This document shows, one piece after another, positions 1 through 64,000 of a stretch of 64,000 nt of DNA. A model generated the notes under the pieces. The model made no database searches. It had not been told where the DNA came from and saw only the letters and a list, made by a program, of their open reading frames with translations. The number at the start of each line of letters is the position of its first letter. Positions within the stretch are counted from its first letter, which is position 1. Origin of the DNA: a virus (taxonomy: Duplodnaviria; Caudoviricetes); IMG/VR virus record IMGVR_UViG_2926493430_000001, positions 3,023 through 67,022 of that record; one strand, given 5' to 3'. A program made the position numbers and the translations under genes.

Positions 1-675
1 AAAGGATTGTAATTGCTTTTCTAAATAAAGTTGTTCTTGCATGTTTTCCTCTAGGCTATCCCGCTCCTGTTGGAGGATTTCCTGTTCATAGATGAGGTGT
101 CTTAATGTAGCATCATAAATGGCATCCTTGGTGGCCGATTCCTTGGCAGCCAAGCCACTGATGCGATCGGTAATGGCTTCAATTTTCGTGTTCAACTCCT
201 CTAGCCTCTGTTGTTCCGGTGGCGAGAGGGATGCCTTTTCAATGGCCTGTTGCGCTTCCTCTATTACTTCATGGAGGTTTTCCTTCATTTCTCTTATTAT
301 TTTCATAAATGCATTTTCAAGGTCTGTCTCATGAACATAGCTCGTTTTGCATTCCGTGTAGTCTGGGTCTCGTCCTGCGGTCACTCGGCATTGCCAAGCA
401 GAAATGTAATACTTCTCTCCTTTCCTCGATGAAGTCATACGTCTTCTTATGGCTGGTCTTCCACATTCCCCACAATAAAACTGATTAGAAAATGGGCTGA
501 CACTACTAAAATGTTGGCGATATTTTTCATCGGGATCCTTCATCATCAGCCTTCGCCTTTTCATTTCTTGTTGAACTGCTTCAAAAGTTTCTTCGCTAAT
601 AATCGCTGGGTGAGTATTCTTCACAAAATACTGTGGTTGGATATCGTTGTTGCGAACGCGTTTGTGAGATAAAAA
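1..675 (-). pseudogene. 5'-truncated large serine recombinase fragment (paralog of the C-terminal half at 6757-7947), running off the window edge
   Basis: DNA visibly similar to ~6929-7603; minus frame reads FLSHKRVRNNDIQPQYFVKNTHPAIISEETFEAVQQEMKRR...FYCGECGRP; similarity stops abruptly near 676 and no catalytic domain is present. Confidence 0.85.
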
Positions 676-871
676 CGCCGTGAGGCTGGATGGATAAAAA
701 TACGCAAAATATAGATTAAAATATCCGAGTTTCTTCTATTATATAGAGCGATATTTCTTAGGATTTTCTTGTTTCAGCTCTCATTCTGCTTTAGTTAATT
801 AAATAGCTATAAAACAAAAAAAATTGCCCACCACGTATTGTGATGAGCATACTTTTAAACTTTAACTATGA

Positions 872-2224
872 CTACTGTTCACTAGTTTCTCCTTCATCTG
901 ATCCACCTTTTTCCTTAAAGAACTCAGCTAATTCCATGCCTTCCTCCTCAGCTATTGCCCTAAACTCATAAATGAATCTCGGACTCCTTTCCATAAAGCT
1001 TTCCATCCTACTATACAAATCCCCAAACATATAACTTTTAAATAAAATATTTAACTCACTTACAACTTTTGCATCCAAAGGATTATTTTCTAAGTAGTAT
1101 ACAATTTTCTTGCCATTACTATTGGCAAATTGATAGCCAGTATATACTTTATTTAAATCTCCACTTTCAAACAAGGTATCTTTAATTATTTTAAAGAAAT
1201 CATGTTTCCGTAATACCCTTGCTTGATCTTCATCTGGATAAGCTCCATTTTTTAGTTGCCTAGATAATTTTCTAACAAATGTCTGTCTCTCCTCTTCTGG
1301 AATAACACCACTTGTTAGTAAGGTTATAGCTAATTCCCAAAAAACATGATTAAAATTGCCTATATCTTTGAAAAGAAGTTCTCTCCAGAATACTCTGATT
1401 AACTCCTCTTTACCCAAACACAAGGTAAGTCTATCGGGAAACGTTTCAACGAATTGAGTAAATACATCTTTATCAGATGTAATAAATTCAACAAATGACT
1501 CTACTATATCTCTGTTTTCTGAGTAAGCAATCGCTCTCCAAAATTCGGTTTCTTGCTTTTTCCTACCAAAAAGGGATAAATTCACATAATCATTATAAAT
1601 GTCTTTAAGTAACTCTTTTAATTCATCTTTTTTGACAACTAAGGGAATTTCTTTTATAAGGTATGTGAAATCAGAATTAGGCTTAGTATAAGTAGGATCA
1701 AAGTGTTTTTTTATTTTCTCTAATAAAGCCTGTTTCCCACCATTTACAATAAATTTTGAAAGGTTAGATCTTAGAAATAGCCAAAACATTTCTACATGAC
1801 TATGACCAATTATAGTATCTTTGGCATGTGCGCACTCATTTCTTTTCCTTCTCCAAAATGGGATTTCTTCAATGATATCGTTAGTTATTAAAAATACCTT
1901 ACTTTGTACTTCTTCGCTTTCATCGATTTTCTTTTTCATTTGTATTGCTTGGATGACAGCCTCCTCCCACTTTCTATCATCTTTTAATCTATTAACTAAA
2001 TTGTTCCAAACCCCTTCTTCGTCTTTCATCAACTCCGGGATTTCACTTCTTAATAAACGATCTTTTATGGTTTTGAAAAATCCTAGATAAGACATAATAT
2101 ATGCTGCACGAAATGCCCCGACTCTATAACACATAATAGATTCATTAAATAAAATTTTTGCGTCTTCTGATACATCTTGTTCTTTAATCCAGTTTTCGAA
2201 GTAAATCTCCATAATTCCCTCCAA
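872..2224 (-). CDS. Hypothetical protein with N-terminal HEPN-like domain (candidate defence RNase)
   Basis: 450-aa ORF; helical N-terminus (ESIMCYRVGAFRAA) and Rx4H motif RNECAH. Confidence 0.55.
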   Translation of the reverse strand: MEGIMEIYFENWIKEQDVSEDAKILFNESIMCYRVGAFRAAYIMSYLGFFKTIKDRLLRSEIPELMKDEEGVWNNLVNRLKDDRKWEEAVIQAIQMKKKIDESEEVQSKVFLITNDIIEEIPFWRRKRNECAHAKDTIIGHSHVEMFWLFLRSNLSKFIVNGGKQALLEKIKKHFDPTYTKPNSDFTYLIKEIPLVVKKDELKELLKDIYNDYVNLSLFGRKKQETEFWRAIAYSENRDIVESFVEFITSDKDVFTQFVETFPDRLTLCLGKEELIRVFWRELLFKDIGNFNHVFWELAITLLTSGVIPEEERQTFVRKLSRQLKNGAYPDEDQARVLRKHDFFKIIKDTLFESGDLNKVYTGYQFANSNGKKIVYYLENNPLDAKVVSELNILFKSYMFGDLYSRMESFMERSPRFIYEFRAIAEEEGMELAEFFKEKGGSDEGETSEQ

Positions 2225-2316
2225 CTAATATTTTTATAAAAATTCTCGTTTAACCACGATATTACAACCCATCTAAAGAAAAGAGCATTACATCATTTAG
2301 TAATGCCCCACTTAAT

Positions 2317-2886
2317 TTATTCAATATTGTGTTGATCTAAAAATTCTCGTATCTGATTTGCCTCCTGTTCAGTCAAATGAGCGAATCTATCTGTGTTTGC
2401 CCATTTTAACATCCTTCTTCTTATATCCCTTTGACCATAAACATCATAGCGTCTTTCTTGATAAACATATATTAAATTCCTTGTTAACGAAATGAGAACC
2501 GCTACCAATAATCCACTTAATGAAAGTATCTCAGCCCAATAATCAACATTTGGTATTATCGGCAGTATCACTAAAACAATAACAAAAGACCCTATAATGG
2601 TTGCTGCAAAGGTTGTTGAAGAATCTTGTAATGTAGGTTTTGACGATACCATTATTGTGATAACACCGATAGTCAAAAATACTAGCGAAGATGCAAAGGA
2701 ACTGTTTTTATCAGGGTCTAAGAATGAAAAGAAAATTAGAACCGACAAAATTCCAGCTACTACTATTAATACCCTTAAATCCCAAGATAGAGATCTCCAA
2801 AATTCACCCATATACATGCACCTCCCTATATTTTCCAATTTTAGCAAACCTATTAAATATATGTTCTCGCAGGTTTTATCGACCAA
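2317..2886 (-). CDS. Integral membrane protein, about 4 TM helices (true start probably ~2816/2810)
   Basis: Four hydrophobic stretches in the translation; GGAGG precedes MYMGEFW. Confidence 0.65.
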   Translation of the reverse strand: MVDKTCENIYLIGLLKLENIGRCMYMGEFWRSLSWDLRVLIVVAGILSVLIFFSFLDPDKNSSFASSLVFLTIGVITIMVSSKPTLQDSSTTFAATIIGSFVIVLVILPIIPNVDYWAEILSLSGLLVAVLISLTRNLIYVYQERRYDVYGQRDIRRRMLKWANTDRFAHLTEQEANQIREFLDQHNIE

Positions 2887-3008
2887 TACTCCTATTATTC
2901 TACAACATTTAACACATCTTGCGGTTAAATTTCCCAGTTATTTTTACTAACTAATTCAAAAAAAATAAACCCATCAAGTGGCCACTAGCCTACTCAATGG
3001 GTACCTAA

Positions 3009-6000
3009 TTAATAGTTATGTTTTTTTATCCGGTAATGAAACACTTCTCTGGTTCCACCCTTTTCCGGTGCTTTGAATCTTTCTAGCTTACCTTGCTTCA
3101 TTAAAGGTCTCAAAATAACTTGGAAGATGTGCGAATCAGAAATGACCATCCGCTCATTCATAAAACGTACAATCTCTTTAAGATCCTTTGGCTCCTCGCA
3201 AAATACTAACAGCTCCTCCACCTCAGGCCCTTTGAGTAATGCCTCATGTTTTTCCTTCGTTTTCTGCTTCTTTTGCTGGCTTTTTAACTTGACATAATCA
3301 GCATAGGTTTCCGGCATTTCTTGTTCCAGTTCAAATATGAGATGGTAGGTGACCTTTCCATCTTTACACACTTCTGCTCGACTAATGAATTCTTGAAACA
3401 AATCGTCAGGAAAGTCCTCGCTTGCTCCTTCCACATGCTTTTTCACCTTTTTCATGATTTCCTTAAACATTTTTCTCTCATGTTCCACACGTCTTTCTCG
3501 TTCACTAAAGTGTTTCAGTCGGTCATGCAACTCCACCAGTTCTTCTGTCAGCTTATCCACCAGCTGAGTGTTTTGGCCGTTTTCATGAATACCCTCTTCT
3601 ACAGCTTTATACAAGTCTTGGTTTTGTTTTTCCACTCTTTCTTGCAAATCTATTTTTTCCTGCTTCTCTTCCTCTGTTAATTCCAATCTATTAATCCAAT
3701 GCAAGACGTCATTTTTAAAATTAGGGTCCGCATGAATTTGGTTTAAAAAGCGGATGAAGTTCCACTCTAAATAATCCTGGCGAATACGCCTTGTATCGCA
3801 TCGTTCAGTTCTATATCTCTGATCATGGCGACAGCACACCCAGAAGTGCGTTTCCATTGGTTTTTTCCATCGTCTCTCTACATGCCGTCTATGCCCCATC
3901 AAATATCCACATTCACCACAATACAGTTTTTCAATAAAAGCTTCATTTTTCATTTCATCTTTTTCATACTTCCGATGTCCATCTTTGATAAATCCTTTTT
4001 TCCGTTCTTCTAAAATATCCTGAACCCGTTCCCAGTCCTTTGGCTTAATGATCGGCTCATGATGATTTTCAATATAATACTGTGGTTCCTCCCCCTGATT
4101 ACGGATGACCTTGGATTGTAGTGTATCGACTGTCACATGTTTTTGAAATAAATAATCGCCTTTATATACTTCATTTGTTAACATTGCCATCACTGATTTA
4201 GGATTCCAATAGTCTTTTCCTGTCGCTGTTTTAATCCCATCACCGGCTAAGTCTTCACATATTTTATTAACGGTTTTCCCTCTCAACACTTCCCTAAAAA
4301 TACGTTTGATGATTTTGGCTTGCTCTGGCTGGATATGCCACCGATATTCATCGTCCACCCAATATCCATACGTAGCCTTTTTCCACCGGATAATTCCTCG
4401 TTTGGCCTGACTCCGATGTCCCCAAGCAATGCTCCTCCCAACATTCATGACTTCTTCTTGGGCGATGGCACCGTAGATGGACATCATCAACTCTGATTGG
4501 GGGTCTGACGTCCAGATGTTCTCCTTCTCAAAATAAATATAAACAGGGGTTGGGAGTTGTTTCAGGTGTCGTGCAATGGAAAGGGTATCTAATGCATTCC
4601 GGCTAAAGCGAGAAATGGACTTTGTGATGATGACGTTAACAAGTCCTCGTTCACAATCCTTCAAGAGTTGGTTTAATTGATCTCGCTTTTCCAAGGAACG
4701 CCCTGTGATTCCTTCATCTGCGTAGATACCCGCAAATTCATAGGATGGGTCTTTCAGAATGAGATACGTATAATATGCTACCTGAGTTTTCATGCTTGTT
4801 TTCTGTTCTAAGCGATCGGTTGAAACCCTACAGTAAGCAGCTGTCTTGAGTGTTTTTTTACTTTTTTGCAAATGATCAGGCTTTTCATTTCCTATCCGTG
4901 CATTCTCAATCGTTTCAAGAATGGCCTTCCCCTCACCTGGTTCTATCTTTTGTACTTCTCGCTCAACCATAGTATTCACTTCTTTTTCCCTCTTCTCTTT
5001 TAAAGCCCCATGTTCATCGAGAAGGGTCAGTTCATGATTCACCTCCTTCTTGGGGCTAACTTTTTTCTTTGGTTTATTTTTCTGGGTTGAATGAATGGAT
5101 TTGCTTTCAGATAATTGACCAACCATCAAGCTTGTCCCATCAAACCATTCAACTTGATAGTTTTTTTCATTTTCTATCGTGATTTGATGAATCCATGCAC
5201 GTAAGTATTCCGTCGTTACGTTTTGATGGAACTCTTCCATAGACTGTAGTTTGTCTAGCCATTCCAATGTCTTCAGACGAAAAGGACGGTCATCTTCTAT
5301 TTGAGCAACCTGTTTTTCAAACGCTTGATATTCTTTTTCTAAGGCATTTATCTTTTCTGGATCCTCATTACTTTCCTTTGCTATCTCCAATTCCGTTAAC
5401 CATTTCAACCGATGAAATTCAAAATGGTCCTGCTGATTGGTCGCTTTAAGTTCTTTCTGCAACTGGGCAAGACTATCCGATTGATTCAATTCATATTTTA
5501 TGCTCATCGCTTGTAATGCCATATGTTTTAATTGCTCTTCATTTATGTTTGGAGCATCGCATGTTTTGGCATTACTCGAAGCACACTTCCAGTAGTCAAT
5601 TCTAGGACTAGGGAAAAATTTATATCGATATCCACAAGCATGGCAAATGAGCTTTTGGGAGAATGCCGGTCGATTTCTCTTCGTTGGTATTCCTGTATTT
5701 CTTTTGTTGCTTTCTATACGCCTCTGCACTTCATCAAAAACTTCCCGACTGATGATTGGAGGGTGGGTGTTTTCTATCTCAATCTCCTCACGATCGTGAT
5801 AAGTCATTTTGTGAGTGAAAAGATCTCTGGTCGCAGTTCTTGCCATCATATTTCCCGTGTATGTGTAAGTCATTAGCATTTTTTTGATATTGGAAGCCAA
5901 CCATCTATCTTTTCCGTTAGCTGTTTTAATCCCTTGTCTGTATAATTCTCTTGTAATTTCAGCCCTCGACCACCCTTGTAGAAACCAATCAAAAATGTTA

Positions 6001-6635
6001 CGAACAACCGCCGCTTCTTGCTCATTAATCTCAAGTGTATTTCCTGACTCCCCTCGAACTAGGTTATAGCCATATAGCCTAGAGAATTTAGCTTCACCTT
6101 TTTGAAACTTTTTCTCGTATCCCCATTTTGTAGAGGTAGATAGGTTCTCGATTTCTTCTTGAGCAAGGGCTGCATAGGTGGTGAGTAAAAATTGATTAAA
6201 CGTAATTGATGTATCAATTTGTTCCTTTTCAAAGTAGATCCCCACATTTTTAGCTTTTAGATCCTCTACTATTTCCATCAAATGTTCTGCATTTCTCGTT
6301 AGGCGAGATACATCTTTTGTTAGAATGTAATCGACTCTACCTTCGTCGCAATGGCGTAGCAATCGCTGTAGTCCTCGTTGCTTTTTAGCATTACTACCGC
6401 TTGTGCCACTATCAAAATACACACCTACAAACTTCCAATTTGGTTTACTTCTAATTAAGTGAGTATAGTGATGTACCTGATTCTCCAGTGAGCGAATCTG
6501 ATTCTCAAAGTCGGTACTCACTCGACAATAAGCTGCGACTTTAACTTGCTTGTCTCCAAGGAGTGGGCTTTCCTCTCTTTCCTTGACTGGATCCCATAAG
6601 GTACGGACCCACATACCTTTTTGAAATTCATTCAT
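3009..6635 (-). CDS. Double large serine recombinase (two tandem resolvase-recombinase-zinc ribbon units), ~1208 aa
   Basis: Two AAYCRVST catalytic motifs, two SRL/SRF motifs, CxxC zinc ribbons (CHACG, CGECG); start placed at MNEFQKG after AAAGAGG. Confidence 0.9.
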   Translation of the reverse strand: MNEFQKGMWVRTLWDPVKEREESPLLGDKQVKVAAYCRVSTDFENQIRSLENQVHHYTHLIRSKPNWKFVGVYFDSGTSGSNAKKQRGLQRLLRHCDEGRVDYILTKDVSRLTRNAEHLMEIVEDLKAKNVGIYFEKEQIDTSITFNQFLLTTYAALAQEEIENLSTSTKWGYEKKFQKGEAKFSRLYGYNLVRGESGNTLEINEQEAAVVRNIFDWFLQGWSRAEITRELYRQGIKTANGKDRWLASNIKKMLMTYTYTGNMMARTATRDLFTHKMTYHDREEIEIENTHPPIISREVFDEVQRRIESNKRNTGIPTKRNRPAFSQKLICHACGYRYKFFPSPRIDYWKCASSNAKTCDAPNINEEQLKHMALQAMSIKYELNQSDSLAQLQKELKATNQQDHFEFHRLKWLTELEIAKESNEDPEKINALEKEYQAFEKQVAQIEDDRPFRLKTLEWLDKLQSMEEFHQNVTTEYLRAWIHQITIENEKNYQVEWFDGTSLMVGQLSESKSIHSTQKNKPKKKVSPKKEVNHELTLLDEHGALKEKREKEVNTMVEREVQKIEPGEGKAILETIENARIGNEKPDHLQKSKKTLKTAAYCRVSTDRLEQKTSMKTQVAYYTYLILKDPSYEFAGIYADEGITGRSLEKRDQLNQLLKDCERGLVNVIITKSISRFSRNALDTLSIARHLKQLPTPVYIYFEKENIWTSDPQSELMMSIYGAIAQEEVMNVGRSIAWGHRSQAKRGIIRWKKATYGYWVDDEYRWHIQPEQAKIIKRIFREVLRGKTVNKICEDLAGDGIKTATGKDYWNPKSVMAMLTNEVYKGDYLFQKHVTVDTLQSKVIRNQGEEPQYYIENHHEPIIKPKDWERVQDILEERKKGFIKDGHRKYEKDEMKNEAFIEKLYCGECGYLMGHRRHVERRWKKPMETHFWVCCRHDQRYRTERCDTRRIRQDYLEWNFIRFLNQIHADPNFKNDVLHWINRLELTEEEKQEKIDLQERVEKQNQDLYKAVEEGIHENGQNTQLVDKLTEELVELHDRLKHFSERERRVEHERKMFKEIMKKVKKHVEGASEDFPDDLFQEFISRAEVCKDGKVTYHLIFELEQEMPETYADYVKLKSQQKKQKTKEKHEALLKGPEVEELLVFCEEPKDLKEIVRFMNERMVISDSHIFQVILRPLMKQGKLERFKAPEKGGTREVFHYRIKKHNY

Positions 6636-6756
6636 AATAAAAACCTCTTTCCTATAAGTGATAATGGTTCGTGTCCATCTATCACTCACATCCCGAGAAC
6701 TTTCAAGTTCTTTTTCCGGGTGGAAAGAGGTTTATGTTTATTCGTTTATATTAAGC

Positions 6757-8013
6757 TTATTTCTTTTTTGGTACCTTTCGTTCACTTGCAAAAATGGTCC
6801 GTTTCACTCCGCATTTAAATTGAAATTCAACCATCCGCTCTTTGTAGATAATGCCTCGCTCAACTGTATTTTTGAAAAGCTTCACATCAAAATCCTCTAG
6901 TTTCTCAGTTTCTTCTAATGAGTCTAGGAAGGATTGGAATTGCTTTTCTAAATAAAGTTGTTCTTGCATGTTGTCCTCCAGGCTGTCCCGCTCCTGTTGA
7001 AGAATCTCTTGTTCGTAAATCAAGTGCCTCAATGTTGCGTCGTAGATGGCGTCGTTTGTCGTAGACTCCTTTGCAGCCAAATCACTTATGCGGTCAGCAA
7101 TTGCCTCAATTTGTGTATTCAACTCTTCCAATCGTTGCTGTTCCGACGGCAAGAGGGATGCCTTTTTAATGGCTTGTTCCGCTTCTTGCTTTACTTCATC
7201 AAGGTTTTCTTTCAATTCCCTCATTATTTTCATGAAGGCATTTTCTAAATCCGTTTCTTGGACATAGCTTGTTTTACAGCCCTTGTAGTCTGGATCTCTT
7301 CCTGCGCTCACTCTGCATTGCCAACCAGAAATGTAATACTTCTTCCCTTTCCTGCTTGAGGTCATCCTTCTTCGTATGACCGGCCTTCCACATTCCCCGC
7401 AAAAGAATTCGTTGGAAAATGGGCTAACTCCACTATAGTGTTGCCGATACTTTTTATCTGGGTCCCGCATCATCAAACTTCGCCTTTTCATTTCTTGCTG
7501 AGCTGCTTCGAATGTTTCCTCGCTGATAATGGCTGGGTGGGTGTTCTTAACGAAATATTGCGGTTGAATATCTGTGTTGCGTACCCTTTTATGCGATAAA
7601 AAATCGAGCGTGACGGTCTTCTGTGCTAAGCAATGTCCTTGGTACTTCTCTTGTCTCAAGATTTTGTAGACCGAATCTCCCGTCCACGTTTTATTTCCCT
7701 TCCCTGTCTTTAACCCATCTCTCATTAAATCTCTAGCAATGCTTGGACAACCTTTTCCTTCTAAAAACTCTCGGAAAATTCTCCTAACCACCTTTGCCTG
7801 TTCTTCGATGATGACTATTTCTCCATCCTCAGTTGTGTCATAACCTAGGAAAAACGTGGTTGGCATATGAACTATTCCTTGTTGAAATCTCTTCTGTACT
7901 CCCCATTTTGTGTTTTCACTTACGCTACGGCTTTCTTCCTGTGCCATCGACGATAAGATGGTTAAGAAAAGCTCTGACTTTGAATCCAGTGTGTCGATAT
8001 TCTCTTTCTCGAA
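6757..8013 (-). pseudogene. 3' part of the interrupted serine recombinase gene (FEKENIDTLDSKSELFLTILSSMAQEESRS...)
   Basis: Frame extends upstream of the ORF-track Met (7947) to the core repeat at 8006-8013; lacks the catalytic Ser region. Confidence 0.93.
8006..8013. repeat. Satellite att core TTCTCGAA, left copy
   Basis: Identical to 22321-22328; coincides exactly with the recombinase breakpoint. Confidence 0.9.
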
Positions 8014-8129
8014 CCGTAAAAAGTAGTTTCGTAGTGTTTAAGAACGTGCCTGAAACCCGCATAAAATCGGGGTTTGTTGAAAGTTGATTGTGTATCGTAC
8101 ATTTTCGTTTTGGTCTTTATTGCAAATTA

Positions 8130-8147
8130 AAACACCGGATAAACACC
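8130..8147 (+). promoter_or_regulatory. Putative integrase arm-type sites (AAACACC x2, 11-bp period), left end
   Basis: The same pair with the same 11-bp period occurs at 22239-22256. Confidence 0.6.
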
Positions 8148-8272
8148 AACTATTTCTCTTAAAGTACACTTTTCTATAAAAAATGTGCTGCAAGGGATTT
8201 TTTAGCCTTACAGCACACTCGATTTTGCGTAGTGTACCCGCTTGGAGCACACTAATCAAAATATTTAAATAT

Positions 8273-9010
8273 CTAAATTTCTATAATCAAAGCCGCATGA
8301 TCTGTCTTGTCATTGTTTAATAAATATGAATCTATACGTATACTATTTAAACATTCGTACAATGATGGGGACATAATTGCATAATCAAGGCGTCTTCCTT
8401 TAATATGTGTCATCGTTGAGTTTGGGTAGCCTTTTTCCAACCAAGCATCTTTAGCATTTAATGCCAATAGTTGTAAATACTTTTTCTTTTGTTCTGTCCC
8501 CAAATCGTATACATTATAATCCCCAATAATAACAAGTTTTTGTCCTTGCTTTTCTTTATAGAAGTCAATTAATTCCTCCCAAAAGTTATTATCATAAGTT
8601 GGTGGAACATGAACACCGTAAACGATACAATCTGCTACTTTTATAACACTAGCTCTAAGAGTTTTGTTACTTTTTGAATTATGTGGATTTACAAGTTTTG
8701 TGTATAACAGTTCTTTCTTTACAAACATAATAGTTATGGACGGATTCTTAAAATTATTTTTTTCATAAGGGACTATCTCATAATCAACTTCTTTCATACA
8801 ACCAATAAACTTTTCTGTAATTTCTGTGTTTAATTCAAATTCATGTAGTATTACAATAACTGGCTTCTCTTGTTGTATATATGCAAGTATTTCAGTAGCT
8901 TCACTAGTTTTATCAAGTGTACCCCATTCTGAATATTTATTTTCCTTCTTGTATTGTTCTTTAGATTTTAAGCCACCAAAGTTATTAATATTTAAACTTA
9001 ATATTTTCAT
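8273..9010 (-). CDS. Endonuclease/exonuclease/phosphatase (EEP) family protein
   Basis: MKILSLNINN start, IIGDYN, RLDYAI and terminal TDH motifs; GGAGG before ATG 9010. Confidence 0.85.
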   Translation of the reverse strand: MKILSLNINNFGGLKSKEQYKKENKYSEWGTLDKTSEATEILAYIQQEKPVIVILHEFELNTEITEKFIGCMKEVDYEIVPYEKNNFKNPSITIMFVKKELLYTKLVNPHNSKSNKTLRASVIKVADCIVYGVHVPPTYDNNFWEELIDFYKEKQGQKLVIIGDYNVYDLGTEQKKKYLQLLALNAKDAWLEKGYPNSTMTHIKGRRLDYAIMSPSLYECLNSIRIDSYLLNNDKTDHAALIIEI

Positions 9011-9063
9011 TAGTATCCTCCCGTTTATATCTCCATTATCCTTAATTCTACTAATCTTCATTT

Positions 9064-10431
9064 CTACATCACATCATCCAAGGCTTGACTGATAGCACTG
9101 GCTACCTTTTCGGCTGTTGCATTGTAGACATGGGCGTAAATATCCTCTGTGGTCTTTGTGTTGGAATGCCCTAGATGCTCTGAGATGAACTTGACCGGTA
9201 CTCCAGCATTGATGAGTAGTGAAGCATTCGCATGCCTCAAGTCGTGAACGTGTAAGTCTGGCAAGTCATGCTTCTTCAGTAGTTTCTTCAGCGTGGCATT
9301 TAGATAAACCCCACTGATGTATTCTCCTTCCATGCCGGTTACCACCGCTCCTCGTTCAATCCATTTTGACCCTAGCGACTCTTTGTATTCTTCTTGCCAC
9401 TTTTTATGCTCTTCTAAAATGGTAATGAGTTCAGCGGGTATCGCAATCATCCTTAAACTTGATTTGGTCTTTGGCGTTGACAACTTGTACTGCCCATCTG
9501 CTCGGTAAAGGGTATAGCGTACATGAAGGGTTCCCCTTTCCAAATCAACATCTTTCCAGTGAAGCCCACAAAGTTCCCCCGACCGCATGCCTGTGTACAT
9601 CAGTGTGGTCAGTGCCACTCTCGCATTATTGTTGGGTACCTCTTCTAAATATTTTAGAAGCTGCTTGCATTGTTTATCATCAAGAAACAGTTTTTCTTTT
9701 TCTGTCCCCCTTGGTGAAGTCGCATGTACTACTGGGTTCTTCCATATAATATCTTTCTTAAGTGCGGTGCTAAAAATGGATGATGTTGCGGTTCTGACTC
9801 TGGCAATAGAAGTGCTATCTATCCCTCTGTCCTTTTCGGGTCTTTCTTCTTCGACAAACAGATCATTCAGCTTTTTGCCAAATGCCACTGCAATCTTCTC
9901 GGCGGTTGCCTTGGACACCCGACCGCCTCTTGCTGCTGTTTTAATGGTACCTAGGGAAAGACCAGCCTTTCTTGCAGTGGGCCTTCTTGTCCCATCACCA
10001 AGCAATGATGGTTCTTTCATGATATAGAACCTGCTGATTTTCCCTCGCTTGTGGAGATGGTTCAGCATTTCATCAATTCGTGCGGTGGTAATGTCCTTGA
10101 GTTTCAAATGTCCAATGTATGGCAGGACATAACTCTTCATCAATTCCTTATTGGTATACAGTGTTCTTTCCTTTAATTTGTGTGGTGCGATCTGTTCAAA
10201 GTACCATTCGCATAGCTCGGAAAACCGCATGTTCTCATTGAAGTTTGTCATTCCCATGCATTTCTTCTCAAATTCATAAGCAAAGGCTGTAGCTAGTTTT
10301 TCCGCTTTTTTCTCCGTGACATTGGGCGGTGGTGTAAATGTCGTAGTCTTTCTGATTTGCTTGCCTTCCATATTGTAGCCAAGAGAAACCATGATTCTAT
10401 AGGTATCTCCCCGCTTTTTGATACTTGGCAT
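9064..10431 (-). CDS. Tyrosine integrase of the satellite
   Basis: MRSGE, HDLRH, LGH and IYAH catalytic motifs; N-terminal arm-binding-like domain. Confidence 0.95.
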   Translation of the reverse strand: MPSIKKRGDTYRIMVSLGYNMEGKQIRKTTTFTPPPNVTEKKAEKLATAFAYEFEKKCMGMTNFNENMRFSELCEWYFEQIAPHKLKERTLYTNKELMKSYVLPYIGHLKLKDITTARIDEMLNHLHKRGKISRFYIMKEPSLLGDGTRRPTARKAGLSLGTIKTAARGGRVSKATAEKIAVAFGKKLNDLFVEEERPEKDRGIDSTSIARVRTATSSIFSTALKKDIIWKNPVVHATSPRGTEKEKLFLDDKQCKQLLKYLEEVPNNNARVALTTLMYTGMRSGELCGLHWKDVDLERGTLHVRYTLYRADGQYKLSTPKTKSSLRMIAIPAELITILEEHKKWQEEYKESLGSKWIERGAVVTGMEGEYISGVYLNATLKKLLKKHDLPDLHVHDLRHANASLLINAGVPVKFISEHLGHSNTKTTEDIYAHVYNATAEKVASAISQALDDVM

Positions 10432-10477
10432 TTCATTTCCTCCTTCCTAGAGAGAATTCATTTCTCTTATGGTATCT

Positions 10478-10504
10478 ATCACTCTAACGGTGTTATAAAG
10501 CAAG
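10478..10504 (-). promoter_or_regulatory. Conserved promoter-like motif (ATCACTC-N14-AGCAAG on +) upstream of the satellite integrase
   Basis: Same motif and spacing at 16317, 17269, 24487, 41380 and 42625. Confidence 0.7.
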
Positions 10505-10536
10505 TATATAAACACCAAAATGTGCGGTTATTTTCT

Positions 10537-11124
10537 CTAGTCTTCACGCAGTGAAATACCTCGTTTTTCTAGTTCCTTCTTAATGATTTCCTGTACATAG
10601 GCGTTCAAATCCCATGCCCAATAGCCTTCAACATTTAGACCGGGCATCATTTTTTCCTTCTCGTCTGATGACATCTGGGCGAGCTTTTTCAACTTCTCCA
10701 TTTTGTAAGATAAGTCTTCCAGAAAGCGATAAAAGTCCACATCTGATAAAAGCTCATCCAACAACGGTACAACTTCTGAACAAGATCCGAATTTGTCTGT
10801 ATCATGTGCTCTCTTAATAAGGTTGACCGCTACCTCTGATAAACCAAGGACTTTATGCACCTCTTTATTCTCAGAACTAACCCCTGTCAGTAGATAGTCC
10901 ACAGACACATCAAAATATTTCGCAATCTTATAAAGGTTTTCTGCAGTAGGCTGAGTGGAGCCATCCATATACAAACTAACGGTCTGTGGTCGGATACCAA
11001 TGGCTTTGGCCAGTGCCTTTTGTGTTGTTTTCTCCCCGGTGTGAGGATGTTCTTCCATCATGTTTCGTAAAGTTAAGGCAAAAATATTATCGAACCCTTT
11101 GAATTGATTTCCCACTAAGATCAC
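10537..11124 (-). CDS. XRE-family HTH repressor (Stl-like) of the satellite
   Basis: TQKALAKAIGIRPQTVSLY...KIAKYFDVSVDYLL; divergent from the replication genes. Confidence 0.85.
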   Translation of the reverse strand: MILVGNQFKGFDNIFALTLRNMMEEHPHTGEKTTQKALAKAIGIRPQTVSLYMDGSTQPTAENLYKIAKYFDVSVDYLLTGVSSENKEVHKVLGLSEVAVNLIKRAHDTDKFGSCSEVVPLLDELLSDVDFYRFLEDLSYKMEKLKKLAQMSSDEKEKMMPGLNVEGYWAWDLNAYVQEIIKKELEKRGISLRED

Positions 11125-11276
11125 CTCTATTTTTCTGTTTCACTTGAACTTTAATATTCTAGTTCTCTTATGCTTGTTATTTTGTTTTATCTGAATTACC
11201 ATAAGAATATCAGATGAAACGCAATACTTCAAGCGAAAGTAAAGCGAAACAGAATTTATAGAAGGAGGTATGTTTC

Positions 11277-11477
11277 ATGGATAAAAACACACTTGAGGCC
11301 GCTGCGAGGGAAGAACGATTGAAATACTTTCGAGAGTGGCGCCGCAATAACGCTGATAAGGTGAAGAAACACAACCAGAATTACTGGCTGAAAAAGGCAG
11401 AGAAAAAACTCAAGGAGGAGAAAGCCCGTGTCGGAAAACAAGAAACCAACCATGCTGACCGTAAGGGAAACCGCTAA
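11277..11477 (+). CDS. Small basic protein (satellite regulator candidate)
   Basis: GAAGGAGG RBS; 66 aa, helical and basic; first gene of the rightward operon. Confidence 0.7.
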   Translation: MDKNTLEAAAREERLKYFREWRRNNADKVKKHNQNYWLKKAEKKLKEEKARVGKQETNHADRKGNR

Positions 11478-11658
11478 AACAGGCATCCTCCCTGAACACG
11501 CCTTAAGGCTTCTGCTGAAAGCAGGCAAGCTTCCCGCTATCTTCGTGGGCAAGAAGGCATACATCAATTATGAAAAGTTATGCGAACAACTTAGCCAACT
11601 TGATGGCTCAGAAAAACCGGAAGGAGATGATATTTATGGATATCAAAATCGAATGTAA
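11428..11658 (+). CDS. Excisionase-like winged-HTH protein
   Basis: MLTVRETAK...LRLLLKAGKLPAIFVGKKAYIN, typical Xis/MerR-like pattern; AAGGAGG before GTG. Confidence 0.8.
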   Translation: MSENKKPTMLTVRETAKTGILPEHALRLLLKAGKLPAIFVGKKAYINYEKLCEQLSQLDGSEKPEGDDIYGYQNRM

Positions 11659-11791
11659 GAACTGCGATCATGTTGCCACAGTTGATGTAAATGGATTGAT
11701 TAAATCCATGCATGACAGCATCGACAACGATTCCATCTATGCAGGGTTTCTTTGCAAAAAATGTGCTGATGAACTTTTTGATGAAGACTAA
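11636..11791 (+). CDS. Small zinc-finger protein
   Basis: AAGGAG RBS; CKNC...CKKC. Confidence 0.55.
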   Translation: MDIKIECKNCDHVATVDVNGLIKSMHDSIDNDSIYAGFLCKKCADELFDED

Positions 11792-11811
11792 ACAGAAAGG
11801 GGGCGGCGGCC

Positions 11812-14073
11812 ATGGAAGAATTAAAACAACAGAAGATTTGGGTATGTTGGCGTTATGAAATGCAAAAGGGCCGCCGTACCAAAGTCTTATACAACACCAA
11901 AGGCTACAAAACCGGTACCAGTAAGAAATATAAATCCCAGTGGACAACCTTCGAGGAAGCCACAGAAGCCATGAAAGCTCATGCATTTGATGGTATTGGT
12001 CTTGTTCTACCCCATGGCATCGGGGGCATTGATTTGGATCATGTGGATGTAGACAGTGAGTTGGCTCAAGAAGTCAGAGCACTGATGAACACCTATGAGG
12101 AGGTTTCCCCTAGCGGTAAGGGCATTCACCATCTATTCAAGGTGGATGTAGAAAAGATTCCTTCATCAAATGGAAAATTGTCCAGCGAATATTACTCCAA
12201 GAACCCACACAACCAGATGGAAATCTACATCGGCGGACTGACCAATCGCTACCTTACTTTTACCGGTAATGCGATAAGTAATCATCCTGTAATGGATAGA
12301 ACCAATGAAGTGATTAACTTCTTGAACGGATACATGAAAAAAGATAGTTTCATAGACTCTGAGATTGAAAGTGCTTTTGTTAATGATGACTTTGATATCA
12401 TCGTTACCGCTAGAAAAGCTAAGAATGGCGATAAATTTATGGCCCTCTTTGACAAAGGTGACATCACCGAATATGGCAGCCCTTCAGAAGCCGACCAAGC
12501 ACTTTGTAATATCCTAGCCTTCTACACCGGCGGGGATATGGAACAGATGGACAGCCTCTTTAGACAATCGAAGCTATATCGGGAGAAGTGGGAGCGTGAT
12601 GATTACCGCACATCTACCATAGAAAAAGCCATCGAAGGTTGTCATGGCAAATTCTATACAGGCAGTAAGGACAGGCTCTCCTACATCTATTACGATGAGC
12701 GTTCCAAACGCATGAGGGTTAACTGTCCCTTGCTGGCAAGTTACATCCGGGAGAACCTTCATTACATCTTCGTTCGTGATAGTGCTAAAGGCGGCGTTTT
12801 ACGATATGTCTACGAAGATGGATGTTATCGACTTTATGCGGATGAAATGCTAAAAGGCATCATCAAAAGTTACATCACTGCCTTTGATGAAAATATCCTG
12901 CAGATGCGAGATGTCAATGAAGTTTTTGGACAAATTACCACAGATTTGGCCTTTACCACCAACGAGGAGCTGAATGCCGATGAGGATATCATTAACTTTC
13001 AAAATGGAATCTTGCGGGTATCTAATATGACTCTCATGCCCCATAGTCCGGATATCAAAAGCACCATTCAGATTCCTTGTAATTGGCTGGGGGTACCTAA
13101 ACCCACACCGGTCTTTAATAAGTTCATGCATACACTGACCAATGGAGACAAGGCAGTAGAAAACCTGTTGCTAGAGTTTATTGGAGTCTGCTTATCCAAT
13201 GTAAAAGGTTGGCGAATGAAAAAATCCCTATTCATGGTCGGCAAAGGAGATACCGGGAAGTCACAGCTAAAGAGTCTGACAGAAAGTCTTCTTGGTAAAG
13301 GCAACTATATCGGCATTGACTTAAAGGAAATAGAGTCCAGATTTGGGACAGGCAACATTTACAACAAGCGTTTAGCCGGTAGCTCCGATATGAGTTTCAT
13401 GTCTATTTATGAACTCAAAACCTTTAAGAAATGCACCGGTGGTGACAGCCTGTTCGCAGAATTCAAAGGACAAAACGGATTTGAATTTACCTACAACGGA
13501 CTTTTATGGTTCTGTATGAACCGGCTGCCCAAGTTTGGTGGAGACGATGGTGAATGGGTCTATAACCGGATTATGCAAGTGGATTGTAATAATGTCATTC
13601 CACGGGATAAGCAAGACAAACAGCTATTGGATAAACTCTACGCTGAACGGGATGGCATTGTCTACAAAGCCATTCTTGCACTAAAACAAGTGATCGCCAA
13701 TGGATATTCCTTCTCAGAACCACAGTGTGTAACAAATGCAAGAGTCGCTTATATGAAAGAAAACAATACAGTGATCTCCTTCTTTAAAGAGTGTATGGAA
13801 GAAAGACCGCTTGGAAAAATCCGGGATAGCTGCACAACGGGTAAAGTCTATGATGTGTACAAAGCTTGGTGCTTGGATAACAATCATGGCTATTCTAAGA
13901 CAGCTAAAGAGTTTCGCACAGAACTGGCCAATTATCTAGAAACCACATTCTCGGAAATGACCGTAAGGCGTGGCAAAGGTGGCACTTTTTATCAAAGATA
14001 CACCTTAACGGATGAAGCTAAGAATCAGTACCAAAGAGCCTATGGCTACGATGAGTTGCCTCTTCTCTCATGA
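11812..14073 (+). CDS. Primase-polymerase / SF3 (D5-like) helicase fusion
   Basis: IDLDH and EVSPSGKGIH primpol motifs; SEADQALC helical bundle; Walker A GKGDTGKS. Confidence 0.9.
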   Translation: MEELKQQKIWVCWRYEMQKGRRTKVLYNTKGYKTGTSKKYKSQWTTFEEATEAMKAHAFDGIGLVLPHGIGGIDLDHVDVDSELAQEVRALMNTYEEVSPSGKGIHHLFKVDVEKIPSSNGKLSSEYYSKNPHNQMEIYIGGLTNRYLTFTGNAISNHPVMDRTNEVINFLNGYMKKDSFIDSEIESAFVNDDFDIIVTARKAKNGDKFMALFDKGDITEYGSPSEADQALCNILAFYTGGDMEQMDSLFRQSKLYREKWERDDYRTSTIEKAIEGCHGKFYTGSKDRLSYIYYDERSKRMRVNCPLLASYIRENLHYIFVRDSAKGGVLRYVYEDGCYRLYADEMLKGIIKSYITAFDENILQMRDVNEVFGQITTDLAFTTNEELNADEDIINFQNGILRVSNMTLMPHSPDIKSTIQIPCNWLGVPKPTPVFNKFMHTLTNGDKAVENLLLEFIGVCLSNVKGWRMKKSLFMVGKGDTGKSQLKSLTESLLGKGNYIGIDLKEIESRFGTGNIYNKRLAGSSDMSFMSIYELKTFKKCTGGDSLFAEFKGQNGFEFTYNGLLWFCMNRLPKFGGDDGEWVYNRIMQVDCNNVIPRDKQDKQLLDKLYAERDGIVYKAILALKQVIANGYSFSEPQCVTNARVAYMKENNTVISFFKECMEERPLGKIRDSCTTGKVYDVYKAWCLDNNHGYSKTAKEFRTELANYLETTFSEMTVRRGKGGTFYQRYTLTDEAKNQYQRAYGYDELPLLS

Positions 14074-14077
14074 AATT

Positions 14078-14366
14078 AGTGACAGTAGTGACAGTTAGGT
14101 GACAGTAAAAAAACTAACTGTCACCTCGATAAACCCACAGCTACCAAGGGTTTGAATAGGTTTAGTGACAGTAGTGACAGCTTTTCTAACTTCTAAGCCG
14201 ACAAAACAAAATAGATAGATATAAAAGATAAATATATAAGTGTGAAGATGAACTTCAAATTACTGTCACTACTGTCACCAAAAGCTCTGAAACCCATGGT
14301 GTATAAGGCTTTAATGTGGTGACAATAAGCGAAAACAACTGTCACCGTACTGTCACTACTGTCACC
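14078..14366. repeat. Satellite replication origin: (A/G)GTGACAG iterons in both orientations around an AT-rich core
   Basis: About a dozen GTGACA/TGTCAC copies immediately after the primase-helicase gene. Confidence 0.85.
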
Positions 14367-14393
14367 AAATTTTTAGTATCGGAGGTGAAGACC

Positions 14394-14636
14394 ATGGAAG
14401 AAGTCGATAAACTACCAAAACGTCTACGGAAAAATCTAGACTTAGAAAATTTTGAAGTGTTTCACGTCATCCCACTTGGCGACTCGCATCCCGTTGTGGT
14501 GATGAGAGATAAACGATCAGATGCTAAAGCCCACTGGTGCATCCAATACCAAGGCTCCGGCTATTATTTTCAAACACTGAATGAAGTCATTTATTATTGC
14601 ATCTCCCGTAACTGGGTTAAAAATCATAAAAATTAG
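14394..14636 (+). CDS. Hypothetical protein (80 aa)
   Basis: GGAGGTG RBS before ATG 14394; the longer ORF-track start lies inside the iterons. Confidence 0.7.
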   Translation: MEEVDKLPKRLRKNLDLENFEVFHVIPLGDSHPVVVMRDKRSDAKAHWCIQYQGSGYYFQTLNEVIYYCISRNWVKNHKN

Positions 14637-14648
14637 GAGGAAAACACA

Positions 14649-15554
14649 ATGACAATTCAAACTACTTATAACAAAGCATTCTGGAACACAATGAGAGGTC
14701 AAGAAGCCTATCCGACTGTAAGGGACATGGCTGATAGCACTGGGAGCTATCCTGCCCCAGATGAATTCATCGACAGCTACACAACTGCTCTTGAAAAGGA
14801 AAATCTATTTAGAAGAATCGCCACTGTGGTTAAGACCACATCTACAGAAGGGAAGATTCATGCGGTTACTTCTACCGGTACGGCTGCTTGGGTTGGTGAA
14901 AACATTGCTATCCCAGAAAGCGCCGATACCGTTACACAATTCGCATTAGAATCTTATAAACTAGCAAGTTTGACAAGGTTGAAGCAATCCTTTGTCAGCG
15001 ACAACAAGTTTGATTTAGAGAACTATTTGAAAAATGAATTTGCCCGTAGGTTTGGTAGAGAGGAAGAAAACGCCTTTATTTATGGGGATGGCATGGATGC
15101 CCCTACTGGCATTTTGCACACCACAGAAGGGGCACCAGTCGGCGTAACTGCGGCAGGAAGCGATGCCATCACCTATGATGAAGTGATCAAGTTGTACTTC
15201 TCACTTGATAAGCATTACCGTAAAAATGGGGTATGGGTTATGAATGATGAAACAGCTCTTTTCCTACGAACGCTGAAAGACACAAACGGAAACTACTTGT
15301 GGAATCATGCAGATAACACCATTCTAGGAAAACCGGTCGTCTATTCACCTTATATGCCGGGCATCGAAAGCGGAGAGAAAGCCATTGCCTTCGGTGACTT
15401 CAGCTACTATTGGATTATTGAGCGCCAGCCACTTGCGGTGAAGGCTTTAAACGAGAAGTACATTCTAGAAGGTCAGATTGGCTTTGCAGCATTTGAGCGA
15501 CTAGATGCCAAGCTGATTATCCCAGAATCTATCAAACTACTTCAATTAGCATAA
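14649..15554 (+). CDS. HK97-fold major capsid protein paralog lacking the N-terminal scaffold region (Ccm-like)
   Basis: Aligns along its length with 35879-37072 from about residue 94 onward (APDEF, EFARR, GDG..PTGI, IAFGDF.YYW). Confidence 0.92.
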   Translation: MTIQTTYNKAFWNTMRGQEAYPTVRDMADSTGSYPAPDEFIDSYTTALEKENLFRRIATVVKTTSTEGKIHAVTSTGTAAWVGENIAIPESADTVTQFALESYKLASLTRLKQSFVSDNKFDLENYLKNEFARRFGREEENAFIYGDGMDAPTGILHTTEGAPVGVTAAGSDAITYDEVIKLYFSLDKHYRKNGVWVMNDETALFLRTLKDTNGNYLWNHADNTILGKPVVYSPYMPGIESGEKAIAFGDFSYYWIIERQPLAVKALNEKYILEGQIGFAAFERLDAKLIIPESIKLLQLA

Positions 15555-15561
15555 TTGAAAT

Positions 15562-15610
15562 AGCGGGTAGGAGAAGACGTTAATGTCCACACTCCTACCC
15601 GCTTCTTTTT
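15562..15610. terminator. Intrinsic terminator hairpin between convergent genes
   Basis: AGCGGGTAGGAG...CTCCTACCCGCT followed by a T-run. Confidence 0.8.
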
Positions 15611-16280
15611 AGTTTTCATCCTTTTTAGGTCTCCCGTGTTTAAAGGCCGCATTGCCGGTTAAGTTGCGAAGCAAGAACTTTCGAAGTGCCTTGTACTCAT
15701 CCCCGATAAACCCTAGCCTTAAAAGAAAACATCTGAAGTCGTATTTCTCATTCTCGCTTTTCCTCGGTGTGGATGCAACTCTGTTTCGCTCAATTGCCAT
15801 TTTGCATAAGGCTTCGATAAAATGTGTGTAATGGTTCACCTCATCACTGTTCTCTGTTTTGGGGAACCATGGAAGCTTTACTTTCACATCGTTTTCGATG
15901 ATTCTCAAATCCATGGTGCCGATGGCCTTGCTGATGAGTTCTCCTTTGGCGTTTACAATCTTGTGCAAATTTTCGATGGCCTTCTCTGTAAACATGTCCC
16001 TTGGCATGGCTACTTCGATGCCGTCAAAGGCATTTCCACCGTAATTTGTGGGCATGAAACCTTGTTCTTCGAGCACCGTGACCATTTTGTCCACTTCCGC
16101 CGGGGTCATGCTGTCATTTAGTATAACCGCTCCCTCCCGGTCAACCACCAAGTCTCCTATTTCATAAGCACATGTTGGGACACCTTTATATTTGGGTATG
16201 GTGTTTAAGAACTCACTAATTGCCTGTACCAGTTCCTTTCTCCGTTGCCCTTTGACTTCATAAGTGATTTTGAATTCCAT
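15609..16280 (-). CDS. Phage protein of unknown function, homolog of prophage 41840-42589
   Basis: Shared RKELV...Y.GVPT..YEI and NEKYDFRCFLLRLG/NPKYALRTWLIRLG...L.G..AF motifs. Confidence 0.85.
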   Translation of the reverse strand: MEFKITYEVKGQRRKELVQAISEFLNTIPKYKGVPTCAYEIGDLVVDREGAVILNDSMTPAEVDKMVTVLEEQGFMPTNYGGNAFDGIEVAMPRDMFTEKAIENLHKIVNAKGELISKAIGTMDLRIIENDVKVKLPWFPKTENSDEVNHYTHFIEALCKMAIERNRVASTPRKSENEKYDFRCFLLRLGFIGDEYKALRKFLLRNLTGNAAFKHGRPKKDEN

Positions 16281-16316
16281 TCCTTATCATCCTTTCGTTT
16301 TTTGGTTACACCATAT

Positions 16317-16343
16317 ATCACTCTGAAGCCACAGAATAGCAAG
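16317..16343 (-). promoter_or_regulatory. Conserved promoter-like motif copy
   Basis: ATCACTC-N14-AGCAAG upstream of 15609-16280. Confidence 0.7.
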
Positions 16344-16388
16344 TCATTTGTGTACGAAAAAAGAGACCATCAAAAGATGATCCCTGCT

Positions 16389-16796
16389 TCAGCTAATGCT
16401 ATTCCTCATTTCGTTTACAATCTTTTGAAACCCTGTTAAATTTCCTTTTCCCAAAGTGGAATAGTAGTCTATGTGTTTTTGCGCTGCGTTTAAAGCAACT
16501 TCAAGTGAATCCCGGCCATAATCTTGCATTATACTTTCGAGCAAGAATTTGTTTGTGGCATTATTAAAAGCTCTTTTATATTCTTCACCATTCATCATAG
16601 CAAGAAATATCGTGATAAAAGCCTGTGCAGAACCTTCACTCATGCCTGTAGCTCTGTTAATTTCAATTTTCCCTTCATTTCTTGTTAGTTGTTCCGAATA
16701 TACTTTTTTGGCTATTTCATAAGCGCCTTTACTCATCTCCATAGTAATCTTCAAAACTACCACCTCACCTATATTCTTATAGTTATAACATAACAC
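16389..16796 (-). CDS. Hypothetical helical protein (true start probably ~16754)
   Basis: 135-aa ORF; GAGGTGG before LKITMEM; resembles N-terminal regions of some HNH restriction proteins (weak). Confidence 0.6.
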   Translation of the reverse strand: MLCYNYKNIGEVVVLKITMEMSKGAYEIAKKVYSEQLTRNEGKIEINRATGMSEGSAQAFITIFLAMMNGEEYKRAFNNATNKFLLESIMQDYGRDSLEVALNAAQKHIDYYSTLGKGNLTGFQKIVNEMRNSIS

Positions 16797-16923
16797 AAAA
16801 AATGGTAGCTGAGTTTTAGCAAATTTATCGGTAAAACACTTTCTGTTAATATCTTTTGATTAAGTGTGGTTGCAATGTGATCATTGAAATAAACCAATCC
16901 AAGACCCGCTATCTCAATGACTT

Positions 16924-17235
16924 TTATTCTTCTATGGCAGTGTACCGTGGGTATTCATATCCTTCTGTGTTTACTAAAACCCGCTCACCAGTTTCCACAT
17001 TCTTAACTCGGATGCAGCGAAGTTCACCTGATGCATTGCTACCGCCATCAGTTCTTTCTATCCAAGGTTGTTCATTAAAAAAGTCGCTGCAAAATTTCTT
17101 AAACTCGTGATCACTTAATTCTACCTCTCGGGTGACTGTGTAGTCTGAACCTCTTACGCCTCTTTTCTTCGCATTCTCCGTAGCTTCTCTCAATTCCTTG
17201 ATATCAGTAAACTTTCGACCAAATAATGCCTTCAT
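16924..17235 (-). CDS. Phage protein of unknown function, homolog of prophage 42715-43029
   Basis: MKALFGRK...DFFNEQPWI...TGERVLVN.EGY.YPRYTAIE shared by both; GGAGG RBS. Confidence 0.88.
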   Translation of the reverse strand: MKALFGRKFTDIKELREATENAKKRGVRGSDYTVTREVELSDHEFKKFCSDFFNEQPWIERTDGGSNASGELRCIRVKNVETGERVLVNTEGYEYPRYTAIEE

Positions 17236-17268
17236 TGAAACACCTCCTGCATTTTCACTATTACATAC

Positions 17269-17295
17269 ATCACTCAATTTTGCGAAAACATCAAG
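17269..17295 (-). promoter_or_regulatory. Conserved promoter-like motif copy
   Basis: ATCACTC-N14-ATCAAG upstream of 16924-17235. Confidence 0.65.
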
Positions 17296-17464
17296 TCGAT
17301 TACCTCATTTTATGGGCCAAAAATGGCATTAAATCAAGGTTTTAACAGGTAATTTAATAGCAAAAACATATACTATCAGACGAAACAAAAATAGCCACAT
17401 AACCCGCAAACCCTTTAATATCAAGGTTTACAAGGCTATGTGGCTCTATTTTGGCACTTTCAGG

Positions 17465-17550
17465 GTACCCCCCCTATCGAATTATGCGATTTTTCGCGTG
17501 TGGTTGGGGCGCGGTCGCCATATTGATAGTTGTAGAGATTTGACCGCCCC
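17465..17550. other. Satellite cos-like packaging site, homologous to prophage 45234-45320
   Basis: Colinear blocks CCCCCCT, GCGCGGTCGCC, GTTGTAGAGATTT and CCCC. Confidence 0.8.
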
Positions 17551-18006
17551 TTCGGAGTTCTTCGCCATCAAAGCCACCAATCCTCCCATGTAATCACACC
17601 CGTGTAAATAATATTAATTTTTAATGCATAGTATATTTGTACTATGAAGCAACAGTACCTTTAATAAATAACAGCTATAAATTCAACTAAACTCCGTTTG
17701 TTTAATATGAACCAGATTTTCTTATCCATTACTTTCGGTGTCAGGTTCAGGTTCTGCGCAAGCACAATCATCACCACAGAAACAACCCGAAAGAGAGAGT
17801 GTGGATACTAATGTCAAAGAAAAAATATATTTTTTTATCTAAGAAAACCTTCTTATTTAACAATTTATTTCTAAACTCATTTGCCACTTTATTAAGTACA
17901 TCATTTCACATTTCCACCATAATCACGCCATTTTACCGTAGAAAGTCAACCGTGAACATAAGAAATATGAAAATATTCAATCGAATAAAATACCGATTAT
18001 TTTTTA

Positions 18007-19113
18007 TTAAAATTTTGCAAATATTAATTTTGCATCATCTGAAGAAGAACCATGGTCAGTATTATCGTAAGAAATTGAAATAACCTCACCTTCTTTTAAG
18101 CTGACAACTACATCATCATTAGTAGCAGTATACATTTGATCTCTGCTCTCACCATTTTCATCGTTATATATTGTAATGCTCCATCCTAAATTATCAAATT
18201 CAGGATTTAATTTAACATTAGTTGAAAGTTTATAATCTCCAGGCATGATATCTCTTCCAACTATAAACTCACCTATACCTAACTCATTAGAAGGTTCAAC
18301 CTTTTCAGGTACTGCATTAAATTTGACTTTAGAAATATCGCTAAATTCAAGAGTATCACCTTCAAAAAGTATCATTCGTATTTTTGAAGGATATCCTCCA
18401 GTATTTCCTTTTGCTCCTCCAACCCAATTTATGAATAACGAAGAAACAGAAGAACGGTCACCTAATATATTTCCAGAACCTCCTGTGATTTCTAAATCAT
18501 AAATACCAGGTGTAACTTCTTCATTTTCGCCAATTACTATATCACCTGTAACATAAAGCTCTTCTGTTTGGGTAGAAAGTGTTGCAAGTTGATTCAAAAT
18601 ATCTAGAGGTGCATACTTCTCTTCGGATTTATCCTCTGTGGTGTTTTCAACTTTTTGTACTTTGTTTTGAGTATCTTCTGTAGATCCACTTGGCTCTTTT
18701 TGGAGTTTAACCTTTGTAGTCGTCCCCATAACGGAAACCTCATAACTTAATACTTCATTTTGGTATGTCATAGTTTTAGTATCATCCGAAGATGCAAGCA
18801 TAGCACTATCAGTTTTGCTATGGTCATTTTTTGAATCCCATGTAAAAGGTTCGTCAGCAGTTGTCGGAGCGATAAAAGAGCCAGCCCAATAAAGTGATTT
18901 TGTGTCGCCGTTATCACTTACCCAGTATATTTCAATCATATCGCCACTTATTGTAGCGGCTTGATAAGAGTCTTCAGATTTACTATTTGATTGTTTCCAT
19001 TCTCCAATTAAGTCTGGCATTTGCTTTTCAGTGGTTTTGAGTGTGGAGCTACACCCAGTAAATAGCGTTATGAGTAGAGTCAGACAAAAGGTAATAATTG
19101 TTAGTTTTTTCAT
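18007..19113 (-). CDS. Lipoprotein
   Basis: MKKLTII...LFTGC lipobox; two-domain mature part with a low-complexity linker. Confidence 0.8.
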   Translation of the reverse strand: MKKLTIITFCLTLLITLFTGCSSTLKTTEKQMPDLIGEWKQSNSKSEDSYQAATISGDMIEIYWVSDNGDTKSLYWAGSFIAPTTADEPFTWDSKNDHSKTDSAMLASSDDTKTMTYQNEVLSYEVSVMGTTTKVKLQKEPSGSTEDTQNKVQKVENTTEDKSEEKYAPLDILNQLATLSTQTEELYVTGDIVIGENEEVTPGIYDLEITGGSGNILGDRSSVSSLFINWVGGAKGNTGGYPSKIRMILFEGDTLEFSDISKVKFNAVPEKVEPSNELGIGEFIVGRDIMPGDYKLSTNVKLNPEFDNLGWSITIYNDENGESRDQMYTATNDDVVVSLKEGEVISISYDNTDHGSSSDDAKLIFAKF

Positions 19114-19263
19114 TTTGCTATCCTCCTAATCTTCATTAATCCAAGTTTACCAAAAGTTTGTTGCTATCTATGTTTGAATTTATTGTCCATGACAGTTCTA
19201 AACTTGAATTTCCAAATTAGTATAATTATTTTATCTTGATAAATTGTATTAACCATTTTTTAT

Positions 19264-28556: not shown

Positions 28557-29711
28557 TCATTCCACCTTTTCAATTGCTGTAATTCTTCCACTGCTATCTG
28601 TCGTGTAATTATAGCTTGCCGTTTCTCCATCCACATACGTCACTTCAAACCTTGTAGTATCTACCATTAGTGTGGAGACTTCCTTCAACAACAATTCTGA
28701 AAAAATATCCTCTAAGGTAATACTTGTGATTCTACCGTTCGTATCTGTTGTGTAGGAATATTGTGCATGATATTGATGGGTATCCCCTTTTTCTACTTCA
28801 TATGTGACGTTAATAAAGCCCGCATCAATGGAGAGTTCCTTTACAACCGTGTACGAAACTTCCAGCTGATCGACTTGATATTGCAGTCCATCTACAGAAT
28901 TCCCAACTTGATTCAATGAGCTCTCCACGGTGTTTAACGAATTTTCTATTCGATAAAACGTATTTGAAATGCTCGGCCTGTAGTTTCCCACCTCCACTCG
29001 GATATCATAGCGATAAAAGGGATTGTATTCTAAAGAAATAATCCTCGTTTTCACATCAATTCCTAAAGGTTTAAAAACAATGTGCACATGATCGCCGACT
29101 GATAAATTTTGCAGCTTAAAAAAGGAAATATGGTACGAAGAAGCATTTTCTCTAGAGTCATGAGAAACAGAAACATCCGTCACATTTTTTGTATCCATTA
29201 CAGGTATATAATCCAGGCTGCCACGGTGTTGTCGAATATTGATCTGGTAGCCATCGTATTCGATTTCACCACCGACAATCGCAATATACTGCATGAGAGC
29301 CGCTCTCCTTGTGACCTCCTGGTTAATCTTCATCGTACAGCTTTCTGTAAATTCAACCATTCCAGCTGAAAAAGGCGTCCCCATAAGGAGCTGATTCAAA
29401 CCAGTTGCCGGGTCACCTGTAAAATCAAAAGTATCTATTTTATATATCTCATCATTCAAAATGTATGACACATGTTCACATGTCACCGAACAAATAGGTA
29501 AGCTGCTCTGAAGCGATTTATTGATTTGAACAATTTCAAAATATTGATTGTTTAGCTTGGCCAGCTGCTTTGTTTTTAGAGCGAGGGCAGACTTGGCCAG
29601 AACAGTAAAGGATAGAATAAATTCGCCTTCAAGTGTTTCTCTGACATTCGCTGTCATGACCTTACGAATTGTTTGAATGAGCGTGTTCCCCGCATAAATT
29701 TCAATCACCAA
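28557..29711 (-). CDS. Tail tip / baseplate hub protein (prophage tail-endopeptidase-like)
   Basis: Follows the tape measure gene; CEHVSY, GGEIEYDG motifs; coiled-coil C-terminal part. Confidence 0.75.
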   Translation of the reverse strand: MVIEIYAGNTLIQTIRKVMTANVRETLEGEFILSFTVLAKSALALKTKQLAKLNNQYFEIVQINKSLQSSLPICSVTCEHVSYILNDEIYKIDTFDFTGDPATGLNQLLMGTPFSAGMVEFTESCTMKINQEVTRRAALMQYIAIVGGEIEYDGYQINIRQHRGSLDYIPVMDTKNVTDVSVSHDSRENASSYHISFFKLQNLSVGDHVHIVFKPLGIDVKTRIISLEYNPFYRYDIRVEVGNYRPSISNTFYRIENSLNTVESSLNQVGNSVDGLQYQVDQLEVSYTVVKELSIDAGFINVTYEVEKGDTHQYHAQYSYTTDTNGRITSITLEDIFSELLLKEVSTLMVDTTRFEVTYVDGETASYNYTTDSSGRITAIEKVE

Positions 29712-29723
29712 TCTGCCCTCCTT

Positions 29724-32324
29724 TTACGAGCCAGCGATTCCTAAATTTCTAACAGTGACCGTGTTCTGATTCCATTGAAGCTGTGCAATAATTCGAGTTA
29801 ACACATTTCCATCGATGGTCAAGGGAATCGTAACATCAAATGCAGCAGCGCTATTTCCACCCTCTACACCACTCACCACACTATTCATGTCTAGGTTAAA
29901 ATCGGTCGGAATCGCTCCCTCCATATCCTTTTCGACATTTCGCATAGCGTCTGTAAACCCTACACCAATTCCTGCCCCCATGTTCTCACCAATTCCTGCA
30001 AATACTCTTGAAGGAGAGTGGATTCCGAGGATACCTTTGACACTACTCACAATGCCACCAACAAAGTTGCTAACCTTTTCTTTGATCCACCCAACCATCG
30101 AAGCAATTCCATTCCAAAGACCTCGGACAATGTTTACTCCAACCTGTCCAATTGAAACGGCGGCCTTTCCGATTCCAACTAGAATGGCAGAAACAATAGC
30201 TGGTAATTGCGCCACTAGTTGAGGAATAGCCCGAATAAGTCCTGCTGCTAATTGAATAATAAGTTTAATCCCCATTTCGACAATTTTTGGTAGATTGGCT
30301 GTAATAAAATTGATAATCGTTGATATCAAAGTTGGCAAAGCTTCGATTAATCTAGGTAAAGCATTAATTAGCCCTACCGCTAGTCCTTCAATAATTTTAA
30401 AAGCCGCCTCTAAAACCTTATCGAGGTTATTCAGGATGGTTTCTACAATTAAAAGAATGGCTGCAACAATAGAAGGAATGAGATTCGGTAAAGCTTCTCC
30501 AATTCCAGTCGCAAGCGTAATAATCATGGTTAAAGCTGCTTCAACCAAGGCTGGCAAGTTAGCAAGAATTCCTTCTACTAATGACAAAACGAGGTATAAT
30601 GCCCCCTCTGTTATCTGAGGAAGTGCTTCGATAATCCCTTGAAGCAATGTCGTGACAATTTGCATAGCTGAATCGATAATGGTGGGAAGATTATCAATAA
30701 TCGCTCCCGCAATCGACATGATAATTTGAAGCCCTAATGTCACCAACTGTGGAAGCTGTGAAGCGATTAAATCGGTTATTCCCCTCACGGTTTCACCAAT
30801 AACCTCTGAAATTTTACTGAAATCCCCTTCCGCTGCATTGATACCATTCGTAAGATTCGAAAATAAGTCCGTTATCCCTGATGACACTTCACTGACAGCA
30901 GGTAAAAACACCCCTTGTAAGGAACGCTTCACCCCTTCAAGCCCCTCGGTTAGGTTGTCATATTTCACTTCTTTGATTTGATTCAATGCATCCCCACTTG
31001 CAATAGTGCTATCTTTGATGCCTGCAAGAACAGGTAGTACATTGGCCTCCAAATCTTCAAACTGCGTACCGAATAGCTGAACACCAATCGTATTTTTGAG
31101 GAGCGGATCTTCAATTTCCTGTAGCTTTTCAACCACAGTGAAAAAAGCAGCATTCGCGGTCTCTCCACCTTCAGCAAACTTGCTCATCATCTCTTCTGCA
31201 TTGAGCCCCAAAGCCGTGAAGGCTTCTATACTCGTTTTACTTCCGTCTTTGGCTCGGATATTAAATTCCTTTACCGCATCCCCGACCTTATCAATACTAA
31301 ATGCTCCACTTTCAGCGCCAGCAACTAAACTAGCAATAAACTCATCGGCACTTAACCCGAGTGATGCATATTGAACGGAGTATTCGTTCAAGGTATCTAA
31401 CAGGTCGCCATTTTTGTCGGCCCCATTTTGAGCACCAGTTGCAATAATGTTGTAAGCTTCATCGGCGGAAATCCCAAAGTTTTTCATAAGAGCACCTGCA
31501 GCTCTGGCTGATTCTTGCATATCAAAGCCAAAAGTATCCCGCAAAGCAAAACCGGACTCAGTGGCTTTTTCTAACTCTTCACCCATGAGTCCGGTTATCT
31601 TTTGTACTTCAGAAATTCCAATAGCCACATCCTCCAAGTTGTCACCAAAATTGTGCTTGTACACGTTTTGAGCAACCTTACCTAATTCCTCAAGCTCTGC
31701 CCCGGTAGCACCTGTGGAGGCGGAGATCTGATTGACCGCCATATTGTACTCATCACCAAGTTTAATCAGGCTTGCACCAGCAGCAACTGCGGCAGTACCA
31801 ATGGCGGCTACGGCTGCCCCAATCGTTACCCCAATTCCTTTTAAAACACCGCCCAACTTTTCAAAACGACCAGAGGCATTCTCTGTTTGGTCGGCGGCAT
31901 TTTGTACCTCATCCGCAAACTGCTCTGCCTCATCTTCAGCCTCATTAAACCCCTCGTTCAGCGTTTGAATGGCTTGGTTATTATTATCAAGCTCCTTCTC
32001 CATCTTCATTAATTCGGATTTCGCATTATTCAGCTGAATCTGCCAGTTTTGTGTTCGTCTGTCCGTTTCTCCAAATGATTCAGCAGCATTTCTAAGAGCA
32101 GCTTCTAATGTTTCGATTTTTTCTTTCTGAGCATCTACGGACTTGTTCAGCACTCCGTTTCTAGTAGTCAAAGCTTCAAGAGATTGATCTTGCTTATCAA
32201 ATTGAGCGGCAACAAGATTCATTTCACTGCCTAGCACCTTGAAATTCCGGTTGATATCCCTCAACGCATTTTTAAAATCTTTCTCCCCTTCAACACCGAT
32301 CCGAAGCCCGAAATTATCTGCCAC
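29724..32324 (-). CDS. Tail tape measure protein
   Basis: Coiled-coil N-terminus, DKVGDAVKEFNIR, amphipathic repeats, GIHSPSRVF; GGAGGTGG before GTG 32324. Confidence 0.93.
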   Translation of the reverse strand: MADNFGLRIGVEGEKDFKNALRDINRNFKVLGSEMNLVAAQFDKQDQSLEALTTRNGVLNKSVDAQKEKIETLEAALRNAAESFGETDRRTQNWQIQLNNAKSELMKMEKELDNNNQAIQTLNEGFNEAEDEAEQFADEVQNAADQTENASGRFEKLGGVLKGIGVTIGAAVAAIGTAAVAAGASLIKLGDEYNMAVNQISASTGATGAELEELGKVAQNVYKHNFGDNLEDVAIGISEVQKITGLMGEELEKATESGFALRDTFGFDMQESARAAGALMKNFGISADEAYNIIATGAQNGADKNGDLLDTLNEYSVQYASLGLSADEFIASLVAGAESGAFSIDKVGDAVKEFNIRAKDGSKTSIEAFTALGLNAEEMMSKFAEGGETANAAFFTVVEKLQEIEDPLLKNTIGVQLFGTQFEDLEANVLPVLAGIKDSTIASGDALNQIKEVKYDNLTEGLEGVKRSLQGVFLPAVSEVSSGITDLFSNLTNGINAAEGDFSKISEVIGETVRGITDLIASQLPQLVTLGLQIIMSIAGAIIDNLPTIIDSAMQIVTTLLQGIIEALPQITEGALYLVLSLVEGILANLPALVEAALTMIITLATGIGEALPNLIPSIVAAILLIVETILNNLDKVLEAAFKIIEGLAVGLINALPRLIEALPTLISTIINFITANLPKIVEMGIKLIIQLAAGLIRAIPQLVAQLPAIVSAILVGIGKAAVSIGQVGVNIVRGLWNGIASMVGWIKEKVSNFVGGIVSSVKGILGIHSPSRVFAGIGENMGAGIGVGFTDAMRNVEKDMEGAIPTDFNLDMNSVVSGVEGGNSAAAFDVTIPLTIDGNVLTRIIAQLQWNQNTVTVRNLGIAGS

Positions 32325-32391
32325 GACTCCACCTCCTCTCTTTTTGGGCATAAAAAAAAGAAACCCTAAATTATAATGGGTTCCATTAGTA

Positions 32392-32586
32392 CTACTTACC
32401 TTTTCTTGAGTTTAGTACTCTTTCTGCATTAATAATTCTTTCTGACTTACTAAGTTTCAAATCATTAGGAACATTTGTATGTCTAATCTTAGTACGTGGA
32501 GATGATATGAGCTTTTTAGCCGCTTCTTCATCTAAAGTAAATTGTCCAAAAAATGATTCTTGAGGCATTTTAATCCCTTCCTTCAT
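32392..32586 (-). CDS. Small inserted (moron-like) protein
   Basis: 64-aa AT-rich ORF between chaperone and tape measure genes, flanked by hairpins. Confidence 0.55.
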   Translation of the reverse strand: MKEGIKMPQESFFGQFTLDEEAAKKLISSPRTKIRHTNVPNDLKLSKSERIINAERVLNSRKGK

Positions 32587-32693
32587 TTTTTGATAACAGT
32601 ATAACTCTAGAAGGAAACTTACCTCAACAGGTATTGCATCTTTAATTTGCTTTCATGCTTTAATGGCTTTTGATTTGAGCATGAATGCAAAAG

Positions 32694-32903
32694 TTAAATC
32701 CCCACCGGAATCACATCATCAATGAAGATTTCCTGCTTTGGTTTGGTTATTCCTGTAAACTGCTTATGGCATTCCCATAAATCCAATAAATACCCCATGG
32801 GCATAAGCCACACTTCTTCTTCACACCTGTTTAATTGGGCAGTTCCATAATAAATAAGTCGGATAAACAATTCATCATCGCTTACCCGACTTCCACGTTT
32901 TTT
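32694..32903 (-). CDS. Tail assembly chaperone -1 frameshift extension (gpGT-like)
   Basis: Slippery A AAA AAC at 32903-32897; the -1 frame is open for 68 codons (RGSRVSDDELFIRLIYYG...IPVGI). Confidence 0.8.
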   Translation of the reverse strand, partial: KKRGSRVSDDELFIRLIYYGTAQLNRCEEEVWLMPMGYLLDLWECHKQFTGITKPKQEIFIDDVIPVGI

Positions 32904-33307
32904 GATGGCTCACTCTCAATATGTCGTTTAGTTCCTTTCAACATGCTGGCCATGATCGCATTTTTGTACTCTGCCAACTCAAAAGGAGTGGTCAATAATT
33001 CCACATCCTCCTCTGTCAGCAGCTCTTTCTTCGCATCTTTATTTCGTAAATTATGAATGAGAATCGACTGATTTGCTAATAAGGTTATGAGCCAGACGAT
33101 TTCATCTAGTGCAAGTTCAAAGTCTTTCGTGTTCATCAGCTTGGCACCAAGATTCTCAAGGCCACCATAGCGTTTCGCGATTTCTTTCGTGGCCTTTGTG
33201 GTTAAAATCAATTTATATTCCGTACCACCAATATCAATTACAGCACTTCTTTCTTCTGCTGCAAAATCAATATCTAATGGTGCCGTCTCTACAGTTTTAT
33301 TACTCAC
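32882..33307 (-). CDS. Tail assembly chaperone (gpG-like)
   Basis: Position between major tail and tape measure genes; slippery site at the 3' end. Confidence 0.85.
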   Translation of the reverse strand: MSNKTVETAPLDIDFAAEERSAVIDIGGTEYKLILTTKATKEIAKRYGGLENLGAKLMNTKDFELALDEIVWLITLLANQSILIHNLRNKDAKKELLTEEDVELLTTPFELAEYKNAIMASMLKGTKRHIESEPSKNVEVG

Positions 33308-33327
33308 TTTTCATCATCCTTTCCAGC

Positions 33328-34209
33328 CTATGATACCGTCACGGTCGCTACAGTCGTGGTAACACTATTAGCACCAACAGAACTTAACACGCAGTAATAA
33401 TAATAAGTTCCTGCTGTAAGATCAGTTGGGATGTCAAAGCTGGCTGATGTTTCCCCATTGATAATGGTTCCACCGACTGTACTATCCACCGAGTTTTCAT
33501 ACCACTGATACGTGATTGGATTGCTGGTGTTAGTCGTTGCAACCACCGATAAACTACCAGAAATACTTCCTGCCACCACTTCCGTTAAATCAGCTGGCTG
33601 AGTTGTAATGGTGATGGTTGGCGTTACGGGTGAAAAATCCGGCTCGTAAACGGTGGAAAACCAATTTGTAATGGTTTCTTGAGATACGCCATTATCCCCT
33701 TCCGTCACTTCTGCCTTCCAAGGATGCTTGTTTTCTGCATCCAGTTTGTTTCGTCTAAAAACCGTTCCTTCTATGGTGGGACTACTAAAGGTAATCGATT
33801 CACCTTTGGTCGCAAGGGAAGTTGTAGGAATGCTAAAGATAACGCGATACAGCCAAAAATATCGATACTTTCCGTTTGATTTCTTTGCACGAAACCCAAC
33901 TGCGACAGGCTTTCCACCATCCTCACTCCTCGATATCACGACATTATTACTATCAATTTTGCTACCTGTTAAATCCTGGGCTACCAGCGGGCCAATATCA
34001 TCAATTCCAAGAGTTAACGTGCCGCTATTAAACTCTTTCACTACTTCTGCTGCCCCGTCATCCGCATACAGAATGGCTTCCATCAGCTCGACACTAAGTT
34101 CGGCAGTCATGGCTTTTGCCAAGATCTTAGGCGTTCCATAAGTTTCATCACCATTCTCATCTTCCGTGATGTTGGCATAAAACAATCGATCCAATCCTAT
34201 CGTTGCCAT
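33328..34209 (-). CDS. Major tail protein with C-terminal Ig-like domain
   Basis: MATIGLDRL, LYADDG, VAVGFRAKKSNGKYRYFWLY; C-terminal ITTQP...YQWY...YYYC. Confidence 0.92.
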   Translation of the reverse strand: MATIGLDRLFYANITEDENGDETYGTPKILAKAMTAELSVELMEAILYADDGAAEVVKEFNSGTLTLGIDDIGPLVAQDLTGSKIDSNNVVISRSEDGGKPVAVGFRAKKSNGKYRYFWLYRVIFSIPTTSLATKGESITFSSPTIEGTVFRRNKLDAENKHPWKAEVTEGDNGVSQETITNWFSTVYEPDFSPVTPTITITTQPADLTEVVAGSISGSLSVVATTNTSNPITYQWYENSVDSTVGGTIINGETSASFDIPTDLTAGTYYYYCVLSSVGANSVTTTVATVTVS

Positions 34210-34554
34210 TTACTCATCCTCCATTTCATATTCTTTCAAAACATCTATTGCATAATGATGGTACTTCGTATCATGTTCAAACCCGATATATTGCCGGTCT
34301 GTGATAGTCATGCCTCCAGCTAGAAATACCTTTGTTAATTGTTTTTTCAATGCCTGGTAATTTCTTTTCGTAAAAAGTGAAAGTCTTGCTTCCTCAATAA
34401 TGTTATGGGCCTGGTTGTCCGCGTAAAAATCCAATCGATCTGACATAGGAGTAATGACGATATATTCATCAGGAGGCTTTCCCGAAAAAACACCTGTTTC
34501 AATTGGAATGCCCACAGGTTCTAGCAGGTCCATGATGTCTTTTAAAAGACTCAT
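34210..34554 (-). CDS. Tail terminator / head-tail protein
   Basis: Position and size in the neck module. Confidence 0.7.
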   Translation of the reverse strand: MSLLKDIMDLLEPVGIPIETGVFSGKPPDEYIVITPMSDRLDFYADNQAHNIIEEARLSLFTKRNYQALKKQLTKVFLAGGMTITDRQYIGFEHDTKYHHYAIDVLKEYEMEDE

Positions 34555-34985
34555 AGTTTTTCAATCTCCTTCTCCAGCGCCTTTTCCATCGCTTCAACAC
34601 AAGCTTTTCTTGTTGCTGATTTGGTTGGTTTTAACCAAGGCCTAGGAGGCTGTCCTGATTTTCCATACTCGAGTACGGCCGCCTTCAAGGCATTGGATAC
34701 TCCTTTGCTGTCTTTTGTTGTCGGGACTCCTACTCGCAAATTCCAGTCTCCGTTTGCATTTTGCGTAGGCCTTGTCGTTTCAAGAGAGGCTAACAATTCA
34801 CCAGTGGATTGAGAAGACTCTTTTGTTCCTTGTCCAATTCTAGCAGCTAAGTTTGTTTTTGCTTTCTGAATAACGGGCTCAGCCCCTTTTTCTAACACTC
34901 TTGGAACGATTTCATCAAAGCGATTGTTTAACTTGGAGATTCTTTCTAAAAACGCATCCGGCATTTTCACTGCTGCTCTTGCCAT
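34551..34985 (-). CDS. HK97 gp10-like neck protein
   Basis: LEYGKSGQPPRPWLKP motif. Confidence 0.85.
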   Translation of the reverse strand: MARAAVKMPDAFLERISKLNNRFDEIVPRVLEKGAEPVIQKAKTNLAARIGQGTKESSQSTGELLASLETTRPTQNANGDWNLRVGVPTTKDSKGVSNALKAAVLEYGKSGQPPRPWLKPTKSATRKACVEAMEKALEKEIEKL

Positions 34986-34989
34986 CCCA

Positions 34990-35325
34990 TCACCCCTTCG
35001 ATCCAGTTACTTTTTCAGCTAGTACCTCCACATATATGCCCCGCCCTTTGATATCCTCAACACTTAAAATGTTATAGCGTTCATCTTTGCAAACAATGAT
35101 GAATTCAGTCGTAATATTGATGCCTCTAGGTTTTCTAAAACGAAAAAGAGAACTAGCCTCACTAAAGCTAGCCCTATTCTTCCACGCTTCACTTCCATGG
35201 CGATTTTCCTTATAAGCTCTCATAGATGTGACAAGCAGGTCTTGTTTGGATACAAACCCTTCTTCATCCCTGATGGATACATTCTCATATATTTCTATAA
35301 AGCTATTCATTTTCCCAAAGCTCAT
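34990..35325 (-). CDS. Head-tail adaptor (head closure) protein
   Basis: RYNILSVEDIKGRG motif; position. Confidence 0.8.
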   Translation of the reverse strand: MSFGKMNSFIEIYENVSIRDEEGFVSKQDLLVTSMRAYKENRHGSEAWKNRASFSEASSLFRFRKPRGINITTEFIIVCKDERYNILSVEDIKGRGIYVEVLAEKVTGSKG

Positions 35326-35636
35326 ATGATCACGTCCCTATTAAGGCGGAGAAGCGTATTAACCACATTCCAAACTTGCTTACTCGCTTCCACATTATCC
35401 GCAAAAAAGCCGCCCGTGCTCCCATCCCGACTCTCATAAAAGTGGGAAGATAGCATGATGACGGCTTGTTCGGTCGTTGGACTCATTGGGTTTTCCGCAT
35501 AAAAGCCCTCTGGTTTCTTTTGATAACTCTCCGCATAGGAAACAGCGGCGGTGATGAAGCTGTTAAGCAGAGTATCATCTTCGTTATGTTCTATGATCAG
35601 ATTTTGTTTCACTTTTGAGAGTAAGTTCTCCATCAC
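35322..35636 (-). CDS. Head-tail connector (gp6-like)
   Basis: VKQNLIIEHNEDD...AVIMLSSHFYESR. Confidence 0.88.
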   Translation of the reverse strand: MMENLLSKVKQNLIIEHNEDDTLLNSFITAAVSYAESYQKKPEGFYAENPMSPTTEQAVIMLSSHFYESRDGSTGGFFADNVEASKQVWNVVNTLLRLNRDVII

Positions 35637-35646
35637 CGCTTACCTC

Positions 35647-35868
35647 CTATTGTGAATTCATTAAACCGGCAGCTTTTAACTTGGCTAATAGTGCATTAAA
35701 ATCCACCACTAGCCCAGCGACATCCACCGCTGTACTATCCGCTTGGTTATCGGCTGGTTGGACTTCTGTACCTCCAAACAACAACTTGCCTTCAGAAGTA
35801 ATTTCTAAAGTGCCTCCAATAACAGTCCTCTCGCCGCCTTGCTCAGTATAGTTTTTTACATTACTCAT
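35647..35868 (-). CDS. Head fiber / decoration protein
   Basis: FNALLAKLKAAGLM motif directly after the capsid gene. Confidence 0.7.
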   Translation of the reverse strand: MSNVKNYTEQGGERTVIGGTLEITSEGKLLFGGTEVQPADNQADSTAVDVAGLVVDFNALLAKLKAAGLMNSQ

Positions 35869-35878
35869 TAAGCCTCAC

Positions 35879-37072
35879 CTACGCTTTCTGCTGAAGTACT
35901 TTAATTGCTTCAGGAAGAATTAACTTTCCATCTACCCGCTGCGATGCCTTAAACCCTACTTGTCCTGTTGCGGCATATAGTTCATTCAATCGTTGGAAAG
36001 AACGACCTTGGCGGTCAGCTACCCAGTAATACCCGAAGTCACCAAAAGCGATCGTCTTGGCTCCTGCAGCAACCGTTGGGACGTAAGCGGAAGTTTTCAC
36101 CGGACGATTTAAAATCGTGTCTGGTTGTCCTGCCTGGATAGATGGTTGCCAGAGATATTGGCCATTGCCGTCTTTTAGCTTACGAATGAGTTTGATTGTG
36201 GCATCGTTCATAACAAAGATTGCCTTTTTACGATATGGCGATTTTAATGAATAGAATAAATCCATGATCTCATCCACAGTAATAGCAGTTGCTGATGCGG
36301 CTGTGATTCCAAGTTCAGCTCCACCGGTTGCATTAAAAATGCCAGTCGGCTTTCCGGTACCATCTCCCACGAAGAATGCTTCCTCTTCCTTGGCACCAAT
36401 CCGTCTAGCAAATTCTTTTGCGATATAGGCTTCTAAATTAAAAACACTGTCGTTTAATAACTCTTCTGATACTTTAATCATTGTAGCTAACTTGTAAGCT
36501 CCAATGGAAACTTGACCAAAGCTGTCATCTGACTCAGGAATTAAACCTTCTTCATCCACCCATGATGCTGTTCCTTTGGATGCCACAACTGGAATTTTAC
36601 GATCACCTGATGAAGTGGTGATGACCTTGGCTAAGGAACGGAAGATATTTTCCTCTTCTAGAGCTTCAATAAGCGTTCTTTCAAATTCATCAGGAGCAAG
36701 GTAACCTCCTTCAGAATCTGTTCCAATTTTTAAGGAGTTTTGTACGTCAAAACTGCTTTTGTTTCTCATCGCCTTCCAGAATGAATCTCTGTATTCATCA
36801 GTTGATCGTCCTGTTTTTTGCCCCTCAGTTCCTGTGGGTTTTGAGGTGATCGGATTGTTTAAAGGTTTGGATAGCTCCAGGTCAATGGCTTGTTGTCGTT
36901 CAAGACGGTCGATTTCTTTTCCGAGATTCACAACCTCCGCTTCCATCCTTTCATAAGTGTTCGTATCTTCTGCTGAAAGAATGCCATCTTCTCCTCTTTT
37001 TGAATCAAGAAATGCCTTGGCTGCTTCCCATGCCTTTGCTCGTTTTTCACGAAGTTCTAAAACTTTACTCAT
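35879..37072 (-). CDS. Major capsid protein (HK97 fold, with N-terminal scaffold/delta region)
   Basis: Coiled-coil N-terminus, GGYLAPDEF, KDGNGQYLWQ, FGDF. Confidence 0.95.
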   Translation of the reverse strand: MSKVLELREKRAKAWEAAKAFLDSKRGEDGILSAEDTNTYERMEAEVVNLGKEIDRLERQQAIDLELSKPLNNPITSKPTGTEGQKTGRSTDEYRDSFWKAMRNKSSFDVQNSLKIGTDSEGGYLAPDEFERTLIEALEEENIFRSLAKVITTSSGDRKIPVVASKGTASWVDEEGLIPESDDSFGQVSIGAYKLATMIKVSEELLNDSVFNLEAYIAKEFARRIGAKEEEAFFVGDGTGKPTGIFNATGGAELGITAASATAITVDEIMDLFYSLKSPYRKKAIFVMNDATIKLIRKLKDGNGQYLWQPSIQAGQPDTILNRPVKTSAYVPTVAAGAKTIAFGDFGYYWVADRQGRSFQRLNELYAATGQVGFKASQRVDGKLILPEAIKVLQQKA

Positions 37073-37088
37073 ATTGTTTGTCTCCTCC

Positions 37089-37775
37089 TTAAAATTTCAA
37101 GAGTTCTAGTCTCTTGTCCAAAATACTGATATCTGTGCCTGTTTTCTTTTCCCTTTGCGGTAACTTGTGCAGGAATGAATTGACGACAGCCATTTGGCTA
37201 TAAATCATTCCTTCCTCTGGTGAGGTTTCTTCACTTTCATTTTGAAACATGATGCCATCGGCGAATCCAAGTTCGACTGCCTTTTTGGAGTTAAACCAGC
37301 TCTCCGCATCCATCATGTGCGAGAGTTTTATCCTCGAAAGACCGGTTTTTAATTCATAAGCATTGATAATGCTCTCTTTTACCTCACTCAACATCTGGAT
37401 CGCTTTCTTCATTTCAGCTGTATCCCCAAAGGCGATGGTCATCGGATTATGAATCATCATCATGGAGACTGGCGACATGAAAACCTCACTACCCGCCATC
37501 GCAATAACGGAGGCAGCACTTGCCGCAATTCCATCAATTTTTACTGTTACTTGGCCTTTGTAATCCATCAGCATGTTGTAAATTTGACTGGCTGCAAACA
37601 CATCACCTCCAGGCGAATTAATCCAGATGGTGATATCGCCACCCTCATTCATTAGTTCTGACTTAAACTGTCTCGGTGTGACTTCATCACCAAACCACGA
37701 TTCTTCAGCAATGACGCCATCAAGATAAAGGGTCCTGCCCTCTTCGTTCTTGACCCAATTCCAAAACTTCTTCAA
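37089..37775 (-). CDS. ClpP-type prohead protease
   Basis: INSPGGDV, AASAASVI, MMIHNP. Confidence 0.93.
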   Translation of the reverse strand: MKKFWNWVKNEEGRTLYLDGVIAEESWFGDEVTPRQFKSELMNEGGDITIWINSPGGDVFAASQIYNMLMDYKGQVTVKIDGIAASAASVIAMAGSEVFMSPVSMMMIHNPMTIAFGDTAEMKKAIQMLSEVKESIINAYELKTGLSRIKLSHMMDAESWFNSKKAVELGFADGIMFQNESEETSPEEGMIYSQMAVVNSFLHKLPQREKKTGTDISILDKRLELLKF

Positions 37776-37778
37776 GGT

Positions 37779-39002
37779 TTATCCCTCCTCATACTGTTCT
37801 GTCCAAGCACCTGCTTTTGACATATCTACAAAATTCCCATTCACTAAGTACTTGTTTCCACCCTGTTCTTCCGGGATTAAGTTCATCTCTTCCAGTTCGC
37901 GGATATCGTTCGCTGACATTACCCCGTTTTGCCGCATGATCTGATAGAATTGCGCTCTGGATCCTGCATCTCCTCTGAGCCGCCCATTTAAATTAAATTT
38001 AATAAAGTACTTTTTCTTGTCAGCCTCACTCAACAACGCCTTTTTCATGGACTGTTCGATTCGAGTGACCCAAGGCATGATCGTATTATCAATAAAGCTA
38101 ATCGATTGGTGTTCAATATTGCTGAAGGTCGCTTTATCGAGATTTGCCACAAGATGAGGTGGCACCCGAAAGATTCGGCAAATCTCTTCTGTTTGAAACT
38201 TTCTTGTTTCTAAAAACTGAGCTTGCTCTGGTGGAATGCCGATACTTTGAAATTTCATTCCTTCCTCAAGGACTGCAATCCGATGGGCGTTGCCACTTCC
38301 TTGATACACCGCATTCCAACTCTCTCGGATTTTGGCAGGATCCTTCACGACACCTGGGTGCTCCAAAACACCTCCGGGGCTGGCACCATTTGCAAAAAAC
38401 TTGGCTCCATACTCTTCAGTGGCAATTGCCATTCCAATCGCATTTTTGGCCATCGCAATCGGAGAGTAGCCTACCAAACCATCAAATCCAAGCCCAGGAA
38501 TATGGAGGACTTCCTCCCTTCGAAGGATTGCGGTGCCCGTGTCCATTCGGTATTCATAGTAAAGTTCCCCGGTAGACGTTCGATCCACCGTCATCCGGTC
38601 AGGCAAAAGCGGATAAAGTGAAAGCACATTGCCTCTACCATCCCTAATAATCTGAGCATAAGCATTTCCCCATAATAAAAGATGACTCATCAGTGTTTCC
38701 CTAAACACGAACGAAGTCATCTCTGAATTGGGCTCATCATGGAGCTTGTAATATAAGCTGTGGTCCAGCGCTTTTTCCTTACCGTTATTGGTATACTGAT
38801 AAAGATGAAGCGGAAGGCTAGCAATCGTCTCAGCTAGAATCCGCACACAGGCATAGACCGCTGTGGTCTGCATGGCTGTTCTTTCGTTGACCGCTTTCCC
38901 GCTTGTGGTCGTACCAAAGAAAAAGCTGTAGGTACTGCCAAAAAGATTATTTTGGGGGCTGGCCCTTGATTGAAATAGTTTTGATAAAAACGGTATTTTC
39001 AT
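37779..39002 (-). CDS. Portal protein (HK97 family)
   Basis: VYACVRILAETIASLP, LLWGNAY, ICRIFRVPP, SNIEHQ. Confidence 0.95.
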   Translation of the reverse strand: MKIPFLSKLFQSRASPQNNLFGSTYSFFFGTTTSGKAVNERTAMQTTAVYACVRILAETIASLPLHLYQYTNNGKEKALDHSLYYKLHDEPNSEMTSFVFRETLMSHLLLWGNAYAQIIRDGRGNVLSLYPLLPDRMTVDRTSTGELYYEYRMDTGTAILRREEVLHIPGLGFDGLVGYSPIAMAKNAIGMAIATEEYGAKFFANGASPGGVLEHPGVVKDPAKIRESWNAVYQGSGNAHRIAVLEEGMKFQSIGIPPEQAQFLETRKFQTEEICRIFRVPPHLVANLDKATFSNIEHQSISFIDNTIMPWVTRIEQSMKKALLSEADKKKYFIKFNLNGRLRGDAGSRAQFYQIMRQNGVMSANDIRELEEMNLIPEEQGGNKYLVNGNFVDMSKAGAWTEQYEEG

Positions 39003-39018
39003 AGTTTCACTTCCTAAA

Positions 39019-40563
39019 TTAGAGAATCAATATCCCTCGCCCATCATAAACACTCTCTCGATTTTCATTCCGAATCGCCCGGTCCAATGCCATAATCATT
39101 GCCACCGCACCGTCAATTCGTTCTGTACTTTTCTCTTTATCCGGCTTAATGTTGCCCGCCGGGTCTGTTTTCACAAAGATGTTATCCATCATCCATCGTA
39201 AAACCGGATTTCCACCGTGAACGATTCGTTTCTCAAGGGTAATTTTCATCAACTCTTTTGATGCTGGCGACATATCCTTATACCCTTGTCCAAATGGAAC
39301 GACCGTGAAGCCCATCCCTTCTAGGTTTTGTACCATTTGAACTGCTCCCCATCGGTCAAAGGCAATTTCCTTAATGTTGTATTTCATTCCCAGTTCCTCA
39401 ATAAATGCCTCAATGAATCCATAATGAATAACGTTCCCCTCAGTTGTTTTGATGTAACCTTGCTTTTCCCAAATGTCATAGGGCACATGATCTCTCCTTA
39501 CCCGCAATTTCAGGTTTTCGTCGGGAATCCAGAAATAAGGGAGAACAATGAATTTCTCGTCATCTGTCCTAGGTGGAAAAACCAACACAAAGGCGGAAAT
39601 ATCTGTTGTACTTGAAAGGTCAAGCCCTGCAAAACATTCTCTTCCACGAAGACTATCAAGATCAATAGGATCGTCACAAGCATCCCACTTCTCCATCTGC
39701 ATCCAGCGAGTGGATTGCTTCACCCATTGATTGAGCCTCAGTTGCCTGAAGATGTTTTCTTCGGCGGGATTTTCTTTTGCACTAATAAACGCATTTCTTA
39801 CTTTCTCTATGTCAATGGTATGGCCAAGGGATGGATTGGCTTTATACCAGTTCTTTTCAGCAGTCCAATCATCATTATCATCAATTCCATAAATTACTGG
39901 ATAAAAAGTCGGGTCAATCTTTCTTCCTTCTAAAATATCCATCGCTTTTTGATGCACTTCATAACAAATCGAATTTCGGTCAGTACCCGCTGTCGTAATC
40001 AAAAAGAAGAGCGGCTGGAGGCGAGCATCTCCAGAGCCTTTCGTCATAACGTCATATAGCTCTCGATTCGGTTGCGCATGCAGTTCGTCAAAAATAACCG
40101 CATGAACATTGAGTCCATGTTTCGTATAAGCTTCAGCTGATAGTACTTGATAAAAACTATTCGTTGGCTTGTAAACCAATCGCTTCATGGACATGACAGG
40201 CTTGATTCTTTTCTTCAGCGCAGGGGACTGTTCGACCATCTCTACTGCTACATCGAAAACAATCGAGGCTTGCTGCCGGTCAGAAGCACATCCATAAACT
40301 TCCGCTCCCCATTCACCATCACCACAGGTCATTAATAGGGCAACGGCTGCAGCGAGCTCACTTTTCCCATTCTTCTTTGGAATTTCAATATAAGCGGTGT
40401 TGTATTGCCGATAGCCATTATCCTTGACAGTACCAAAAATATCTCGGATGATTTCATCTTGCCAGGGGAGAAGATCGAAAGGAACACCACGCCACTGACC
40501 TTTCGTATGCTTTAGACAGTTGATAAAGTTGACGGCGTGTTGAGCTTTTTTCTCATCATACAA
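39019..40563 (-). CDS. Terminase large subunit
   Basis: PKKNGKS Walker A, IFDELH Walker B, GLDLS nuclease motif, RIDGAVA. Confidence 0.95.
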   Translation of the reverse strand: MYDEKKAQHAVNFINCLKHTKGQWRGVPFDLLPWQDEIIRDIFGTVKDNGYRQYNTAYIEIPKKNGKSELAAAVALLMTCGDGEWGAEVYGCASDRQQASIVFDVAVEMVEQSPALKKRIKPVMSMKRLVYKPTNSFYQVLSAEAYTKHGLNVHAVIFDELHAQPNRELYDVMTKGSGDARLQPLFFLITTAGTDRNSICYEVHQKAMDILEGRKIDPTFYPVIYGIDDNDDWTAEKNWYKANPSLGHTIDIEKVRNAFISAKENPAEENIFRQLRLNQWVKQSTRWMQMEKWDACDDPIDLDSLRGRECFAGLDLSSTTDISAFVLVFPPRTDDEKFIVLPYFWIPDENLKLRVRRDHVPYDIWEKQGYIKTTEGNVIHYGFIEAFIEELGMKYNIKEIAFDRWGAVQMVQNLEGMGFTVVPFGQGYKDMSPASKELMKITLEKRIVHGGNPVLRWMMDNIFVKTDPAGNIKPDKEKSTERIDGAVAMIMALDRAIRNENRESVYDGRGILIL

Positions 40564-40565
40564 CC

Positions 40566-41060
40566 TTACCCACCACCTTTAAAGAGCATGAATTCCATTG
40601 GATCATCCGGGTCACTCGGCTTGTCCGCAACAATTCGACTTCTCGAAGATGGGGTCAACCCGAATTGCTCACAAAAGCGATTCATGATTTTAAGATAGCT
40701 CTGGGCGATGGATACTTGTGGCACCTGTTGCCAGTATCCCGATGGAGTTTTGACAATCGTTCCATGTTTCGTAATGAATTCTTCAGCTTCTTTCCACCTA
40801 GCATAGGCTTGGCAATACCCGGCAAATGCGGCCATATCCACTTCCGTCAGGATCCCTAGCTTCTCCAGCTGCTTGACCATCCTGCGCCATTCTTTTTTGG
40901 CTTCCGGCTCTAGCCATGACGGGCATCTTGGTGCTTTGTTTTCAGGTTTGGGCTCATTTAGATTGAGTTCCCTTTTTCCAGGATTGCCTTCCAATACTTT
41001 AATTGCTGTAGGTTTTGGTTTCCTTCCTCGTTGGGCCACAGGCACCACCTCCTTTCTCAT
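40566..41060 (-). CDS. Terminase small subunit (P27 family)
   Basis: GRKPKPT...GNPGKR, FGLTPSSR. Confidence 0.92.
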   Translation of the reverse strand: MRKEVVPVAQRGRKPKPTAIKVLEGNPGKRELNLNEPKPENKAPRCPSWLEPEAKKEWRRMVKQLEKLGILTEVDMAAFAGYCQAYARWKEAEEFITKHGTIVKTPSGYWQQVPQVSIAQSYLKIMNRFCEQFGLTPSSRSRIVADKPSDPDDPMEFMLFKGGG

Positions 41061-41129
41061 TGGGCATAAGAAAAGAGCCTACCGCTTGATAGACTCTCAT
41101 TAAACGTTTATTTAAATCATTTAAATCAT

Positions 41130-41345
41130 TTAAATCTTCCATATCTCCATCTTGAATTCCCCTTCAAAAACCATCCAGCGTACTTCGCCATCTTCAAGTT
41201 TCAATACTAACATTCCCGGCAAAAAGTACATTTCGTTTTCCTTGTATCCAGCTGCCAATAATTCTTGTTGCTGCTGAAGTAATAGTTCCATACCTTGTAG
41301 CACATCCACATTTCCCTGAAGGAGTTGCTCCCCATCTTTCACCAA
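41130..41345 (-). CDS. Hypothetical protein (~71 aa)
   Basis: AGGGAGG RBS before TTG/GTG near 41345; the ORF-track start falls inside the promoter motif. Confidence 0.55.
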   Translation of the reverse strand: MVKDGEQLLQGNVDVLQGMELLLQQQQELLAAGYKENEMYFLPGMLVLKLEDGEVRWMVFEGEFKMEIWKI

Positions 41346-41379
41346 TGAAAAAACCTCCCTGTGTTTTGGTAGTCTATAC

Positions 41380-41406
41380 ATCACTCTAAACACAGGGGAT
41401 AGCAAG
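41380..41406 (-). promoter_or_regulatory. Conserved promoter-like motif copy
   Basis: ATCACTC-N14-AGCAAG. Confidence 0.7.
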
Positions 41407-41408
41407 TA

Positions 41409-41618
41409 CTATTTGCCTTCAATGCCTATATAATTGTAATTGCCCTTCTTAATCTCCTCATGTTCCGCTTTGACTGCCTCGCGATAATCAGAACGCTTCG
41501 ATTCTTTGTCCTTGCAACTCAAGCAAAGGCAATCGGTGTTGTACATGGACATGATCCTTCCGCTTTTTAAACTGCCACCGCAGCGGTCACAATGTGTTTG
41601 TGTAAAGAACTTATCCAT
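41409..41618 (-). CDS. Small zinc-binding phage protein
   Basis: CDRCG...CLCLSC. Confidence 0.75.
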   Translation of the reverse strand: MDKFFTQTHCDRCGGSLKSGRIMSMYNTDCLCLSCKDKESKRSDYREAVKAEHEEIKKGNYNYIGIEGK

Positions 41619-41856
41619 CGCGCCTCACCTCACTGTACCTCTTCCTTGTGGCTTCAATAAATGCATGGAGGTCGCCGGCCTGCGGATTCAAGTCCTCTTC
41701 ACTGTTCCAGAACTGGTCCAATTCTTCCAGCAAGTCGAGCAATTCAAGTACATCATTCTTGGCTTCTACTTCCCCGAACACCACTTCTTTTTCAATTATC
41801 GTAGCCTTCAGACCCTGGATCATCGCTTGGTAGATTTCTTTATTCATTTGTCTCAC
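41611..41856 (-). CDS. Hypothetical protein
   Basis: Overlapping, coupled ORF in the same operon. Confidence 0.6.
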   Translation of the reverse strand: MRQMNKEIYQAMIQGLKATIIEKEVVFGEVEAKNDVLELLDLLEELDQFWNSEEDLNPQAGDLHAFIEATRKRYSEVRRDG

Positions 41857-42589
41857 TCACCTTTCTAAATGCCCCGCTCCCTTCAAGGTTTTTCATGAGC
41901 ACCTTTCTCGTTCTTTTGTACTCAGGGCCATTCATCCCTAGTCGAATCAACCAAGTTCTCAAGGCGTATTTTGGATTATCATCCTGCGCTCGTTTGAAAG
42001 AAGCCCGCTTTTGCTTTTTCGCATTTTGGTTGATGAAGGCGGCAAGGTCTTGGAAGGCAGAAACCTTTTCAGCATCCAAGTTCCCAGCTGCTAGTTTGAT
42101 AGTAAAAGTCTCATTTTCAAAATCAAATGCTAAACCCGATATTCTTTCCTTTCCAAGTTCATCCAAAGCCGTTCTGAACTCTTCCAAAGTACCCGTTTCC
42201 TTTGTGTTCAAATCTTCCGGGAAGGTTTCATCCATTAGCGGCTCGGTTGTTTCAAAAGCCTTCATGATCAGGTGCTGTTTGCTATAAAGCATGTTTACTA
42301 GATTCTTGAGTGTGTTTCCGGTGTGCCCTTCAAGTGGAAGGGTAACCTCCCTTCCATCGAGGTCAAGGATTTCTGGCTGTTCTTCAACTTCATCCTCAGG
42401 CGCTGGCGGATTTAAAATCTCCTCAAAGGTCTTTACTTCCCCAGCTGAGTTTGTAATCACCCCATGCCTGTCAATGGTGTAGGTTTCATCTTCCGTTTCA
42501 ATTTCGTAGTTAAAGGTTGGAACATTGAGATACCTTGGTTTCACTCCAAAAAATTCTCCAAGCTTTTTGACCATTTCTTTTCGGTCCAT
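41840..42589 (-). CDS. Phage protein of unknown function (homolog in the satellite at 15609-16280)
   Basis: GGAGG RBS; similarity to the satellite copy. Confidence 0.85.
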   Translation of the reverse strand: MDRKEMVKKLGEFFGVKPRYLNVPTFNYEIETEDETYTIDRHGVITNSAGEVKTFEEILNPPAPEDEVEEQPEILDLDGREVTLPLEGHTGNTLKNLVNMLYSKQHLIMKAFETTEPLMDETFPEDLNTKETGTLEEFRTALDELGKERISGLAFDFENETFTIKLAAGNLDAEKVSAFQDLAAFINQNAKKQKRASFKRAQDDNPKYALRTWLIRLGMNGPEYKRTRKVLMKNLEGSGAFRKVSETNE

Positions 42590-42624
42590 TCACATTACCT
42601 CCTGTGTTTTGGTGTAGTACATAT

Positions 42625-42651
42625 ATCACTCTAAACACAGGGAATAGCAAG
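42625..42651 (-). promoter_or_regulatory. Conserved promoter-like motif copy
   Basis: ATCACTC-N14-AGCAAG; near-identical to 41380-41406. Confidence 0.7.
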
Positions 42652-42714
42652 TCATTCTAAGCCGATATTGGTATATTTATAATCAAATAGAAACAGGCAC
42701 CTTAAGGCCCGCCT

Positions 42715-43029
42715 CTAATCCTTTTCTATGGCTGTGTATCTCGGATAACTATACCCTTCGCTGTTCACAAGCACCCTTTCACCGGTATCTTTGTTAATAA
42801 TCCTAATGCAGCAAACTTCCCTGTTTTCATTCATGCCGCCATCTTCCTCACTGATCCAAGGCTGGTCATTGAAAAAGTCGCTTGCAAAGCTATGAAATTC
42901 GCTATCTTCCAACACAACTTCTTTTGCAACGCAGTAGTTTTGGCCTTGCTGACCCTTCCTTGCTGCTTCCTCGGTGATTTCCTTTAGCTCTTTTAAGTTA
43001 GCAACTTTCCTTCCAAACAGTGCTTTCAT
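42715..43029 (-). CDS. Phage protein of unknown function (homolog in the satellite at 16924-17235)
   Basis: MKALFGRK start matches the satellite copy. Confidence 0.85.
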   Translation of the reverse strand: MKALFGRKVANLKELKEITEEAARKGQQGQNYCVAKEVVLEDSEFHSFASDFFNDQPWISEEDGGMNENREVCCIRIINKDTGERVLVNSEGYSYPRYTAIEKD

Positions 43030-43036
43030 GTAAAAA

Positions 43037-43234
43037 TCACTCCACCTCAACATATTCCATGATAATTTGGAGGGCAGCTTCATAGGAGCCGGATGCCATC
43101 ACCCGCTCATAGACTTCTTTGGCTTGTTCAGCCTTCCCGTGTGCTTTTAAAGTCCTGCTGACACGCCCAAGAATAGAAAAGATATTTCCATCCTCACCGA
43201 CTAGTTTACAGGTGGGCTTTAGGTTTTCTTCCAT
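43037..43234 (-). CDS. Small phage protein
   Basis: GGAGG RBS; LVGEDGNIFSILGRV. Confidence 0.7.
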   Translation of the reverse strand: MEENLKPTCKLVGEDGNIFSILGRVSRTLKAHGKAEQAKEVYERVMASGSYEAALQIIMEYVEVE

Positions 43235-43296
43235 CGCTATGCCTCCAATCTCCTCAAGGTAGTAGCATAGTGCCATACACGTAAAAGCATAGCAAC

Positions 43297-44556
43297 TTAT
43301 AAGATATTGCTATTTTCATATTCTTCTACACTAGGTTTCGGCACATCCTGATACGGAATCGTTTCTCCATTTCGCTCTAGAAAAACTTCACTATCGGAGC
43401 CAACCTGCTCGATATACCGTTTGACAATGACATCTGCATACTTCTCATCCAGTTCAATCGTATAGCAGATTCGGTTGGTTTGTTCGCAAGCCATAAGAGT
43501 GGACCCGCTCCCACCAAAAGGATCGAGCACAATGCAATTGCTCATGCTGCTATTCTGGATCGGATAAGCGCAGAGGCTAACCGGCTTCATCGTAGGATGG
43601 AGGGCATTCTTTGATGGCCGATCGAAATTCCAAATGGTACTCTGCTTTCGGTCCGCATACCAGTTATGCTTGCCACCCTTCAGCCAGCCAAAAAGAATCG
43701 GCTCATGCTTCCATTGGTAAGGGCTCCGTCCAAGCACCAGGCTTTGCTTTGCCCAGATGCATACACCAGATAAATAAAACCCCGCATCCCTGAAAGCTTT
43801 CCTGAAATTGTAGCCTTCCGTATCGGCGTGGAACACATAAATCGATGCATCCTTTTCCATACTTGCAGCCATATTCTTATAAGCTTTGAGTAAGAAGTTA
43901 TAAAACTCTTCATCTTTCATGTTATCGTTCTGGATACTGCCCGCTTGTGAAGAGTAATTTACGTTGTAAGGCGGGTCCGTCACGACAAGATTTGCTTTCC
44001 GGTCATTCATCAGCACTCTGTAAACCTCCGGATCGGTACTATCCCCACAAACTAACCGATGTCTTCCGAGCAACCACACATCACCTTTTTGTGTTATAGC
44101 TGGTTTCTCGAGCTCCTTCTCTACATCAAAGTCATCTTCTTTTATTTCTTTATCATGAATCTCGTTAAACAGCTCATCAATTTCTGGCGGGTCAAAGCCA
44201 GTAAAGGACACATCATAATCCAAGGACTGCAAATCTTTAATAAGGTCAGCTAATAATTCCTTGTTCCATTCACCGCTGATTTTATTCAAGGCAATATTGA
44301 GAGCTTTTTCTTTTGTCTTATCAATATCAATGACAACACAGTCAATTTCTGTATAACCTAACGTTTTCAAAACCGTAACCCGCTGATGTCCGCCAATCAC
44401 CGTCATGTCCTTGTTGACGATAACAGGATCCACATAACCGAACTCCTCAATACTGTTTTTTATCTTTACAAATTCACTATCTCCAGGCTTTAGTTTTTTC
44501 CTCGGGTTATAGCTGGCTGGAATTAAATCCTCTATTTTTAGCTTTTTAAACTCCAT
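43297..44556 (-). CDS. ParB-like domain + N6-adenine/N4-cytosine DNA methyltransferase
   Basis: YNPRK, GGHQR (ParB-like); TDPPYN, HPTMKP, DPFGGSGST; start reset to MEFKKLK. Confidence 0.93.
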   Translation of the reverse strand: MEFKKLKIEDLIPASYNPRKKLKPGDSEFVKIKNSIEEFGYVDPVIVNKDMTVIGGHQRVTVLKTLGYTEIDCVVIDIDKTKEKALNIALNKISGEWNKELLADLIKDLQSLDYDVSFTGFDPPEIDELFNEIHDKEIKEDDFDVEKELEKPAITQKGDVWLLGRHRLVCGDSTDPEVYRVLMNDRKANLVVTDPPYNVNYSSQAGSIQNDNMKDEEFYNFLLKAYKNMAASMEKDASIYVFHADTEGYNFRKAFRDAGFYLSGVCIWAKQSLVLGRSPYQWKHEPILFGWLKGGKHNWYADRKQSTIWNFDRPSKNALHPTMKPVSLCAYPIQNSSMSNCIVLDPFGGSGSTLMACEQTNRICYTIELDEKYADVIVKRYIEQVGSDSEVFLERNGETIPYQDVPKPSVEEYENSNIL

Positions 44557-44983
44557 CTTCTTCACTCCAAAATCGTGATTTGATATAACAATCGTGGCTG
44601 CAGAACTTCCGTTTCTTGTTCCCGTAGCAGCTAAACTCTTTTCCGCACTGCTCACAGGTAAAATGATAAGTGGCTGTTTCTCTTTTCTTACGTGCTTGAG
44701 GATTTTGATTCCACCACTTCCGTCGGCACTCATCAGAACAAAACTTCCGAGCTCTACCTTTCTTCTTTTGTTTGATCGGTTTGCCGCAGCAGAAGCAGAG
44801 CAGACCATTCTTCATTTGCTCATTGATATTAAGGGCAACCACTTTTGAATCACCATCAAGGCCATTCCTTTGGCAAAAAGCACGGACCGTGTCTCGGGAC
44901 TTTCCCAGCACAGCAGCAATCGCTTTATAACCAACTCCTTTCAGGCGCAGGTCATAGATTAGTTGTTTTTCTAAATCCGTCAT
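44546..44983 (-). CDS. HTH plus multiple zinc-finger protein (putative regulator)
   Basis: GYKAIAAVLGKSRDTVR HTH; CxxC and FCSxxC repeats. Confidence 0.8.
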   Translation of the reverse strand: MTDLEKQLIYDLRLKGVGYKAIAAVLGKSRDTVRAFCQRNGLDGDSKVVALNINEQMKNGLLCFCCGKPIKQKKKGRARKFCSDECRRKWWNQNPQARKKRETATYHFTCEQCGKEFSCYGNKKRKFCSHDCYIKSRFWSEEDGV

Positions 44984-45233
44984 CACTCCCACCCCTTTCT
45001 GCGCAAACAGTTGGAAAGAGGACCATAAAAAAACACCTTAACCAGCTATTTCACTAGCTTTTAAAGGCATTTAAGTTACTTTTTATGTTTCATGGTCAAT
45101 ACTGGCCAAACCCTAGTGTTTATAAGGCTTGAACCACATTTTTATCATTTCCTCAATTAAATCATTCCGCAAAATTGAAAAGTGCCCAAACCATACTGCT
45201 ATTGGGTGTAAGCTCGATAACCCGTTCCCAAAA

Positions 45234-45320
45234 GTAACCCCCCTTGTTTAATTCCGCGAAAATTTACGCGAAGGGGGCGCGCGGTCGCCGTATAAAAGGT
45301 TGTAGAGATTTTATAACCCC
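45234..45320. other. Prophage cos-region candidate
   Basis: GC-rich block immediately downstream of the HNH gene and upstream of the terminase region, the usual cos position in HK97-like phages; duplicated in the satellite. Confidence 0.75.
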
Positions 45321-45331
45321 TAGGGGGTCCA

Positions 45332-45685
45332 TCAAAAGGTATAAACGGGATACTGATCTTCAGTCCTTGTCTTTCGGTCGTGACATCTCTTACACAAAGG
45401 TTGCCAGTTGCTTTCATCCCAGAACAATCTTTGATCACCTCGATGAGGAACGATGTGGTCCACCACCGTAGCCTGCGTCAACTTGCCTTTCTCTTCGCAG
45501 TGCTTACAAAGAGGATGGGCGTTTAAGAATCGTTTGCTCGCTTTCCTCCAGCGGTTATCATACCCACGCTCGTTTGCATTAGCTCTATCATCTACATGAA
45601 GCTTCGCATGAAACTCACAGTACTTGTCGTCCGTTAACAAAGGACAACCGTTGTGTTTGCACGGCTTCTTTGGTTTCTTTGGCAT
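45332..45685 (-). CDS. HNH endonuclease (terminase-associated)
   Basis: CKHC...VVDHIVPH...NWQPLCKRCHDRKT. Confidence 0.92.
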   Translation of the reverse strand: MPKKPKKPCKHNGCPLLTDDKYCEFHAKLHVDDRANANERGYDNRWRKASKRFLNAHPLCKHCEEKGKLTQATVVDHIVPHRGDQRLFWDESNWQPLCKRCHDRKTRTEDQYPVYTF

Positions 45686-45877
45686 TGTTCTCAACTCCGT
45701 ACTCCAATTAAAAAAGCCCCGAAGGTTGTCCTTCAAGGGCTACGTCTATGCTATTTCTACAGCTTATACTCTATCACATGGTGAGGGTGGCTTATAATGG
45801 CTTTTCATGGCGTGTCTATAAAAACAAAAGAAAAACCCTTAAAGGAACATTTACCTCCAAGGGGTGTGATGGGTCAC

Positions 45878-46309
45878 TCATATACATTCCACCGTACTGC
45901 TTTCCAATAGTTCATTCGCTTCTTTCAATGCCTTTCGATGCAACCGATAAATCCACCGCAAATCGTACCCCATAATCGCAGCAACTTCCTCCCAAGTGCT
46001 ACCGCTAAGGTAACGCAGTTCAAGTAGCAATCGGTGTGAGGAATTCTCGATTTTTGAAACGAAGGCTGCCAACTCCCGCTTTAAATCAATTAATTGGTCA
46101 ATATCATCATTGATTTCTTCCTCAAGGCTCATTAACTTCACGAGGGCATTTTCCATTGGCGATCGCTGCTTCGTTCCTTGAACTTTATCATCTTGGAGGA
46201 CCGATGTTGTTTTTAAAGCGAGGTCCCTTAGCACTGACACTTGTTCCAGTTTACAATTGATTCTTTGATCAAGTTTAAAAGCCTGAGATAAATATTCTTT
46301 AGCATTCAC
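45878..46309 (-). CDS. ArpU/RinA-like late transcriptional activator
   Basis: MNAKEYLSQA, LELRYL..TWEEVA.IMGY...RLHRKAL; position before HNH/cos. Confidence 0.8.
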   Translation of the reverse strand: MNAKEYLSQAFKLDQRINCKLEQVSVLRDLALKTTSVLQDDKVQGTKQRSPMENALVKLMSLEEEINDDIDQLIDLKRELAAFVSKIENSSHRLLLELRYLSGSTWEEVAAIMGYDLRWIYRLHRKALKEANELLESSTVECI

Positions 46310-46339
46310 CGGCCATTCCTCCTGTCTATATCATCAACC

Positions 46340-47722
46340 TCACTTTCCATGAGGTACATCCTCTTTGTATTTAGCCACCCTTGCTTTCACCGCTTCAATC
46401 AATGCCGCTTGGCTCACATCTTTATCTTCCAACGCTTTCATTACTCGTTCATCAATGGTATCTTTGGCAATGATGTGGTGAATGACGACCGTTTGTTTTT
46501 GACCTTGCCGCCACAGTCTGGCATTCGCTTGTTGATAGAGTTCAAGGCTCCAAGTCAGGCCAAACCAGATGATGATGTTCCCACCTGTTTGTAGATTCAG
46601 GCCATGACCAGCGGATGCCGGGTGGGCTAATAAAATTGGCACTTGGCCTTTATTCCAATCTTTAATATCTTGATCTGTTTGCAAGAGCCTCGGTTGTAAC
46701 TTCTTCAAATGAGTTAATAGCCTGTCCTTATCATGCTGGTACCCATAAAACACAAGCACCGGTTTTCCGCTTGCTGCTTCAATCAACTCATCCAAAGCTT
46801 TTAACTTTTCATCGTGAATATGTTTCACTTCGCCATCCTCATCGTAAACAGCACCATTCGCTATCTGTAATAATTTATTAGCAAGAACTGCAGCTGATCC
46901 AGCTAACACATCCGTATCTGCAATTGATAAAATCAGTTCCTTTTCTAACACCTCGTACTGTTCCTTCGCTTTCTTGGGCAGGTCCACCGGAATGATATTA
47001 TCCAATCGTTTAGGCAGTTCGAGATAATCTTCTGCCTTCATACTGACACAAATATCCGAGATCTTTTCAAAAATGGCCTCTTCTGCTCCATCTTTCAATT
47101 TCCAAGAGTAGATAATCATTTGATTTCGCTTATTGGGAAGAAAAAATTTCTCCCTGTAGCCAGTAATTGTTTTTCCAAGCCTCTCTCCACCATCTAACAA
47201 ATAAATCTGCGGCCACAAATCTATCAGGCCATTCGGTGCTGGCGTTCCTGTTAGTCCAACTAATCTTTTTATAAACGGCCTCACCTTTTTCAATGATTTA
47301 AACCGTTGGGCCTTTGATGATTTGAAACTTGATAATTCATCAATCACGACCATGTCAAATGGCCAGTCAGATCCAAACCGTTCGACAAGCCAAGTGACAT
47401 TTTCTCTATTAATGATATAAATGTCAGCTTTTTTGTATAAAGCAGCGATTCGTTCTCTTTCACTACCAAGCACTTTCGAGATTTGAAGCCCTTTTAGATG
47501 GTCCCATTTGTCTATCTCTTCTTCCCAAGTGCTACTTGCCACTCGAAGCGGTGCAATCACCAGAACCCTCGACACATCAAAATAGTCATACATCAATTCG
47601 AAAATGGCTGTTAAAGTTGTCACCGACTTTCCCATTCCCATTTCAAGAAAAAGAGCCGACTTCTTTTTATCGATAATCCACTGGGTGGCATAGGCTTGAT
47701 AATGATAGGGTTGGTACTTCAC
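46340..47722 (-). CDS. SNF2-family helicase
   Basis: MGMGKS, IDELS, LTGTP, GHGLNLQ, QANARLWRQGQ. Confidence 0.92.
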   Translation of the reverse strand: MKYQPYHYQAYATQWIIDKKKSALFLEMGMGKSVTTLTAIFELMYDYFDVSRVLVIAPLRVASSTWEEEIDKWDHLKGLQISKVLGSERERIAALYKKADIYIINRENVTWLVERFGSDWPFDMVVIDELSSFKSSKAQRFKSLKKVRPFIKRLVGLTGTPAPNGLIDLWPQIYLLDGGERLGKTITGYREKFFLPNKRNQMIIYSWKLKDGAEEAIFEKISDICVSMKAEDYLELPKRLDNIIPVDLPKKAKEQYEVLEKELILSIADTDVLAGSAAVLANKLLQIANGAVYDEDGEVKHIHDEKLKALDELIEAASGKPVLVFYGYQHDKDRLLTHLKKLQPRLLQTDQDIKDWNKGQVPILLAHPASAGHGLNLQTGGNIIIWFGLTWSLELYQQANARLWRQGQKQTVVIHHIIAKDTIDERVMKALEDKDVSQAALIEAVKARVAKYKEDVPHGK

Positions 47723-47997
47723 CGTATCATCTCCTCTAGCATTCGATCGACAGCCTCAAAGCTATCAATCTTATAAACTTTAAAACCCAATGCCTCCAGT
47801 TGCTTTTTTCGTTTTCGTTGCAAGGCCCTTAGCTTCTTAGCCGGTGCCTTTAATTCCACAAAAGCGACCTTTGCACCGTTAAAGAGCACCAGCCGGTCTG
47901 GCACACCTGCAAAACCGGGGGAAATTAGCTTGAAGGCTAACCCGCCATGTTCGCTTACTTTCATCTTTAGCCTTTTTTCTATACTCACTTCATTCAT
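47719..47997 (-). CDS. VRR-NUC domain nuclease
   Basis: GVPDRLVL...FVELKAP. Confidence 0.9.
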   Translation of the reverse strand: MNEVSIEKRLKMKVSEHGGLAFKLISPGFAGVPDRLVLFNGAKVAFVELKAPAKKLRALQRKRKKQLEALGFKVYKIDSFEAVDRMLEEMIR

Positions 47998-48017
47998 CTC
48001 GAATCACTCCAACATGA

Positions 48018-48265
48018 AGGTATACATCCAAAACCTAGTATTTACGCTGTTTCCAGCCATTTGTATACTCTGTATACCTTTTTTAAGTGGACTTATACTT
48101 ATAAGCGTATTAGAGAGTATAGAGCATATATATTTCTCTCTATTACCTCTATTTTCTTTCTTATATAGAAGAAGGTATACAAGGTATACATAGTATAAGA
48201 GCTACTATTCTTAAGGGTTTTGATGTATACTTTAAAAATTTTCTAGGTTTACATTGTATACATCT
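48018..48265. repeat. Putative prophage replication origin (GTATAC iterons around an AT-rich, strand-skewed core)
   Basis: At least seven GTATAC copies at the 3' end of the VapE gene. Confidence 0.65.
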
Positions 48266-50667
48266 TCCCGTCTAAAACCTTTCTGCATTCCGTACGTTTT
48301 ATCAAATCGAATCGAACTCACCCTTTTCCAACCTGGGGTGTTCTGGATGATCATATTGATTTCCTTTGCATCATATCTGGTCATGAGAGATACATCCTTT
48401 TGGTAAAGCTCCTCCCACACCATCTGAGCACAGACCTTATTTAACTTCATTTTTGGATTTGAGTTGCTATCCGGTTGTTCCATATGCAAATAAGCCCTTC
48501 TTGTCCCGATGTCGAGTTCATACCAATTCGTAGGAACCTCGGTTTCCAAATAGGTCCTAATGCTCTCAGCAATCGGATTCTCTTGGGTATGGGCTGCTTG
48601 AAGTTCACGTGCTTTCTCTTCGATGTCTTTACTTAAGGCTAAGGTCTCTCCCTTTTCATACAGTACCTTTGCCTCCGCCCATATTTGGTCGACTTCCTCA
48701 TCGGTTAAATCCACCCACATTTTTTTAGTACCACCGCCGCTTACTGTTATGGGCAAAAAGCGACGATTCCCTGTTGGGTCATTTAAAAAGTCATAGTCAT
48801 TAGTTGTTCCAAAAAACACACATTGCCGTTTGAATGTTTCATTGTGTCTGCCATATGCAACACGAAAAGTGTCCTCGGACTTCGAAATAAAATGCTTAAC
48901 TGCCTCCACATCAACCTTCTTCGTTGCTGTTAGTTCCGCCATCTCTAAAATCCACGCCCCCTGAAGCTGCTCATAGGCTTCTTTGCCCTTCACAGTAATC
49001 AAAGAATCCGAGTGCCATTCTTTGCCTAAGAGCTTAATAATATAGCTTTTTCCAACTCCTTGAGGGCCAACAAGGACCACACAGTAGTCAAACTTTGCAC
49101 CTGGATGATAGATTCTTGTTACAGCGGCTACAAGGATTTTTCGAGTGAACGTTCGAACACAATCATTGTCTTCCGCACCAAGGTAATCAACCATAATCGT
49201 TTCAAGTCGCTCTATGCCATCCCATTGAAGGCTGTCTAAATAATCTTTAATTGGATGGAACGCATGGTTAATGGCTACTTCACTCCAAGCATCACCTATG
49301 ATACCGGCTCCTTTAATACCATAAATTGAATACAGATAGTTTCGTAGACTTGCGTCATCTGTATCCGTCCAATATTCTCCCCGCTCAACACTCCGCCAAG
49401 GTAAATCATCTTTGATAACAACCCGGTGGACAAAATCGTTCATCGCAATTCGATCCTTTAATACCGGATCATTTTCTAGAATAAGAATGACATTTGGTGC
49501 ACAAGAGACGATATTTCCTTTTTGATCTCTAGTCAGTTCTGTTAACCATTCCATATCTTCGTCTTCAAAATCAGCAGCAGCAAGGCTTAACTGTTCTTTA
49601 CCAAGTGTCAGCTTCACTTGTTTATCTTTTAAAGCTTCTTCAACCATTGCTTTATAGGAAGGTAGCCTGTTGATGGGTGTTCCCTCTTTTACCGTTTCAT
49701 CCAAATCACCAAATAGATGGATTCGCACCAAATCAAAAGCATTGCATAACTTTCCAGCAATCGGGTCGGTTGAATGATGGGAATAGGCAAAATCACCATT
49801 TTCATAAATTACTAGTCCACCTGATGTAGACCCAGCTGAATAGGTGTAGCGGTTAGGATCCTCGCACGGAGCATATACATCACTTAAGTATTTCTCAATC
49901 ACATCAACAACCGAGTAAGTCCGGCAAAACGCACCGACGATTCCATCTTTTGCCTTCGGATCTCCCTGCTTATCAGCGAGTTTCTTTCGTTCATGGACCG
50001 TTCGTGAGCTTTCTGGCCAATAAGAGGAATCCCTCCAATCTGGATATCTCGCCAATACAGTATCTGGATCAATCCACGGCTCGTCCAGTACTTTAAACAC
50101 AAACTCTCCATCCGATGATGTCGATGGCCAATACATCAGCCGATGCACTTGGTAGGTCGTATCATCGAAAAAATCAATTCCAAGGTCAGCAGCAATTCTT
50201 CTGGCGATAGGTACATATTCATCAGCGGTCACAGGTCTTGATAAAGGAATGACAAGTCTGAGTCTTGGACTCCTTGGATGGTGTTTGTGAGTAGAATACA
50301 TAACGCAGCCATAGCCAAATATGGTCTCAATTGATGCCCATAAGTCTCCTTTTACAAAATCCGCATCCAAGGAAACAACCTGCCGCCAAACGACACTATC
50401 CTGTTTTCTTCTTCCACCTTTTAACGTACCACCGACAAATCCACCAACATCTTTTATTTCATCTTGCTTTGATTTAGAAAGCTTCTTGTATTCTTCATAG
50501 GTTTCATGGGTCCTTATCGTATTGCTTAATTTCTGCACCACTTCAGACCAAAGCATTTCACGGTTTTTCCAATGAAGTTCTTTTCTATTTCGTCCGATGG
50601 CAATCGATAGTTTGCCATCATATTTTAATTTGGGTTTGTTTCTCTCATTGGGTTCTATCACATTCAC
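48232..50667 (-). CDS. VapE-family primase/helicase
   Basis: KDVGGFVGG, LDAD, RLRLVIPL primase part; GPQGVGKS Walker A, FFGTTN, TGNRRF. Confidence 0.9.
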   Translation of the reverse strand: MNVIEPNERNKPKLKYDGKLSIAIGRNRKELHWKNREMLWSEVVQKLSNTIRTHETYEEYKKLSKSKQDEIKDVGGFVGGTLKGGRRKQDSVVWRQVVSLDADFVKGDLWASIETIFGYGCVMYSTHKHHPRSPRLRLVIPLSRPVTADEYVPIARRIAADLGIDFFDDTTYQVHRLMYWPSTSSDGEFVFKVLDEPWIDPDTVLARYPDWRDSSYWPESSRTVHERKKLADKQGDPKAKDGIVGAFCRTYSVVDVIEKYLSDVYAPCEDPNRYTYSAGSTSGGLVIYENGDFAYSHHSTDPIAGKLCNAFDLVRIHLFGDLDETVKEGTPINRLPSYKAMVEEALKDKQVKLTLGKEQLSLAAADFEDEDMEWLTELTRDQKGNIVSCAPNVILILENDPVLKDRIAMNDFVHRVVIKDDLPWRSVERGEYWTDTDDASLRNYLYSIYGIKGAGIIGDAWSEVAINHAFHPIKDYLDSLQWDGIERLETIMVDYLGAEDNDCVRTFTRKILVAAVTRIYHPGAKFDYCVVLVGPQGVGKSYIIKLLGKEWHSDSLITVKGKEAYEQLQGAWILEMAELTATKKVDVEAVKHFISKSEDTFRVAYGRHNETFKRQCVFFGTTNDYDFLNDPTGNRRFLPITVSGGGTKKMWVDLTDEEVDQIWAEAKVLYEKGETLALSKDIEEKARELQAAHTQENPIAESIRTYLETEVPTNWYELDIGTRRAYLHMEQPDSNSNPKMKLNKVCAQMVWEELYQKDVSLMTRYDAKEINMIIQNTPGWKRVSSIRFDKTYGMQKGFRREDVYNVNLENF

Positions 50668-50815
50668 CAACCCTCCTGCGTAACACGGTACCAAGGCCTT
50701 TTCTGGCTCCTTCCAATTTACCGGAAAGAGCCTGACCTCTTAGTGTTTTAATCGTTTGGTTAGGTAACACGTCCCTGTACTGTTTTAACTCCTTTAGAAA
50801 TTTGGAAGTGTTCAT
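50645..50815 (-). CDS. Small phage protein (56 aa, below the ORF-track cutoff)
   Basis: Reads MNTSKFLKELKQYRDVLPNQTIKTLRGQALSGKLEGARKGL...; fills the gap between the antirepressor and VapE genes. Confidence 0.65.
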   Translation of the reverse strand: MNTSKFLKELKQYRDVLPNQTIKTLRGQALSGKLEGARKGLGTVLRRRVGECDRTQ

Positions 50816-50830
50816 CTAATTTCACCGTTG

Positions 50831-51652
50831 TTAAGCTGTTTTAATGGAACGTTCGATTAAAGGCACTAAATCTTTTTCATTCTTCAATAGGTCATAAAGA
50901 AAGAGTCTGCCTTTTTGCGTCCAATATGTGTGCATCACACTTTTGTCTGCATCAATGGCATGAGTCTTTGATTGGGTATACCCTAATTCGGCATACTTTT
51001 GATATAAGAGCCACGTTTTACCCATCTTATATTGCACACCTAACTCATATAGGATGGCGTTTAGTTTTCTTGCGGATAAACCGTAATCCTTCGCAATGAG
51101 GCTGATTGGAACAACGGATTTATTCTGAAGAATCAAGTCATAATAGGATGCTTTCGGTCTCAATTCTCCAATGATCTGTTTATGTTGAGCATTTTCAAGT
51201 TCCAGCTTTCTCGCTTTTTCCTTGGCTTCTTTGTATTCGGTAAAAAGCTTGATACCCAAATCAGGATTTTTCAAAATATCATCTAGCAAAGACTCTGAGG
51301 CATACAGTCCATGTTTTCGGATATCTGGCAGCACTTCATCAAAAATCCAATGTTCAAATTGCTCTGCCTTTTTCTTCACTTCTTTATTTTTGCTTTGTGA
51401 TGAAGCACCGATAATTAAACGGTAGACATCCCCTTCAGGAATAAAATTCTTTACTATTGTTTTGCCTTTACTCTGTGGATGAGGTACCTCTCTTTTTGAT
51501 AGGTACCGGCAGTTCTTGATAATAGCCTGGTGGGGGTTATTGTAACAAAGCATTTTCGCTACCTCTGTCGCAGGAAAATATTCTTTCCCATCAATCACCA
51601 TGACTTCTAACTGACCAAATTCCGAAGAATGAAATACTTGTAAACCATTCAT
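50831..51652 (-). CDS. BRO-N / KilAC antirepressor
   Basis: FHSSEFG, FIPEGDVYRLI, VLPDIRKHG, PKASYYD, WTQKGRLF. Confidence 0.9.
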   Translation of the reverse strand: MNGLQVFHSSEFGQLEVMVIDGKEYFPATEVAKMLCYNNPHQAIIKNCRYLSKREVPHPQSKGKTIVKNFIPEGDVYRLIIGASSQSKNKEVKKKAEQFEHWIFDEVLPDIRKHGLYASESLLDDILKNPDLGIKLFTEYKEAKEKARKLELENAQHKQIIGELRPKASYYDLILQNKSVVPISLIAKDYGLSARKLNAILYELGVQYKMGKTWLLYQKYAELGYTQSKTHAIDADKSVMHTYWTQKGRLFLYDLLKNEKDLVPLIERSIKTA

Positions 51653-51672
51653 CTCATTTTCCTCCTCATCTA

Positions 51673-53631
51673 TTAATCTTTCTTGTAATATTCTGTTTCA
51701 AAGCTATCGGCACTTAACGGCAATCCCGGAGCCCAATCTATGGGTTGTCCCATCAGCTCTTCTACTTCTTCCATGGCTCTTGTTCCGTTTGGTACTTCTA
51801 AAACCACTTCATCGTGGACATGAAACTTTATTCGATATCCTGCTTCTGCTAATCTAAGCATGGCAACAGCTAAACAATCTCTTGCGATCGCCTGGATAAT
51901 ATTCTCCGTCAGCTTTCCTCCATACGTGGCAATCCTGCCCCACTGCTTCGACCCTTGTTCGACACCTTCATAGGTTAGTTGCTCCTTACCAAATCGCTCA
52001 TCCATTCCGATTCTTGGTCTAACATAAGCAAGGGAACGACCTGATGGCAAAGTAATGAACAGAATCCCTCTTGCATAATGAAAGGTAAGGCCACACTGCA
52101 TTTTTACTACTGCTTTTTCTTTTACCGCTTTGATGGCAGCCGCCTCAACATCCCACCAAAGATTTACGATATTAGGATTAGCCTCCCGCCAAGCAGAAAC
52201 CAACTCGGGAAGTTCGTCATCAGTCAGACCCATTTCCAATGCCCCCATTTGCTTTAAAGCACCTTTTGAGCCACCGTAGCCAAGAGCCAATTCAGCAATT
52301 TTCCCTTTCTGCCTTAGCGGACTACCCTTATCGATGGTTTCAATGGGGACTTTGAACATTTGAGCAGCTGAGGCCTCATAGATCTTTCCATGGGTCTGAA
52401 ACACTTCCATCCGCCAGCGCTCTCCGGCCAGCCAAGCAATCACCCTTGCTTCAATTGCTGAAAAGTCAGCAACAATAAACCGATGCCCCTTGGATGGAAT
52501 AAACGCCGTTCGGATTAATTGCGATAACACATCTGGCAGATTATCAAACAGCAGCTCCAAAGCTTGATAGTTTCCTGACTTCAATAGGTCTCTCGCAACC
52601 TGCAAATCTTTCATTTCATTCCTTGGTAGGTTATGAATTTGGACGAGCCTTCCTGCCCAGCGTCCTGTGCGATTGGCTCCGTAAAATTGAAGCAATCCTC
52701 TGATTCTATAATCAGGACAAATGGACCTCTCCATTGCCTCGTATTTCTTGACCGATGTTTTTGACATTGCTTGTCTTAATTCCAACAACCGTTTCACATC
52801 CGGATTTCCCACTTCACCCATTAGCGCTTCTACATTTTTCTTTGCAAGACTGTCCACTTCTAATCCTTGCGTTTGCAACCAGTCTTTCAGCTGTGCCGGA
52901 CTATTTGGATTTTCTAATCCGGTTAAACTAACCGCTTCTTTATAAAGGTTTTCTTGAAAGACGGTGTCTGCCTGAATGGCATGACTGACAAAGGTAATAT
53001 CAATCATAACCCCATCATCATTGATGTTTTGGTCCAGCTCCCAAAGTCTCTGTTCCATATCAGGTATTGGGAATGCCTCCAGTTTCTTTCGAATCTGCCG
53101 TTCCACCTCAACGTCTTGTTTGCAATACTCTTTAAAAGTTCGCCACTTATCCGAATCGTGTTCCGGCAGGTTTCTGTTTCTCCTTCCGTTCACTTTGGTC
53201 GGCTTACAAGGAACGGAGAAATAGCGAATTAAAGCTTTCCCTTCCTTCATTTTCTGTTCTTTCAACTTCAGGCATTTGGCCACTCCATCCAAATGCCCCG
53301 GTAACCCGAGTATTAAGGCATGGACAGAAGAACAACGCCATTGTTCCGGAGGCATTGGTTTACCAAAGAATTTGGCTAAACAAGTCCGTTCAAAGTTGGC
53401 ATTATAAGCTGTCTTTATCACTGCAGGATCCGTAAGAGCTTTTAAAAGGGCATCCGGCAATTTCTCTCCAGATGCTATATCAACAATTTGGACTTCTTCC
53501 TCATCAACCGCATAGGCAAAAAGGAGAATTTCAAAGTCGGCTGATTCACAGTAGGCATAGACCCCGCATTTTACGAGGTCCACACTACTGTACGTTTCAA
53601 TGTCAATCGATAATAGTTTCATAGATATCAA
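51673..53631 (-). CDS. DNA polymerase family A (phage type)
   Basis: IDIETYS exonuclease motif, TGRWAG, DFSAIEAR, HVHDE. Confidence 0.93.
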   Translation of the reverse strand: MISMKLLSIDIETYSSVDLVKCGVYAYCESADFEILLFAYAVDEEEVQIVDIASGEKLPDALLKALTDPAVIKTAYNANFERTCLAKFFGKPMPPEQWRCSSVHALILGLPGHLDGVAKCLKLKEQKMKEGKALIRYFSVPCKPTKVNGRRNRNLPEHDSDKWRTFKEYCKQDVEVERQIRKKLEAFPIPDMEQRLWELDQNINDDGVMIDITFVSHAIQADTVFQENLYKEAVSLTGLENPNSPAQLKDWLQTQGLEVDSLAKKNVEALMGEVGNPDVKRLLELRQAMSKTSVKKYEAMERSICPDYRIRGLLQFYGANRTGRWAGRLVQIHNLPRNEMKDLQVARDLLKSGNYQALELLFDNLPDVLSQLIRTAFIPSKGHRFIVADFSAIEARVIAWLAGERWRMEVFQTHGKIYEASAAQMFKVPIETIDKGSPLRQKGKIAELALGYGGSKGALKQMGALEMGLTDDELPELVSAWREANPNIVNLWWDVEAAAIKAVKEKAVVKMQCGLTFHYARGILFITLPSGRSLAYVRPRIGMDERFGKEQLTYEGVEQGSKQWGRIATYGGKLTENIIQAIARDCLAVAMLRLAEAGYRIKFHVHDEVVLEVPNGTRAMEEVEELMGQPIDWAPGLPLSADSFETEYYKKD

Positions 53632-54194
53632 CCTAAAATATCATCATCGTCTTCTTCACTGTCATCAGCAAAGTCATCTTCCGCACTGCTTCGACCACCA
53701 AGTGGCTCGCCATCATCTGTTTTCATAATGTTTTGGAGTCCCGCCGCAATGCCCTTATTGCCATTTACATTAAAAGCATAAAAAGTGAGACTAACCCTTC
53801 CGTAACAACCGGAGTAAAATTCACTTTGGTCCATGATTGGATTTAAGTCCGCATCGACAATTCCTGGTTTAATCTTGCTGTTAGCATTAATGAAATAGGA
53901 ATTGGTATAGGCTTCATCATCTTCACGATCCACATCGCCATCTCGCAGAGGGGTCTTTAAGTTGGCCGGTACTTTACCACCGAACTTGTCCTTATTCTCT
54001 TGGGTAGCTTTTTGAATGGCATCTTTAATTTTCTTAATCGTCTTCTTGTCCGATTTCGGAATAATGATGCTAACGGAATACTTCAAGTCACTTCCGTTGA
54101 CACTGACAGGTTCATGTACATTTGCATAACTGAATCTCACCGGGTTTTCCTTTGTTCCAATCGTAATTTTTACCATTGTTTTGTTCCTCCTCAT
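53628..54194 (-). CDS. Single-stranded DNA-binding-like protein (DUF2815/gp2.5-like)
   Basis: RFSYANV, PLRDGD, YSGCYGR, acidic C-terminus. Confidence 0.85.
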   Translation of the reverse strand: MRRNKTMVKITIGTKENPVRFSYANVHEPVSVNGSDLKYSVSIIIPKSDKKTIKKIKDAIQKATQENKDKFGGKVPANLKTPLRDGDVDREDDEAYTNSYFINANSKIKPGIVDADLNPIMDQSEFYSGCYGRVSLTFYAFNVNGNKGIAAGLQNIMKTDDGEPLGGRSSAEDDFADDSEEDDDDILG

Positions 54195-55346
54195 TTATTG
54201 AAAGTCTACTTCAGGTGATAATTTGATTTCTGGTCGCTTGTCCTCTTCAGGCACGAGTTTAATCTTGCCTGGAGCTTTGGTAACCAATGAGCCAAGTAAC
54301 TCTTCAAATGCTTTTTTACCAAGCTCTTTCTCAAGAGCAGTGATGGTATTTAGGGATTTCTTGTAAATCACATCATCATTAAATCCAGCCGCAACTAACG
54401 TTTCAACAACTGCATTTTCATCGGTATATTTACGGCTGCCTCTTCCCTCAACTAACTTCATGCCTGGCCATTGTTTGTTTTCATCCATAGCCTTAGCCAA
54501 GGCAAATTCCTGCACATCTTTCGCCCAACTAATCAAGTTATCAATGGAAATTAACACTTCCACCACTTCTTCATCTGTCAGGAGCGCTGGTTGTTGAAAA
54601 TCCAAGGATGCTAGCTTCATATTTTCATTTGCTCTTGCCCTGCAGGTTGCTCGTACTTTACAAAAGCGACAGTGGTCACCAGCAACAAAATCCCCTTCAC
54701 CTTTAAAGGCTAATTCCGCTCTGGGCCTAACAACCGTTTCTGCCCAATCAAGCAAATCCTCCACAGACATTTCAAAAGTAGAAATGCTGTCGAGCCTTGG
54801 TTGGCTAATGGTCATTTGAATCGTCTCAAGGTCATACAAGATACCAAATTGGTTAATTGCTCCGAGAGCATACAGTTTCATTTGTGGATTCTCATATGCA
54901 CTAACGGCAATTCCTTTACCATACTTCAAATCAATGATTTCTAATGTTTTATCTGTAATAATCGTTGTATCTGAAGTTCCAAACCCTTCAGGCACCCAAG
55001 GGCTATAGTCTAATCTTTGCTCCAGCATGATAACGGCATCCTTTGTCGCAGCTTTTGCTTCATTAAACCGCTCGATGCAAAACTCTTTATGAACATCCGT
55101 CGCCTTGTCCATTTCTTCTGTAAAAAACGGATCCAAACGAAGCTTTTTAATCCTGTTCGCGTACTTTTGCTTTGAAATGAGCCCTGCTTCCTTTGCAATT
55201 TTCAGTTCCGCAATTTCGTGCGCTAGGGTTCCTTCCTCAGCATAGACTGATGTTTCCTCTTCCATCATTTCCTCCAACCTTGGAGCCTTTGTACATTCCA
55301 TCCAGCGATGTGCGCCAGAAGCGGATAGTAATGCGTGTTGTGCCAT
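54195..55346 (-). CDS. Cas4-like PD-(D/E)xK exonuclease (DUF2800-like)
   Basis: HALLSAS, EGTLAH, GTSD..IIDLKYG, CRFC...CRAR. Confidence 0.85.
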   Translation of the reverse strand: MAQHALLSASGAHRWMECTKAPRLEEMMEEETSVYAEEGTLAHEIAELKIAKEAGLISKQKYANRIKKLRLDPFFTEEMDKATDVHKEFCIERFNEAKAATKDAVIMLEQRLDYSPWVPEGFGTSDTTIITDKTLEIIDLKYGKGIAVSAYENPQMKLYALGAINQFGILYDLETIQMTISQPRLDSISTFEMSVEDLLDWAETVVRPRAELAFKGEGDFVAGDHCRFCKVRATCRARANENMKLASLDFQQPALLTDEEVVEVLISIDNLISWAKDVQEFALAKAMDENKQWPGMKLVEGRGSRKYTDENAVVETLVAAGFNDDVIYKKSLNTITALEKELGKKAFEELLGSLVTKAPGKIKLVPEEDKRPEIKLSPEVDFQ

Positions 55347-55660
55347 TACAATTCCTCCGCTTTCTTGAGTATTTCCACATATTTTTCTGCTGGAACATCA
55401 CTTAATTTCTTAGCCCCAAACTCAGTAATAAGTGCCTTTACTTCTTTTTGTTTTCCATCTTGCGACAACGCTGCAAGCTTAGCCCTAACCTCTTCTAATG
55501 TAGGTTGTTTCGTTTCAGGTTCTGATATCACTTCCGTACTTTCCTTTGTTCCTTTCTTTTCAGGTTGATTCCTTTCAATTGCTATCACCAAGTCTTCAAT
55601 ACTCATGGCTAGGTTTCGTAAATCATTTACAACATTGAGAGCAAGTTTCGTTTTACTCAT
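55346..55660 (-). CDS. Phage replication-module protein of unknown function
   Basis: TLEEVRAKLA...FGAKKLSDV pattern; GGAGAA before MSKTKL. Confidence 0.7.
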   Translation of the reverse strand: MSKTKLALNVVNDLRNLAMSIEDLVIAIERNQPEKKGTKESTEVISEPETKQPTLEEVRAKLAALSQDGKQKEVKALITEFGAKKLSDVPAEKYVEILKKAEEL

Positions 55661-55689
55661 ACGTTTTCTCCTTTCTTTGTTTCTACCAA

Positions 55690-55944
55690 TTAACATCGTT
55701 GATTTAATTCAACACTTTCTATAAAAAAATATTTTTCAAATGGCTCATTAGGATACGCATTTTTAAATTTCGCAATAAACTCTTGCCCGACAGCACTACT
55801 TTTAGTCTTAATTCTCCAAAGCTGAGATCGACTAACATTTAATTTCTTTGCCATTTCAACTTCAGTTAAATCTCCTTGAAGCTTTAAAAAGTTTGCTAGA
55901 TTCAATCTGATATTCCCATGAATTCCTTTATTACAAACTATCAT
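55690..55944 (-). CDS. Cro-like HTH protein
   Basis: TEVEMAKKLNVSRSQLWRI; first gene of the leftward early operon. Confidence 0.8.
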   Translation of the reverse strand: MIVCNKGIHGNIRLNLANFLKLQGDLTEVEMAKKLNVSRSQLWRIKTKSSAVGQEFIAKFKNAYPNEPFEKYFFIESVELNQRC

Positions 55945-55971
55945 TCTGGTTTACTCTCCTTTCCAGCTAAG

Positions 55972-56078
55972 TGTTGATTTGATGTTACAAAAATCATAAC
56001 ACGACATGTTCCATCGATTCAACAAAAAACACATAATTTCCCAACAATGTTGCATTGATGTTACACTTGTACTATAAT
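55972..56078. promoter_or_regulatory. Lysis/lysogeny switch: three 18-bp operators and divergent promoters
   Basis: TGTTGATTTGATGTTACA (55972), TGTTCCATCGATTCAACA (56007), TGTTGCATTGATGTTACA (56048); TTGCAT-N17-TATAAT at 56050-56078; a fourth operator-like copy at 55697-55714. Confidence 0.75.
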
Positions 56079-56100
56079 GAACATAGAAGGAGGTGCTATT

Positions 56101-56466
56101 ATGTCTACTAATTCTATAAAAAGAGAGATGACTTTAGGAAAATACATTGCTATAAAAAGACAAGAAAAAGGTCTGAGTCAGCGTGAATTAGCAAAGGATA
56201 CAAAAGTAAGTCATTCTACAATCTCTAGAATTGAAAAAGATGATGGTATTTCTCCTGATAATGCGACATTAAAAGCGTTGGCAACTAGATTAGGACTAGA
56301 TTATAACTACTTATTAGCACTGAATAATTCAATTGATGATGAACCTGAAATTCGAGTGATCCAAAGAGCAGCCAAAAAGATGACTGATGAAGAAAAAGAT
56401 AGGATGCTGCAAATTTTAAAACTTTCTTTTAAAGATTTATTCGAGGAGGATGAGGATGTTGAATGA
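56101..56466 (+). CDS. CI/ImmR-like XRE repressor
   Basis: LSQRELAKDTKVSHSTISRIE; GAAGGAGG before ATG 56101. Confidence 0.88.
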   Translation: MSTNSIKREMTLGKYIAIKRQEKGLSQRELAKDTKVSHSTISRIEKDDGISPDNATLKALATRLGLDYNYLLALNNSIDDEPEIRVIQRAAKKMTDEEKDRMLQILKLSFKDLFEEDEDVE

Positions 56467-57524
56467 CACCGAACTATGATCGAGCAGTAGAAGAAAGTAT
56501 AAACTTATTACAATTTTATGATATAGATCAAGCTCCCGTTGATCTTGATAAAATCTTAGACGGGATGCGTTTAACCGTTAAATGCTGCCCCTATAGCCGC
56601 TTTTCAAAGCAAACAGGTAAAGACATTGATGAGATATGCAACCTTTTTGATAGTGAGCTAGGGGCAGTTGCTTATATTAGAGAAAAAGAAAAATATGTGA
56701 TTTACTACAATGATACAATGAATCATCGTGGCTTAGAACGCTTTACTATAGCACATGAACTAGGTCATATTTTTTTAGGGCATCATCAGGATGCAAAAAC
56801 CGACATCCTTCTCAGGAAAAATATTTCTGATGCGCAATATAAAATATATGAAAAAGAAGCAAATTGTTTTGCTCGGAATTTGCTTTCTCCCATTCCACTT
56901 GTTGAACGTGTAACCGACGTTAACCAGGACAGCTGTATCCATGATATGATGGAAGCTTTTGATATTTCACATACGGCGGCAGTTGTAAGGCGAAACTGTT
57001 ACATATTAGATAAATTTAGAATGCAGCTTGACTATTACGAATATTTCAGTAGCTACAATATTCTATACGACTACTACTGCTTGAACTGCGATAATGCGGA
57101 GGTTAATACCCAAGGGTATTGTAAAATTTGTGGGGAAAAAGATGTCTATTTTGAACGTAAATGCGATAGAACATACTATGAGGGTATTGAGCTAGATCCA
57201 GATCATCGTGTTATTCAGTGTCCAAAGTGTAGGAATGAAGTACACTCAGATATCGCAAGATTCTGCAAAATTTGCGGTACATTTCTATTTAATTTTTGTG
57301 AAGGGATACCTATCTATGATTCCGTTGGTAGAGTAATAGACTACATCTACCATATTAACGATGGCAATGCGAGATATTGTACAGAATGTGGTTCACAAAC
57401 AATCTTCTATAAGGAAAAGTTTTTAAAGGATTGGAAGGATATCATGGTAACAAAATATGAAGTTACCAATTCTTTCTATGGAACGGTTGCTGAAACGAAG
57501 TCACCTAAATATAGTCCTAATTAA
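56463..57524 (+). CDS. ImmA/IrrE-family metallopeptidase with C-terminal zinc-ribbon domains
   Basis: RFTIAHELGH, EKEANCFA; multiple CxxC pairs. Confidence 0.9.
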   Translation: MTPNYDRAVEESINLLQFYDIDQAPVDLDKILDGMRLTVKCCPYSRFSKQTGKDIDEICNLFDSELGAVAYIREKEKYVIYYNDTMNHRGLERFTIAHELGHIFLGHHQDAKTDILLRKNISDAQYKIYEKEANCFARNLLSPIPLVERVTDVNQDSCIHDMMEAFDISHTAAVVRRNCYILDKFRMQLDYYEYFSSYNILYDYYCLNCDNAEVNTQGYCKICGEKDVYFERKCDRTYYEGIELDPDHRVIQCPKCRNEVHSDIARFCKICGTFLFNFCEGIPIYDSVGRVIDYIYHINDGNARYCTECGSQTIFYKEKFLKDWKDIMVTKYEVTNSFYGTVAETKSPKYSPN

Positions 57525-57560
57525 TATAGTGAGACAGGTAGGAAAGGAGAGACATCAATA

Positions 57561-57953
57561 GTGAGGTATGAAAAGGGGTATGTTGTAGATGACAATATGA
57601 GGGTAATGAAATGCCCAAAATGTGACAATGAAGTTTTTTCAACTAATGCTAGCCATTGTAAATTATGCGGCACCGAACTTTATAATAAATGTGAGGGCAC
57701 ACCAGAATATGACGGCTTTGGCAATGTGGTCGACCATGAATATCACAATAATCCCGGCAATGCGAGATATTGCGAAACTTGTGGGGAACCTACCTATTTC
57801 TTCAAACAAGGGTTTCTAAAACCATGGGAAGACGAAAAAGCTGAGCTTGAACAAAAAGCTGAAATGGACATGTTAGAGTACCATACTCTAGATGGGGAAG
57901 AGGAAACTCCAATATTCGAAAATGATGTTTTTGATGAGAATCTACCTTTTTAG
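57561..57953 (+). CDS. Stand-alone double-zinc-ribbon protein, paralog of the peptidase C-terminus, with an acidic ...DENLPF tail
   Basis: CPKC, CKLCGT and GNARYC..CG shared with 56463-57524. Confidence 0.85.
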   Translation: MRYEKGYVVDDNMRVMKCPKCDNEVFSTNASHCKLCGTELYNKCEGTPEYDGFGNVVDHEYHNNPGNARYCETCGEPTYFFKQGFLKPWEDEKAELEQKAEMDMLEYHTLDGEEETPIFENDVFDENLPF

Positions 57954-57975
57954 AGGTATTAAGTTCGAAAATAAC

Positions 57976-58012
57976 AGTGGCACAGCAGCACTTAATAAGT
58001 TGTGTCACTTTT
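57976..58012 (+). terminator. Hairpin after the immunity operon
   Basis: AGTGGCACAGC...GTTGTGTCACT followed by TTT. Confidence 0.6.
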
Positions 58013-58102
58013 GTATATTACCGCATTAAAGTGAGTAGGTTAAAAAAAGCTACCCGCCAAGCTGCCAAATTAGACAGCCCAGCGGGTAATAACTAAAATT
58101 CC

Positions 58103-58876
58103 CTACTCTTTATAATTCTTCTCAAACCGCCATGCATCCCGACACATAGCAATAATGTCACGCTTTGCTGTCCACCCTAGTTCCTGCTTTGCTTTTGAAG
58201 CATCAGCATAGCAGGCAGCGATATCCCCCGGTCGTCGATCCACGATTTCATAAGGAACGTCAACATCATTCGCTTCTTCAAATGCCTTCACCAATTCCAG
58301 GACACTCGTGCCTTTGCCCGTGCCCAGGTTATACACATGCACACCTTCAGTCAGGTTCTCCAGTGCAGCAACGTGGCCTTCTGCAAGATCCACTACATGA
58401 ATGTAGTCACGGACACCCGTGCCGTCTACTGTCGGGTAGTCCGCGCCAAACACACGCAGCTTCTCTCGTTTGCCGGTTGCTACTTGCGTTATATAGGGCA
58501 TGAGGTTATTTGGAATACCGTTCGGTTCTTCACCGATTAATCCGCTTTCGTGGGCACCTACTGGGTTGAAATAGCGCAGGATCGACACGGAAAAAGCAGG
58601 GTTGGCATGGGCGATGTCCGTTAAAATCCGTTCACTCATCGCTTTTGTTTCACCGTATGGGTTTGTTGTTGGTGAGAGAGCCATTGTTTCTGTAAATGGT
58701 GCTTTGTTATCTCCATACACGGTGGCTGATGAGCTGAAGACGAATCGGTTGACCTCATGTTTCTGGCAAGCTTTTGTGAGAACCATTGTGCTGACGATGT
58801 TGTTGTAATAGTAGTCGAGCGGTTTTTCCACTGACTCGCCGACTGCTTTTAGGACGGCGAAGTGGATGACGCCGTC
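58103..58876 (-). pseudogene. galE: 5'-truncated UDP-glucose 4-epimerase
   Basis: Frame begins at DGVIHFAVLKAVGES; NAD-binding GxxGxxG region is missing; YGETK and LRYFNP are present. Confidence 0.88.
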
Positions 58877-59170
58877 GCAGTGTCATTCCGGTGAACACCT
58901 TGCTATTTTAGAACACCGGAAAAACGTGTACGAGCAGGCGAGATTGAAACGCCCAGAACGCTGGTCCAGAGCCTCCCGAAACTGGACGGCGAAGGAATTC
59001 GTTGCGTTGAACCCAGTCAAAGAGACAGAAGTACCAAAACCGTAATGCCTAGTTTGATCCTTACAGCCTGTTCGTGAAACGGGCTGTAAGGCCACCAAGC
59101 GGAAGCGCAGTAGAAACACGCACTTTTTTGTAGGTTTTTTATGAAGCAAAATGCGACAACTATATTGACA
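58866..59170 (+). mobile_element. IS remnant (3' end of an IS3-like transposase plus terminal region)
   Basis: Reads TPSQCHSGEHLAILEHRKNVYEQARLKRPERWSRASRNW...LNP, stop at 59045; hairpin 59059-59091; candidate end GACAACTATATTGACA. Confidence 0.65.
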
Positions 59171-59194
59171 AACACCGCCCTTAAATCACCTTAT

Positions 59195-61447
59195 TTAAAG
59201 TAGCTTACGCAATTCATCTATTGCTTCAATGTCGTCTTTATTCAATAAAAATTTATTCTCCAATTGTCTACTTGCTTCGTTAAAATATTGATCCATCTTT
59301 CCTATTGCTGCTATTTCCAGCGCTAAAAATCGGTATATTTTTTCCTCTGGATTTTGTCGAACGAGGAACTCTACTGTTTTAATGGCGTCATCATGATACT
59401 CTAGCCTAGACAAAGCTATGGCTCGATTCATAATTAATACGTTCTGGTTCCAATCAATTCGGATAGCCCCATTTGCAACAGCCTCATAAAAATGTTTGGC
59501 TTTCTTCTCATCCTTGATGGACAATTCGTCACCAATTAATATAGCTACTTTTCCATAGTTATGGAGATCAATACATTTTAAAATATCTTTTACCTTTTCC
59601 TCATCCACATTCGTTTGTCTCAGCAATCTAGGAATATACCTTTGCAAACAGTTAATAAGTTGAGGGAAATAGGTGGCCTTGGTATATTTTTCGTAATATA
59701 TTACAAAACCCTGCTCTAAATACATTGAACTTAATAATGTCAAGGAAACTAAAATTTTATTTTGTACTGTTAGCTTATCTAATTGCTGTAAAAGAAAGCT
59801 ACTAAAGTCTACCTCATCTCCAGAATGTCTCCCTAATCCATTAATCCTTCGAATGCCATTATGCTTAGCATCAATTAAAGCCAACGAATAAAATGCCACT
59901 CTGGCAACTAAGGGATCATTCGAGTTGGTATTTTTCTTAAGCAACTCTATGATATCCATCTCATACACATCAGAAATTTCACCGAACATGTCCAGTAATA
60001 ATAACTTTCCTTCACGATTACTAATATCAGTACTCATCTGATAGAGTAATGTAGATAGAATATGAGATGTACCGATATTGTTCGATTTAATTATTCGGTG
60101 TAGAACTCTTATAGTAAGTAAATCATGCTGATTCTCTCTCAGTTTGTTTTCTATAAATTGGTGCACAATTCGATATTCAGGGTATTCATAACGAGTTGCA
60201 TGCAACCCTATCGGAATTTCTCTTTGCCAAGAGGAGATTGCTTCCGAAGAATAAAATGCACGACCAAAGTAGTCAAGTGCATTGCCATCATCCTTCCCCT
60301 CTAGTAATAATGTATCCCAAATATCACTCATCGCCTCATATGTATAAGGTAAAGGTGTAAAGCTCTTTGCTGGAATAGACGAACTATCATAAGCCTTTTC
60401 CGGCTGACCAGTTGTCTCAATTGCATCTGGAATAGGTGTTGGGCCCAGTTGACTGATCTTTAGGGTTTGATCCGTCCTACATACACGCTGAAACAATTGC
60501 AACATGTCTTGAAAAAGAAAATAAAGATCATTTGGATTTAATGCATCGAACTGTGTAAGTAGTGTCTTCATTGAAGAATTCGAGTCAATATGTGCACCAA
60601 TTATGTTACGGATTCCCCTGAATCTTTCTACTTCGACTAAAATCTTCATATCACTCTTTACTTTATCGAAAATTGCAACAGCCTCTTGTAAGCTATGTCT
60701 CTCCACCACAGTATCTAACCCGTCCATATATTGCTTTGAAGAAGTCGATATGTTACGTGTAAACAAGGTATCTGCAAAACTAATAATATCTACTAATACT
60801 AATGTTTTGAAAATTAATCTGAGATCTTGTTGTGAAATTCGACTGAGAACATTTAGTTCATAGTCAATGATTATCTTAAGAGAATTGAGTATCGCAGGCT
60901 TTACATGAAGCTCGTGTGTATTTATCGCTGAAACAGTATTATAACGGCTTAAGGCAAGAATATCGGTTCCCATCATGGGTCTTTTCTCAAGATCATGCTG
61001 CTCTGATATTTCTTTAAAAACAGCCATATCTTTCTCTTCCAATGTATATTTTTTACGTTGTCCAGGTACGAGAAGGTCAGTTATTTCTTCAGCAAGATCG
61101 AAAAAAAATATCATCTTGTCCGCTTGAATCTCACTCCAAAGTTGGATTCTTTCAAAATAATCCTCGTCTTTAAAATGACCGCCAAACTTATTACGTTGAT
61201 CTTCAAGATATTCTTGGTAAAGATTAGAAAGTGTATTTAACTCTTCTTTCACCTTGGCATGATCTGCTTTTGAGCGATTTCCCTTCGTCTCGTTATTTAC
61301 CATACGAGCATATCTAATGAAATCAGGAAGTCGAATCAAAATTATTCGAGAAATGACTCTCTTGAAAAAACTACTATTTTTAATAGAAAGAATAGAATTA
61401 GCAACTTGCATGTTCCTTAGTGCATACATCATTTTTTCCAAAGCCAT
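59195..61447 (-). CDS. 750-aa protein with two HEPN-like motifs and helical-repeat C-terminus (candidate defence RNase)
   Basis: RNKFGGH and RNIIGAH (Rx5H); HEAT/TPR-like C-terminal half; GGAGG RBS. Confidence 0.6.
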   Translation of the reverse strand: MALEKMMYALRNMQVANSILSIKNSSFFKRVISRIILIRLPDFIRYARMVNNETKGNRSKADHAKVKEELNTLSNLYQEYLEDQRNKFGGHFKDEDYFERIQLWSEIQADKMIFFFDLAEEITDLLVPGQRKKYTLEEKDMAVFKEISEQHDLEKRPMMGTDILALSRYNTVSAINTHELHVKPAILNSLKIIIDYELNVLSRISQQDLRLIFKTLVLVDIISFADTLFTRNISTSSKQYMDGLDTVVERHSLQEAVAIFDKVKSDMKILVEVERFRGIRNIIGAHIDSNSSMKTLLTQFDALNPNDLYFLFQDMLQLFQRVCRTDQTLKISQLGPTPIPDAIETTGQPEKAYDSSSIPAKSFTPLPYTYEAMSDIWDTLLLEGKDDGNALDYFGRAFYSSEAISSWQREIPIGLHATRYEYPEYRIVHQFIENKLRENQHDLLTIRVLHRIIKSNNIGTSHILSTLLYQMSTDISNREGKLLLLDMFGEISDVYEMDIIELLKKNTNSNDPLVARVAFYSLALIDAKHNGIRRINGLGRHSGDEVDFSSFLLQQLDKLTVQNKILVSLTLLSSMYLEQGFVIYYEKYTKATYFPQLINCLQRYIPRLLRQTNVDEEKVKDILKCIDLHNYGKVAILIGDELSIKDEKKAKHFYEAVANGAIRIDWNQNVLIMNRAIALSRLEYHDDAIKTVEFLVRQNPEEKIYRFLALEIAAIGKMDQYFNEASRQLENKFLLNKDDIEAIDELRKLL

Positions 61448-61471
61448 TCACGAAACCTCCCTTTTGACAAT

Positions 61472-61602
61472 GTCATTTTCTTAGGATGGGCTTCCAGCAG
61501 TGTTCAATCCAATAAAACCAAAGTTAGATGTCAATCCTGTGTTTACTGAATCCGTTTAGTTCCCCAAATAACACTGGGGAAAGTTCATCCTAATGAAATG
61601 AC
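61472..61602. repeat. Imperfect ~33-bp inverted repeat enclosing ~65 bp
   Basis: GTCATTTTCTTAGGATGGGCTTCCAGCAGTGTT pairs with AACACTGGGGAAAGTTCATCCTAATGAAATGAC. Confidence 0.75.
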
Positions 61603-61681
61603 TGTTTACTTTATATAGCCCAGCTGGAACCTAGATGTATATGTTAATCATCTATATTGAAAAGGGAGCGTGCACCAGCCA

Positions 61682-61792
61682 CTACTCCCTATACCCCTTC
61701 TCAAATCGCCAAGCATCTCGGCACATGGCAATAAGGTCTCGTTTAGCTGTCCAGCCAAGTTCTCGTTCAGCCTTGGAAGCATCAGCAAAGCA
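61682..61792 (-). pseudogene. galE: Second galE 3'-end remnant (36 codons)
   Basis: CFADASKAERELGWTAKRDLIAMCRDAWRFEKGYRE*, close to the end of 58103-58876. Confidence 0.85.
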
Positions 61793-61800
61793 TGAAATAA

Positions 61801-62790
61801 TTATTTTGTTAAGTAGCCATTTGGATTATTCTTATGCCAATTCCATGCATCAGTTATGATTTTCTCTAATGAATCAAACTGCGGTCTCCAACCTAAGACA
61901 CGTTTTGCTTTCTCAGATGAAGCAATTAAAATTGCCGGATCTCCCGCTCTTCTCTCTTTTACTTCTGCTGGAATTGGATGATTCGTCACTTTTCTTGCTA
62001 CATCAATTACTTCTTTGACTGAGTAACCATTTCCGTTACCTAAATTAAAAATTTCACTTGGATTACCTTTTCTTAAGTATTCTAATGATTGATAATGAGC
62101 AGAAGCTAAGTCCATTACATGAATATAATCCCTAATACATGTACCATCTTCTGTAGAATAATCATCTCCGAACATATAAATCCTATCTCTCTGACCAAGT
62201 GGTACTTGTAAAATCAAAGGAATAAGATGTGTTTCTGGATCATGATCTTCTCCAATATTTCCGCTTTCATTTGCTCCTGCAGCGTTAAAATATCTTAAAG
62301 ATGCATATTTAATTCCGTAACCTTGATCAAACCACTTCATCATCTTTTCCATTGCTAATTTTGTCTCACCATAAGTGTTCGTAGGATTGGTTTCATTTTC
62401 TTCAAGGATTGGGATATTCTTAGGTTCCCCATAGGTAGCTGCTGTTGATGAAAATACAATCTTGCCCACATTATTTTCTTGCATAACATCCAAAAGACAC
62501 ATCATTCCATACACATTGTTATGGTAATATTCATACGGCTTTTCCATACTTTCGCCAACTAAAGAGTTAGCTGCAAAGTGAATCACCGCCTCAATATTAT
62601 GATTCTTAAAGACCCTGTCTAAAGCTACCTTATCTCTTAGATCTATCTCGTAAAAATGCTCAACATCAATAGATTTTCTATGACCACTCTGCAAATTATC
62701 AACAACAACAACATCTTCATTTTGTTCTAAAAAATATTTAACTGTATGGGAGCCAATATACCCCGCTCCACCAGTTATTAGTATGGACAC
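61801..62790 (-). CDS. galE: UDP-glucose 4-epimerase
   Basis: TGGAGYIGSH, FSSTAA, YGETK, LRYFNAAGA. Confidence 0.95.
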   Translation of the reverse strand: MSILITGGAGYIGSHTVKYFLEQNEDVVVVDNLQSGHRKSIDVEHFYEIDLRDKVALDRVFKNHNIEAVIHFAANSLVGESMEKPYEYYHNNVYGMMCLLDVMQENNVGKIVFSSTAATYGEPKNIPILEENETNPTNTYGETKLAMEKMMKWFDQGYGIKYASLRYFNAAGANESGNIGEDHDPETHLIPLILQVPLGQRDRIYMFGDDYSTEDGTCIRDYIHVMDLASAHYQSLEYLRKGNPSEIFNLGNGNGYSVKEVIDVARKVTNHPIPAEVKERRAGDPAILIASSEKAKRVLGWRPQFDSLEKIITDAWNWHKNNPNGYLTK

Positions 62791-62899
62791 GACTATCTCA
62801 CCGCCTTTCAAAATCCTTATCAATCAGGAGAAAATTTTTATTATATAATTAATTACCTTAGTAAGAAGCGAATAGAATCCAAAGCTGTCTTTTTCTATC

Positions 62900-64000
62900 T
62901 TATACAGAAAATTCTCTATCAACCGCTACAAGTGCTGCCCCGATTACTTGATGCATATCATAGTATTTATAAGTAGCCAATCTCCCTCCAAAGATAATGT
63001 TATCTTCCTTTTCAGCTAGTTCTTTATATTTTGCATATATCTGATTATTCCTATTGTCATTTATTGGATAATATGGCTCATCACCCTTCTCCCACTCTTT
63101 TGGATATTCTTTCGTTATTACAGTTTTTTCTTGGGTACCGAATTCAAAATGTTTATGTTCTATAACTCGGGTATACGCTGTTTCTCTATCAGTATAATTA
63201 ACAACTGCATTTCCTTGATAATTTTCTATATCAAGTACTTCATTCTCAAATTTTAAACTTCTATAATCTAATTGTCCAAATTGATAATCATAGAATTCGT
63301 CAATCATACCTGTAAATACTATTTTCTTAGCTTTCCCTTCTAATTCATCTCTATTTGCAAAGAAGTCCGTATTTAATTGCACATCTACACCTTTAAGCAT
63401 TTTTTCAATGATTACGTTATATCCCCCAATCGGAATACCTTGATATTTATCATTGAAATAATTGTTATCATAAGTAAACCTAACTGGTAACCTCTTTATA
63501 ATAAAGGAAGGTAATTCTTTAGCAGACCTCCCCCATTGTTTCTCAGTGTACCCCTTAACAAGTTTCTCATAAATATCAGTACCGACTAATGAGATAGCTT
63601 GTTCTTCTAAATTATTAGGCTCAGCTATTCCAGCTTCTTTTTTTTGTTCTTCAATCATATTTTTAGCCTCTTGTGGAGTAATAACACCCCAAAGCTTATT
63701 AAAAGTATTCATATTAAATGGTAAATTGTATATTTCACCTTTATAATTTGCAACAGGAGAATTTGTGTATCTATTAAACTCTGTAAAACTATTAACATAA
63801 TCCCATATCTTCTTGTTATTTGTATGGAAAATATGTGCACCATATTTATGAACATTAATACCCTCTATGTTTTCAGTATACACATTTCCACCAACATGAT
63901 TTCTTCTGTCAATAACGATACACTTTTTACCTCTTTTTGTAGCTTCATATGCAAATACTGATCCAAACAGGCCAGCGCCAACAATCAAATAATCATACAT
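62900..64000 (-). CDS. glf: UDP-galactopyranose mutase
   Basis: GAGLFG, HKYGAHIFHT, EPYYP, GRLATYKYYDM. Confidence 0.96.
   Translation of the reverse strand: MYDYLIVGAGLFGSVFAYEATKRGKKCIVIDRRNHVGGNVYTENIEGINVHKYGAHIFHTNNKKIWDYVNSFTEFNRYTNSPVANYKGEIYNLPFNMNTFNKLWGVITPQEAKNMIEEQKKEAGIAEPNNLEEQAISLVGTDIYEKLVKGYTEKQWGRSAKELPSFIIKRLPVRFTYDNNYFNDKYQGIPIGGYNVIIEKMLKGVDVQLNTDFFANRDELEGKAKKIVFTGMIDEFYDYQFGQLDYRSLKFENEVLDIENYQGNAVVNYTDRETAYTRVIEHKHFEFGTQEKTVITKEYPKEWEKGDEPYYPINDNRNNQIYAKYKELAEKEDNIIFGGRLATYKYYDMHQVIGAALVAVDREFSV

What the first reader, a model, noticed from the sequence alone, without database searches (positions are those of the whole stretch)
10478..42651. One non-canonical promoter-like motif shared by the satellite integrase, helper recombinase operon and cos-proximal genes
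Seen: ATCACTC-N14-A(G/T)CAAG (minus strand CTTGCT-N14-GAGTGAT) occurs with exact spacing at 10478, 16317, 17269, 24487, 41380 and 42625, always upstream of a minus-strand gene; a degenerate copy lies near 43270-43296. It does not fit a standard sigma-A -35/-10 spacing well. Inference: a common regulon (phage activator or alternative sigma factor) that would synchronise satellite excision with transcription of the very operon it interrupts. Candidate regulators are 44546-44983 and 45878-46309.
Basis: partly seen in the sequence, partly recalled or inferred. Interest (0 to 1): 0.8.

Follow-up and report, generated by a model that had tools for sequence, protein, structure and literature searches.

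The report
Phage late promoter copied by satellite
A short promoter-like signal that a widespread group of Gram-positive prophages places before their packaging and integrase genes also occurs three times in a small parasitic element lodged inside this prophage, so the parasite probably switches on together with its helper virus's late genes.

Summary
CTTG(C/A)T-N14-GAGTGAT (minus strand) occurs 6 times in the window, and 0 of 100 shuffles had any match. All six copies lie 36-137 nt upstream of minus-strand genes.

The consensus is CTTGCTAT-N8-tTTaGAGTGATaTATrkAC..ACC.AAA. It follows the gene of a DUF1492/LtrB-type late activator in 38 of 55 related prophage loci. It is also present in Erysipelothrix, Streptococcus and Gardnerella phages and in at least 115 IMG/VR contigs.

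Among 269 genomes of the host family, 18 carry the extended motif and 16 carry LtrB. Fifteen carry both.

It is not a sigma-A consensus promoter. The gene at 45878-46309 encodes a coiled-coil hairpin plus a sigma-region-4 domain, with no sigma-2 domain. The other candidate, 44546-44992, is dispensable.

The "satellite" is a 14.3-kb helper-embedded element (8014-22320). It splits the helper's second serine-recombinase gene, downstream of the motif copy at 24487. Relatives of the satellite keep the motif before their integrase gene.

Best reading: Ltr-dependent late promoters that the satellite has co-opted. Transcription starts and regulator dependence were not tested.

The parts
42625..42651 (-). 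Late promoter-like motif, copy 1 of the helper (before p249)
   Evidence: Exact match. A terminator-like hairpin lies just upstream at 42717-42688. The same position is occupied in related loci.
41380..41406 (-). Late promoter-like motif, copy 2 of the helper (before p91-terS-terL)
   Evidence: Exact match. The same position before p91/terS is occupied in L025-L031, L041-L043, L047 and L053.
24487..24513 (-). Motif copy heading the helper's serine-recombinase operon
   Evidence: Exact match. It follows the endolysin gene and a terminator-like hairpin at 24570-24543. The same arrangement, amidase then motif then two recombinases, is found in G018, G115 and G257.
17269..17295 (-). Satellite motif copy before p117 (DUF6329, 61% identical to helper p122)
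   Evidence: Kept in satellite relatives L101 and L103.
16317..16343 (-). Satellite motif copy before p223 (paralogue of helper p249)
   Evidence: Terminator-like hairpin at 16385-16362 just upstream. Kept in L101, L103 and L104.
10478..10504 (-). Satellite motif copy before the tyrosine integrase
   Evidence: Kept directly before int in L101, L102 and L104.
6681..6707 (-). Weak one-mismatch copy before a 1226-aa double serine-recombinase ORF
   Evidence: (PWM score 15.1 against 38.7-55.7 for the eight training sites). Function doubtful.
43270..43296 (-). Degenerate copy before p79 (box 1 kept, box 2 diverged)
45878..46309 (-). LtrB-type late transcriptional activator (DUF1492; coiled-coil hairpin plus sigma-region-4-like HTH), the proposed reader of the motif
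   Evidence: Pfam DUF1492 2.7e-10, Sigma70_r4 1.1e-4. phrog_36 5.6e-27. AF2 pLDDT 86.9. Residues 85-140 match SigL region 4 at Z 9.6, rmsd 1.3 A over 55 residues. Co-occurrence with the motif.
44546..44992 (-).
   Evidence: Relatives in 9 of 76 loci only, none in the C7 prophage.
22743..24350 (-). Helper large serine recombinase A (535 aa)
   Evidence: Resolvase, Recombinase and Zn_ribbon_recom domains.
22321..22727 (-). N-terminal part of helper serine recombinase B, cut by the insertion
   Evidence: Resolvase profile positions 1-108 only. Aligned to an intact relative.
6757..8013 (-). C-terminal part of helper serine recombinase B
   Evidence: The shared octamer TTCGAGAA is in codon phase 0 on both sides.
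8014..22320 (-). Helper-embedded satellite with cargo (14.3 kb)
   Evidence: Bounded by the two diverged copies of a ~43-bp target segment. Homology to satellite relative L101 ends at 8010. Contents.
9064..10431 (-). Satellite tyrosine integrase
   Evidence: Phage_integrase 3.9e-29.
10537..11124 (-). Satellite cI/Xre-type repressor candidate
   Evidence: HTH_3 6.1e-13. PHROG repressor families.
11812..14073 (+). Satellite primase/D5-type helicase
   Evidence: NrS1-1_pol-like_HBD, DUF5906, D5_N and Pox_D5 domains.
14649..15554 (+). Satellite HK97-type capsid protein
   Evidence: Phage_capsid 6.1e-75.
17440..17570 (-). Satellite block similar to the helper's HNH-proximal non-coding region (candidate cos site)
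   Evidence: blastn 72.7% over 77 nt. Three-way alignment with L101. The same GGGG..TCAAATCTC block follows HNH in L057 and L088.
45210..45340 (-). Helper block downstream of HNH (candidate cos site)
41840..42589 (-). p249, first gene behind late promoter copy 1 (phrog_2443, annotated 'virulence-related protein' in phage records)
39019..41060 (-). terS and terL
   Evidence: Terminase_4, TerL_ATPase and TerL_nuclease.

Best explanation
The motif is the late promoter of a large group of temperate phages of Gram-positive bacteria. These phages share the gene order VapE primase, VRR-NUC, SNF2 helicase, Ltr, HNH, ParB-methylase, then packaging genes.

The promoter has two fixed boxes. Box 1 is CTTGCTAT. 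Box 2 is GAGTGAT(A/G)TAT, and the two start 20 bp apart. Conserved bases run on to an ACC-RAAA stretch about 15 nt further, where transcription probably starts.

Host sigma-A RNA polymerase alone should read it poorly. The proposed reader is the phage's own late activator, LtrB (45878-46309), made from the early/middle operon. Its sigma-region-4-like domain probably binds box 1 and brings in or re-tools RNA polymerase.

In this prophage the promoter fires at three places: 42625 (p249), 41380 (p91, terS, terL and on to lysis), and after a terminator at 24487 (the serine-recombinase genes).

A 14.3-kb satellite sits inside the second recombinase gene. It carries three more copies, before its integrase and before two genes it shares with the helper. 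Its integrase and these genes would therefore come on only when the helper reaches its late stage. Recombination at the shared octamer TTCGAGAA would then rejoin the helper gene in frame.

Shown: the sequence, the positions, the conservation, the co-occurrence with Ltr, the domain make-up and the insertion geometry. Inferred: that it is a promoter, that LtrB reads it, the timing, and what reads box 2.
For: 1. Non-random and directional. Six copies in the window against 0 in 100 shuffles. In 76 loci that encode an LtrB relative there are 69 exact sites in 577.5 kb downstream on the gene's strand, against 2 in 1726 kb elsewhere.

2. Promoter-like placement. The copies lie 36-51 nt before start codons with Shine-Dalgarno sequences at five of six window sites. 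Terminator-like hairpins lie immediately upstream of three of them: 42717-42688, 24570-24543 and 16385-16362.

3. Bases I did not select for are conserved in 57 unique sites: A7 56/57, T18 54/57, A30 56/57, T31 57/57, A34 53/57, A43 57/57.

4. Specific to phages with an Ltr.
- In the own genome, extended copies occur only in the two prophages that each encode an LtrB.
- In 269 family genomes the extended motif is in 18 and the reversed control in 2. LtrB at E<=1e-30 is in 16. Fifteen have both.
- Of the exceptions, G090 and G253 carry a 152-aa protein in the same SNF2-HNH slot. It hits the same PHROGs as LtrB (phrog_248 1.4e-13, phrog_36 5e-11).
- G133 holds a satellite remnant, and G091 holds a prophage stump that has lost its late genes.

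5. Host-independent. The same motif occurs in phages of Erysipelothrix (2 sites), Streptococcus (2) and Gardnerella (3), and in at least 115 IMG/VR stretches.

6. LtrB has a sigma-4-like DNA-binding domain. Residues R99, Y100 and H124 in its HTH are invariant in 36 of 36 relatives.

7. Published passages (read with 'find' in PMC3753634) state that a DUF1492 (LtrB) protein of an S. suis prophage controlled expression from its terS promoter in a reporter.

8. Recombinases belong to the regulon elsewhere too. The order amidase, motif, two serine recombinases occurs in three other genomes. In 80 IMG/VR loci, 6 of 118 sites precede a serine recombinase.

9. Satellite relatives keep the motif before int (L101, L102, L104), p223 (L101, L103, L104) and p117 (L101, L103).
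Against: 1. No transcription start was seen. The only RNA data are contigs, and one of them runs across the 42625 site.

2. 17 of 55 LtrB loci with at least 5 kb downstream lack an exact core. Several have variants: GAGCCAT in L048 and L055, other forms in L033, L088 and L094. L057, L074, L077, L092, L095 and L099 show nothing recognisable.

3. The Ltr recognition helix varies a lot while box 1 stays constant. Box-2 variants do not track any Ltr change I could see. A protein as far from LtrB as the 152-aa one goes with the same motif (hhalign probability 4%). Part of the motif, above all box 2, may therefore be read by something else.

4. LtrB has no sigma-2 domain, so it cannot by itself explain a conserved -10-like box.

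5. Characterised Ltr systems use one promoter with upstream sites. RinA needs sequence more than 155 bp upstream (passages of PMC3152322). Phi13 Ltr has four direct repeats (abstract of PMC13123087). This compact two-box layout is not what those cases would predict.

6. Co-occurrence among related genomes is not independent evidence.
Confidence: 0.7

Rival explanations
1. It is a promoter, but its specific reader is not LtrB alone. Either another conserved phage protein supplies -10 recognition as a split or minimal sigma, or LtrB replaces sigma-A region 4 while an unknown partner or core RNA polymerase reads GAGTGATATAT.
For: Box 2 is as conserved as box 1, yet LtrB has only a sigma-4-like domain. 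Box-2 variants occur with box 1 unchanged. A very distant Ltr goes with the same motif. The fixed two-box spacing resembles recognition by a sigma factor.
Against: No second sigma-like protein was found among the window genes I scanned. HTH148 is present in only 9 of 76 loci. Gardnerella phage AB1 annotates a sigma-24-like ORF early in its genome, but the window has no counterpart.
Confidence: 0.15
2. It is an ordinary host-polymerase promoter that needs no phage factor: a strong, unusual, extended -10-type sigma-A promoter conserved by descent.
For: Box 1 contains TTGCTA (4 of 6 matches to TTGACA). Box 2 contains TG-A-TATATR, which resembles an extended -10. Both readings are from the consensus.
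Against: The spacer would be 19-21 bp and the base at -7 is never T in the consensus. The sigma-70 scan calls none of the six sites. No extended copy lies in host chromosomal DNA outside prophages or satellites in the own genome. An unregulated promoter before lysis, packaging and recombinase genes in a prophage would be harmful.
Confidence: 0.05
3. It is an RNA element, such as a leader structure, processing site or antitermination site, rather than a promoter.
For: In a subset of sites the spacer is complementary to the Shine-Dalgarno region downstream, with different sequences in different phages. At least 8 nt pair in 26 of 223 unique sites, against 9 of 223 when spacers are paired with another site's downstream region. 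The two helper sites at 41380 and 42625 show this.
Against: RNAalifold finds no consensus pair in 60 diverse sites. Rfam has no match in the window. Terminator-like hairpins lie right upstream of three sites, leaving no room for another promoter. The complementarity fits better as an add-on that silences read-through transcripts.
Confidence: 0.04
4. It is a DNA site for something other than transcription, for example a binding site of the ParB-methylase, a recombination site or a packaging site.
For: A ParB_N-methylase gene precedes the first copy in most loci. The copies lie near recombinase, integrase and terminase genes.
Against: The copies have a strict orientation and a fixed short distance to start codons of unrelated genes: p249 family, amidoligase, DUF6329, terS, recombinases. 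The satellite's attachment core (TTCGAGAA) and its candidate cos block lie elsewhere.
Confidence: 0.04

Closest known systems
LtrB (DUF1492) family of the Ltr superfamily of late activators of Gram-positive phages (Quiles-Puchalt et al. 2013, PMC3753634; passages read)
   Same: The regulator is a small phage protein with DUF1492 and sigma-70 region-4 similarity. It is encoded upstream of the packaging genes, and the target promoter precedes terS and the late operon.
   Different: That paper gives no consensus site (the word 'consensus' occurs 0 times) and describes a single late promoter. Here there are 2-4 copies per phage of a compact two-box element, which also heads the recombinase operon. 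Dependence on LtrB is not shown for this phage.
RinA of staphylococcal phages phi11 and 80alpha (PMC3152322; passages read)
   Same: A phage late activator that is needed for packaging of both phage and satellite.
   Different: RinA needs sequences more than 155 bp upstream of the start. The paper reports that it does not control int and does not control SaPI operon I. Here the satellite itself carries the helper's late promoter, including before its int.
Alt of lactococcal phage TP901-1 and Ltr of phi13 (as cited in PMC3152322; abstract of PMC13123087)
   Same: Activator-dependent late promoter upstream of terS.
   Different: Those use arrays of direct repeats upstream (-76 to -32 for Alt; four repeats for phi13 Ltr). 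They do not use a -35/-10-like pair with fixed spacing.
P2 Ogr / P4 delta trans-activation of satellite late promoters (recalled, not read here)
   Same: The satellite and the helper share one late-promoter type, so one activator turns on both.
   Different: Different proteins (zinc-finger activators), a different site (an upstream inverted repeat) and Gram-negative hosts. P4 is not embedded in P2.
Helper-embedded PICIs (Tommasini, Mageeney and Williams 2023, PMC10111431; abstract and discussion read)
   Same: The satellite is integrated inside a gene of its helper prophage, in the direction of late transcription. It has its own tyrosine integrase, primase and capsid gene. Excision is expected to restore the interrupted gene.
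   Different: Those are Gram-negative elements in lambda-like head genes, and they are proposed to be driven by read-through. This one is in a Bacillaceae prophage and targets a serine-recombinase gene. It has its own copies of the helper's late promoter, and its junctions carry a diverged copy of the target segment.

Membership tests
Ltr-dependent late promoter (Ltr superfamily, family III LtrB/DUF1492) | The phage encodes a DUF1492 / sigma-70 r4-like small protein upstream of the packaging module. | tested here: met
   45878-46309: DUF1492 2.7e-10 (above the cut-off), Sigma70_r4 1.1e-4; phrog_36 5.6e-27 and phrog_248 2.2e-9.
Ltr-dependent late promoter (Ltr superfamily, family III LtrB/DUF1492) | The target promoter lies upstream of terS and heads the morphogenesis and lysis operon. 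| tested here: met
   By position only. The motif at 41380 precedes p91-terS-terL, and the one at 42625 precedes p249. Equivalent positions are occupied in related loci.
Ltr-dependent late promoter (Ltr superfamily, family III LtrB/DUF1492) | Transcription from the promoter requires the activator. | not testable with these tools
   Only co-occurrence is available: 15 genomes with both, 3 with the motif only, 1 with LtrB only, 250 with neither, of 269.
Ltr-dependent late promoter (Ltr superfamily, family III LtrB/DUF1492) | The activator binds the promoter DNA. | not testable with these tools
Promoter of a complete alternative sigma factor (sigma-70 family) | The regulator has a sigma-2 domain (-10 recognition and core binding) as well as sigma-4. 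| tested here: inconclusive
   In the AF2 model, residues 1-87 form a two-helix coiled-coil hairpin that matches only generic coiled coils (Z 9-10). Residues 85-140 match sigma-4. Full-length ECF sigma alignments are poor (TM 0.34-0.40, rmsd above 12 A). No sigma-2 was seen, but a very divergent one cannot be excluded.
Promoter of a complete alternative sigma factor (sigma-70 family) | Two conserved boxes at fixed spacing just upstream of the start. | tested here: met
   The N14 spacing is invariant in all 69 sites. Both boxes are conserved.
Canonical sigma-A (sigma-70 type) promoter | TTGACA, 16-18 bp spacer, TATAAT, with A at -11 and T at -7. | tested here: not met
   The scan called 0 of the 6 sites. 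The consensus has no register with A at -11 and T at -7.
Phage satellite (PICI-like, helper-embedded) | A small integrative element with its own integrase, repressor and replication genes, lacking most virion and lysis genes. | tested here: met
   8014-22320 holds a tyrosine integrase, a cI-like HTH protein, a D5-type primase and a single capsid gene. It has no terminase, portal, tail or lysis genes.
Phage satellite (PICI-like, helper-embedded) | It is integrated within a gene of a prophage that could act as helper. | tested here: met
   It splits serine recombinase B. The halves are at 22321-22727 and 6757-8013, and the shared octamer is in the same codon phase on both sides. A recombinase C-terminal part starting near residue 140 lies beside int in L102, L103, L108 and L111, that is 4 of 11 int loci.
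Phage satellite (PICI-like, helper-embedded) | It is packaged by the helper's machinery (shares its cos or pac site). | tested here: inconclusive
   A ~100-nt block at 17440-17570 resembles the helper's HNH-proximal region and is kept in L101. Function as cos is inferred only.
Phage satellite (PICI-like, helper-embedded) | It is induced and mobilised by the helper. | not testable with these tools
   This needs induction experiments.

The most novel reading that the evidence does not exclude
The two-box element is read by RNA polymerase re-tooled by LtrB. In this reading LtrB is a sigma-4-only protein that takes the place of sigma-A region 4, and the polymerase accepts a non-canonical -10. This recognition mode would be shared by phages from Bacillota to Actinomycetota.

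A new family of Gram-positive helper-embedded satellites has wired its own integrase to this signal. The satellite would then excise late, from replicated helper genomes. Its excision would rebuild the helper's second integrase gene, which would give the satellite control over whether progeny helper phages can lysogenise.
Probability: 0.25. Interest if true: 0.85.

Novelty: new variant of a known kind. Interest (0 to 1): 0.62.

Why it matters
Late activators of Gram-positive phages have been known since 2011-2013, but the DUF1492 family has had no defined DNA target. Here there is a precise consensus of about 31 bases. It is conserved across phyla, can be searched in any genome, and marks the late regulon of a very common prophage type, including gut Clostridia phages and Streptococcus, Erysipelothrix and Gardnerella phages.

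The consensus shows that these phages place their serine integrases in the late regulon. This bears on delayed excision and on the gene transfer that follows from it.

It also uncovers a Gram-positive counterpart of helper-embedded satellites. This one targets the helper's integrase gene and copies the helper's late promoter, so the P4/P2 logic is reached by different parts.

The element is compact enough for direct tests and could serve as a phage-gated expression switch.

Tried and rejected
- Public RNA. Only four RNA runs held 8-12% of the words, and they are kept as contigs. They give no 5' ends, and one contig bridges the 42625 site. No conclusion about transcription can be drawn.
- Complex prediction for an LtrB dimer. 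The idea that two LtrB copies bind the two similar boxes (TTGCTAT and GTGATAT, 21 bp apart) stays untested. It is weakened because box 2 varies while box 1 does not.
- Rfam scan of the window: 0 families.
- RNAalifold on 60 sites: 0 pairs.
- Leader after 24487. A hairpin plus a T-run is visible by eye, but the fold z-score is -1.36 and the terminator scan does not list it. It is not significant.
- The repeat finder for attachment sites gave nothing useful. The junctions were found by aligning to an intact relative.
- Megablast of the window against annotated phages gave only short hits, with no close named relative.
- Literature string search for the motif found only unrelated primers and the like. 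The search for DUF1492 returned 3 papers, and the one I opened (PMC3753634) gives no site.
- The 13-base core alone is too short for genome-wide use. It matches 103 of 269 family genomes, mostly by chance, so the extended pattern was used.
- HTH148 (44546-44992) was rejected as a general regulator.
- I compared Ltr helix-turn-helix sequences with box variants by eye and saw no covariation.
- The search of earlier findings returned nothing.

Full report
**Observation**

None of 100 dinucleotide-preserving shuffles gave any match. On the minus strand each copy reads CTTG(C/A)T-N14-GAGTGAT and lies before a minus-strand gene:

| Motif | Gene downstream |
|---|---|
| 10478 | tyrosine integrase |
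| 16317 | p223 |
| 17269 | p117 |
| 24487 | a large serine recombinase |
| 41380 | p91, terS, terL |
| 42625 | p249 |

Five copies are 36-51 nt from a start codon with a Shine-Dalgarno sequence. The 24487 copy is 137 nt from its gene.

The tool's sigma-70 scan calls none of the six sites. Terminator-like hairpins lie immediately upstream of three of them: 42717-42688, 24570-24543 and 16385-16362.

**Gene context**

Reading the minus strand from high to low coordinates, the window holds a prophage:
- a cI/ImmA-type lysogeny module at 56077-57524 (+ strand);
- an early operon with a DUF2800 nuclease, a single-strand-binding protein, a family A polymerase, Bro/ANT, a VapE primase, VRR-NUC and an SNF2 helicase;
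- a 143-aa DUF1492 protein (45878-46309), HNH, an HTH/zinc-ribbon protein (44546-44992), a ParB-methylase, p79 and p122;
- a terminator, then the motif (42625), p249 and two small genes;
- the motif again (41380), p91, terS, terL, portal, protease, capsid, tail genes, holin and amidase;
- a terminator, then the motif (24487), serine recombinase A (22743-24350) and the first ~145 residues of a second recombinase (to 22321).

The rest of that second recombinase lies at 8013-6757.

Alignment to an intact relative (L115) shows that both junctions carry a diverged copy of the same ~43-bp stretch of the gene. They share the octamer TTCGAGAA in codon phase 0 on both sides. An element of 14.3 kb (8014-22320) is therefore inserted in recombinase B, and recombination at the octamer would rejoin the gene in frame.

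A 12-base repeat lies about 40-55 bp inside each junction. These repeats may be integrase arm sites.

**The inserted element**

It carries the following:
- a tyrosine integrase (9064-10431);
- a cI-like repressor (10537-11124);
- on the other strand, a D5-type primase (11812-14073) and an HK97-type capsid protein (14649-15554);
- p223, a paralogue of helper p249 (26% identity, same PHROG);
- p135;
- p117, which is 61% identical to helper p122 (DUF6329);
- a cargo block at 18007-21947 with an SPFH/SHOCT protein, a bacterial PH-domain protein and a DUF4839 protein.

It has no terminase, portal, tail or lysis genes.

A ~100-nt block at 17440-17570 resembles the helper's non-coding region just downstream of HNH (45210-45340). 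The block is conserved in a related element. The same GGGG..TCAAATCTC block follows HNH in distant relatives. It is a good candidate for the cos site, copied by the satellite.

The closest described kind is the helper-embedded PICI of Gram-negative bacteria (PMC10111431, abstract and discussion read).

**The motif elsewhere in this genome**

The 13-base core occurs nine times in 4.34 Mb: the six window copies, two copies 1 kb apart in a second prophage on contig C7, and one on C14. The two C7 copies have the full extended consensus. The C14 copy lacks it and is probably chance.

The C7 prophage has its own LtrB relative (33% identity), HNH, terS, a p223-like gene, an amidoligase and terL.

A weight matrix built from the eight good sites finds nothing else in the genome above 15.1, while the eight training sites score 38.7-55.7. 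The 15.1 hit is a one-mismatch copy at 6681 before another serine recombinase. It has an identical twin at C2:2803.

**The motif in related phages**

A scan of one genome per species with the 143-aa protein returned 76 loci. They come from Bacillaceae, many Clostridia, Negativicutes, Sphaerochaeta and Acholeplasmataceae bins.
- 55 loci have at least 5 kb downstream of the gene. Of these, 38 have at least one exact core on the same strand, and 36 have the RTAT extension.
- In all, 69 sites lie in 577.5 kb of downstream same-strand sequence, against 2 in the other 1726 kb.
- The sites sit after the ParB-methylase and before p249/p223-family genes, DUF6329 genes, amidoligases, p91/terS or terL.

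The 57 unique sites give the consensus a.aa...aCTTGcTAtt...tg..tTtaGAGTGATaTAT(r)(k)Ac....caAA. Many positions that I did not select for are nearly invariant.

Loci without an exact core fall into two groups:
- Variants: GAGCCATATATGTAC in L048 and L055; other box-2 forms in L088 and L094; both boxes slightly changed in L033; one-mismatch forms in L037, L059 and L061.
- Nothing recognisable: L057, L074, L077, L092, L095 and L099.

The motif is also present, exact, in Erysipelothrix phage phi1605 (2 sites) and Streptococcus phage Javan105 (2 sites). Gardnerella phage vB_Gva_AB1, whose host is an actinobacterium, has 2 exact sites and one with a mismatch.

In the 80 IMG/VR loci I examined there are 118 sites. 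The gene downstream is:
- p249/p223 family: 42 sites
- amidoligase: 19
- serine recombinase: 6
- DUF6329: 5
- terS or terL: 4
- p69: 1
- no hit to my queries: 33
- contig end within 300 nt: 8

**Link to the regulator**

In 269 genomes of the host's family, the extended pattern is present in 18 and the reversed control in 2. The LtrB profile hits 24 genomes at E<=1e-5, of which 16 are at E<=1e-30. Fifteen genomes have both the motif and a strong LtrB hit.

The three motif-only genomes are explained as follows:
- G090 and G253 have the same phage module but carry a 152-aa protein in the SNF2-HNH slot. It is not detectably similar to LtrB by hhalign (probability 4%). It does hit the same two PHROG families (phrog_248 1.4e-13, phrog_36 5e-11).
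- G133 holds only a satellite fragment.

The one LtrB-only genome, G091, holds a prophage stump without late genes. These genomes are kin, so the table overstates independence.

**What the regulator is**

Pfam gives DUF1492 above its cut-off, with weaker Sigma70_r4 and ECF hits. NCBIfam gives only sub-threshold sigma models. PHROGs call it a transcriptional regulator or activator.

The AlphaFold model (pLDDT 86.9, built on 36 sequences) has two long helices (3-38 and 51-84) followed by a three-helix HTH.
- The C-terminal part matches sigma region 4. VIA-align gives Z 9.6 and rmsd 1.3 A over 55 residues against SigL region 4. Foldseek gives TM 0.7-0.79 against several sigma-4 structures, though its E-values are only 0.1-0.5.
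- The N-terminal part matches only generic coiled-coil hairpins.

It is therefore not a complete sigma factor.

The first eight residues (MNAKEYLS) and R99, Y100 and H124 are invariant in 36 relatives that are as little as 23% identical overall. An invariant N-terminus suggests a conserved protein partner, such as RNA polymerase. This is inference.

Passages of PMC3753634 report that a DUF1492 (LtrB) protein from an S. suis prophage controlled its terS promoter in a reporter. The paper gives no consensus site.

**What remains unexplained**

- Box 2 is as conserved as box 1 but cannot be assigned to a sigma-4-like domain with any confidence.
- Box 2 varies in a few lineages while box 1 stays fixed, and I saw no matching change in Ltr.
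- The likely start, judged from the conserved ACC-RAAA about 14-16 nt after GAGTGAT, would put box 1 near -40 to -33. That is further upstream than a normal -35.
- Known Ltr systems look different. RinA needs sequence more than 155 bp upstream and does not control int or SaPI operon I (passages of PMC3152322). Phi13 Ltr has four upstream repeats (abstract of PMC13123087).

**A side observation on silencing of read-through transcripts**

In a subset of sites, including 41380 and 42625, the spacer is complementary to the Shine-Dalgarno region downstream. Different phages use different sequences for this. At least 8 nt pair in 26 of 223 unique sites, against 9 of 223 for mismatched pairs. It is not general, since RNAalifold finds no consensus pair in 60 sites.

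If the motif is a promoter, transcripts reading through from upstream would contain the spacer and could hide the ribosome site. Transcripts started at the motif could not. This logic is recalled from phage T4 lysozyme and was not read here.

**Satellite relatives**

The integrase finds 11 loci. Four are full or nearly full elements, with these features:

| Locus | Source | int identity | Motif before int | Motif before p223 | Motif before p117 |
|---|---|---|---|---|---|
| L101 | Bacillus massilionigeriensis | 97% | yes | yes | yes |
| L102 | Acetoanaerobium | – | yes (one mismatch) | – | – |
| L103 | Alkalibacterium | – | no | yes | yes |
| L104 | Haloplasmataceae bin | – | yes (one mismatch) | yes | – |

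In L103, int follows p223 directly and has no motif of its own.

A serine-recombinase C-terminal part beginning near residue 140 lies beside int in L102, L103, L108 and L111, that is 4 of the 11 loci. L101 and L104 show none within 10 kb.

In three other genomes the helper-type phage has the order amidase, motif, two intact recombinases. The recombinase operon is thus a regular member of the regulon, and its second gene is the satellite's usual target.

**Verdict**

The best reading is a family of Ltr-dependent late promoters, shared by a very widespread phage group and copied by a Gram-positive helper-embedded satellite, including before its integrase.

The idea of a common regulon and the candidate 45878-46309 are supported by comparative evidence. 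'Alternative sigma factor' is not supported, and 44546-44992 is not required. Timing and dependence on LtrB remain to be tested. Supplementary files of the papers were closed, so a site defined only there could have been missed.

Noticed in passing
window 41380-41345 and 42625-42590; loci: The promoter spacer is complementary to the Shine-Dalgarno region downstream in a subset of sites, and the sequences differ between phages, so the changes are compensatory. At least 8 nt pair in 26 of 223 sites, against 9 of 223 in mismatched pairs. This may silence translation of read-through transcripts.
   Followed up: partly
window 17440-17570 and 45210-45340; L101:2480-2640: A ~100-nt block is shared by the satellite and the helper's region just downstream of HNH. 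The same GGGG..TCAAATCTC block follows HNH in distant relatives. It is a candidate cos site copied by the satellite.
   Followed up: partly
window 14076-14180 and 14261-14369: Two pairs of exact 19-22-nt repeats, about 86 nt apart, of opposite sense to each other. They lie between the satellite's primase and capsid genes and look like iterons, so this may be the satellite's replication origin.
   Followed up: no
window 3009-6689: One 1226-aa ORF holds two full sets of Resolvase, Recombinase and zinc-ribbon domains, that is two large serine recombinases fused or read through. It is preceded by a weak motif copy at 6681. An identical promoter region and further recombinases lie at C2:55-2803, just outside the window.
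   Followed up: partly
window 22273-22284 and 8058-8069: A 12-base direct repeat lies about 40-55 bp inside each end of the inserted element. These may be arm-type integrase sites flanking the core in attP.
   Followed up: partly
window 27347-28105 (+): A RelA/SpoT-domain gene lies on the opposite strand, inside the tail/lysis region of the prophage. It may be a moron or a small alarmone-synthetase-type defence gene.
   Followed up: no
window 18007-21947: The satellite's cargo block holds a 368-aa protein of unknown function, an SPFH/Band-7 protein with a SHOCT tail, a bacterial PH-domain protein and a DUF4839 protein. The closest satellite relative, L101, lacks this block. It may be a defence or exclusion cargo.
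   Followed up: no
window 58103-58831: An epimerase/dehydratase gene matches only profile positions 81-240 and lies next to the prophage's lysogeny end. The prophage may have integrated into this gene.
   Followed up: no
L112:10082-10540 and L118:11469-11927 (genomes G090, G253): A 152-aa protein replaces LtrB in the same gene slot, yet the phage keeps the identical promoter motif. It shares PHROG families with LtrB but has no detectable pairwise or profile similarity to it.
   Followed up: partly
window 24430-24480 (-): The leader of recombinase A has a hairpin followed by a T-run right after the motif. Relatives have a leader of only ~60 nt without it. The fold is not significant (z -1.36). 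The leader shares 13 bases with the satellite's right junction.
   Followed up: partly
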